NCBI GenBank assembly: GCA_049724395.1 | Contig: JAUGWO010000023.1 | Span: 248,001 to 312,000, forward strand | Reading direction: 5' to 3' | From: Spongospora subterranea f. sp. subterranea | Lineage: Eukaryota | DNA length: 64,000 nt | In this document: one piece after another, positions 1 to 64,000 of the stretch | How positions within the stretch are numbered: position 1 is the stretch's first letter | Layout of the letters: every line of letters begins with the position of its first letter | Notes under the pieces: model-generated | Seen by the model: the letters and a program-made list of their open reading frames with translations, nothing else | The model's database searches: none | What the model was told of the DNA's origin: nothing | Translations under genes and position numbers: made by a program

Positions 1-1143
1 TTGTCATTGTTCAAAGAGAATCGAAATCAGACCTCGGCCAATTTCAGTCAGGTTGGTTGGGTTTACAAAACGGTTAAGCTCCAACTTTCAACGATTTTAT
101 GAAAAAAAGGTGTATGGATGGCTCGTTCTGTCGGTGCAATTCTTTCAACCGCTGCATCTGGAGCACTCATGGAATACGCATCCTATTCAGCTGCCGAGTT
201 AATGGGGCTGTCTGCGATCATCGGAATGAGTGGGCTAATATCCCTTTTTTTTGTTCAAGAGGAGAAGGTATCGTACGATCCAATAGTGAAACATTCGACA
301 AAGCCTCGACTTTGGGTATTTGCGCAGCATCTTACTCAAGTAAGAAGCTGTATCTTTCTGTCAAATTTCTGTTGATTGTTTCCTAGAGAATGAAAAATCC
401 TGATATATACCGCATGTGTATCTTTGTACTTTTGTTTTCAGCTTCCCCTACACCAGGCAACGCGATGTTCTTCTTTATGAGGTAACGATGGCTTGCATCT
501 TGGCAGCGCTTGATCGCTGCCTGTGTGTTTCCGTTTTTTAAACTCACGCCATTCTGTTGTGTCGTATTTCAGGTCGCAACTTGAATTTTCTGCCGCTTAT
601 TTTTCGGCACTTTCAATCATCAGTCATGTGTCGTATTTGCTCGGGTCGTATATATTTATGAAATTTCTTAAGCATATACCATACCGGGCAGTTCTTAAGG
701 GAACTGTCTGTGGAACCTCACTCGTATATCTTATCGATTTGATATTAGTCAAACGTTGGAACCGATGGCTTCTTTTACCGGATTGGCTGTTTCCCATACT
801 TGAAACAGTAGTATTGGGAATATGTGCCCAAATTGCTTTTTTGCCAATCGCTGTCATAACCGCTCGAGTTTCTCCTGATAGTGACTCTGGGAGTGCATAT
901 GTTTATAATGCAGTCATCTCCGTCTCAAATATCAGCACAATAATCAGTGAATCGTCTGGTGGATTTCTTGCCCAATTTCTTCAAGTCACAAGCTCAAATG
1001 AGTACAGAAACTTTCCTATTCTGCTGATCGTTTGCACGGTTTTGGGGTTGTTTCCAATACTGTCTGTTGGACTGTTACCAACATTGGACGACGTCAATGC
1101 GACTGATTATGATGGCAACTGCAACGACAAAAAAAGGAGATAG
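1..1143 (+). CDS. Folate-biopterin transporter (BT1/FBT family, MFS); 5' part outside the window, spliced
   Basis: Multi-TM exons 118-375 and 523-1143; 'LILVKRWNRWLLLPDWLF', 'QIAFLPIAVITARVSP' and 'GGFLAQFLQVT...YRNFPILLIVC' are typical BT1 motifs. Confidence 0.75.
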
Positions 1144-1194
1144 CTCGTTTTTCAGTGACAAATTTAATTATAAAATGATACCATTATATTTATA

Positions 1195-3141
1195 TTACGC
1201 TTGCCCTGTCAACAGTGCCTCAGGAAGTTGTCGCCCTTTGATCGCATCGGCAATTTTTTCAGCGATCATAATTACTGGGGCATTCAAATTTCCCGCCGTT
1301 GCCCGAGGCATAACACTTGCGTCTGCGATTCTCAGTCCTTCAACGCCATACACGAGCCCGTTGCAATCAACCACAGCATTTGGCCCATTCCCCATAACGC
1401 ATGTGCCACAAGGATGATACGCGCTCTCGATATGCGACCTGATAAACCCATCCAATTCTTCATCTGTTTGCAAATGCGGCCCTGGCGATATTTCCTTGCC
1501 GGCAAGACCTTTCATGGACGGTTGCTTTATAACTTCTCTCGCAATTCGAATACCGGCCCGTAAGTCTTTCCAATCGTCAGCCAATGACATGGCGTTTGAT
1601 TTGATTGTTGGCGGATCATGAATTTTATTGGTGCGCGCTCTTATGAATCCGCGAGCTTTGGAACGCAAGGTGCCGATATGCAGCTGGAAGGAATGGCCAG
1701 TTGATGATGGCGCTACAGACTTTCCATCATATGATATGGCAACTGGCAGGAAATGGAACTGAATGTCAGGGTACTCACAGAGCGACGACGAACGGATGAA
1801 TGCCCCTGCCTCGAAATGGTTAGAGGCCCCGATCCAGTCGCGAAACGCAATCCAGCGCATTCCAACCAACATCTTATAGAAAGGATTCGTGACGAACGGA
1901 ACAAGTGAAACAGGTTGTAGACATTCCTGTTGAAAATATACCTCGAAATGGTCCTGTTAATGAGCCGAACCAACCGTGAGATCAAGTCAAAGTGCTAGTT
2001 TGTCCTGACAACAGCCCCACCTGGAGGTTCATCCCTACTTGAGGGGATTCGCGAATCAACGGGACATTGATGGCAGCCAAATGATCAGCATCACCGACTC
2101 CCGAAACTTGAAGAAGATGAGGAGTTTGTATAGACCCGGCACATAATATCACCTCCTTTTCCGCCAAAACGCGGTGAAACTCGCCATTTTTGGAATTTCG
2201 ATATTCAACACCAATGGCGCGAGGGTCCGATCCCGCTTCTCCTTTCGTGAATATAATTTTATCGACCATGATTCCAGTTAGAACCTCCAAATTGCGACGA
2301 GACTTCGCTAGTTTGAGGTAGCTCGCGGCCGTAGAACAGCGCTGACCTGTTCAAGCGTTGGATCGGGGTCATACTAGCAAATCTTAGTACCTCTGCTTGG
2401 CCCAGAATGGAACACTGTCATCGCCATTCGACAAAACAACCTGCACAAACATGGACTGACATGTAATTGGAATGACTTCGTTAGAGCAAACCTTCTTGAC
2501 TATATGCATTGTAATCAGATGGTGATGGATATCCAAGTTCAACACCAGCGGCAATGAAAGCATCATTCAGGCAAGTTCCACTAGGGTTATCGCCATACCG
2601 GACTTGTAATGGTCCACTGCCTCCTCGATAATCGTCCTCTCCCAGTTGCCAAGTCTCCGCTTTCTTGAAATAGGGCAGAACATGTTGGTAATTCCAGCCG
2701 CTAGCCCCAAACTCTTCCCAGTAATCAAAATCTCCACGATTCCCTCTCACATACACCATTCCGTTAATGGACGACGATCCTCCTAGCCTACAGAACTGTT
2801 TCAAGAAGAGATCACCATGAAAATCCTCGGACCAACATCTTTCCTCTGGGGCAGGAAATAACCCTGCCACCTAGGGACTGCTCCGGTTCAACTTGAAACG
2901 CCCAATTGTAGTTTGGATTTGCCATGGGAATCGCTAATGCAGTAGGCATATGTACAAACATGGAATTGAGGTGTCCTCGGTCCGATCCGCCAGCTTCCAA
3001 CAAAAGAACTCGGGACTGCTCGTCTTCTGACAGACGCGATGCGATTACGCACCCTGCCGATCCACCACCGACTACAACATAATCGGTTGACAGCACCGTG
3101 CTAAACTGCCGTCGGGCTAAAAGCAATCGATGGCTAAACAT
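1195..3141 (-). CDS. CHDH: Choline dehydrogenase (GMC oxidoreductase), mitochondrial-type N-terminus, spliced
   Basis: [20 protein letters not shown] (FAD binding), [50 protein letters not shown]; start [14 protein letters not shown]. Confidence 0.9.
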
Positions 3142-3681
3142 TTTCTGAAGAAATACTGTTTCTGTAGTACTCTTTGGTTTTTGTTCGAGATTTGACCGGC
3201 TGCTATTCACACCGCCGGAACCGTTCCATGACGGAAACAAGCCTACGAGTGGCTGGCGCTTCTGGCACCCGTCACTGGTGTGTACACTGTACCCGAAGGC
3301 TGAGACCACGATGGTGCCGGATGAGACCCAACCCAACCGGCGAAAGCCAAGACCGCTGAAAGTGTGATCTTGTGACTTCGACTTGAGTGCAAGTTATCGT
3401 TTTATGCCGCTGTGCACGCAACTGTCTGTAATTTTCAAGGACGTGTCATCACCGTAATGACGATAACAGTTGAGTGTACAGTAGCGATCATCTTAAACCG
3501 ACAATGTCAGACCCTACTGCCCAATTATTTTTATGAAATTTTATGTACACGGATGTGTATATATGAAATTACACCAGTGATTACTGTAGGCGGTAAAACT
3601 TTCTAGAGACTGGTTGAAGTACGGAGTTATCGAATTTTTGCTCATCTCGGTTTTGGGTCACCCCACTGGGGGCGTCGTGGT

Positions 3682-3784
3682 TTTCAAAAATGAGGTCACG
3701 GATTTCAAAAATGAGGTCACGGATTTCAAAAATGAGGTCACGGATTTCAAAAATGAGGTCACGGATTTCAAAAATGAGGTCACG
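3682..3784. repeat. 21-bp tandem repeat, about 5 copies (tttcaaaaatgaggtcacgga), followed by an inverted partial copy
   Basis: Direct reading; 3786-3803 acctcattttcgaaaacc is the reverse complement of the first unit and its flank with one mismatch. Confidence 0.95.
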
Positions 3785-3839
3785 CACCTCATTTTCGAAA
3801 ACCACCACAAACCCCAGTCATTTTCAGGGGCAAAACTGC

Positions 3840-3889
3840 GTCGAAACTCGGCAATACCCAGTCGAAACTCGGCAATACCCAGTCGAAAC
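3840..3889. repeat. 21-bp tandem repeat, 2.4 copies (gtcgaaactcggcaataccca)
   Basis: Direct reading; lies just before the probable transposase ATG at 3894. Confidence 0.95.
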
Positions 3890-3893
3890 CTCG

Positions 3894-5186
3894 ATGGAGA
3901 AGAATGTTGTAACTCAGATGGTGGTGCCCATCGTCGCCTTCCTGACCTGTCTGAACGCGACCGTAGTTGCAATCGGCGCTGACGGTCGTAGCAACAAGCG
4001 GCGCCGGACGAGAATTTTCACCATTCGCAACAACGTGTGGGAAGGTATATAGCTGAGTTTATTGTACCGATGGAGGTGTTTTCAACTGTCCTGAAGGCGT
4101 GGAGGCATGCCCCGACGATGGATGGTACCGGAACAATCTACTGGTGTCGCGCTCGACTTTCAACCACATTGTGCAGCGTTTAGAACAATGCGCCGATGAA
4201 AACGGCTCAAGAATTCCAGCGAGTAATGCTTTTGTCGATATGAGGATGAGGACTGCCATGGCCTTGCAGTTATTATCCCAAGACGGTGGGTTTATTGCCA
4301 CTGCCGCTGTTTTCGGCGTGTCCAAACCCGTCGTTATTACCAATGTCAATGAGGTTTGTTTGCTTTCACGGCTCCCTCTGCACTCTCTGGTTTTGGACGT
4401 TACCGACATGATAGCTTTCATACACTCGTTTACAATCATTGATTTATCATACAGGTGCTAGATATCCTGATATGTTTGGCCCAGCGTGTTATCCAGTTTT
4501 CCGCCACCCGGCAACAGTGGATTCGCGTGGCTTCTGACTTTGAGGAAATTCGCGCCTTCCCTGACGTCGATGCTTGCCAAGACGGATCGTTGTTCGAAAT
4601 CGAACGCCCATATGAGTATGACGGATGGATTTGTCGCAAAGGATTTGCTGCTATCAATATGCAAGCCTCTGTCGATGTTCTCGGACGTGTCATGGAGTAT
4701 TCATTGCGACCTGGTTCATGTAGTGATAAAAACGTCTGGAAGATGTCGAGTCTCGGAGGTCGATTTCGTACAATTCTTCCAGCGGACATGCATTTTATTG
4801 GTGATTCGGGCTACACGCTTACGTCGCAGATGCTCACCCCATACGTCATATATGAAGGCATGCCCAGTGAGGAGAAAAATTATAACAAGCGGCATTCTCA
4901 AACCCGAATCGATGTCGAAAGGGCTTTTGGAGGTCTAAAAGGGCGATGGAGGTTGTTAAAACGGACATTGAATATGAAATCGGCTGCCAGCTGCGGTCGG
5001 ACAATTGTCGCTGCAATGGTCTTGCATAATCTAACGATCGATGCTGGTGACGATCTCAATTTGGGCGACCGCGTTGATCCGTATCTAAATGCCAACATTC
5101 CTCAACAATTAACGACGGGCACATTATTGAAGATCAAATCGATCGCGAAGCCAAGAGAGACAGCATCAAGGATCATTTATGGATGA
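3894..5186 (+). CDS. Harbinger (HARBI1-like, DDE_Tnp_4) transposase, two introns, frameshifted near the C-terminus
   Basis: Catalytic motifs ACQDGSL, FIGDSGYTL, RIDVERAFGGLKGRWRLL and AAMVLHNL; N-terminal 'VSRSTFNHIVQRL' and 'AAVFGVSKPVV' HTH-like segment. Confidence 0.9.
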
Positions 5187-5756
5187 TACATGAGCATTAA
5201 AGTTCCAATATTGGTTTTCATTGCAATAATTTTTCAATGGACTGCAACAAGATGTTATTGATCTTGCCTTGCTGCGATCCTTGCTCTTCCAGCAACTTCA
5301 ATCGCTTATCCATTCTCATGAGAAGCGGAACGATCTCGTCATTCGTCGCGGTTTGAGTTGGCTGGGCAAACACTTTCCCCATTTCAATCAACGACCTGCT
5401 GACACCATCCATGCCCTGTTTCTGCCCAGCCAACTCAAACCGCGGCGAATGACGAGATCGTTCCGCTTCTCATGAGAATGGATAAGCGATTGAAGTTGCT
5501 GGAAGAGCAAGGATCGCAGCAAGGCAAGATCAATAACATTTTGTTGCAGTCCATTGGAAAATTATTGCAATGAAAACCAATATTGGAACTTTAATGCTCA
5601 TGTATCATCCATAAATGATCCTTGATGCTGTCCCTCTTGGCTTCGCGATCGATTTGATCTTCAATAATGTGCCCGACGTCAATTGGTTGGGGAATGTTGG
5701 CATTTAGATACGGATCAACGCGGTCGCCCAAATTGAGATCGTCACCAGCATCGATC
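5036..5756. repeat. Inverted duplication IR1: arms 5036-5368 and 5423-5756, 54-bp loop
   Basis: Hand alignment gives 7 substitutions and 1 indel over about 333 bp. Confidence 0.97.
5218..5422 (-). pseudogene. C-terminal remnant of the second, convergent Harbinger ORF (putative Myb/SANT partner)
   Basis: Coiled-coil-like ORF end (LMRMDKRLKLLEEQGSQQGKINNILLQSIEKLLQ*) convergent with the transposase; identity inferred only from the two-ORF layout of Harbingers. Confidence 0.4.
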
Positions 5757-6682
5757 TTTCAAAAATTGGTACGTTTTCATCTGTTTGACAATCAAAAGCA
5801 ACTTATCAACTATCTCCTTCCCCAAAAGAGGAATTACTGAAGGATCAGATTCCTATTGCAAAATTCGACGTACAATTCGTGTAACGCAAGTCATTTTTGA
5901 ATAAAATTAAGCCAGTCAGATAATATATACTCTTGACTGTGACTCTTTAGTTCAAGCGAAACTATCCCGGCACCTGGCCAGTTGCCGTCACCCAGCAGTC
6001 CGCGCAGGTGCCGGTACAGTACACCCTAGAAAGTTTTACCGTACTGTGGGTGATTTGGCGCACTTTTTACCCAACGGGTGGTGACTGGTGAGTGAACGTT
6101 AGGTACAGGCTACAGCACGTAGCGTAAGGTAGAGTCGGTGATATGCCGGATGGTCACGGTTGAAAGTGGTCATGGTGCAGCCTGACGATGTGTTTGCCGA
6201 CCTGCCTAATGTAGTGAGCGGGTATCTTGGCCATGCGATCTTGGATCTATCTGGCAATATCGACACGGTATTCTTGGCAGAACTCAGCACTCAATCCCTC
6301 TTATCAAGTGTGACATAGACAAATGGAACATTGGACGATAAATCATTGATATTATCTAGAATACTCAAGATGACGAATTTGATATCTGAAAGTGCATTAC
6401 AGGGCAGAAGTTTATCCAATATGAACGGTCGGAATTTCATAATTCCTGGAGAGTATGGTCCCTGACATCGTATGTTCTTACCTGTAGTCGCCTTCGGCGA
6501 TGGAACTTGTCTAATAATGATACGAAGTGGAAATCGCATTGCTCTTGTTCACCGAGAAAAAGTCCAACCATCAGCTGAATCTGCAGATGCTGATCCTGCT
6601 CTAACTGTTTCCAGCTGAAATTTTTATTTTTTTTTTCAACAGCAGATCATTACAATAATTTATACATATCTTATATTAGTAT

Positions 6683-7620
6683 TCACAAATACCGGTTCTC
6701 ATTGACGTGCCGGATTGTAAGTGATGTTCGGGTGGATCTTTGATAGACATTTCCTGGTTCAACTTGCGCCTCCATAGCGTTCACGATTTTCGATGATATA
6801 TTGTCATATTTGCACTGAAAATCAATGGTTAAAACGATAGCAGTCGGCAATGCCAAATGTTTCATTTACAGCTTTTCTATTTGATGAAAGTAATCGCTAT
6901 ACAACGAGTCCCTGAATATTAGCAAGCTCTTTGGCCTAAGATATACTTGCAAATCAGGGTTTACGGAGGACGCATCCGCCAGCGATCGATAGAAACTCAT
7001 TATTGCCCCCGAGCCCAGTGATAAAATGGCGACACAAGGGAGATAGAGCGGCCCATCGGTATGGGCCATAATCCTGTAGTTGGTGGACAGCGATCAAACA
7101 GCAACGAAGGTGAATCATATCAAGCCGTTATACCCTTCACCTGGCTTGTATTGATTAACCAGAATGTGATTGGGATGTTGAGATTCCGGGAATACGCCAA
7201 AGCTGCAGACACGATCGGTGATGGCATGTAGGTAATTGGGCAAAGGTTCCGGGTTCAAACCATCCGGTTGAGGCTGACCACCAAACTGTTGGAGACGTCG
7301 TCGTTTGAGTTCAATCCATGTCTGAGATTCGAACTGCGCCAATAATCCGCATTGTTCAACATCGGATACCTGAAACGCATTGCTCAACAGGCGGTATTGA
7401 AAAGTCTTCAAATAGTACCCACAAAATTTTCGATATAAAATAATGATGGAATAAAACCAATCGGGGCTGGAAGGATTGTGATCGTCAAAAGTTGCGATTG
7501 ACCTCGAATCTTATCCGCCAGCCGATCTGGATCACAAACAGTTATCTCAGGCTCAAGTTTGCAGGGACTTTTATGTGCCCGAATGGCTGACAACAGGGAC
7601 GCCGTCCCTATCACCACCAT
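6683..7620 (-). CDS. ALKBH6: AlkB homolog 6-like 2OG-Fe(II) dioxygenase, spliced
   Basis: WIELKRRRLQQFGG, PNHILVNQYKPGEG, MAHTDGPLYLPCVAILSLGS (HxD), RSTRTSLTIRHV. Confidence 0.85.
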
Positions 7621-8017
7621 GAGTGATTATTGTAGAAACCGTACAGTACGATAATCTAGATTCAAAACTCCGTCTCCAAGCACAAAAATACGGTAAATAA
7701 CTAATATTGCGTTCGGTCTGTGGACGTGGCCCCTCGAAGATTACATTCGTACAGGAAACGCACCATGGTTTTTACAGGTACTGTACATACAACAGTCCCC
7801 GCCTGAGTCTCGAAGAGAAGAAGAGACGATCTTACCTTAATGATATCACAGCATCGAGACTGGAGTTGATTAACAACTACGTTGAGATACAAACGTATGA
7901 TATGTATCGTCCTAATGTCGTTAGCGCTATGCGCGTAGCTTCGGGCCAGCTAAGAGCAAAGCGAGACAACCTAAGGGACAGAGTCCTAGAAATGCGCGGC
8001 AAGCTCGATGTGCAAGA

Positions 8018-8516
8018 TCTGAGGAGTACGGTGGATGCGTTGATACTGCAATTCGTCGAGGTATTAGATATGGTAGGCACCTCCATCGAGTTCAACGATT
8101 CGGTGATCTGCATGGAAGCCATTCAGGCGCAGCCTAGCTCAGAAGCGTCCTTAGCTCGTGTCTCCCTCAATACTGGTGATGGTAGAGCAACGCCAGTAGC
8201 TAGATCAGCACCTTCTGTGGACGCTGGTGTAGCGACAGGAGTAGGCCTTACCTCCGCGCTTTCATCTTCGTCAGAGCTGTAGTCGATGGAGACAATGTCA
8301 GAGCTACGAATTGTCCGAGAAGGTGCTGATCTAGCTACTGGCGTTGCTCTACCATCACCAGTATTGAGGGAGACACGAGCTGAGGACGCTTCTGAGCTAG
8401 GCTGTGCCTGAATGGCTTCCATGCAGATCACCGAATCGTTGAACTCGATGGAGGTACCTACCATATCTAATACCTCGACGAATTGCAGTATCAACGCATC
8501 CACCGTACTCCTCAGA
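8018..8516. repeat. Inverted duplication IR2: arms 8018-8216 and 8318-8516, 101-bp loop
   Basis: 199-bp arms with 3 transitions; ORFs 7707-8282(+) and 8123-8689(-) share the peptide LRSTVDALILQF...ARSAPS. Confidence 0.97.
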
Positions 8517-9184
8517 CCGAAATCCAGTTTTCCCTCAAAACCCAATAACAGTTGAATATCGGTCATACCCTTAGCTGCAATCCGGGATTTGGCAGATTTA
8601 CATGCCATCGGACTCGTCACTGCTGAAGAGTTCCAAACTCTAAAGACAATATCGATTGAGAAGCTTTCTGCAACAATGCTGCCTAGCAATGTTGCAAATT
8701 TAACTGCAGAAAATGGGGTCGCTGTTACTATCTCGTCAGGTTAAATAATAATTCTTGCTCCTTGGCAGTCCGAGTACTCATTTGACTTACATTTTAGTGC
8801 ATCATGATGTAATTTCACACAAATACAGCAAAGCGGAAGCTGAAAGTTCACCAGCAGTACCTTCAGGTGCGCACAGTATGTTTTCGTCACGCAAAATGAG
8901 TAAACATGCCTTTTCTCAAATGTTTCAGTAAACCTCGTAAGCCTCCTCTGCAGCAGTCAAATTTGCATGCTTTCTTTGGCCCATCAATTTTGACAGCGAA
9001 AGCCAGTGGCCAACAGTTTGTTTCTGAAAATTGCCCTCGTTTCGCTCGAGATAGACATCAGTGTACTGACTGCAAAAAAAGCGGCTCAAGCGCTGATTGC
9101 ACTTTGAAAAACGCACTCAATAATTCAAGGTTGAGGAAATTTGAAAATGATGATTATCCCTTGTTAACGAACATGTTTTGAAAT

Positions 9185-10430
9185 TTGATAGACTTTGAAG
9201 ATGAGGTCCCGATTAGGAACAACATCAGCAGTGGTCAAGAACGTCGCTGTCGGTACAGTTACGGGATGAAGTCTGAAATTTTGGAAAATATAGAGATTCT
9301 CCAAAAAGAGATGTGTTTACGGGCTGAGGCAGTACGCAGCGTGAGTAATTCATCAGGGATTTCCAGTGATGTTGTGACGAAGTGATTAAATTCTGCTTCT
9401 GAAATCAGAAACATGGCGAGCTGCTCCTCTAATTCACGTAAACGTGGGCGAATCAATTGTCCTTGGCTCATTCATCTCAGAAGGGTAAAGAGAGAGTTAA
9501 GAAGCGAGGTGCGACAACGTCGCCGTAATGGCCTAAAAGCCAATCGAACCTGGATCATATCTCGTGCTCGCCAACTGAGGAAAATACTTACTATCGTATT
9601 CAGCTTTCCCGTTCCTGGTATTAATCTGGGTTTCTTCCCCGACAAGGGTTTTCGATCCGACGATGAAGCAATCACAAGAAATTGGCAGCTTCGCAAAGCA
9701 GCCCCGCGATTTTCGAATTTTTTTTCGCAATTTTCTCAGTCTCCGACCGTTGGCACCAAGTATGGGTTTTACAAGCCATCCTCGCTATTCAACTTGTTCG
9801 ACCAGGTAACGAGCACATTATGCAAGAAACAGCTATCAACTTGTGTCTTCTAGGTCCCATTGCATTTCATCTGTGAAGGTGATAAAAAAACTGAAAACAA
9901 TAAGGGTGCTGAGCGTGTTTGGGTTCGGCAGCCACGTTCCGGTTATGAAAAACGACGATGCACCTTGCATCTTACGCTTTGTGCGGATTCTCAAGCGCCG
10001 CAACCAAAGCCTATCATCGTCTTCCGAGGTGCCGGGACCATGACTATGAATTCTAGCGAAACCAGTGAATGGGTGCTTTATCGCATTTTCAAATTAAAAG
10101 TGGAAACCCATGTGATTTATTGCTTTTTTTCAGGATCCTCGCATAAGTGTCCTGTTTCAGGCAAACGCGTGGGTAGACGGGCTTACAGCAATCAATATCG
10201 CGAAGTTATATTTACAAGACCCTGTTTTTCAACAGGATCGTGCAGAGAGCCGCCTATCTCTGTGTGATAATCTAGATGCACATCAAAACTCTGATTTCTG
10301 CAGTTCAATGGAGAAGTTGGGCAAATCAATATACTTCCCTCCCAATGTTACAGATATGATTCAACCAAGTATTCAAATTACTCATCTGTAAAACTGTAGT
10401 CGATGGTGGAGTTGGACGGATGCTCAATCA
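9185..10430 (+). pseudogene. Degenerate pogo/Tigger-like (CENP-B HTH + DDE_1) transposase
   Basis: ELRSEVRQRRRNGLKANRTWIISRARQL, KGAERVWVRQPRSGYEKRRCTLHLTLCAD, PKPIIVFRG, FQANAWVD, CDNLDAHQ, LPPNVTDMIQP; stops and frameshifts. Confidence 0.8.
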
Positions 10431-10684
10431 GAACCATCAGACTCCCTGTGGTACCTCGTGGCCATGTAGAACCAATCTTCTATCACTCAGACTCAATTGT
10501 TTAGCCACTAATCCATCACGGGCTCTGACAAGATGGTTCATCGAATGGTCAAAACACATCAATCGTCACATTCGGCGGCGGTCGGATATCTGAGCAACTA
10601 GTCCGAATTATCCCAAATCTATCTTCGTTGCATCCAGGCTTAATCAACACTCCCGCTTCCTTTGAAACTTGAAGATGCTGTCTC

Positions 10685-10996
10685 TGAGCCAGAAATGCCT
10701 TCCGACGAATACGTCAACCCCTGTCAGGAAGCAGTGGTGTTCAAGTGGATAGAAGGGGCTCGTCTTGCTCGCTCTGAATATATCAGGAATAGCAGGGCCT
10801 CGGTATGCAGACATCAGAAAGCAAGAAGAGACAGGGAGGAGTCGATGATTGTCAATTTTAGGTCTGATGTCTATATACCGAGGCCCTGCTATTCCCGGTA
10901 TATGCGAAGCGAGCAAGACAAGCCCCTTCTATCCACTTGAGCACAACTGCTTCCTGACATGGGTTCACGTATTCTTTGGGCGGCATTTCTGGCTCA
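10685..10996. repeat. Inverted duplication IR3: arms 10685-10818 and 10863-10996, 44-bp loop
   Basis: 134-bp ungapped arms with 16 mismatches by hand count (about 88% identity). Confidence 0.95.
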
Positions 10997-11728
10997 ATCT
11001 CATACATCTGATCCAGACCTTCATCAGAGACAGTTTCAGCGTTAGTAAGCCACAAACCATCAGACAAATCGCCATCACTCCCAAAGCAAAGCTTACCAAT
11101 CGATTCTGCCAATGCACGACCTTGCAAATGACAGATGTCGCTGGCGCTTGGTGTTCCTGCCCATGCTGTAAAAACTTAATCGAGAAGAGGTCGCCGCCAC
11201 GACTGCTTTTGCGAGCTCGGCGCATTATGTTCAAGTTGCGGAGTCCTGAAACTGCGCCGAGATTAACAGTCGGAAAAAGGCGACTGAGTTCCCAAGAAGA
11301 TATTGCGCAAAGTGTATCGAAAGTGGATTCGCAGATGTTCACTTCAACAAAGGAAAGTTTCCTGAAAGTAAACCACCAGTCGGTGCCGATGATGAAACTA
11401 TAATTTTTGACGAAGACATCGTCGAGGCATCAAATGCATGTTCATCAGACTCGTCCTCTTCAAGTGCAGACCTTCCAACCCAATCCGGTTCAGAGTATGA
11501 TCAGACATCACAGAATGTTATTCCCATGTCAGAAGCGTATGTAGAATCGGAGCCCTCCACAACATCAGAGCACCATGATCCGCTACCGGTCAGCGCTTTC
11601 GACTGTTAATCTCTACAAACGTTTGATTCTGATGATCAAATTGCGTACGGATATTAAGTCGCGGTGCGAAGGCCAGTTGAAAAGCGTCACCGGCACAACG
11701 GATTTATATGCGACATCGATCCTTCTTT

Positions 11729-12897
11729 GAAAACGGTATAGTAATATTCACGATCCTGCATCCAGAATGCGATGCTTTTTATATGTTCGACAACTCCCAG
11801 AACCAACTTGCTCTCTCACCTGACGCTCTGAATAACAAAGTGCTTACCAGTCAAAGATAATGGCAAAAATGTCAAGCCATGGATGGGCGTTTGCAGAGAG
11901 CGAAGAGAAGGTAATTCAGTCAATGATGACATCACAGGGAACGGCAAAAGGTTTTCGTACGATTTTGACGGAACGTATTCTATGGGCCTCCACTCTATCT
12001 CGTAAAGCCGCCGTCGAGTTATTTCAATAGCAGTCAGATTTTAGGAACAGCAATGCTGGTTATCGAAAACTGTTGTCAAGCATCCTGGATTTCTGATAGA
12101 TTCTATCCAAAATGTCATTCCGAATTTGATCATCTAGAGATGTATTGGGCAGCGTGCAAAATTTTTACAAGAAGGAACTGTACCTATTCCTTCAAAGGTC
12201 TCCAAAAGATTGTTCCTTTATCTTTACAAAGTGTTCCACTGGTGCACATACAAAATTCGCGAGAAAGTGTTTCCAATATCTGGACACGTACAGAGTCCAT
12301 TGGGAGAATTGAAATGAGCAAATATTTTTATAGTGCAAATGTTTGCGGGCACAGTCAATGATTTTTCATTTTTTGTCACCTTCTACTTTTCAGCTTTTCA
12401 AAATTCTTGTTGGTATGTAGCGATGGCTACGATATTTTCTTACTGCATGGACCTGGTCGGTCGTCAACCCTGTTTCAATTTTCCCAATGGACTCGATACG
12501 TGTCCATATATTGACATTCGCAGTGGAATTTTGGATAGAAATCTATCAGAAATCCAGGATGCTCGACAACAGTTTCCGATAACCAGCATTGTTTTGTTCC
12601 TGAAAATCTGGTTGCTGTTGCAATAATTCCTCGGCTGTTGTACGAGATAGAGTGGAGTCCCATAAGCTATGTTCCGTCAAATGGTACGAAGGCCTTTCAT
12701 TGGCTGAATTACCTTCTCTCCGCTCTCTGCCAAAAGCCATCCATGGCTTTGCTGCTTGACATTTTTGCCATTATCTTTGACTGGTAGCACTTTGACAGAG
12801 CGTCAGGTGGGAGAGCAAGTTGGTTCTGGGAGTTGTCGAACATGAGTGAAGCATCGCATTCGAGATGCAGAATCTTGAAAATCACTACAACCTTTTC
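11729..12897. repeat. Inverted duplication IR4 of a degenerate transposase: arms about 11729-12314 and 12473-12897, loop about 158 bp
   Basis: Blocks such as ttcgacaactcccagaaccaacttgctctc and tcctggatttctgatagatt recur reverse-complemented; the right arm lacks about 150 bp (about 12126-12273 of the left arm). Confidence 0.92.
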
Positions 12898-13000
12898 GAG
12901 CTGCTTAATCAGATCAGAATTGGTCCAGTAACCCCCATCGTCGTTTTAATTATTACAACTGACTCAGCATGGATAATTAGTATGAACCAAACAATGTTCC
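11729..13000. pseudogene. IS630/Tc1-mariner-related DDE transposase relics, one copy per strand
   Basis: Minus copy: GYWTNSDLIKQL, MFDNSQNQLALPPDAL, FYPKFHCE, AVRKYRSHR. Plus copy: FYPKCHSEFDHLEMYWAACKIFTRRNCTYSFKGL. Confidence 0.75.
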
Positions 13001-14642
13001 ATTGCGCGCTATCAGTTTTCTGTAAAATAACTCAAAATATCACGATACATTATTGAACGATCCTCTTGTGGATCTCCTGTTTCCAGATGCCGTTTCAGGA
13101 CGGGATACGCTTGCGAATTTGGGCTGTATAGTGTCTTTTAGTAAATTATCTATGTGTAAGAAATAAGCATACCTGATTCATAAGACCTGAAACTGAATTG
13201 GATGATGTTTTTCCTGGTGCTGAGCCTGGTCGACGTAATCGTTGCTGCAGAGAACGACTAGCTTCGCTTGCCGCTGATAACAAGTCAGGTGTGCTTTTTT
13301 TGTGTTTTTTCTTGCTTGCGGCACGCCCGCGAATAATCCTGATTCGGGGAAAGCATCGAATGAGATTTCCATCGAAAAAACATAAACCCTTAACAAACTT
13401 GGCATTTTTTTCAATTTTATCGAAATTAATATCTGCTATCACAGGCTTTTTTTTGGTGATATCAACAGTCGAGGCTGCATTTCCCTAAGTAAAAGTCAAA
13501 AGAGCGAACATTATGAGTCCGTTGACACACCTCTTCCGAACACAGCCGTAAATTCCTTGAACTTCTAACATCAAGTTGAAGACGGTGATTTGCCTATATT
13601 TAAGCAGTATACTCAGCAGAGTGAAATAGAGCGAACAAGAGAGCCTACAAACAGACGCATCCATTGAATTGTGGTTGGAGGTAAGCCGCAATCGGTGAAT
13701 GCATACTGCCATCGGGGTAATCCCAAATGCAGGAATAGTAATCGTACATACTCTGTAAAAGTATTGCACAGAAAGTAATACCGGCATGATAGATCTTGGA
13801 AATAAATACGACTTTTACTTAAATCTGATGACTCTAATATGAGCATAGTGGAGCTACTGATATGAGCCGTGATAATACCAGATTCGCAGACAAGGACAAC
13901 TCTGCCATCTATGCAAAGAGAATCCAAGTCGAACGCCAGTGACAAGTTTGACGGCGCCGAATTCGAGGCAGTGTTTGAAATGAAGGTTGCAGTGCTGATA
14001 TCCACCCGGTTTAATTTATTGATCCGAATTGATATTCAACGACCCAATATTCAACAAGTCGCCTATAATATCGTAATGAAATACGATTTATTACAGCTCT
14101 ATCCTGACGAGAAAACTAACCTTTATATCTCACTTTCCATTTAAGGAGCAGGCCGTTCTGCATCAGAAAAAAATTCTGTAAATCTTTGGGTAAACGGCAA
14201 GATTTGTTGGCCGCAACCCATCGCCCAAGCTCGACTAACGTAATAGTATGATCAATCCTGATTGTTTTCCGGAGATGAGGTCACCATCGGTGGCAGGGGT
14301 TCGTTCGACCAGCTCAATACTGCAGACACCCGGCTGAGATTCGAGGTATGGAATAATGGACAGGGATATCCTATTGAAGACCGAGCGCATCTACTCACTT
14401 TCAACCCTATAGGGTAGTTGAATCACAATGCACTATGGTTGGGGGTAGCGATTGGCATTCACACTGGGACTTGCCCAGTTACTGGAGGTGCCTCCACCTT
14501 TCGATGCGGTTTTTTGAGGAAAGGGGGATGGCTGGCGGGGAACTTGGACCATTTTGTGGCATAAGATTGTTGCATTTGTTGATATATATATTCACCGATG
14601 AAGTGCAGAAACAAGGACGGTGCTGTCGTAGATGCAATATTT

Positions 14643-15600
14643 TCAATGGTCGGACAATAAAAATGAAGCGACGGTCTTCACTGCCTCTCGAAATGCATGC
14701 AATTGCGTCAGCGAGTTCCGATTGAAATTGAACAGAGCCTTGAACAGTTCGTCACTATCCGCACAGGTATTCTTGACTAGCATCAGCAACGATTTGTAGC
14801 CGACCGTGTCGATGGGGGTCGAGGCTAGTAAAAGTTGCGATAACACCCTGATTAACACACGTGTTGGTAACTTGTCCATGAAGGACGAATTGGCAAGTAT
14901 CGACCTGCCAGTAAAATGTGTAATGAACTGAGATGGGGCCGCGTACGAATCGTGTTCTTCGCATGATATATTCTGCATAATGCAGCCTCGTGATTCGAAC
15001 AGAGACAGGAACTGAACACAGCGAGCGTTATCCGATATACGAACTCGTTCGTAAACGAACGACAATCCTTCCCTAATATCAAATAATTACAACAATAGAA
15101 AATTTTTTGATAAGGCGCCAATTAACCACGTATGCTCGCCTGATTGTGGCCCGAACATCGGGTGCGTGCACAAAATATCGACGGAGGCTGGGACAGCACT
15201 GTTCCCAGTCATCACCTCCTTGGCGTGGACTTTAACGGACAGTACATCGACCAGCAAAAACAAGCTGGAACTGCAGAATGGCAGCGATTTGACGACGCCT
15301 ATCGCCTATGTCAGTAATAAAGTGCCGCAATCAACAACACTGACCCTCAAATTGAGCAATTGGTGTAGCGATAATGACAACGTCAGGAGAAACAGATAGG
15401 AGTTCAGACAGTGATGAAACGACAACGACACCGACTTGAGCAGCGAACGTAGTGACATCCAAATTTGGTTCGAAAACTGATATTCGGAAAACTGAAAATG
15501 TACTCAAGTCAGCGATTTTTGTTACAGGACTTGAACAAACACCTTTTGAGGACAAATTCTTGGCAAGGAATTGGCCAAACCTGCCAAAGCCAATAATTGC
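14643..15600 (-). CDS. tyrA: Arogenate/prephenate dehydrogenase (TyrA) domain, probably the C-terminal half of a PDT-TyrA fusion
   Basis: Rossmann motif AIIGFGRFGQFLAK, DVLSVK, CTHPMFGP, ISCEEHDSYAAPSQFITHFTGR, TPIDTVGYKSLLMLVKNTCADSDELF. Confidence 0.85.
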
Positions 15601-15625
15601 AAGATGTAACGGAAGGCGCCCATTG

Positions 15626-16932
15626 TCAGTAGTCTCTAACGTATCGAAACGTGGCGAATTCGCGATGGAAACAAGAACATGACTCTTCTACGGCGAAGTC
15701 GGAAGTCCCGGAAGGAAATGAGCCCAAGACTCGGACGAAACCAAAATTATCCTACCAGATCTTAAAGAAAATTCAATTTTAAACCATATTTATACCTCCA
15801 AATATCTGATTGCCTGCTGAGTCCTCGGTTCTTCGAAATGGGCAAGACAGTCCAAGTAAAAAAAATATTTGTATCGAAGCGGAGAACGCGCGCACCCTAT
15901 ATATGAGTTGGCGAAAAACATAGAACTTACAAAGGACACGCGATTAGACCTTTAGCGAATAAATGCATTGATTTTCCCGGACGGCTTTCAATCTTTGTCA
16001 AGTCAATACCAGCTTTCTAAAACGGCTGAAGTCAAAATTCAGGTCAGACATTCTTAGCAACCACCTATTACAGCGAAGACGGACAACGCTTGAACAAGGG
16101 CCCCAGGGACATGATCGTACAACCCGAAAACTAGACATGTCTTCGAACGCAGGTGAAGGCCTGAATTTTAAATGACCTTTTAGCATCAAATTGGACTATT
16201 CATCCGGACCATGAGGAATAGGTTGCTTATTCAATAGAAGGAACCGGGTGAAGTTATCTTGTTCGTCCTGAATATTCTCAGCGAGGACATGTAGGTTATA
16301 CGAAGTGGCAGCGGTGACACTGGCGATGGCTGCGACTCCATGAATCTTGTCTTCGGCAATCAATGCAGCGCTGCCAGCCGTGTCAAGCTGTGCCACAGGC
16401 GTGAACCCATGAGCAGCGATATAATCGGAACATTGAGCCAGAGCCTTTCAAGATATCAGACGAAAAAAGGTCGACATAAAAAATTATCGAAAGGGAATAC
16501 CTGGGGATGACTGTATACCTGTTGTATTTGGTCAAGTTTAACACCAGGTAAAGCCATTAACGCGTGTTGGATGTGTAGGTCGAATTCACCAATTACACTA
16601 AGCCCAGACGATAGCAAAGCGTCATATGCGGCATGCACCGAACCGCCTAATGAGTTCTCAACTGAAGAATGGTTCGTGAAAACGACAACTCGCAGGGACA
16701 GTATGCGGAAAGTACAGGGAATCATGGCGTGATCCACTTCATTATCCACGACCATTTGCATTGCCGACGCGAAAGTGGCGCATGGGACTAAATCCAGATT
16801 ACCACGTCCCTGTAGGAAACAGCTGGCGGCCTGCTCACTATAGGCGCCGGGCTGATCGGCCAATATAACTCAAGAGATTCCCTCGTTGCCAACGATGGTC
16901 ATTACCTCTCCTTGATACGCTACACGCAGCAT
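15626..16932 (-). CDS. pheA: Prephenate/arogenate dehydratase with ACT domain, spliced
   Basis: RVAYQGE-PGAYSE, VENSLGGSV, VYSHPQ, DTAGSA, IQDEQDNFTRFLLL, KYFFYLD, FVRVLGSFP. Confidence 0.9.
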
Positions 16933-17387
16933 CACGCACACTTCACGCACTATACTGTCAGAGGGTGGTAACGCATTACGCACCAGGATGCAACGTCCGT
17001 AACATAGCGGAAACATAAATACAACAGCAACGTACGAGTTGCGTAGACAATCGAACATTATATTTAGGTCGGATCGATTATGTATCGTGTCGCCTCTTAT
17101 CAGTGATTTCATCATGAGAAACTGATGAAGACGTTCTTTTTTATACATTGACAATGCGCAAAAGCAGAAACTTGTTATTAATGTCTGGTTGCCGATTACC
17201 ATTTCACGTGCAAGTTTCCTAATTGAAAGCGCGTGGTTTGGATTCAAGGGCATGAACATGACGAAACGATATGGTTAAACAAACACACGCAAACGTGAAC
17301 AAAAAAGAAGAAGTAGATTTAGATATTTTCAGCAACGCGGTACAATTCCCGCCCAAGAAACAGGATGCTAGCATAGCATCTCCACCT

Positions 17388-18353
17388 TTATGAATACTCG
17401 AATCTGCATGTCCCAACTTCTCTCCAATCACCGAATAGTTTGCTGTTATCGCGAAGGAATCCTTCCAGTTTCATTGGAGTGCACGCCGACCCGTCAATGT
17501 CGAGTGCCCTGACTAGCGAAACGGCATCGAGTGCGTTTAGCTCAATGATAGCCGCCTGGATCGACATCATAACGAACTCGGTGCAAAACCTGTCAATGTT
17601 TTTCAATTCGAAGCGCAACAGCTAACCCACTTCAAATACATTTCCAAAGTTGTGCTGAAGCTATGCCGTTTTTGGCTCAAAAACTCGCCTAGCAACAGAA
17701 TTAAGAAAACTGATAGAATTGAGCGTGGTATTCTCACCAACTCTAGCGTCTTTGAACACCGAGGTGATGGATTTAGTAACGCCAAACGCAACCTTGGCGT
17801 CGACCAAGGCCAACGCTTCTTGGGCAGCCAATCTACCCACTTCTCCAGTTATATCTGCTCGTAGGCGGTATACCCGCCCTGTACGAACACTGCCTGGGTC
17901 GGGGACCTTAGACTGCGAGATCAGGTTGATGCAGGCACCGGTATTGGTGACATGAGCAACGCCTGCATGAGACACATCCGGGTCCACGACTATAAAACAG
18001 TGAACGGCGTCGCTTCCACCGGATTGAAACAGGTCTCCCGTGACGATCCTGAGCAAACTCTGCCCAACCGAGACCAGGCTGAATTCTGATACGAAGACAA
18101 TATCGCCCCGGCGGAGAGCGGCGATATACAGCGACGGATCAGGGGATTCAACGGGGACAGAGTGGACCCAGAGGTCTGTGGGCGGCTCCATGTCCTCAAT
18201 CGGAACCATTTGGCCCGAGTTCACATTTTTAACGAACCGGATCTCGCCTTGATCGCTGGCGATATCTGCCATGATACCACGAACAGATTCCAGACTGTAA
18301 CCGACACGGTTGCGCCATGTATGTCGCCACCTACCAGCTATGTACTTCAGCAC
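17388..18353 (-). CDS. Permuted papain-like NlpC/P60 family protein (putative), spliced
   Basis: LRRGDIVF...AVHCFIVV (His) comes before FCTEFV (Cys), the permuted catalytic order; start codon uncertain. Confidence 0.55.
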
Positions 18354-19037
18354 ATCACGTCAATACTATCCGCAAATGCATTCCGCCGTCAAATGAGCCT
18401 AACTCCATCAACTTAAAATGTTTCAAAAAATATTATATAGAACCATCAGTACAAGTTTGCCTGCTGCCCAATTGACAGTAAATAGGTGTAAAACCAGAAT
18501 ACGTGTCGACACACAAAGGGAAGACTCTGTACACTGTTATTCGGTAGCGCCAAATTCATTGATTCAGATTCAGATAGCATTCATCATAGTTCATTTAAAC
18601 AAAGAAGTTTCGGTGAATTACACAGACTCAAATTCAGGTGGCAGGGGGCTGACGGCATGACAGCACAATAATTTCAATCAGCGGAATTATAGAGCGCCTG
18701 AAATCATAGGGCAACGCTTTCACAGGCAAATACATTTACGGAGATCCAGCATACGGTTCAGACCTGGTCGTTTGTCCGTTCGCTTTTGCCGAACCGGGAG
18801 CAGGCAATCGGAGTTTAATAGATCGATATGCTTCAGTCAGAAAAACCGTGGAATTGAGTTCTGGCCGTCTGAAAACTCTGTGGCCTACGGTCGCATACGA
18901 CACGGAACTGAAAGTTCGTCAGTTCACAATTGGCACTGTTAACGACTTCGTATTGTTGTTTGCAGCCGCAAGGAAAAACCGATCTTAAAGTATTTCGGCA
19001 TTTTCCTCCGAGTTTGGAATACTATTTGACGCTTAAA

Positions 19038-19256
19038 ACTCAAAGCTGAGTGGCTTGATCGGCTGGAGTCGGATCGCCGTACTGTGAACGAATATGATAT
19101 TGATTTTACTTTTTGTTAATAAACATCCTCATCACATCTCCCATCTGCGCAAGAACACGATGCATCTGTGCATCGTTCACAGCACGGCGACCAGACTCCA
19201 GCCGATCAAGCTTGAGCCGCTCATCTTTGAGTGCAAGTTTCTCCTCAGCTTTGAGT
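19038..19256. repeat. Short eroded inverted duplication IR6
   Basis: 19053-19091 pairs with 19173-19211 (39 bp, 3 mismatches, 81-bp loop); 19038-19050 pairs perfectly with 19244-19256. Confidence 0.85.
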
Positions 19257-19543
19257 GCAAGCTTTTCCTTTTCAGATTGCACAGCCCATGAATCGCACCC
19301 TGAGAGGTGGACATCAACTGATCCAGTTTTTCGCTCTTGGTGATTTTGCGTTTTTTCTTTCTGGACATATACACAGTGGCGATCACCCAACACCCGATCG
19401 GGTTGAACCTCTACTGTGGTGTATGCGGATTAACTGTAGAAATGAGTGTTTGAGGTGGTGGGTGCCGCTATTTCATTGGAGTTATAAATGACTGAAACAG
19501 GGATGCGCCCAACTACAGAACTTCATTTTCAGTAATAACTCCG

Positions 19544-20161
19544 ATGCCGATCGTTGAAAACCCGTTTGAGACCCAGGCCTTGATTCCCGAGATTCTACCA
19601 AGCCACCCCAAGCGTCCGCTGGAGGTTCGATATCCCGACCTACGTATCGAACCGGGTTGTTTCGCCACGCCGACCCAGGTGAGGGAACCGCCGGCTGTTG
19701 TTGATTGGGATGCGGAAAACGACCAGCTTTATACGGTTATGATGATCGATCCCGATGCGCCTCAGCGCGAACGTCCGACGAATCGCGATTGGCTTCATTG
19801 GTTGGTCATCAACGTGCCTGGCGATCATATTTCTCAAGGTCAGACAATAGCAGAATATATAGGGTCGGCGCCGCCCAAAGGATCTGGTAAACATCGCTAT
19901 ATACTGGCTGTATTTCAACAGCCGGGAAAGATACAACCGACCGACGTCAAACACTTGAGCAAGCATCAGGCTAAAGGACGGGCGAAGTTCGCCACGATTC
20001 CGTTCCTGGAACGGAACAAGCTCGCTGGGCCATTGGCTGCCACATTTTTCCAGGCCGAATGGGATAACGCCGTTCCGCGCCATATATCAACAGCTCACAG
20101 AATAATTTTGATTAATACATGTGTTTGGCTCCGGTTGGGAGAGTATACATCCAGATCCTAA
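19544..20161 (+). CDS. Phosphatidylethanolamine-binding protein (PEBP/RKIP family)
   Basis: YTVMMIDPDAP, WLHWLVINVPG, YIGSAPPKGSGKHRY; 3' end may be spliced or frameshifted. Confidence 0.92.
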   Translation: MPIVENPFETQALIPEILPSHPKRPLEVRYPDLRIEPGCFATPTQVREPPAVVDWDAENDQLYTVMMIDPDAPQRERPTNRDWLHWLVINVPGDHISQGQTIAEYIGSAPPKGSGKHRYILAVFQQPGKIQPTDVKHLSKHQAKGRAKFATIPFLERNKLAGPLAATFFQAEWDNAVPRHISTAHRIILINTCVWLRLGEYTSRS

Positions 20162-20800
20162 CTCTGATCCCGAACTTTGTATGGGGGATTTTCCCAATGG
20201 GTTGGGACGGAAGAATGAATTGAGGTCACGGTGGAAACGGACGAAAGCGATTCCGGGCGAGTTGTTTTCTAGATTCCCCGAGATCAGTGAGTTCGATGTG
20301 CCAAATTCCTCACAACAACCAGTATCTTGGAGGCAAAACTGTACCATTGGAAACTGTCTGGAAAAGGAGGGAAGGTGAATATGTATGATAACGACCTCTG
20401 AGTTCAATATAGGTGATTGCGTTGTTTGTTATCTTTTCAATGATTCGTATGAGTTCAAAAGTGATGTTAAATATGTCCCGCGCCCGTGTCTCAGAAATCC
20501 GCCAGAATATGAAGCAGACACGGGCCAAAAATCATCAGATCATTCCACACGAGTAAATAAATGATTAATACTATTTCGGAATTGCCAAAGGCTGTACCGT
20601 ATGTTAAGTGTTAGTGCCGCTCTGCCTCAAGAAATAACGATAATAAAAGCAATGCCAGTTCTCATTGAAAACATTATAAAGATATACTGGGCGAAAAGGA
20701 GTTCGAATAGTGAGTACATGGAGATCACAATCGAGTACTCCACTGTAAGTTGCAATCGATGGGAAAGTGCATTTGACTCACGATCATGGCGACACACAAA

Positions 20801-22372
20801 ATGAGATGCAGAAGTCATATGGGGTCGAAATCGGCGCGATCTGAGCGATATTGTCATAGCGCTAGAATTCGGGCCAGCATTCATGGTCAGATCAACGATT
20901 TATCGATGCGGTGGAAACAAGGCAGGTTCTCCTTAACCCCGGCATCGTCAACTATTGATCGAAGGGCAACGACATCATCTCACGCAAAACGAAGGCGAAC
21001 AACGACCACCACACCCTGGGGTCGAGAAACTTCGCGACCGGTTCCTGTTGTTATGATCAAAAACATTTCTTCAACAAGCACTACAGAATCAGGTCTGCCA
21101 CCATTACCGCAGCCGACCAAACCCTTTTGCCAGACAACAGCGAAATTGGCATTCCGCAAAGCGTGCAGGTGAGCGGATTGACCACGAGGCAACATTCCAT
21201 TGTTTTGTCTCATCATTTCAACAGGAATCTGGGCATCCGAACCAGCCTTTTGGTAGAATCGAGGGCGAATCGCAGTTGGAACACCGAAGAAACCATCGAG
21301 AAACACGAGGCAATACAGACTGCAATGAACCGCACCAAGGTAATTTCAACGTAATCCAGAGAAATGATGGGATTCAGAGCCAAACAAACAGCAATGGCGG
21401 GCAGGAGTAAGCGGATGGATCACCGCGCGGAAACCATCAAACCAACATGAACTATCTTCGCTGCAAAGATTTGAGGCGCTGGCATTATTTTCACATTTTG
21501 ACGTTGACGGATCTGGACTACTCGATTCTCGCGAAATCACTGCCGCCTTCAATCTAGTTGGAATACCATTATCGAAAAAATCGTTGGTCCGGTTATTATA
21601 TGGATTGGGCAAGACATGGTATGATCTTCTTGATTTCAATTCATTCTGCAGGTACGTTTGTGGCAGTAAAGTTTACGAACACAATTTTTTAAATGAACCA
21701 TGTCCATGTCTATCTCGTTATAGGTTATTGAACTGCGACGCTATTACCGAGAAGGTTGCCGGCAGCAAATCCGGGCGGTTAGCAATGACGCCGCAGCAGA
21801 CTTCCAAACCGATACCAAACGTCGAGATTCAAGAGAATTTAGAGAAGGAAAAGAAGCGCCATCAATGGCGACAGCGGCAGAAATACCACGAGCTGTTCAG
21901 AATGGTTGACCGTGATGCTGGTGGCACAATAACCGCTAATGAAATTCGCGAAGCGTTCCGCTTCATCGGGTCGCGAGTCACCGACGACTTGGTGGAAAGC
22001 ATGTTTCAGAAAGTAAGCAAGACCATAGATGATCAGATCAACATCGACGAATTTGCTAGAATGATGCAGGTTTGTGCAGCTTCACTGCGTGAAAACAAAA
22101 CTTGATTGAGGATGTGGCTTTAGGTCGCGGATTCAACAGAACAGGAGGTTAAACGTGTCACCGAGAAGGTGGCCGATGATCATGCGATGCGTCAAGCCGA
22201 AGACGAGCGGATAAAACACGCAGCGATACGTTTACCGTTCAGCAAAATTTGTATGTCGCTGAAACGTCGTACAATGTTGGAGGATACGATAGCGGCGGCA
22301 AGCCTGATTACTGACTGTCATCAACTCTTTGAGATAGCCGAATATAGTAAAGCATTGGCAACTTGCCGCTAA
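20801..22372 (+). CDS. EF-hand calcium-binding protein, spliced, limits approximate
   Basis: EF loops FDVDGSGLLDSRE (about 21497) and VDRDAGGTITANE (about 21906), plus QINIDEF. Confidence 0.65.
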
Positions 22373-22567
22373 CGTCTTCCTTGAAACGTACAAACCAATA
22401 ACTTATGGAAAACGCCAAAAGGGGAAGATCTAATTTTTGCTAAGCAAAAACATTGGAGGCTACTGGTGTTTGAGACTTGAAGTACACACAAGTGTTCGGC
22501 CAAATATTTATCGATCTGACAAGCATTAGTTGGCAAGATTGATGGAAAACCCTATGAGCCGTTCCAA

Positions 22568-23200
22568 ATGAGTCACGACACAAAGTCCTTCCGGGTCTGG
22601 TCCAGCCATCCACGAATGACCCAACAAGTTCAAACGCTGAAAATGAAGTCTAATCCATCGGCTAATAGTGGCAAAGCTTCTGGCTCGCTAGCAGAAAAAC
22701 GAGATTTGAGACCTGAAGCTACAAATCGTTTATCCTATAGTATTGCTGAAGATTCAGAACTCGAAGTGGAGGCTCGCCCAAAATCAAAACTTGCTGGCGC
22801 AGTCGAAGAACAGCATCGAATATTAACCGAGAAAATAACAGGCGCCGTTCGGCAAGGAAATGAAGCCGTTGTTCAAGCCGGGCAGGTCGTATCTGACATT
22901 GGCAGGAAAACGGATGAAGTAGTAAAGCAAATCGAGAGCGAGGCGAAAGACATGAAGTTAGTTTTACAGAAAGTGATTGACGACGTTAAGTTCATTGTTA
23001 GCGAAGAAGGAATCGTTGGGCAATCGGTCAACCAGGTTACTGTATTAGCTAGTTCTGCTCAAGACGTTATCATGTCAAACCTTCCCGACATGGACGATGA
23101 AACAGCTCAAAACGTTCGTCGCTGGTCGATGATGGCCAGCATTGGTGTCATAATCGCCGTCGCTGTAGGAATTACTGTTAATGTGATGAGGCGGCCCTGA
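22568..23200 (+). CDS. Hypothetical coiled-coil protein with C-terminal membrane anchor
   Basis: 210-aa ORF ending in a hydrophobic helix and a basic tail (MMASIGVIIAVAVGITVNVMRRP). Confidence 0.7.
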   Translation: MSHDTKSFRVWSSHPRMTQQVQTLKMKSNPSANSGKASGSLAEKRDLRPEATNRLSYSIAEDSELEVEARPKSKLAGAVEEQHRILTEKITGAVRQGNEAVVQAGQVVSDIGRKTDEVVKQIESEAKDMKLVLQKVIDDVKFIVSEEGIVGQSVNQVTVLASSAQDVIMSNLPDMDDETAQNVRRWSMMASIGVIIAVAVGITVNVMRRP

Positions 23201-23293
23201 AAAAATACAGTACGATTACGACACCGTAAATGGCAGATTTCAATTAACTGTACTTGTATCAAGGATACATATACAACATGATTCATTTTTTGA

Positions 23294-23810
23294 TTAACGC
23301 CCCCTTCGCAAGTCTGTCAACTTAGTTACAATTGTATGAGCCGATATAGGGACAATTATGAACGTGAGGACAATCAATGCTGCGGTGGAGAAGGGTGTAA
23401 AATAGGTTGAACGAGATGACGGTATGATTACGGCAGCAACAGCCAAGCTATTTGCTGCGATCAGAATAAGCGCCAACACAACCGGAGCTATAGAATCGGC
23501 TGAACCTTGATCTGCTACTGCATATCTTGAGGTGGACGAACCAACACTACAAATACAGATTAGAAAAAATAGATAGAAACTTACAGAATTAAAACAACCT
23601 GCAATGCAGTGTCTCTCCATTCATGATATTATACTGTTCAATGCTATGATTATCAATTAAACGAATCCCTCGTCTGATCAAGATAACGCGCCTTCCCGCT
23701 GCCAGCTCCTCAGCGAACCCAGCGGTCTTGATGTCGAAAATGGTACCAGAGGCGGGAACCGAGAGCATCAGTGGCGCCCTGCCAACGCAAAGGACCCTGA
23801 GCGAGATCAT
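23294..23810 (-). CDS. Ubiquitin-like-domain membrane protein, one intron
   Basis: RRVILIRRGIRLIDNHSIEQYNIMNGETLHC (UBL) followed by two TM segments. Confidence 0.7.
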
Positions 23811-23980
23811 GTTATGAAATTCTAGCAGAGATATCTAATGGACCATCTGGTGATCTGGAACCAATTACCAATATCATTCGAGATCAGTAGGGCTGGAGGC
23901 TGCGCTGATTACGCTCTATCGCATTATTCGCACAGTGTGATGACTGAGGGTTCCGCTGTTCCGAAACGACTGCACCATTT

Positions 23981-26298
23981 TTGGGGAATCGTAAACCCGG
24001 TAACGATTTCTGTCTGAGGTCAACGATCCGGTATCGTATAAGGAGTATTGTTATAACTCTGGTCATGCAGATAGAGCGCAATGATGAAGGATCACTGTTT
24101 TTGAAAATAGCTTCTATTAACATCTTGATTGGATCATCCACCAAGGATGTGGATGTGTCCGCGCTCGACGTTGTCCTCATATCCAATGCAGAGGCAGCCC
24201 AGAATCTTCCGACTCTGCTCCAGTATAGTCGCTTTATGGGCCGTGCTTTTACTTCCGAACCTGTCGCACATACTGCCAGGTACTGCGTTTGTGCAAAGTA
24301 CGATGTCGAAGGTCGTTGGCTGATACTTGGAGGGCAGATTGATTCTTGAGGAATTGGCAACTTTATCTCCATCCTGTCCTTTTACTTGTCATGATGTGGA
24401 TGCATGCTTGTCGGAACTGCATTTGCTTTCTTACAAGCAAACGGTGGTTATAAACCCCATACTCCAGCTATATCCTGTACCGTCAGGTAGCTTATCTCAT
24501 TTCGATTGTCAGATGGACTGTGTATTGCCTCAGGATTTTCCGTCGGTTCATGTAACTGGATACTTCAGACACCGTACGAAGTAATCGGTGTTATCATGGA
24601 ATCATCCTTGAATGTTCGACGACATCCCATTCCACTCGTAACGTACACATGATGATGTTCTCAGAAGATTAATTTGGATTGTTGTTGCTAGGATTCCGTT
24701 GCTCTACATGCGTGTGATATTATTGTGGTTGGTCCATGCTTGCGCATTCACTCCAGTTCCGAGGCATCTTCTGCCCTTCCTATCGTTTGCGCCGCTGTTG
24801 AATCCACTCTCAAACAGGTTCTGCGACACAGTTGTTTCTACGTCCCTTGTCAATACTCTTATAGTCAGGCAATGTACTTATCCCAGTGTCGCCCTGCTTC
24901 TTTTTTTGTGATCTTCTTGAATATTTGCATTCTTACCTTACCAGTAAATCTCTTGGACACGTCAATATGTATTTTATATCTCCAGTTGGTAAAGCGTTGG
25001 CCTCCTATTTGGTACGCTCAATTCGGCTGCCACTATCTGGGGTTTCTCATGATCCGTATGTATCAGAGCGTTTCCGGTGAGTGGATTAATGCTTCTAAAC
25101 GATCTCCACTGTTTGAAGGCAAAGCACCTCTTGGTCTGGAAGATCTCATAAACAAGCAGCGATTACATGTACAGACATATAATTACACTTTGCTCTTACT
25201 GATATCGATGCAAAGATTTTTTCTGATGCTACTGACAAATCCAACTTTCCCAGTACTTTTCAGCAGTCAGCTATCGTATTCTCAGGTATTATCCTATCAT
25301 TATTACATTCTTCCAATGCAAATGAGTTTACGTTTAGGTTTAAAGTCGCTAGATGCAGGAGACATAACATTGTTTGTCAAAATGTTTGGCAACGACAACC
25401 GGTGTAGTCTGATTAATACTGACCCCTCGTCTGTATTTTTACCGATGCCAGGTTCCGTCTCAACGATGAAGGTACTCTTTAGCTGTTGCGTCTGTTTCTC
25501 GCCATTGAGGCTGGTCTCAAAGGTTATTCAATGTCCGGTTGATGTTCGACTCTCTGTCGATGATCTGTGTAAACTTGTACATCAGTCAATGAGGTGTAAA
25601 CACCTTGTGTGTCCTTCAGAATATTCTATTTCATCTCAGGCAACGTCAATTGCGATTTCAACATTTGATATGATTCAGGTGAGTTTTATCTGTATGCTTT
25701 ACAGAGATTTTTTGTTCACTTGTGCGAAAGCCTGTAACAATTAGCCTTAAACTCGATTATCAACCAGCCTTTTTAGAAGGAGAATATGCTCAAACACTGA
25801 AGTTTGTAAACGTAAGTAGGGTTTTTCGGTTGTGCTACTTGATGATATCATATTGCAGAGCCGAGCGCCAGTTAGTGGTATGCTGTCGTGGCATGAAGGT
25901 CGGGCCAAGCTGACCGCTGATTCTCGAGTTGCTGATGGCGGTTATCGAAATCTATGCGGTACATGATTTTTTTCTGCATAGCTGTTTTTCAATAACACTT
26001 CTAAGGTCCACTGACAATCTCAAGTTTGATAACAGCCTTGCATCGGCAAGGGTTTGAAGACGCAGTTGTGGTTTCTATGGACCCCTCAGATCTCAGCGTT
26101 GAAGAAGCCCTTTCCGTTGATATTCAGATTCCGTCGCTGCAAACCCATGTAATGCCTCTCCAAATTCTGGTTCTCTGTTTTGTGATTCAATCGTTTCAGA
26201 TTCAGTTTTTTACCAACAAAACTATAATCCACTGTCAAGATAATTTGGGACGTTTAGCGATAGCTGAAATTGTTCGAGGCTGTCTAAGCTCAATATAA
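23981..26298 (+). CDS. INTS9: Integrator subunit 9-like (inactive MBL/beta-CASP), multi-exon
   Basis: DVSALDVVLISN...LPTLLQYSRFMGRAFTSEP, LYPVPSG, SSLNVRRHPIP, VIQCPVDVRL. Confidence 0.7.
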
Positions 26299-26373
26299 TT
26301 CATATCTACAGTAACAAACGTTGGCATGTGTTTATTTTCAACAAAGGTGAACCTGCCGCACACCCTTTTGCCA

Positions 26374-27093
26374 TCATTGAAACACAATGGCGATTGCTGC
26401 CAAGACCAACGCAACGTAAGAGCTTACAGTACTGGCTGACGATTTTGTTGGAGCTGTCGTGGCGACGGTGGTTGCCTTCTTCGTCGTCTTCTTAGAGGTT
26501 GTTTGTTTCGCAGTCCCTGTCGGTGGAAGAGTTTGAGCTTCAAAAAGGTTGGTCTTAACCGCCCCGAATTGCCCATCTGGGTGAATGTTGTAGTCGATCT
26601 TTCCTCCATCTATGAATGTCGGTACATCGGATCCGTATGCCCAGGCGACGTATATGTCTTTTTTTTCAATAACAACATCTCGCGTCCCATCCTTGGTGTC
26701 TAAGGCTCGGCGGAATTTGTACCAAATTCCGTTGTCAATGAGTCCTCCGTCTAATAAGTTCAGGTTGTCGACGCCGCCGAGTGTTGTATCAAGTTCCGGT
26801 TGGCGGTGATTATTCGAGAACTGATCATAGAGAAATAATGTGTTATTTGTCAAAAACCCAACCATTACGTCACTGTTCTTGTGTCCCGATGGGCCATCAT
26901 AGGATAGCCCCAATCCAACCCATCCTGTTGTCTTTGCCCAGACCGTGAAGTCGATTGTGGCGTTTGCCGTATTCACTTCCCACATTACGTGCCATTCCTT
27001 GTTCGGGCTGGCCAACGTTCCATTGATTGCCTGTCCATAGTTTGCAGAGAGTGCCAAGACCAATATTATCGCTAAACACTGTGTTTTCATCAT
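26374..27093 (-). CDS. Secreted, probably GPI-anchored DOMON-domain protein
   Basis: Signal peptide; TTGWVGLGLS, SDVMVG, PELDT, FRRALDT, VAWAYG; Thr/Lys-rich stalk; hydrophobic C-terminus. Confidence 0.9.
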   Translation of the reverse strand: MMKTQCLAIILVLALSANYGQAINGTLASPNKEWHVMWEVNTANATIDFTVWAKTTGWVGLGLSYDGPSGHKNSDVMVGFLTNNTLFLYDQFSNNHRQPELDTTLGGVDNLNLLDGGLIDNGIWYKFRRALDTKDGTRDVVIEKKDIYVAWAYGSDVPTFIDGGKIDYNIHPDGQFGAVKTNLFEAQTLPPTGTAKQTTSKKTTKKATTVATTAPTKSSASTVSSYVALVLAAIAIVFQ

Positions 27094-27710
27094 TATCAAA
27101 CGTGTTCGAAATGACAATGGGGCTCTTAAGCTCGGTGCAGCAGTTGACCAGAAAGGCTACACGAATCTCGACTACATTTTGAGCAAGTTTCTTCTCTGGA
27201 ATTTACTGGATAAAACATTATGCACATCTGGAATGTTTATCGCGATAGTTTATCTAAAGATCCGGACAAAGTTTTGAACACATTTTTCCAGATACGGTGT
27301 CATGTTAGCGACGTCACCTATCAAAACTTAAATTGTTATGTCGAAGCCACAGCGAATAACAGATCTGAATTGATATAAATTGTCAACCCTTTATAGTGAG
27401 TCGGCTCAAACGAGCAAATGCTGGACTGAGTGGCTGGTCAACGTCACGCTCATTTCCGAGGTCCCATAATTGTAAGTCATTCCCGTCGCCGTATTTATAG
27501 GCATCCATGGCGTGGATAGTGATCAGTGTTATGGACCTTCTTGGCTCATATAAAACATGATGAAGGCGTGCTCATATTCAACCATGATGCCAACGCGGAC
27601 CTCCCTGGTGCTTGCACCAACCTTGTTAATGAACCGCATTCGCTCTCTCTGACTTCACTCAAATCTTTCAATCAAAACCAATGCTTGGCATGCTGATCGT
27701 TCCAACTGTT

Positions 27711-28871
27711 TTATTTACGGTGGTTTCTTATGGAATAGTATGTGTTTAAGACTGTGGAATACTCCAACCTCCATGCTCTTAGCCTTAAGGACGCGCCATG
27801 AGTGATGCAGTATATAATGCCTGACAACTTGTTTGGTTGCATCACCAGACACTGCAATGCAGTTTCACCTGAACAGGATTTGGCGTCGATGGTGGCGCCA
27901 GCTTCAAGCATAATATCGGTCAATTTCGTATGACCATTAAGGGTCATCATAAAAGCGTGATGTATCACATCCGGTTTACGCCTATTTATTGATCCATAAT
28001 CCGACAGAATATGAAACCATCTGTCATTACGTTCAGCGAAAGCGCCAGAATGAATACATACCAGTGGGATGCTGTCAATATCGAACCCAAATTCGACCAA
28101 GGACTGAATCTGTGATTCAAAGGACGGGGTCATTTTTGCAAAAATAAAAAAGTTGGTGGAATCAATATGAAGAGCGATATCGACGGCACTAATAACAGCG
28201 TCGGTGAAATCGTACTTGATAAGCACACGATGCACAGCATTCCGATGATAACTTGGGCGGTTGATAGGAAATTCCAGCAAGAACTCACGATGTTCAAATT
28301 GGCAATGCCGGCGCAGCCAGACGAGAACACTCCGGGCTCGATTTTGGGTCAGGAAGTGTTCCATGGGACGAAGCATCCGAATACAAACGCCGAAGATGAG
28401 ACCGACATGCCATTTCCATCGTAAGAAAATCGTCTCAAGAAACAGTTCCAAATCCAGTCTCAGGGCGAATATAATTATTCTTCGGAACCAGGGCAATATA
28501 CGAAATGGACGAGAGACGGTTTGCCATGGACCTGAGACGAACTGTGGGTTGCATTTTAGGGCGCGGCAGGAAAAGGTGAACCTCGACGCATGGCGCAGAA
28601 ACATGTGAGCAGAGAACTGAAAAAAGTGTACTTGCGAACAATAAAGGCGAACAAGAGGATAAGTCTCCTGGGAAATTTGCACCTCCATGACCTCAATAGT
28701 CTCGAAATCTAAATAAGCCATAATAGAGAAAATTGTGCACTGGTGAGTGAACAATGAGAGCAGGCCCGGATGGAGTCCAGGCGAATACATGCATAATCCC
28801 CAGAAAGGGAAATGAAGAACCCATTGCCGGAACCGGAGAAGATTCCTCCGACGGCATGTTCCGATCACCAC
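27711..28871 (-). CDS. Hypothetical protein with C-terminal ankyrin repeats
   Basis: LNGHTKLTDIMLEAGATIDAKSCSGETALQ; 386-aa ORF with uncertain start. Confidence 0.6.
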   Translation of the reverse strand: MVIGTCRRRNLLRFRQWVLHFPFWGLCMYSPGLHPGLLSLFTHQCTIFSIMAYLDFETIEVMEVQISQETYPLVRLYCSQVHFFQFSAHMFLRHASRFTFSCRALKCNPQFVSGPWQTVSRPFRILPWFRRIIIFALRLDLELFLETIFLRWKWHVGLIFGVCIRMLRPMEHFLTQNRARSVLVWLRRHCQFEHREFLLEFPINRPSYHRNAVHRVLIKYDFTDAVISAVDIALHIDSTNFFIFAKMTPSFESQIQSLVEFGFDIDSIPLVCIHSGAFAERNDRWFHILSDYGSINRRKPDVIHHAFMMTLNGHTKLTDIMLEAGATIDAKSCSGETALQCLVMQPNKLSGIIYCITHGASLRLRAWRLEYSTVLNTYYSIRNHRK

Positions 28872-29192
28872 GACGCCATGGCCTTACCTTCGCAAATTGG
28901 CTTTGAAATTGCCACGCTCAAAAGTACTGGCCGTTCCACCCAATGAATTCCAACAACCAATCTTAATTCGATAATGAAGGTATTCTGAACCTCAGAATCT
29001 TAAATATGAGAATTGCAAGTCACGCCGGGTCCATAGATTGCCAACTTCGGGGACCATGCCACCATGCCACCACATACTGCTGGCAGAAACACCCGTCATG
29101 GCGCAAGTTGCTGAGCTGTCAGCGCCCAATACATGTTATCACCTAATTCGCTTGCCCTTCAACAGTATCCGGATCCGTTTAAACGTTTTATC

Positions 29193-30771
29193 CTAATAAC
29201 CATAATGAACTGGGTTCTGCCAACCGTGCGCTCCTCTCATTGAAATTTTGAAAACCCGCAAAAATGTCATTATATTTCTCTGATGTGAACAATCTCTGAC
29301 GCGCAACTCAGTACAATCAACTACGATCTGAACGGGCCGAAACCAACTTGCACCCGATGAGTACATGTAGAGGGACACCGCGTTCAATCTTCTGGCGGTA
29401 TTGGATTTACACAATGATTTAGTAGGGTGAAGGCGGTGGAATATCGCGAAAGGGACGAGCAAGGGAGTTTGCCGTTTGAACCAGCTGCGCAGCCGCTTGA
29501 TTCGACTGAGGATTACTGGCAATGATGACCAAGAACATCCTGACATCGACCTGGATAAATACATAAGATATACCTGATGAATTGTCTCTATGAACAACGG
29601 GACCCCCGAACAATCTGAGGGGACTGCTGTGATCCATTAACAAACTGACAATATTTGCCATATGCATTTGCAAGTTAAACCCGGCCTGCGTTTACAAATC
29701 AATAACGTTCCGGATGCGCTCGGTAAATCGTCAGACCGTGCAACTGAACGAATAGACGCAAGGCCAGAAACCCAGCCCGCTGACGGTGCTGGCATCTTCT
29801 GGGAACTGATATCCTGATATCATTGTAGGAGGTGAAGATAGCTCAGATCCATTGTATATCAAACAGGCGCATGCGGCTCCTGCTTTAGTGATGCCGCTCC
29901 CAATCCTTTAACATAGCAAATCTCTGAAATTTCGATTGAACCTGGGGTTTGTCATCATACTGGGAAATCAAATTGATGTCACACTTCTTCAGCAAATTAG
30001 CAAGTGGTGGTGGACTACGATATGACCGCTTGAGTATATCGTGAAAGTAAACGTTGACACGAGCGAACAGCGTGGAGAAAAAAGTTTGAAACCATGTGAC
30101 TGAGGAAAACCCACGAAGCGAGGGATGCTTCTTGGCTCGGGTCAACTCCGTCTTTGCCTCATATAGGCTGACAATGCAGTTCACAAACTGCATCGATTGA
30201 ATGGCAACCTGTACCTAAAAACAACAATGAGTAAAGCTACATTATGTCAACGTGAAACACACCTCTATCAAATTGACGAGAAGAGTCATTTCCAAATGGG
30301 TTTGTTCTAGGAGTTTTTCGCAGTCTAAGATAGGAGCTGGCAAATTCTCGATAGACAATGCCAGCACGGCCAGAATACTGTCAAGTTCGGGACGAGAAGC
30401 AGCGCTATTGGCCAATAGACGATACACGCCGACCATGATCAAACGGGATTCCAGGAGTCTTTGTTGAAATTCTAGGGCCAAGGCTGCATCGCCAACGCAA
30501 ACCAGCATGCCTAAATAATCCATGAAATTTTAGGATTTTATTGCGATTATTGAAAATGAAAGCAACTTAGTTGTGTCCTAATATCGTCGATTACGGATTC
30601 GAATGGGCGAACAGTCCGTCCGCGATCTGGAGACATGAATGCCATTCTGCGATATGTGTACTCGCAATCACGCAGGTCTTTTGCTATTTCCGGTGATAGT
30701 GCCGCTGTCGAGATAACCGGGCGTAAGTCTGATGCCACAATCGCATGCAACCCTGTCATGGCGATACACAA
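29193..30771 (-). CDS. KICS2: KICSTOR subunit 2 (C12orf66/DUF2003)-like, multi-exon, limits approximate
   Basis: CEYTYRRMAFM, WFQTFFSTLFARVNVYFHDIL and VVHRDNSSGISYVFIQVDVRMFLVII resemble KICS2 blocks (recognised from memory). Confidence 0.55.
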
Positions 30772-31099
30772 CTACCAGACCGTCATCGTGATCAGCACAT
30801 GTCGGCAATGACGACAGTGGGAGGTGACGGTGGGCGGCCTATCCTCTACCGCGGACTCTCGCACAATAGGGTACACTAAGTGCATCCCCACCCCAGACCC
30901 CACGGATTAAGTCCGGAGGCTAACGCTAGATCCAGTCGGGCCCGGCCTGACTACCTGGCGGGCTTTTTCCCTCGCTCAGATGGCTGTACGGGAAAGGGTT
31001 TTGATTCTAATCGCATATTGTTCTTCACTTTGACTCCTCTATAGCGTTTCATCAGTAATCGCTGTTTCTTCACCGGTTGTCGGATGTATCAGACAGCGC

Positions 31100-31405
31100 C
31101 CCTGTTAATACGATGTATTCTATTAGCTTTGGTGTCATAATCGTTTATTAATACTTGTAATTAGTGGTTGTTCATCGCAAATTCGCCGTCCGGTGATTGA
31201 AGATAATGACGGCTCTGTTATGGCGAGTATACCAGTTGCGTTTGGTGTCATGATGGTTTATCAATACTTGTAATCAGTGGTTGTAATCGCAAATTCGCGC
31301 GTCCGGTGATGTTTATCCAGGCAATAATGCCTCTGTTGATGCGAGGTATACCAATAGCTTTTGGCGTCATAATCGTTTATCAATACTTGTAATCAGTAAT
31401 TGTTA
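31100..31405. repeat. Degenerate tandem repeat, unit about 115 bp, about 2.7 copies
   Basis: Core tttggYgtcatRatSgtttatYaatacttgtaatYagt at about 31128, 31241 and 31360. Confidence 0.9.
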
Positions 31406-32087
31406 CGTCCCAGACGTCTTTTTCCAAAGCGTCAAAATCGAACTCACAGCGAGTGCATTGAAATATCAAAGTACACAAGTCATTTTATTTTTAAACGATG
31501 GATGAACAAAATTATAAATACATGATGTTAAAATAAGTGTTTCATTCATCTATTTTGCGTGCGTTGAAAGAATATCGTTTACATAATACATGTTCGAGCA
31601 AGTTTAATACAAATGCTGATATCCTCCATTTGAACATGAAATGAAATAGAGTAGTTTGCGATGGAGTCTTTCCGAAGCACTCACAGTGCTTTTGATGTTG
31701 ACGCTTTCGAAAAGACATCTCGGCATATCATAGTTAACCAGTTTCCAAGAGATCCGATACCAGTATACTGAAGGTCTATGGAGCGCACGGTGCACGGTCC
31801 ACTGGCGCACTTATATTTGGGTACGCGTGGACAAAAGAACCTTCCGCCCGCACTGTGCAATATAGTTTATACTGTAGTTTCGCAATACCCTACTGGAAGC
31901 TGCGGTCAATTGTGAAACTAGGGTTTTCCCACTCGACATACCAATGGTTTAAAGGATTTTATATTATTTCATAACGATTCGACTGACTCAGTATCGCCAT
32001 ATAATACATTTGGCGCGACGGTCAAGACAAATACTGACACGGAGGGATACGCCCCCTTACTGCTGAAAATTATTCGCTTTTTTCCAA

Positions 32088-33360
32088 AACGCGATGGTCG
32101 TAGGTCGCAAGCGGAAGAGAGCTCAAACGGTACGAGTTGAATTCGATTTCAGTGAGGTCATCCGCGCTCGACATGCGATAATATTGCTGACCGACCCTAG
32201 GATGACGAAATGACGCGCAATGTCAACGGCAGCGAAGCGTCGCCAGCGGACGAAGACGAATTCCCGTCGAACCCAACCATATGGTCGGAAGGCGAGCTCC
32301 TTGCCAGGAGTCGTGGGTTTCGCCAGCAAAATTATTTGCCTAGCTTGTGGCCGGCTCTATGCCACCGAATCGGCGTGTAAACGCCATCTTAGCGACGCCA
32401 AAGACGAGGCACATTTTATCAAACCCGATTCGCGTACGCCCCGTGAACTCATCCGTTTGGGTTGGATGGTGTCGTGCGGCGATCTCGTGGAAAATGCACA
32501 CAGGGACGCGACGGGAATCGGGGCTGCCATAACGGCGACAATGTCGTATATGTATACGGTGTTTGAACAAACAACCCGCACCGATTTGTTCGATTCAAGA
32601 TTCCATGCGGCGGTGGAGTTACTTTCTACGCATCAAGACGTTGTGCTGGACGCCCTTGACCCAGAAAATGTTTGTCAAGAAGAACGATGGAAGTCTCCGT
32701 TTATGAGTGGATCGTGCCGACGCCTGCCCGCGCATGCACAGAAGCAAACCTTTGATGATAAAACCCAGATATTGAGTCGGCGGCGCGGTTTCTGGATCCA
32801 GGGTGTCGAGCACAATGTCTTGAGTCGTTGACAGTAACTCGACCGCCGCTTGAAAACGGGAATCTGCCAGGTCGGTGCGAGTTGTCTGTTGGAAAACTGT
32901 AAACATGTACGACATTGTCGCCGTGATCGCTGCTCCGATTCCAGAGGCATCCCTGTATGCGTTTTCCACCAGGTCGCCGCACGACACCATCCAACCGAGA
33001 CGGATAAGTTCACGGGGCGTGCAGGAATCGGGCTGTATAAAATGTGCCTCGTCTTTGGCGTCTATGAGATGGCGTTTACACGCGGAATCGGTGGCATACA
33101 GCCGGCCACACGCCAAGCATATAATTTTGCTGGGGGAAACCCCACGACTCTTGGCGAGGAGTTCGCCTTCCGACCATATGGTTGGGTTCGACGGGAATTC
33201 GTCTTCGACGCTTCGCTGCCGTTGACAGAGCGCGTCCTTTCGTCATCCTAGGGTCGGTCAGCAATATTCTCGCATGTCGAGCGTGGATTACCTCACTGAA
33301 ATCGGATTCAACTCGTACCGTTTGAGCTCTCTTCCGCTTGCGACCTGCGACCATCGCGTT
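32088..33360. repeat. Inverted duplication IR5: arms 32088-32667 and 32789-33360, 121-bp loop; both arms are disabled copies of a C2H2-zinc-finger ORF
   Basis: ORFs 32220-32831(+) and 32619-33116(-) are homologous (CLACGRLYATxSACKRHLxDAKDEAH); sampled identity about 95% at the outer end and about 84% inside. Confidence 0.97.
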
Positions 33361-33656
33361 GGGCAGGGCGGATATATCCCTGGTGCTTTCCAGCATTCGG
33401 GTTGAACATTTGTTCAACAGACAACCTCCAAGTCGGACGGATATATAAATCCAACTCCTGTGGGTATCGGTAGTATATCCATCTCAAACTCTCCTGGAGA
33501 GCATCTACCAGTTTTTGCAATCGAATACAATCATTTTGACACTGATGATAGTGACATTCAACAAATGTTGAACATGGGAAAAGCAACTGCTCAACTACCT
33601 GTAAACTAAAACCAACTAGTGCCCTGTCGGCCATTCGGCTAGCCGTGGTCAGACAC

Positions 33657-34009
33657 CATGTTGTAACGTATGCATTTACATCTTGATCATGTTGCCCTGC
33701 ACCGGGAGCAGGAAATGTTACACCCGGCACTGAGAGCGGGATGATAGTCAATGCAGACACGATGCTGTAACGTATGCATTTACCTCTCAGTCATGATGTT
33801 ACCCTGCACCGGGAGCATGACATGTTACAAACCCGGCACTGGGAGCGGGGTTCATTGTTATATTCGATCATTGTTAAAATCGATGGCGCAAACGCGCTCA
33901 TGTGGTGTTCCTGTTGTCGCCCCCCCCCCCGCCTCATGTCCTTCCGGGAGCAGGTCAGGTTACACACCCGGCACCGGGAGCAGGTCAGGTTACACAACCG
34001 GCACCCGGG
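33657..34009. repeat. Nested direct repeats: about 85-90-bp unit x2 and 30-bp unit x2 with a shared core (ccgggagca...gttaca...ccggcac)
   Basis: Copies at about 33657, 33761, 33944 and 33974. Confidence 0.9.
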
Positions 34010-35262
34010 AAGCGTGTTTTGAGAGTCAACTCGAATGAAATGAGCTTTCACTCTGTAGACGGATAATGTTCAACAAATGTTGAACATTAACAATGGCGAC
34101 CTGTATTTATTGGCTTGGCCTGAAACTCTGCACAAGGTCGGGGAGAATGTCTATGTGACCTTGCAACTGTTTTCTGATTCATAGCGACAGTCGTCGAAGA
34201 GCTGGCCCTGTAGGATCCTGAATAGACGAGCTGAATACGCGCTGAGTGGGGTCCAACAAAGTGCGCTGATTTGACAACACACAAGTTCCACACCTCATCA
34301 TCCTCAGTATAACGGTCCGAGCAGTCTCTGTTTGTCATTCCAAGGATATGGGGGCGAATACACGCGCAGGCAGTAAAAACTGTTTTTATTGCTGATCATT
34401 CTCTGACAAATCAAATCCAACCGTGTTTGCGTACAGTACACCTTGACCAGCATCGATAACGGATCTCTGACTAATTCGGATTTCAGGCTATGCTGTGCTA
34501 GAATAACATTCTGCTCAGCCGCTAAAGCCATTCGAAGTTGCACGAACTCCCGATTGGTCGCTTACGTGTTCCAGTCTTGATATCCGCTGGGCTCATAGCC
34601 GGTCAAAAGCGCGGAATTTGGCGAGCAAATGGTCGACAATTTCATTGCCCATGGGACACATTTTTTCAATACCCAGATCTGTTACAACCGGTGCGCATAT
34701 TCGCAAAGTTAACTCCCGCTGAAGTGCTTAATGCAATCTATGATAAGATGCTGCTCTTCATTCCATACCCAGGCTTGGCTTTATCACTTGGATGGTTTTT
34801 TCATTATCTTCCTTCCTTGGGTTGAAAGTTCTTAGAGTGGTTGGTGTTGACAAAGTTATTGAATCGTGTCCCTTGGGCTTTGTTCCTGGATTTTTTTTTA
34901 TCCGCGATCGCGCTTGGTTGCCGTAATCTGACTCACCGCAGAGGTCCCATAACTGTGGATATTGCGCAGTTGTCAATAATAGCTGAGTCCGTACAAGGTC
35001 CGACAAACCCAGCGTGTTCCAGATATGGACGGGGATCAAACTCCACATTGCGTAGTTTGGGTCAAAACTGGGTGAAATCTATTTCAAATTAACATGAATT
35101 TACTGTATATCAATACTGGACAAAAAGCGACGAAAGAATGAGAAATCATTGGGGAATGGATAGGGGGGTTTAAGACCATAACAGATTGTCGCAGAGTGCA
35201 ATTTAGAATTTCATGGTTTTACACACCTCTACATGTTCCCCCAGCACGTCTTTGGGCTTTGG

Positions 35263-35381
35263 TACAAGGCCCGTGGAGCATTTCAATCTGCCGATTGACG
35301 TTGGCAATGGTGGGGTGCAGGCGCTTCCGTGAAGGTGCCGGGCACCCCACCATTGCCAACGTCAATCGGACGGGCCTTGTA
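35263..35381. ncRNA. Pre-miRNA-like hairpin (candidate)
   Basis: Perfect 28-bp stem 35291-35318/35342-35369 plus perfect 12-bp basal stem 35263-35274/35370-35381; the structure is certain, expression is not shown. Confidence 0.45.
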
Positions 35382-36174
35382 GTTGTTATGGTACACCTTG
35401 CATCAAATCCAAGAGATAATAATTACTTCTTTTTTATTCATCGCGCAACGTCACAAAGGGTCCCGCTTCGTGCAGAATCATCGTTTTCGTTCACAAGTCC
35501 TCGTAGGCTCGTACCCAAATTTCACCAAACGATCACGGTTTTCTTATTAAGCAATGATCGGTAGGCCAAGTAGTTCTTAGTAGTCGCTTTATAACAGAAA
35601 TTTTGGAGTCTCTGTCAAAAAATATGGTCAGTTTGTCAAGTGGCCGTTGCAATTTAAACTAGCTCGTAATCGAGCGGCTTTGGCAGTGACAAACTTTTAG
35701 AGGCTCTTAGCAAGAGGATTCGGGATTTTAGGTTTATTCAATTGTAGGGATTACTGTAGCACTCGTTTTTGCCCTCGGCGGGAGCACTAAATTCGTGAGT
35801 GCCAACGGAAAAGCAGTGCAGAACGAGACCCAAACTGCAGCCAGGTAACTCGCTGGTCAATCCATTGGTGCGTAAAGGAAGCAATCGGTTCATTTGAACT
35901 ATAGTTTACGAGTTGCATTTGCCAGAGCAGCCTTGGTTTTTATAGGTGATGTTCGCGCAGGTTGGCAAACAGTCACTTTTATCCTAGCAGATATTCCAAA
36001 AACCCAACCCGATATTCCTGATACTCTTTGACAAGGGCTGACAGGTCGTCGTGACATGAACAATTGGCATATCTGGCAAGTGTGACGTACGCTGCTGTGG
36101 CCAATATCTCCCATCGTTCATGTCACAACCCTTAGTTATTGATGAACGCGTGCTGCTAAAACCCTCATCCAAAT

Positions 36175-36534
36175 ATGATTGCGGCAATGCCATCAGCCAG
36201 ATCCTACCACTATCTTCTAGTATTAATTACGTGCTTGACCGTAATCAACGCCGCCGGAATTCAAATCATCGATGTGACGCCGACCAAGCCGATCACTACG
36301 ACCACGCCAAGCCAACCAGCGACAAAACCCGGGGAGATCATTCGCGCCGTCGACCATTCCAAGATCTCGGTACTGGCCGGTAGTGGGATGTGTACCGGCG
36401 ACTCCGTCCAAAACCTGGGCATCTCGAGCGATTTCAAATACCCAACGACGGGGATGTCGCCGAGCGTTTTCCAGCCAGCCAGCTTGTTGCTCATGGGTAT
36501 TGTGGCGGCAGAAACTCTCGGATTTCTATATTGA
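36175..36534 (+). CDS. Small secreted, possibly GPI-anchored Thr/Pro-rich protein
   Basis: Hydrophobic N-terminus, TPTKPITTTTPSQP, hydrophobic C-terminus. Confidence 0.6.
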   Translation: MIAAMPSARSYHYLLVLITCLTVINAAGIQIIDVTPTKPITTTTPSQPATKPGEIIRAVDHSKISVLAGSGMCTGDSVQNLGISSDFKYPTTGMSPSVFQPASLLLMGIVAAETLGFLY

Positions 36535-36669
36535 CCTGAGATCGTATTTGCCACCGATAGCTTGGTCAGCGGTTAATGTCTTGGCCAAAAACAATACTCC
36601 TAATTATAAAATTTGCAGGGTTTCTTAAGCCCATTTGTAAAGTAAAAGTTTATAAAATCGAGAGATGTT

Positions 36670-38832
36670 GTGTTTTTTATTGACAAGGCGACGTTTAATT
36701 TTCTTGACGGGCCGCGTATATCGGGTTTGTTGTTTTCACGATGTGGATCTGTTGAAATGCTGCAAACAAAATTGGATTTACTATCATTACAAGGTGCAAA
36801 TACCCTTCTCCAAAACCCGAAAGCCAACGGAATTACAGTACGAAGGAACAACCAAGTCAAGGAATGAATCAAGGAATAATACTTACTCCACATGGTGTAA
36901 AAAACTACCCGCTAACTTATATTCTATCCACATAAAGTCATTATTTATCACAGCTTAAACGTGTCGATAGCTACTGGGCCCGATTTTATACTACAGCTGT
37001 ATCATTAGCAGTCGTATTTCCACAATGTGGTATGCAATGACACGACGAAAGTCGTAAGGCGAAAAATTTGGAGTGCCCTATTCGACAGAGTCAACGACGA
37101 CAAAACAGCGGATGCCAAATGGGTCTTTCAAAGTCAGGTCATTGCATCAAAAGGTTCCCTGTTTGTCTATACCGAATGTAACAATGGATGTAACGAGACG
37201 ATTGTCGCCCAGTCGTTGGAAAAACGACTAAAAAGTGTCATCTTCACTACTATGATTGTAAGGCCGCTTGTTTTATAACCTTGAGCCCATCTGAGAACAA
37301 AAAAATGTCCCGACTCGTCAATGTTGTCTGTCGGCGACACTGAAATTGTTCCCAGTTGAGTGGGAAGCCAGTTGTTTTGGTGCTGCCTTATTCTCCCCTT
37401 GGGTGATGAGGCAGGCTTGCCTAACACAGCCCTGCAGATATATCGGACTCGGTCTGTGCGATGTTGGCGGTCCTTCCCCCTGTCGGGCTCGTGTTTGCCC
37501 AAACGTCCATCATCTCCGCTGTTGTGTGTTTATTATTAGTCCGTGAGAAGGTTGGGCTGGGAGCGGGCCGCCGGATCTTCGGACCCTGTCCGCTATAATA
37601 TCTGGTGAATTCTCGCTCCTGGCCAGAAATTTGTTCTAGACTCCACCCTGTGTGGTCAATTTTCCGACGACCCGTCAATCTGAAAAATGAGGGAGATCCG
37701 CCTGGACCCATCTGACAGAACCGTGCATTTGATCGATTACGACATGAAACACGAGCTTTTAAACTCGCTAATTTCGATTTTAACAGAACATGTTACGCGA
37801 CAAATTACCAATCAGCTCCCGCCGTCACCTTCATCGTTAATTGACGCCATGCCTGGCTCTGGCTGGTACATTATCCGCTCCAATGACCCTAAAATCGAAA
37901 TTCATGTTGGTGAATATGATATTGGCACTTACGCTAGGGTCAGGCTAGGCCGATTCACTCACCGATCATGACCTCTCTAACATGGCCCACACTATAGTTC
38001 CGCTTAGAGTATCGCCATCCGACATTCTATATCATGTATCGGGTTGAGACAGAGCGGTCGCGGATGATATCGTCAGCGGCAGATGTGGTCATGGCTGATC
38101 GCCAAATCGAGGGCGACGTCACCACCACGAACGCGACGCCGCACCTGGCGGTCGTTGCAGGGTCCAGCTCAGATGCCGGCAGCAGTGATGGTGCACTGGC
38201 GCCATTGCCTGCACTAGACATATGGGCAGATCAAGAGGTATTTTTCACGTGAATTCGCCATTCTCGAGGTCGTTTCGTTGAATTTATTCTCCGCATATAG
38301 GTTCTGAATCTACGTAAAGGGGTCGAGGTATTATCGATGGTCTAGTGTTCTGTTCTTTACTGAATCGTCGGTATAGAGATTCGGGAGAAGATGGAAGACA
38401 ATCGGATTAAAATACGGATTCATCGGGAGAACTTCCAAGGAATTAAGTTTGAAATGGTGTGTGGATGGGCAATTGTCATCTGATGTCCCCTGACGGTACA
38501 ATAGGGAAGAGTTATCCAGAGAGGACGAACCGAGCGGGGGCACCGCCAACGCCCTGAACATGACGACAGGTGGTCTGCCGATCGCATCCAGACGTCGACT
38601 CATGCCGAAATTCACATCACAAGAAACAGTGATGCTGAAACAGGCTGTGAATCAACACGGTCAAGACTGGGCCAGAATCGCCTCGGTAATCATCATCGTC
38701 TGGCCTGGAGTGCTTCTTTAACCAATGTTCCGCTCAGAGTTACGATTTCGGCGGGAGAGACGGGCCAAGCGCTGAGGAAAAAATGGACACGCCTTCAGGC
38801 AATGCCACCTGCACATGACCCACCAATTGATT
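36670..38832 (+). CDS. Multi-exon hypothetical protein with C-terminal Myb/SANT domain, limits uncertain
   Basis: KFTSQETVMLKQAVNQHGQDWARIAS-intron-SYDFGGR...TGQALRKKWTRL at about 38600-38795; linkage of upstream exons is inferred. Confidence 0.45.
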
Positions 38833-39183
38833 CACCTCGTACTACCAGGCAACAATTGCTCGAAACCGATGTTGTTTGTCGGTAGCCCCAATATATATAT
38901 AAAGATATATAATATGTCGCTGTGAAACCCACTAACTGCACTACTTTTCATGTTATTTTCGATGTTGCCCCAGTCGTCCAACAGTCGTCCTCCAACAGTC
39001 CAAGCCGGATCCCAATCCACTGTGTACACTGCTGTCAGTCTCTCATTGCATACACAATACGGTACATATGGCCCACACACCGGGAAGATGCGTGATGCAG
39101 TCACTGCAGTGGCACCGTGACATTCCTTGATCGGGCGGGTTGCGCCGTCATTGATTAACAATCCAGTGCAGTTCATTTTGAAC

Positions 39184-42100
39184 ATGATTCTCTCAGTATT
39201 CGCACGACGCCTACCTGTTCTCAGGGCCCGTCTCGCCGTCCCTCTATCTCGACGCGTTTTGCCTCTTTCCACCGTAGCGAATGGTTTTACTTCGTTTTCG
39301 CCGTCTGTTTCAATCACTTAACGCTCAGTTGGACAAGGTCCGGTTTCCGGGAAGGCTCCCGCAACTTCCGAATCGGTGGTGGACGCTGTCGGTGCTGTTG
39401 ATGTCGCACCATCAATTCCGGAGACGAAAGTCACTGGGACTGTGCAGTCTAAGGCATTCCAGGCCGAGACCAAACAGCTGTTGGATATTGTGGCGAATTC
39501 GCTCTACACGGACAAGGAGGTGTTTATTAGAGAGCTGGTGTCCAACGCCAGCGATGCCCTGGAAAAGTGTCGCCTGATGCGCCTCCAGAGCGACTCCATG
39601 TCTGGCGATGATCGTCCTCTGGGTATTATGATCTCAGGTGATGAGGCGGCCGGCACCATCACTATTGTCGATAATGGCATTGGTATGAGCTATGATGAGC
39701 TCGTCACAAATCTAGGGACCATCGCCAAGTCCGGCTCCAAGGTAATCATCTCTTCCGACAATGCTTAATAGTGGATACTTTCTTCGTATGTATCCGACTT
39801 GAGTCTCTCAAAAAATCCGGGCTTGCGTTGTTCATTGGATTGCTGCCGTTCTTTGGAAACGTTCGATTCGACAACCATTTGCGGATAGAGTCGTTTGCCG
39901 TATTTTACGTTTGCGAATCAAGTTTTTTTGTTTGAATCTAATCCCGACGGGTTTCAAGTAACTTCTTTCATGCTAATTAATTTGCAACGTTATACATACT
40001 CTTGACATGGGATATATAGGACTTCATGGAGAACTTGAAGACATCAGCCGAGGCTTCATCGATCATCGGGAAATTTGGTGTTGGTTTCTACGCCTCGTTT
40101 ATGGTTGCCGATAAGGTTTGTTCTGCTGTACCCCAAAAAAGGAATTCTTATATATTTGTTGCAGGTGGAAGTTTTCAGCAGGTCATCTGCGGATCCGTCG
40201 TCTCCTGCGCACTACTGGGCATCCGATGGTACCGGAACCTACGATATCGCCGAGGCCGAAGGTTTCAAACAAATTTCAACTCAGTTTCAACAATAATCTG
40301 CTGTACTAGAGAGATCCTTTTCCTTTTTTTGTGCAAACTTGCTGCGACTTCTCCATTATGTTTTGGGGAATAGCACTCCCTAGATGTTTTTATTTGTTTA
40401 GTATTTATTTTGTCCGGCTTTCAACAGGTGTGCCCTCTGGTACGAAAGTAGTCTTGCATCTCAAGGCTGATTGCCGACGGTTCGCCAAAGACTCCGACAT
40501 CAAGCGGATCGTCGCTAAGCACAGCATCTCAATCGGATTTCCCATTCAAGTCAACGGGGCTACTCAGGTTTCCCCTTCCTTTTTCGTCCTGTGTTACTGT
40601 TTATGTATTTTCTTCTTTTAACCACAAATTTCGAATTTTCTGGTTGCGTCCGCAATAACGAGATTATGCTGATCTTTGTTATCAGACTGCTGTCGGAGCG
40701 ATTTGGCTGCGCAATAGGAATGACGTATCCGAGCAGGAATATGTCGATTTCTACAAGCAGACAGCCAACGTTGGTGATGATGTTGCGGGAACGCTAATAA
40801 TTTGATATCGTCACTTCTTCAGGCATACGAAAAGCCGTTCGACACGCTGCATTTCGCCACAGATGTACCACTATCACTTAATGCCCTGCTGTACTTTCCC
40901 AAACGACACACTGAGAAATTCGGTATTGTACGCGTTGCCTGATCGTTTCGTATTGCTGACCGTTGATTAGGAATGGGCAAAGAGAAACCCAGTGTGAACT
41001 TACTGTCGCGAAAAGTCACGATTCAAGCAGGATCGCCCCATCTTCTACCAGATTGGCTCAGGTTACAAATGTCGAATATTCTGTTTTGGGAGGAATCTTA
41101 TTGTTCGTACACAGGTTCATGAAAGGTGTTGTTGATAGCGCTGATATCCCCTTAAATATCAGTCGTGAATCAATGCAGAATAGTGCCTTAATCCGCCGTA
41201 TCAACAATGTCATAACTCAGCGAATTCTACGACATCTATCCGATATGGCAAAACAGGAACCTGCCCGATACAACGAGTTCTACGAAGAAGTAATGACGTT
41301 TTTGCGTCGCTCGTTCTTCTGTGATATCAATGGTTTGATCATATAGTTCGGTCAATTCTTGAAAGAAGGCGTATGTTCCGATGATCAGAACCGCACCAAG
41401 ATTGCGTCGTTGCTCAGGTTCTCCTCGTCTTCCTTCGATCATCTGACGTCTCTCGACGAATACGTATCGCGGATGCCAGCCGATCAGAAACACATATACT
41501 ATTTCTGTAAGACGGTCTTTTGGGTGAACTAGTTTTCATATCAGTTTCAAAATCCTTTTATTCGTCACACCCCAATGAGTCCTACAGTTGGAATTTCCCA
41601 AATGTGACAATTTTACGCACGTTGTTTTGATATAGTTACTTTTATATACAGCTTCTCTGTCGAACTGCCTCGGCGTTTAAACAATTTTGTGCTATAGTCA
41701 ATCCTAGTCGTGAATTGGCTCTATCGTCTCCATACTATGAATCTTTCAAAGAGCGCGGCACTGAGGTCTTGTTCCTGTACCGCGAGGTAGACGATTTTGT
41801 GATGCAGAACTTGAGGCGTCACGCCGACCGCCCATTTATGTCCATCGAATCTGCTCACCTGGAAAACAAGAAGGATACTGCTCACGACGACAAGACTGAT
41901 GAAAGCAATTCTGCGGAAAACGTCATCAAAGAAGGGTATTGTGAATTTGTTATGTTAGTTTTCTAAAATCTTTCATTTTTGTTTGTCTTAACGTTTTTTT
42001 TTGGTGGACACACGTTTGATTTGCAAACTAAGTCGTTTTGCTGCGATCAGGATGCCGGCGTATATGCAGTCGGTTCTAGGGAAGCGCGTTTCGAGTGTTT

Positions 42101-42548
42101 CCGTTTCTAAGAGGCTTGTTTCATCCCCAGCCATTCTGATTGACCATGAGAACGCTGCCGTTCGACGAATGATGAAGATGGTTGAGGTGGGTCAGATTTT
42201 CTAAGTTTTAGCTTATACCTTAAAAGTTGTTAGGGAGGAAAGACTATGGTTGATTCTTTAGGCAAGCAAAAAATGGAAATCAATCTATCGCATTCGATTA
42301 TCAAAGGAATTTTCGCTATGCGCGACTCGAATCCGGAGTTGGCCAGCCAGCTAGTCGAGCAGGTTTTTGATAACGCCCTGGTGGCGGCGGGTCTCATGGA
42401 CGACCCTCGTCTAATGCTAACTCGCATTAATCGTCTTATGGAATCCTGTTTGGCATCGTCAACAGCAATTCCTCAAACGGAACAGACGACGGTATCGACC
42501 CCGGAAGCAGAATCGACGATAGAAACGGCGAAATCAGCCTCGCAGTGA
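39184..42548 (+). CDS. TRAP1: Mitochondrial HSP90 (TRAP1/HSP75), multi-exon
   Basis: FQAETKQLLDIVANSLYTDKEVFIRELVSNASDALEK, DNGIGM, IIGKFGVGFY, DIPLNISRESMQ; Arg-rich presequence. Confidence 0.95.
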
Positions 42549-42668
42549 ACCACCCCTGTTTATAAATGAATTAAAGCATTGTTTGGACCTAATATGTGTG
42601 GATCTAATTGACTTAATCAGCCGGTTCTCCCGCAATTTGACGCCAGGTCCATCCTCCCTGAGAGAGAG

Positions 42669-43880
42669 TTACAAGAAGAATATGGATTGTTTCGAGACAG
42701 TTCTTGCGAGTTGGACTGAAGCGATGATTGTGATAAGATTGGCTACAATAATCACCCCGTCCATGATCATAAATATCGGTATTTGATGAAGCAGGATGGT
42801 CTGCAGATGCCCCAAACAGGGCGGCGGCACCGGCGTCTGCAAAGAGCATGATGTGGATCCGTCCGCCTGGTATCCACCGCAACAGTTATACCTGCGTTGG
42901 ATATAATCTCGGGCGTCAGTAGGGGCCGCGTTCCACGATTGGACCAAATAGGTCTCTGGCGATCGCTGGACCATGTATTGATGAACAATGAGCAACGACT
43001 GGGCCACTGCTCCGGCCAATAACAATGTTGAATGCAGGTAGATGACGCAGATAGGAACTCGACTAGCAATACAGACACCGATGGCGGCGATTGCAACACT
43101 GGCACCTGCTAGAATTGCGTTTTTCTGGATCAGGTCGAGCAGGACCAGATCAGCCGCGCTATCAATCATGAACCATGTTGCGTATCCTAATAACGCCGAC
43201 GACGCCATTACATTGATGACGTTGCTCAAGACGGTAAATCGCTTCCGCCACAATATGGCGAATTCAACCATGCGTCGGACTGCCCAGCGGTGACTGCCTT
43301 CGCGTAATCGCCGCTCGTAATTCTCATGTCGCTCGAAATACGTCCCATCCTGGTCGCCCAGCCCCGTTGTCGAAAGGGCAGTTGGCATAATTTCGTTCAA
43401 TTGTATGATGATCTGAGGGCGGAGATTCACGAGAGTGGTATCTCGATGTACCCTGGGCTATCCCTCGCATGGGATATTCTCGACAATATCTGGGATCGCA
43501 TCATAATACCATTGGTCACACACTATATCGTCTGCGGAAACCGTCCGTGTTTTGTAGTTTTCAAACCGCTTTTGCATGTATTTATGTTTTGTTTTAAGGC
43601 AGATCGTAGAATGATCACCTGTAGATTTCTGAGCCGTTGATGTCAGAAGCTGCCGCTCGGTATTCGGTGACAAGATGAAAACTGTTGGGACGCTGATCCC
43701 GCATTTGTGACACATTGGTGACAACGGCCAGTGCGTAATTCGGGTTCATTGTGCTCAGGTCAACTGTGGTCCACCGGCCCGCCACCGCTACTAGTGTGTA
43801 GTGACACTTTTTGCACTTGAAATTGGTCCATTGCTGCCGTTTGTTCATTGGCATTGTCACTCCAGACCTAAAATCGACCA
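42669..43880 (-). CDS. Tetraspanin-like 4-TM protein with N-terminal extension
   Basis: Four hydrophobic segments, DYIQRRYNCCG and PC in the large loop; upstream exons uncertain. Confidence 0.6.
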
Positions 43881-43949
43881 TGAAAGTTATCAACTTCAAC
43901 TTTCGACTTTGACAATTCAACACTCACACGACCAGATCACCGATTCGGC

Positions 43950-50528
<6,579 letters not shown>

Positions 50529-51672
50529 GCTGGAGATGCCCCGCTGGCAGAATGCGCTGGGTCCTACAGTTCTGGACCAATTGTCGCCTCCATAATCTGT
50601 AGCTCCCACCGCTTATGAACTTGTGATGGGAAGTCGTCATAGCACGTGTATAGGTCCCGTAATGACCTCCCATTCCCTATATACTACTGTAGTAGTGGTA
50701 AATAACCGACATGGGCCGTTACAGTCTGAACATTTCCCACTGAGATAGCAGTGACCCAGTTCATGTAGCGTTAAGCACAATCAGTGAGCTTGACACACGA
50801 TACAGGCCTTCACGCAACTTCGATTGAGGAAATCGGCACTCCCAACATTAACAGCACTGCATGAATGGTGTTGATAAGATATGCCAAAGGTTGAAGAATG
50901 GCTCTCTCTTGTGGTTGTGGAAACCGGGCGCATAGTCCAGCAGAGCAACATCGAAAAACTGAACTACTTGAGCCGATCACCCCTAATTGGCTCAGTCAAT
51001 CAAAATCGACTCCGAATTTAGGCTCTGAATTCTGGACATCTGGTAATCAGAAAATAAGTACCAGTTCGGCCAGATGACCTTCCAAATTGGCTTTCCGCGG
51101 TTCTACATTTTCATTACCACGGGCAACCCCAACGTTTGATGCAAGAGACCTCAATCGTGTGAATATAGCCAATTGGACACCTCATGCCAGAAAATTAGCA
51201 ACGATGAGCGTTGGATCGATTGATGATCAAAGCGACGGAAACTGGAATTTACGGCAATCTGGTGCCTTCTAACAATTCTACTAAACTGCAGATTTCTCCT
51301 GTACTGCAAAGGATGCATTCTCAGTATAACAATGCGATTACATTCAATACTCATAGCGACATACTATTTTGAACACTCTGTTGAGTCGCGCCCCCACAGT
51401 AGTCAATTTGACCCATAAATAAATAATTACTATGACGTCGATTGCATGAACGAAAAATGGAAAAATGTAGGGAACTGGGATATGGGTAAATGGCTAAATG
51501 TATTTTAAGAATTTATGAGTTTTGAGCTGGGACAGGTATTGGAGGGAACTCGACCCCGTGTCTTGCTTACACGAGCGGCATATTAAGTTAAACACGACTG
51601 GAATCCAAAGAGTTCCAAGGATTAGAAATATAAATGAAGGAGGTCGTAAACAACTGAATAAATGCCGCTTGA

Positions 51673-53569
51673 TTATGAGCGGAATATTGTTGAAAGAAAT
51701 CCCATATCGGACTGATCCTCCATTTCTTCATCGTGCTCAAGTGCCATACGAGCCCTTTCCCTTTCTTTCGAAATCGCAAGTGCCCTGTCCTCCTCACGCT
51801 GAGCCGCCTCTCGCGCCCTCTTACGCTCAGATTCTTCCCTTTCCAGCCTCGCTTTTTCGTCCGAGGCGACTCTCTCCTGCGCTATACGTTCAAATTCTTT
51901 AGCTCGAGCCTCCTCCTGGGCTAGCCGGTCTTTCTCACGTTGCTGCGCCTCAGCATTCATCGTCTGATAATCGCTCCACAGAGGGTCTTTCTGGCCGGAA
52001 TCATCCGCAACTGCTGCGGAATCGTTGGTTGACGACGGGCCTAAAGATAAATCACGCCATGCGTCTGAATTAACAATGTCAACAGGTTTGTTGACATCGT
52101 TGGTCGTGTCTTGTTCAAGGCTTTGCTGCGAAGTCAAAACCGGAATGTCATGAGGCAACAGAACTTCATCATCATCGCTACTCTCAGAATCTAAGCCACT
52201 GGATGACGACGAGTCTGAATCGGATTCACTACTGATGACGGCAGTGGCCACTGATGTCATTGAGCTAGACATATTCCTGCTGGGCGGATGAGAACCATGA
52301 CCATTTGATTTTGACCGCGACGTTGTTTTGGGAAGAACACTGGCCACGAACTGCTGCAATCTCCTCAATGTTTCAGGGGGCAAAAGTTCAATGTCGATTT
52401 CAACAACGCGACCTTCACAGCTCTCCGTTTGAGGAACAGCTTGGGTGCCGGTAATGCTGGCGATCTTGACGTATTGATCCGGTGGAATGCGAACAATATC
52501 AGCGCGCAGCTTGGATTTCTCCCATGAAAGTAAGCGGCCTGATAAGATCGACGGAATGGTTGTGAGATCCGCTGGATACAGGCGCCGGTGCATCACAAAG
52601 AGAGCTGTGGAATATCAAGGTTGAACAACCACAACAATAGCCGGCTGATTAGAATCAACTTACACTTCCCTAGCAGGGGGCGCATTCAACGAACGACGCC
52701 GCTCCCTCTTGAGATTATCCTTTTTCCGATTCCAGATGCGTTCCATTTCCAAAGTAGCCTCGTGCACGAAGGATTTCGGTAGATTAAATAGCTTGGCGTT
52801 GTCCCAGACAAGCTGCACGTCGGCAATGAACGCCGACAGCGTGGTATAGAAGGTATTCGACAGTCGATCTCTAATTGTGCCCAAATCCATAGGAAAACGG
52901 ACGATTTCAGGATAGGTCGGCAAATCTAACGCCTTCCAATCAACTGGGACAGCGAACACGTGACCATACTGATTTTGTATCAAGTCGTCAATGATGCGAA
53001 TGCACGCCTTCAGAGACGATTGCAGCGAATCATCATCAACAACCTGAGTCGATGTCCTCAATTCTTTCTTCTTTAGACGCCAGCGATTTTCGCTTCATAT
53101 TTGAGGACTGGGACTTAGAGTGATCCCGGGATCCGTTGGCGTGTGTTATCGTTGCAGCTGGAGCCAAAGCAGAAGCAGGAGGGCCAATACCCGCAGCATG
53201 ATTTTGTTCAACCGCCAGCGCAACTTGGAGTCGTTTCAAATAAGACTCCATCTCCATCTTTCTTTGCTGCAAACGATTTCGTTTCGCAACCAATTGAGAC
53301 GAAATTATGTCTGATTCCTTGTCTTTCTTAGACAGCGCCGAAGTTTTCTTTCGTTTTCTATGCATTGGAGAAGTGTGATCGCCGTGATGGTTCAAATCGT
53401 CATCGGCATTAGATTTTACACGCGGGATGCGAATCCGGTCGCCAAACAGGAATTCTGCACTAAGGTTGGTCTGACGGCGCGAACGTTTGCCGGACACAAT
53501 CAAAGTCGCCGATTGTGGCGTTTGTTCGAGTGTCGCGGCCGGCTGTACGCTCTCGTCCATGACCAGCAT
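51673..53569 (-). CDS. Bromodomain + extra-terminal (BET/GTE-like) protein
   Basis: VFAVPVDWKALDLPTYPEIVRFPMDLGTI...VQLVWDNAKLFN; ET motif VVEIDIELLPPETLRRLQQFV; charged coiled-coil tail. Confidence 0.92.
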
Positions 53570-54870
53570 AGACCAAGGGAAACCGCACCCGCCCTGGTCA
53601 AAGACAGTGGCGAATCCAATCGGCTAAAACCTCTAATACGAGCGAGATCGCTGGCCGTCAGCCTGTGACTGAGATAAATGACTTGACACGGCCTCCCAAC
53701 TTCCCTTATATATAATCGCGACGTTCAACCACCGGTCGTAATAGCGATTATGAGCCCGATCCATACGAGCGCAATCCGCGGCGGAGTTTACTACCTCACA
53801 GCAGTCTGCAATCTTGCCATGGTTCCAACGCCACTTGGCACTTGCTTGCGGTTGCGCTCGGCACTCACCCCGTTAATCTGCTGGACATTTTGGATGTCGG
53901 TCGTTCGTTTGCCGATTTTTGGCGCGCCGTTTGTGTCACGCATATTATCCATGCTTTGTCCACACGAATTAATCAATAAATCTGCACATCTCGTTGTTTT
54001 CCGTTTTGAGTGATTACTGCCATAGTGTTTTACCAATTCCGATTTGATTAGTATGGATCGGGAGGAACTACTTATGACTTTCCATTGATATTATCTCGAC
54101 ACGAAAACGGCTAAATCGTGGTTAAGGATTGCATTAGGCTTTTTCACAGCTGTGTTTGGAAGTAGAATCAGAAACACCATTTCGATAGAAGTTATGACGT
54201 AATCACCTTACAAGAGTATGTGATTTTCTTTACAAAGGTTGACTGGTAGCAAACCGCCGGACAGTAGAACATGAAGTTGATTACAGTCTCGATCCGAGCG
54301 AGTACAACATAATTACTGTGACAAGCAAGCACACAGCGATGAATCCATTACAGAATAATGCTATTTACGCCATTCATAGGCGTGTGGGCGCTGACGATTG
54401 CCCTGATTTCGGTAAAGAATGTCTTTATCCGTTGGCATAAAAAAATTTTAAGCAAGCCACTGCAATATAGGGAAATGAATTCGTACCGGATGATCGGCTA
54501 AGTGGATTGATGCCCGAACTGGTAATTGCCATTGCCCCAGTGACAGTTTTGATGATGGCGACGTTGGCGTTTCTTGCCGGGTCGTTATCGGCCTGTCTCT
54601 ACATGTATATGTGGAGGAGCAATTATCCGGCTGATAACGACTATACTACATTCCTGCCCAAACAGATTTGGCGAAAGCGCCAGAACGTACCAAAAAGATA
54701 GGTAGTGTATGACCCGGCAAGCACTATGCGCGATTGTCCAATTATTGTTTTTAGGTTATTTGAAAAACTATTCACTTTGTGTCGTCACTATTTCTGCAAG
54801 GGATGAGCGTAACATGTCGCCCTTGAATAACCATAATTTATACAAAATAATAGAGCTAGTTACCATAATT

Positions 54871-57447
54871 CTAGTTGGAAGACTTGTTTGATGATGATCC
54901 TGATGAAAGTACCGAGAGGAAGGCTTCTTGAGGCACTTCTATTGTGCCTATCGACTTCATTCGCTTCTTCCCTTTGTTCTGTTTTTGAAGAAGCTTCATT
55001 TTGCGGGACCTAACCGATATGAATGGGCCATTACAAAAAATAAATATGCGATGAGTACTTGTCGCCTCCGCCGACAGTTTTTCCAGACTTGGTCAGGACA
55101 TCTTTTCGGAAAGGAGGTATCCTCTCTCTGGCTACCATTTTGCTACCAATAGCCGCCTGATACAATTTGAGACAACTATTGCAGCCTAGCAAAATTTACG
55201 TACTTGAATGATAACCTCAAACGATTGACGTTGAATATTCTCTTTCAATCGCAAAGCAATTCCTGCAATTGATGTGGAGTTTCTCGGTGAAGTTCATGCA
55301 TCTTTGCGAAGTACCTTTCCCTATCGCGTGACTGTTCTCGCGTACACATATAGTAGACAGCGCATCAACAGGTTTTCCGTTGAGCAGGATATCCAAAAGA
55401 ATCAGATCGGCTTCTTCCATGCCAGCTTCCTCATAATCAAAGCTAGCATATCCTGCAGAGAGGGACTTGATTTGAGAGTAGAAGTCTTGAACGATTTCTG
55501 TCATAGGAAGCTTGTACTTCATTAATACAGAAGAATCGTCCAGGAAGGAAACTGATTGATGAATTCCTCGCCGAGCCTTGCACAGCTCTTGTAACCGGCC
55601 TGGAATACATATAAAAATCATTCCACCGTAGTCCAATATCATATTACCCATATAGTGCTCTGGGCAGATAATAGTAGCTAAAATGTACGGCTCTAAAAAC
55701 TTTTCGATTGTGCTTGGGTTAGGAAACTGGGCTGGTGATGACACAGAAATGTGATTTCCTGAGCCTTTTGCAACCGCGACACATTGCACGGTTGGCGCAG
55801 TCACAATTGTTGGAATTCCAAACTCGTCATGAATGCGGTCCTTCAACACCTCCAAATGAAGAACACCTAGTAAGCCGCAACGAAATCCGCTCCCTAGAGC
55901 GACTGACAAATCACGCTGCACATGCAAGCTGATGTCATTCATGGTCAATTTATCGAATGCATCTTGAAGCCCTTCTAAATCGTCTGAATCGACGGGAAAC
56001 ACAGACGCCCACACCATAGGTTTTGGCGCCGAGAAACCTGAATTACCTTAGCTGATAAGGAACATGTGACAGTGATACACTGACCAGGAAGTGGAACTTT
56101 ACCCACAAAAAGGCTTCCTGGTGCATCTCCGTTCGCTAATGCTAAATGTCGAACCGCATCGTCAACGGTAAATATAGTATCCCCAAGACGCAAATGTTGA
56201 AGCGTTTTGACTCCGGCAACAACGAACCCAACTTGTCCAGCACGTAAGCTTTTGGTTGAAACACGCGATGGGGTAACTATTCCAACGTCTTGAACAACGT
56301 ACGACGACCGCGAATGGAAAACTCCAATGCGGTCGCCAACCGAAAGGGTGCCATGATCGACTTTGACGAGACATATCGCTCCTCGGTAGCTGTCAAACCA
56401 GGCGTCAACAATCAAAGCTCGGGTCCCTGTGGCAACAGGTACAGTCGGCGTGGGCGGACGAACCCGCGAAATAATGGCATCCAAAATTTTGTCGATACCC
56501 ATTCCAGTCTTCGCTGATGTCAACAATACTAGAAATAAATGGTAAGGACTGTGTTCTGTACAAGCCCTGTCCCCAATTCACCTGTATCAGGATCAATATC
56601 GAACGCATTTAGCAATTGCTCGGCAACGCGGTTTGGTTGGGAAGCAGGCAAATCACATTTTGTTAATACTGGAACAATATCAAGACCGGCCGATCGTGCC
56701 ATTGACAGCACGGCAATGGTTTGGGCTTGAAGTCCCTGTGATGAATCTACCGCTAACACCGCTCCTTCACATGCCATGACTGACCGAAGAACTTCGTTTG
56801 AAAAATCAACGTGACCAGGCTTGCAAATCGATATTGAATAATGTAGAAAAAAACGAATAGATAAAAACTCTTACCGTGTCAATTAATTGCAGAAGAGAGC
56901 CATTGTGCGCCATTGAAGCATGCTGAGCCTTTACTGTAATTCCACGATTTCGTTCTACTTGCAGCGTATCTAAAACCTAGTGATGAAATATAAAATTAGG
57001 ATTTTAGAGACCATGATGCATGTCGGTTTCCAACTTGGCAATGAACCTCGCGACCTGCAGCGATGCGTGGAATATTGCCCTAAAAGTCTATAAGGTCAGT
57101 AGCGGGAAATACATTGAGACCCACTCGACATACGGCAGCCTCAAGCAGCCTAGCAGGAATATAAGTCTTCAGTAAGTAAAAGGAAATTGAACTGGCAATT
57201 TACCTGTCGGCTAAAGTCGATTTACCATGATCAACGTGTGCGACAATGCAAAAATTGCGGATAATATTTGAATCGAGATTCGGGTCTGAAAATCCAAGTT
57301 GAAGCCAGATACAAGCCATGTTCTGGTAAAGGTACTTGTTGCCATGGCGGTTACGGCACTGAGATTGGCCCGATCCACACTTGAAGCGGCTTCAGCTGAT
57401 AGATGCCTTCGAAATTCGCATGATACTCTTCGCCAAACAAACAGCAT
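54871..57447 (-). CDS. GUF1: Mitochondrial translation factor GUF1 (LepA/EF-4), multi-exon
   Basis: [66 protein letters not shown]. Confidence 0.95.
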
Positions 57448-57626
57448 CTCCGCAAATATCTCAAAGAGGATTTTTACGAGCTAAACCGCGACCTAGGGCG
57501 ACCCTATTCGCTGAAAGCAAAGGTAAAAGTGGAGAGCGTTGTGGAGAATGTTTAGGATGATCACTCTACCCGCATCGAGTTGTGTATCCTGACGCAGTTT
57601 CACCCGTCAGCGAATGACATGCTCTG

Positions 57627-57683
57627 GCGTTACTACCGTGGACCTGCGTTACTACCGTGGACCTGCGTTACTACCGTGGACCT
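57627..57683. repeat. 19-bp perfect tandem repeat x3 (gcgttactaccgtggacct)
   Basis: Direct reading; lies in the divergent GUF1/AAA intergenic region. Confidence 0.95.
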
Positions 57684-57708
57684 AGTGCTACATTGTCAGT
57701 TGAGGTTA

Positions 57709-59632
57709 ATGCGGTCAGGAGATGTCCTCATTCGTGACGGATCGTCGATATCAGTCGTGACGCTATACGACCATGAGCCACCCCCTGCTGTTGGGGATGG
57801 TGATCGCGTCGTGGATGGATCACGGCTTGGTCTGGTCAGGAAGCTGACGGTCGAGGCGATCGAGCCCTCACTTGCGAACATCATCTCGGATATTGATTCA
57901 CAGACGTTGGCTTGTTTACTGGCTGGCAATGTCGTGGTTCCTGGGTGCATTTTGCACATAGGATGGAATGGGGATCAACCAGGATCTCTTCGAATTTTGT
58001 GCGTTGACGGTTCCGAAGACGCATCGTCACAACCACTTCGAATAGCGGCTGAGTCTTTGATTTCTGTTTCATGTTCAAAAAGCGGGAAGCCCCTGCCATT
58101 TCAGCTGAAAAATAAGGCTTTGTGGGCACAATCTGTGTGTATGAGTCTCCCTGGACACGACCTGGCTGTTGATCACTTTGTACAACTTGTTTGGTCGTCT
58201 TGGTCAGATTCAAGGTCGTGTGGAATTTTGATTGAGGGAGGTGTTATGGGCTCTGGGTCTACCGCATTATCGCTCAAGCTGGTTCGAGAATCGGGCATTC
58301 CTTATCAGATTGTTTCAGTTTCTGAACTCTTCAGTGCCAAGCGTGGTCAAGGAGAAGCTTTATTGAAACAGGCTTTACAGCGGACAGTCAGAATGTCCCC
58401 TGCATTTCTTGTTTTAGAGAATGTTGGGTCTTTATTGAACTCAGCACAAGGACAAAGATTAACTTTGACCTTAATCAAAGCTCTTGACAAATTGCAGCTT
58501 GGTAAAGAGGTTGTGTTTGTTGTTGTTCCCATAGGAGGACTTGCCACTTTGGTTCCCCCTTCACTTCGGCGAAGCCTTCGCTTGGATCTCGTGGTCCGAC
58601 TTGCTAGTCCTGACCAAGAGATGCGAAAGCAAATGATCTCATCCATAGTTGGCACTGCGCTTCCTGAATTCATCCTAAATCGGGTATCCCGCGCTTCATT
58701 TGGCTATCTTCCTTGCGATTTACAACGTCTATGTTCCGAAGCGACAATCAATGCCGCTAATCGAGGGTCAACGACCGTCGAAACTCTCGATTGGGAGCAT
58801 AGCCTTGCAAGCATGCGCCCAACATCTCTGCACAATCGCATTGTGCCAGCTCCACTACGACCGCTTGTAGATATGGCAGGCTTAGATGGCCCAATCTCTC
58901 AGTTACGGCTAGCCGTACTTTCGCCACTTTTCAATCCTTTGCCATACAAAACTCTAGGGATCTCCCCGCCGAAAGGGGTGCTTTTATATGGACCGCCAGG
59001 CGTTGGAAAGACAACATTAGCGCTGGGTATTGCCAGTGAAGCAAATGGTGGGCCCTTGTTCTCACGCCTTTGATTGATCTGACGTTGGGTACGTAGCAAC
59101 TATTTTAGAGGCCCGTGGGTGTGACCTCATTTCGGCAGTTGTTGGTGAATCAGAGCAGGCGATTCGGAAACTGTTTGCCCAGGCACGAAGCTGTTCTCCT
59201 ACCATTATCGTGATTGATCAAATCGAGACATTAGCCCCCCGGCGAGGCGAAGTGGGGAGCCAGACACATGATCGGATTCTCAGCTGTCTTTTGACGGAAA
59301 TGGACGGGATTTCATCTGGCAGTTCAGTGGTCATGATAATCGCAACAACCTCGATGCGCCATTATCTGGACGACGCAATTCTACGCCCTGGACGTTTAGA
59401 TTATCAGATTCATGTAACAACCCCTAATGCTGACGGCCGCCTTGCTATTCTGCGAAGCTATTGTCAGGCCTTGCCGTTGTCCGACGACGTTGATCTTGAA
59501 GACATTGCTAACAATCACACGAATGGTTTTACAGGTGCAGATATTCAAGGGTTATGTTCTGAAGCTGCAATGAGATCTCTTCACCGTGATATCAATGCAG
59601 CGAATATAACAAAACAAGATTTTGGTTTCTGA
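57709..59632 (+). CDS. CDC48/AFG2-family double AAA+ ATPase (first domain degenerate)
   Basis: PPKGVLLYGPPGVGKT, IDQIETLAPRR, LLTEMDG, LDDAILRPGRLD, GFTGADI; the first Walker A is degenerate (GGVMGSGST). Confidence 0.88.
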
Positions 59633-60123
59633 ACAGCCATTAGGCGCTGTTAAGAGAATGATTTCTAGCCGCTGCTGTTACCGGCATTCTCGAAAATTGC
59701 TTCTGTACAGTACTTAGCGTGTGGTATGAGCTGCAGTCCACAAGTAAAGTGGAGCTTCATTGTGCATTCAAAAACGTGTGTACTTCACATAAGTATATAT
59801 ATATAAAGTTTAAAGATCCTGGATATGTGTATCAGGTACCGGACAATGATCTGTTTTCTCGCAGCCGTTTTCCAGAACTTCTGACTGGTGCTGTATTCTT
59901 CGCGACTCTTTCCGTATTTCCTGCGCGACTGTGGTGTTGATATTTGCGTGACTCTGTGGTAGGTAAAGCCTTTGGTTGCTTGGCTTTCTGCTGGCACAAA
60001 TATCGCGCAAGATTTTCAAAGTCAAAAAGATTTCCGTTCATAAGTTTAGGCTCGCGATATCCGTGATCGGAGGGCGCTTGTGGTTGCCATTGGAAGGCAG
60101 GCGTCGCCATCGGCTAGCCCACC

Positions 60124-61345
60124 ATGGCCATCTCACATCGACTTGCAGTAGCGCTGGACGACCTTTCGTCTCGCTTCTTCCTCAACCTACCCGAAGAAGA
60201 GCTCGGCTCCTTCGATCGTCTATTCTTTTCAATTAGAACAGGCGTGGTGGTTTTATGAGGATTTTTACAGAGAGCAGAATCCAAATTCACTGCCAAAGTT
60301 TTCGTTTCGAGACTTTTGCTTTTGCCTATTTGAGCAATCATCTGCTCTAAGGCCTCACATTCCAAACTTTGAGCTATATTTCAAGCAATTTCGTGAATAT
60401 CTCTGCAAAGTTCCTGTTTGTGGAGCCGCAATGCTAGATGAATCGATGACGGCTTGCGTTTTGGTCAAAGGGTGGACCGGCAAATCATGGGGATTTCCCA
60501 AAGGGAAAATCAATCAGGGCGAGCCCAGTATCGATTGCGCCGTCCGCGAGGTCCTCGAAGAGACAGGAGTCAGTATCGCGTCGCTTGTCTCCGATCGTCA
60601 CGTTATTCAGGCCGTTGCCAACGGCAAATCTACCCATTTGTACATTGCGCCGAATGTTCCTATCACGACCGAGTTTTCGACGCAGACAAGAAAGGAAATA
60701 TCTGATATCAGATGGTTTACGATCGATTCCATCCTTGAAACCGACGACAGCCGTTTTTGGAACGTCTCTCCTTTTATTCACAAACTAAGGACGTGGATCA
60801 GTCGCCATCGACATTTGGCCAGGACGCCAATACACGAGTGCTTGTCCTCAGCAGGCGAATTTCACAGGAAGGGTATTCCCGCCGACAAGATCAAGAAAAA
60901 GAAACGACCTACAGCCGCGCAACCCATTTTACAACGCAGATCGCGCTGCCATGCGTCCAAGGATGATTATCTTTCCGATTCACTCACGTTCGGGACAGAT
61001 CGTTCATCATGGACACCAGAAGAAATGTTTGCCGAAAACGCACGCTTGTTTGGCGTTCGGACAACGCAATGTACTGACCCAAACGAGCTTACAACCAGCA
61101 TGGCCATGCAAGGAACGATGGCGGGGTCTGTCCAATGGAAGCATGCGACTGCAACTCTCGACAGCGCCGCTGCCACATCCTCGACCTCAAAGTCGTCAAT
61201 CATCCCATCACCTTCACCAGCCCTGACTCCGGCGCCTTTACCCCCTGACGGATCTCGCTCCAATGGTTCGCGGAACCAGCAAAATGCTCTTTTGAACTTT
61301 GATCTCGACGATGCCATGATCATGTCACACTTTTTCCAAGCGTGA
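60124..61345 (+). CDS. DCP2: mRNA-decapping enzyme Dcp2
   Basis: LDDLSSRFFLNLPEEEL, QLEQAWWFYEDF, VPVCGA, Nudix box WGFPKGKINQGE...CAVREVLEETG; 1-nt frameshift near 60225. Confidence 0.95.
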
Positions 61346-61761
61346 TTTGTTTCTTAGCCACGAGCTGATATACGATATTATTTTTTTAATCAAACAACTC
61401 CCCCTGCGTTTTTTTATTCGCAGAGCAAGCAAGTTCCACCAACAAGTCACCGCCGCAGCGACCATAGCCGGAGCAATTCTCGTCATCACGTTGTTTTATC
61501 CCCATAGCTTGATCCATTCAGGATCCGGTTTGACGTTAATATATCTAATCCAGACAGAGTCTCGTGTGTGTGTTTTTTATTGACTTGATGTAGAACCTCA
61601 TTTGTTGCTCGGTCTTGCTGTTGATTCAACAGATTCCATCACAATCTCCCTCGACCCACCCTTTCCGCCTTTTACATTTGGTCACAGACAGTGTCGCCGC
61701 CGCCCAAACATAGTGTAGTTGGCGCCAGCAATACGGGGGTGTGGGCCAGCGATCTGGCGAC

Positions 61762-64000
61762 ATGCAGCTGCGCTATCTGAAGAGCCTTCGTGACGCGAGC
61801 GAGGGATCAGCCGAAGGCGACCTACCCGTTCGGGTGTCGTGTCTGGCCTGGTCCCCAAATGGGATGCGATTGGCGGCCGGCCATGTCCGATCGCCAGGTC
61901 CTATTGTTTGACGATAGCGGCATGCAGCGAGACCGCTTCTCCCTCAAACCTGGCAATAAGGTCCTGCAGAGACCAGCTTCACATATCGCTCGCTGTTCAC
62001 AGCACATTGTTAGGACGGCGCCCGGGATTTCGTAATTCGCGGGATGGAATTTTCGCCGGATTCAGCGAAACTGGCAATTGCCCAAAGCGACAATTGCCTG
62101 CTGGTATACAATCTTGGCGATCGCTGGGACGATCGTAAAACGGTCTGCAATAAGTTCGCGAGTAAAAGTCCAGTGACCTGCGCGTGCTGGCCCGGTCAAC
62201 GGCCCGACGAGATCGTGTTCGGCACCGCTGAAGGGAAGGTCAAGGTCGGTATCCTGCACAATAACAAGACGGCCAACCTGTTCGACGCGGACAGCTTTGT
62301 GACCAGCGTGGCGTCGGGCCCCGACGGGCACAGCATCGTCAGCGGCCATCAGGATGGCGCCATCCACCGCTATTCCTTCCCCGATGGGGCCAGTCGCCCC
62401 GCCTCCAAAGCCCTCGTCGTCCGATTATTCGTACGTGCCGTATTGTCTGGCCTGGGGGATCCATATCGTGGCCGCCGGCAACACGAGCGCCGTCCAGTTC
62501 ATGACGGCCCAGGGCGACGTCGTGCATCGGGTGAAATTCGACCCGGGCGATGAGGTTCGCGAATTCACGTGCGCCGCGTTCACGCCGAGCGGTAAAGCCG
62601 TCGTCATGGGCAACTATAACCGATTCTTCTCGTTCTCGTATAACGAACCGTCCGCCCGGTGGGAGCGGAAACCGTCGCCCAAGATCGACAATCTGTATTC
62701 GATCACGTGTTTGCGATGGAAAGGGGACGGATCCCGTTTGGTGACCGGATCCATGGCCGGGGCTCTTGACGTATTCGACTCGTGTCTTCGACGATATATC
62801 TACAGGAACACGTTCGAGATCACGTTCACTGGTCTCAGCTCGGTCATCGTCCGGAATCTGACGGATCCCGCTCAGTCCCTTGCGTCGATCGCGTCCAAAT
62901 CCGGCAAAGAGCTGGTCAATATCGAGATTGTCCAAGGACGGTGGGTCTTCTAGGGTTCTCCCTCGATCATCCAATCCCTGATATAGTGTGTGTGTATTGG
63001 ATCAGGTTCGTGACGGCCCGCACCACCGATACGATCGTGATCTCGGATATGGCGAGCGGTAAGACGAGCGAGATCAGGGGGCTGGCGTCGGCCAGCGATA
63101 CCCCTCGATTCGCCTTCACAACCCCCGATATCGCCATTGTATATGTGGCCGGCGAGCTGTCCATCGTAAGAAACACACACAAAAAACCGTTCCTCTCTGC
63201 CCGGTCTCGACACCTTTTCCACCGTTTTTTCGTGTTCCCGCGATTGTGACGGTGATTGGTTCCGGTTCAGATTGTGTTAGGGAGCGATGACGTCCTGGGA
63301 TCGTGCCGTACCGAGCACATGTCGACCGCCCTGGTCAGCTTGCGAATGGCCGAGGGGCGCGGGCGGCACGCGGCTCCCGTTCGCCGCATCGCCTACCTGC
63401 TCGACCTTCAGACGATCGTGGTCCTGGACCTGGACCGGTTCACGACCATCACCAGCGTCAACCACGATTGCGATATCGACTGGCTCGAGCTGAATCCTGG
63501 CGCTACCATCCTCCTGTTCAGGGACGTTCGCCGCATTCTCCATCTGTACCATATCGAGCAGCAATCGCGCCGAACGATGACCTCGTTCTGTAATTACGCT
63601 CAATGGGTTCCCGGTGCCGACGTCATCGTCGTCCAGAACCGATCGAACCTGCTGGTTTGGTATAATGTCGACCATCCGGATCAGATGACGACCTTCCCGA
63701 TCAAGGGCGATGTGACACAGATCGAGCGCGGGAACGGCCAGACCCGCGTCCTGGTCAACGAGGGCGGATCATCGCCCAAGGCCTATCCGCTCGACGAGGC
63801 GCTGATCTCGTTCACGGGCGCCATCGACAGCGGTCAGTACGAGCAGGTCGTGACGGCGTTGGAGCGATTGGAGGAGGAATCCCCCGATAGCGAGGCGATG
63901 TGGTCGCGGCTGAGCACGTTGGCGTTGGCCGATGGGAACCTGATCGTGGCCGAGAGGTGTTTCGTGGCGCTGGGCGATATGTCCAAAGCCAATTACCTTC
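61762..64000 (+). CDS. IFT172: Intraflagellar transport protein 172, runs off the window
   Basis: MQLRYLKSL, RDRFSLKP, FSPDSAKLAIAQSDN, WDDRKTVCNKF, NLYSITCLRWKGDGSRL, IAYLLDLQTI, QWVPGADVIVVQNRSNL, AERCFVALGD. Confidence 0.95.

What the first reader, a model, noticed from the sequence alone, without database searches (positions are those of the whole stretch)
5036..35381. Candidate genome-defence system: an archive of transposon fragments converted into short-loop hairpins
Seen: six inverted duplications in about 28 kb (arms about 40-580 bp, loops 44-160 bp). They come from a Harbinger, an IS630/Tc1-like transposase, a zinc-finger element and unidentified ORF relics. None is in a recognisable housekeeping gene, where a reading direction can be assigned the arms are tail-to-tail, and identities range from about 98% to about 80%, so formation was recurrent. 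Known: transcribed inverted TE fragments silence whole families in trans through Dicer siRNAs (maize Mu killer), and long hairpin RNAs are siRNA sources in Drosophila. Inference: this genome repeatedly makes or retains fold-back copies of invading elements as hairpin siRNA sources, a heritable record of past invaders. I know of no description of this as a systematic feature in such a protist. The pogo relic at 9185-10430 shows no fold-back, so the pattern is not universal.
Basis: partly seen in the sequence, partly recalled or inferred. Interest (0 to 1): 0.9.

Follow-up and report, generated by a model that had tools for sequence, protein, structure and literature searches.

The report
Fold-back hairpins likely feed protist RNAi
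This stretch of the potato powdery-scab parasite's genome holds seven real mirror-image duplications cut from broken transposon and orphan genes, and they likely supply double-stranded RNA to a silencing pathway whose source of such RNA is unknown in this group, though no small RNAs were seen here and an anti-transposon role is untested.

Summary
There are seven short-loop inverted duplications (arms 28-586 bp, 82-100% identity) against 0 in 25 shuffles. Loops A, C and D are bridged in short-read DNA contigs, so those are not assembly artefacts. The genome is Spongospora subterranea (DCP2 100% identical). TE origin is shown for A (Harbinger) and D (Tc1/IS630-like) and is likely for C and E; B, F and G are unassigned. 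F joins two long-diverged paralogs (dS 0.89, dN/dS 0.08). A 2026 paper reports that the relative Plasmodiophora brassicae has Argonautes and a Drosha-like RNase III but no Dicer or RdRP, and calls its dsRNA source unknown. My re-analysis of its tables finds phased siRNA loci in equal-length twins (31 of 68 close pairs, 10.5 expected; median arm 299, gap 132 bp), centred on predicted fold-backs (13 of 24, 4.5 expected). That is the geometry seen here. Against: no RNA contig spans a loop; A's transposase RNA is polyadenylated before its loop; C's family is still transcribed. Best reading: repair by-products that serve as RdRP-independent siRNA sources. A selected 'defence archive' is unproven.

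The parts
3591..6041 (+). Harbinger/PIF element containing hairpin A; a 16-bp perfect inverted match at 3591-3606 / 6026-6041 may be its termini (no clear target-site duplication); 21-bp subterminal tandem repeats at 3682-3889
   Evidence: termini are inference
4443..5186 (+). Harbinger transposase, 3' exon (upstream coding from ~3900); its mRNA is polyadenylated at ~5226, inside the left arm of A
   Evidence: Pfam DDE_Tnp_4 E=4e-28; one X4 RNA contig with left-arm variants ends in a T-run plus adapter (position mapped)
5218..5421 (-). C-terminal remnant of Harbinger ORF2, running through loop A into the left arm; the rest of ORF2 is replaced by the inverted copy
   Evidence: aligns to the ORF2 tail of intact relative L001, score 59 vs shuffle maximum 42 of 200
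5033..5759 (.). Hairpin A: arms 5033-5368 / 5423-5759, 97.6%, loop 54
   Evidence: loop bridged in X1 and X2; fold z=-52
7701..8282 (+). Orphan 193-aa ORF whose stop lies in loop B; no family found; no sign of close copies
   Evidence: low-depth X4 RNA contig at 7828-8016
8018..8516 (.). Hairpin B: arms 8018-8216 / 8318-8516, 98.5%, loop 101
   Evidence: all four junction pieces in X1 and X2 (30-nt overlaps at the loop)
8384..8818 (+). Spliced + strand RNA from this locus covering 133 nt of B's right arm, a SHOCT-like exon of a multi-copy element, and a GT..AG intron at ~8738-8795
   Evidence: X4 contig, 0 differences over 354 nt; Pfam SHOCT E=4e-5, below curated cut-off
9185..10686 (+). pogo-like transposase relic of a multi-copy, still transcribed family; truncated at 10686 and joined to hairpin C
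10685..10996 (.). Hairpin C: arms 10685-10818 / 10863-10996, 88%, loop 44; from an unnamed multi-copy spliced gene (longer copy 10863-~11600 on -)
   Evidence: loop bridged in X1; family RNA contig continues from arm into loop-like sequence
11729..12897 (.). Hairpin D: arms 11729-12314 / 12473-12897, loop 158; from the 3' part of a Tc1/IS630-type transposase, with the ORF stop (12310-12312) at the inner end of the arm
   Evidence: ESM Atlas 0.96, 203-204 shared features, Tc1-like DDE/DDE_3 clusters; bridged in X1 and X2; Pfam, NCBIfam and sequence searches blank
12370..14400 (-). Spliced transcript of the neighbouring host gene; its contig runs through D's right arm and stops in the loop at an A-rich tract
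   Evidence: X4 contig of 3851 nt with CT..AC joints; tract shown
19038..19232 (.). Hairpin E: arms 19038-19091 / 19173-19232, 91%, loop 81, inside a likely second Harbinger relic (~18600-19480)
   Evidence: weak match of the flank to the L001 transposase, 2 of 200 shuffles as good; Pfam blank
31409..31723 (.). H: 48-bp inverted pair, 81%, around a 220-bp AT-rich spacer; MITE-like, not counted among the seven
32088..33360 (.). Hairpin F: arms 32088-32667 / 32789-33360, loop 121; two frameshifted tail-to-tail copies of an orphan C2H2-like zinc-finger gene; arms start 6 nt before the ATG and include a predicted 71-nt intron; chimeric divergence
   Evidence: inner 111 codons dS 0.89, dN 0.074; intron 67 of 71 identical; no homolog; Atlas 0.91 C2H2-type cluster, a lead only
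35287..35374 (.). Hairpin G: 28-bp perfect core within an ~88-nt pre-miRNA-like stem-loop; origin unknown
   Evidence: z=-11.7 on +, -9.8 on -; no Rfam match

Best explanation
The seven hairpins are local inverted duplications, likely made by fold-back repair at broken transposons and orphan genes, and some of them likely act as the double-stranded RNA source for the plasmodiophorid Drosha-like/Argonaute pathway, which appears to lack an RdRP. Steps: (1) SHOWN: a fragment of a gene is copied in reverse next to itself, the loop is the natural continuation of one arm (A, B, C, F), and in A the copy replaces most of ORF2 inside an otherwise bounded element. (2) INFERRED: the event is template switching or abortive gap repair at a double-strand break, for example after transposase cutting; F instead involved a second, diverged paralog. 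(3) PARTLY SHOWN: element promoters or neighbouring host genes transcribe into the arms (A, B, D), but read-through across a loop is not shown. (4) INFERRED from P. brassicae: read-through RNA folds back, the two-RNase-III protein cuts phased 21-nt siRNAs from the stem and none from the loop, and Argonaute carries them. (5) UNTESTED: these siRNAs would damp the parent locus and any family member similar enough. Retention needs no dedicated archiving machinery: such rearrangements are tolerated only outside needed genes.
For: Reality and structure. Intact Harbinger relatives L001 and L002 (61-63% identical; near-identical to each other, so one element) have a full convergent ORF2 and no hairpin. 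Machinery: S. subterranea and P. brassicae have Argonautes and one gene with two RNase III domains plus dsRBD, and no RdRP was detected in P. brassicae (PMC4471660 passage). In P. brassicae this protein cuts long dsRNA to 21-mers, siRNAs are phased and come mainly from intergenic DNA and TEs, and the dsRNA source is called unknown (PMC13547706). Re-analysis of its Tables S6 and S8: 68 of 416 adjacent phased loci lie within 300 bp (2.1 expected if uniform). 31 of these 68 have length ratio >=0.85, against 10.5 +/- 2.9 with shuffled partners and 9.7 +/- 2.8 with random splits (0 of 20,000 reached 31) and 35 of 289 distant pairs. Twin median arm 299 bp, gap 132 bp. Predicted fold-back precursors lying inside phased loci are centred in 13 of 24 (4.5 expected, p=1e-4); 17 of 55 overlaps coincide reciprocally. 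7 of 68 close pairs are spanned by a precursor, 5 of the 7 centred within 25 nt of the gap. Transition mismatches favour G:U on the + strand, 52 vs 30 (p=0.02). B, C, D, E and F are all tail-to-tail by my ORF assignments (5 of 5).
Against: No small-RNA data for this species were available (one search lists only contig runs). No RNA contig bridges any of the four loops laid (A, B, C, D). A's transposase RNA is polyadenylated ~143 nt before the loop (one contig, one run), and D's read-through contig stops in the loop. C's family and the pogo-like family give spliced RNA contigs, so they are not shut off in that sample. The G:U bias falls to 31 vs 19 (p=0.12) without F and could come from strand-biased deamination or replication. 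The P. brassicae test uses coordinates only. Twins could also be tandem direct repeats with multi-mapped reads or adjacent exons; only 7 of 68 pairs have orientation support; precursor calling may favour locus centres; and it is a different genus. Absence of RdRP in S. subterranea itself was not tested. Arms of C and D have decayed with indels, as unselected DNA does.
Confidence: 0.5

Rival explanations
1. Inert repair scars. Fold-back duplications arise at breaks in mobile or dispensable DNA, persist because nothing selects against them, and give no meaningful small RNA.
For: A is an internal deletion-plus-inversion of a Harbinger, as abortive gap repair would give (mechanism from established knowledge). 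C and D decay without clear codon bias and with indels. No loop-spanning RNA; A's RNA is polyadenylated before its loop; C's family is expressed. Absence from host genes is explained by purifying selection. An earlier AI note reached this reading for five hairpins in another genome (e1-7152427, unchecked).
Against: Twin, hairpin-centred geometry of phased siRNA loci in the related P. brassicae. RNA enters arms A, B and D. 5 of 5 assignable hairpins are tail-to-tail. Mild G:U bias. An RNase III that cuts any long dsRNA would act on even rare read-through.
Confidence: 0.3
2. Selected defence archive. The genome makes or keeps TE fold-backs because their siRNAs silence the families in trans, and arms can be updated from diverged paralogs, as F may show.
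For: A, D and likely C and E derive from DNA transposons. A, B and D show few diverged contigs at 90% likeness or more, compatible with families that stopped spreading (depth is only a rough guide). F carries sequence from two paralogs. Without RdRP a fold-back would be one of few ways to start silencing (inference). Precedents: Mu killer (PMC3440606, listing) and tomato pararetroviral inverted repeats (PMC9868043, abstract).
Against: C's family has many diverged copies and spliced RNA despite its hairpin. B, F and G have no shown TE origin. Low copy number equally means there is nothing to silence. No enrichment test was possible. P. brassicae sRNA loci are mainly intergenic, with TEs second.
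Confidence: 0.15
3. Assembly or amplification artefact (fold-back chimeras).
For: E, F, G and H were not checked in reads; one DNA run may be the window's own source.
Against: Arms differ by 0-18%, with codon-structured differences in F. Loops A and D are bridged in two DNA runs; over D the two runs carry different numbers of differences from the window (3 in 931 nt vs 7 in 789 nt). C is bridged in one run. An RNA contig carries A's left-arm variants.
Confidence: 0.02
4. Mixed bag with no common system: F is a remnant of an inverted pair of paralogous genes, G and H are MITE or miRNA-like stems, and only A, C, D and E are TE fold-backs, so the cluster is a coincidence of a TE-rich stretch.
For: F's inner arms show dN/dS 0.08 and its homology ends 6 nt before the ATG. 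H has a MITE-like layout. All seven fall in 30 kb of 64 kb, p~0.05, and the window was chosen for this density.
Against: The loops are uniformly short whatever the origin, and match the P. brassicae twin gaps. Origin need not be uniform for a shared RNase III fate.
Confidence: 0.03

Closest known systems
Palindromic siRNA loci of the budding yeast Naumovozyma castellii (bioRxiv 10.1101/2019.12.12.873604, passages read)
   Same: Genomic inverted repeats whose hairpin transcripts are the main siRNA source (74.1% of reads in wild type), in a pathway described as needing only Dicer and Argonaute. That many such loci are retrotransposon remnants is recalled from Drinnenberg 2009, not read.
   Different: Shown by small-RNA sequencing there, inferred here. 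Here the arms come from DNA transposons and orphan genes, and the predicted cutter is a Drosha-like protein in a rhizarian.
Maize Mu killer (PMC3440606) and alternative-transposition Ac/Ds silencers (10.1101/2020.01.07.897926); search listing and start of abstract only
   Same: Partial inverted duplication of a transposase gene, with read-through from a flanking gene proposed; D has a host transcript entering its arm.
   Different: Single loci of several kb with proven trans-silencing and plant RdDM behind them. Here many 0.1-1.3 kb loci, no silencing shown, and C's family is still expressed.
Inverted-repeat endogenous pararetroviral loci of tomato (PMC9868043, abstract read)
   Same: The same 'heritable record of past invaders' idea: a small set of expressed inverted rearrangements yields siRNAs.
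   Different: Viral source, plant host with full DCL/RDR machinery, siRNA and interference data in hand.
Drosophila hairpin RNAs (PMC10317233, search listing and start of abstract)
   Same: Gene-derived fold-backs feeding endogenous siRNA (that flies lack RdRP is recalled).
   Different: Few, selected loci against meiotic drivers, Dicer-2/AGO2; here dense, decaying loci with no target shown.
P. brassicae phased-siRNA and 'miRNA' loci (PMC13547706; abstract, introduction, results 2.1-2.6, discussion, sRNA methods passage, Tables S1-S8 and S11-S13 read; figures not seen)
   Same: Same order of protists. One palindromic locus is named in the Fig. 2G legend; 68 of 240 listed precursors are 300 nt or longer; twin geometry matches.
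   Different: The paper does not name inverted duplications as the siRNA source ('inverted' 0 hits in text and supplements) and never mentions Spongospora; whether those loci are TE-derived fold-backs was not checked.

Membership tests
Hairpin-RNA / palindromic endo-siRNA locus | Long inverted duplication with short spacer in the genome | tested here: met
   junctions of A, C, D bridged
Hairpin-RNA / palindromic endo-siRNA locus | One transcript spans both arms and the loop | tested here: inconclusive
   0 of 4 loops laid are bridged in RNA contigs (X4, X7, X8); RNA enters arms A, B, D; A is polyadenylated before its loop, D's contig stops in the loop. Contigs show presence, not absence
Hairpin-RNA / palindromic endo-siRNA locus | Phased ~21-nt RNAs from the arms, few from the loop | not testable with these tools
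   No small-RNA run for this species among the 21 listed; indirect support only from P. brassicae coordinates
Hairpin-RNA / palindromic endo-siRNA locus | RNase III and Argonaute present in the organism | not tested
   Not searched by me (no genome held); reported for S. subterranea in PMC4471660 (passage)
Mu killer-type trans-silencer | Partial inverted duplication of a transposase gene | tested here: met
   A and D; weak for E; not shown for B, F, G
Mu killer-type trans-silencer | Read-through from a flanking gene across the hairpin | tested here: inconclusive
   Host transcript covers D's right arm and ends in the loop
Mu killer-type trans-silencer | Cognate family silenced in trans | tested here: not met
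   For C and the pogo-like family, spliced RNA contigs of other copies are present in X4 and X7; A's own transposase RNA is present; partial damping cannot be excluded
MITE / foldback transposon | Terminal inverted repeats with target-site duplication, dispersed as whole units | tested here: not met
   Arms of A-F are internal coding fragments with unrelated outer flanks; no contig shows a whole A-D hairpin with other flanks (tables cut).
Amplification or assembly chimera | Identical arms and junction absent from other data sets | tested here: not met
   (A-D only)
miRNA gene born by inverted duplication (G) | One dominant miR/miR* duplex from a short stem-loop | not testable with these tools
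   Stem-loop folds well; no Rfam hit; no small-RNA data

The most novel reading that the evidence does not exclude
Plasmodiophorids, having no RdRP or Dicer, run their whole siRNA pathway on genomic fold-back duplications cut by a Drosha-like enzyme. An invading transposon or expanding gene family becomes silenceable only once one copy folds back, so the genome accumulates a large library of short-loop hairpins, and arms can be refreshed from diverged paralogs (F). This would answer the question, left open in print, of where P. brassicae siRNA precursors come from.
Probability: 0.3. Interest if true: 0.85.

Novelty: new variant of a known kind. Interest (0 to 1): 0.62.

Why it matters
The 2026 description of RNAi in P. 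brassicae leaves the origin of siRNA precursors explicitly open. These hairpins, plus the twin-locus pattern in that paper's own tables, give a concrete candidate that can be tested at once with public data by folding the 435 phased loci. If right, it shows a rhizarian RNAi pathway fed by DNA rearrangements and cut by a Drosha-like enzyme, convergent with budding yeast. It also tells those designing RNA-based crop protection which substrate the parasites' own enzyme normally meets. Hairpin-fed siRNA is known elsewhere, so this is not a new category. I found no description for plasmodiophorid nuclear genomes in searches or in passages; subscription papers and the S. subterranea genome reports were not seen.

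Tried and rejected
No whole genome was held, so the genome-wide scan, the TE-versus-intergenic enrichment test and a search for AGO, RNase III and RdRP could not be run. F protein: no homolog among 194 candidates, 0 hits in 1.84 billion representatives, none in viral contigs; Atlas 0.91 with 126 shared features is a lead only, so 'zinc-finger element' as a TE is unverified. D: sequence searches blank; only the Atlas supports Tc1/IS630. E: no BLAST match to A's transposase, 39 of 200 shuffles as good against A, ORF2 no match, plasmids blank. B and C proteins: no credible family. Rfam: 0 matches. Concerted evolution of arms: X1 and X2 show collapsed arm contigs with mixed variants at A and B; I rejected this as evidence of gene conversion because assemblers merge such bubbles. 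RNA gaps over loops A and B and over 11943-12356 are parts without cover and are not counted as absence. A contig ending 2 nt before B's stem (7828-8016, depth 7) is too thin to read as a cut site. A + strand joint at 11735 in X4 (depth 8) starts at a GT but its 3' side is unclear; not used. Contig depths were used only as a rough guide, not as copy number. Microhomology at junctions is short and not interpretable without ancestral sequence. L003 covers only 58 residues of the transposase and says nothing on hairpins. Earlier-findings look-ups by place and species words were empty. bioRxiv supplements were closed, and parts 6-33 of the P. brassicae spreadsheet (target predictions, primers) were not read.

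Full report
Organism. The DCP2 exon at 60152-61342 is 100% identical over 94% of its length to a UniRef protein of Spongospora subterranea and 60% to Plasmodiophora brassicae. The window is therefore from the potato powdery-scab plasmodiophorid (Rhizaria). No whole genome was held.

Observation. Self-comparison gives seven short-loop inverted duplications, A-G, plus a MITE-like pair H. Twenty-five block-wise shuffles gave none. All seven lie between 5.0 and 35.4 kb; the gene-dense remainder has none (Pfam survey). Two read-laying runs covered 5369-14400. In DNA runs X1 and X2, loop A is bridged with 53 nt on each side and D is bridged within 931- and 789-nt contigs; C is bridged in X1; B's loop contig has 30 nt on each side. 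An artefact is very unlikely for A-D.

What the arms are. A lies in a Harbinger (DDE_Tnp_4, E=4e-28). Two metagenome contigs with 61-63% identical transposases (L001, L002; near-identical to each other) show the intact layout, transposase and ORF2 convergent, and no hairpin. The window keeps only the last 67 codons of ORF2, which run through the loop into the left arm and align with the L001 ORF2 tail (score 59, shuffle maximum 42). So left arm plus loop is the original and the right arm replaced the rest of ORF2. A 16-bp inverted match at 3591/6041 may mark both element ends. D is the 3' part of a Tc1/IS630-type transposase by language-model features (0.96), though sequence searches were blank. 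C comes from an unnamed multi-copy spliced gene and is fused to the cut end of a pogo-like transposase at 10686. In this 6.2-kb stretch 73 of 157 X1 contigs are only 90-95% alike, and X4 and X7 hold spliced RNA of other copies. E sits in a likely second Harbinger relic (2 of 200 shuffles as good). B duplicates part of an orphan ORF whose stop is in the loop. G is an ~88-nt stem-loop of unknown origin. F is two frameshifted tail-to-tail copies of an orphan zinc-finger-like gene with no homolog anywhere searched. Its inner 111 codons differ at dS 0.89 and dN 0.074 (36 synonymous vs 13 non-synonymous codons), while its predicted intron is 67 of 71 identical. The inner arms thus come from two paralogs that were both under protein selection for a long time, and the outer part was copied or homogenised recently.

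Transcription. X4 is RNA by its GT..AG and CT..AC joints and by zero cover where DNA is even. It shows three things. (a) A contig with A's left-arm variants and the transposase ends in a T-run plus adapter at the position equal to ~5226, so that mRNA is polyadenylated 143 nt before the loop. (b) An exact, spliced + strand contig covers 133 nt of B's right arm and the next exon, and another covers B's left flank. (c) A spliced - strand host transcript runs through D's right arm and stops at an A-rich tract in the loop. No RNA contig bridges any of the four loops. Contigs cannot show absence, and fold-back RNA is both hard to copy and likely to be cut (established knowledge), so this is inconclusive, but (a) and (c) count against efficient read-through. 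Transition mismatches pair as G:U on the + strand 52 times against 30 on the - strand (p=0.02); without F's inner part 38 vs 19 (p=0.016), without F altogether 31 vs 19 (p=0.12). This is weak and could be mutational.

Machinery and the relative's small RNAs. Schwelm et al. [quoted passage not shown] Zhang et al. 2026 (PMC13547706) report phased 21-nt RNAs mainly from intergenic DNA and TEs, two AGOs, no Dicer or RdRP, a Drosha-like protein that cuts long dsRNA into 21-mers, and state that the dsRNA source is unknown. Of 416 adjacent pairs, 68 are within 300 bp (2.1 expected if uniform). Of these, 31 have nearly equal lengths (ratio 0.85 or more), against 10.5 for shuffled partners, 9.7 for random splits and 35 of 289 among distant pairs; length correlation is 0.59 vs 0.12. 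Twin arms have median 299 bp and gaps 132 bp, close to A-F (arms 54-586, loops 44-158). Fold-back precursors inside phased loci are centred in 13 of 24 cases (4.5 expected, p=1.2e-4), and 17 of 55 overlaps coincide with the whole locus; 5 of the 7 precursors spanning a close pair centre within 25 nt of the gap. Limits: coordinates only; tandem direct repeats or exon pairs could also give twins; precursor software may favour centres; different genus.

Mechanism. Best reading (0.5): fold-back by-products of break repair that, when read through, give the Drosha-like enzyme its substrate in an RdRP-less pathway. Formation as an inverted copy with the loop continuing one arm is shown; the repair route, the read-through, the dicing and any silencing are inferred. 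Inert scars remain a strong rival (0.3). The full selected defence archive gets 0.15, because C's family is expressed in spite of its hairpin and three hairpins lack a TE link.

Comparison and novelty. It works like the palindromic siRNA loci of N. castellii, which give 74% of that yeast's siRNA reads, and resembles Mu killer, tomato pararetroviral inverted repeats and fly hpRNAs (listing or abstract only). Membership in any of these is not established: the defining small RNAs could not be tested, and trans-silencing was not met for C. I found no account of such hairpins in plasmodiophorid nuclear genomes, within the limits of the library. An unchecked AI note describes a TE-fragment hairpin locus in the clubroot parasite and another describes similar hairpins as scars in a fungal-type genome, so the pattern is not unique to this window. 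The window was flagged for its density, so 7 in 64 kb should not be extrapolated; P. brassicae has one phased locus per ~58 kb. Verdict: real, a new variant of a known kind, interest 0.62, chiefly because it makes a stated open question testable with existing data.

Noticed in passing
window 6154-7675: Two spliced genes converge between hairpins A and B (6154-~6626 on +, 7675-~6668 on -) and are fused in one X4 contig, suggesting overlapping 3' ends, a second possible dsRNA source in an RdRP-less organism. Neither was named.
   Followed up: partly
window 5102-5115 vs 5676-5690: A's left arm carries a cluster of three substitutions and a 1-nt gap within 14 bp that shifts the transposase tail; the right arm keeps the frame that aligns with L001. 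The expressed RNA has the left-arm form.
   Followed up: partly
window 7861-7893: 31-bp deletion polymorphism in B's left-flank ORF, present in X2 and in part of X1.
   Followed up: no
window 5760-6061 and 11322-11735: Short stretches matched by many contigs with different flanks, likely element ends or MITEs; 5765-5887 is also inside an abundant RNA contig.
   Followed up: no
window 31097-31405 and 33650-34010: Diverged tandem repeats (113-bp unit x2.7; ~104-bp and 30-bp units) flank hairpin F on both sides.
   Followed up: no
window 46650-50612 (-): 1320-aa single open frame with no Pfam match at E<=1.
   Followed up: no
window 26374-27156 (-) and 27711-28883 (-): A DOMON-domain protein with an N-terminal hydrophobic stretch and an intronless 390-aa ORF with a weak ankyrin match; the first may be secreted.
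   Followed up: no
L003:1114-1270: A short piece 88% identical to the Harbinger transposase sits at the end of an otherwise bacterial-looking contig and shares its first residues with that frame; probably a misjoin.
   Followed up: no
PMC13547706 Table S6: A 155+368-nt pair of phased loci recurs near the ends of contigs 2, 14 and 17, i.e. a repeated subtelomeric siRNA unit in P. brassicae.
   Followed up: no
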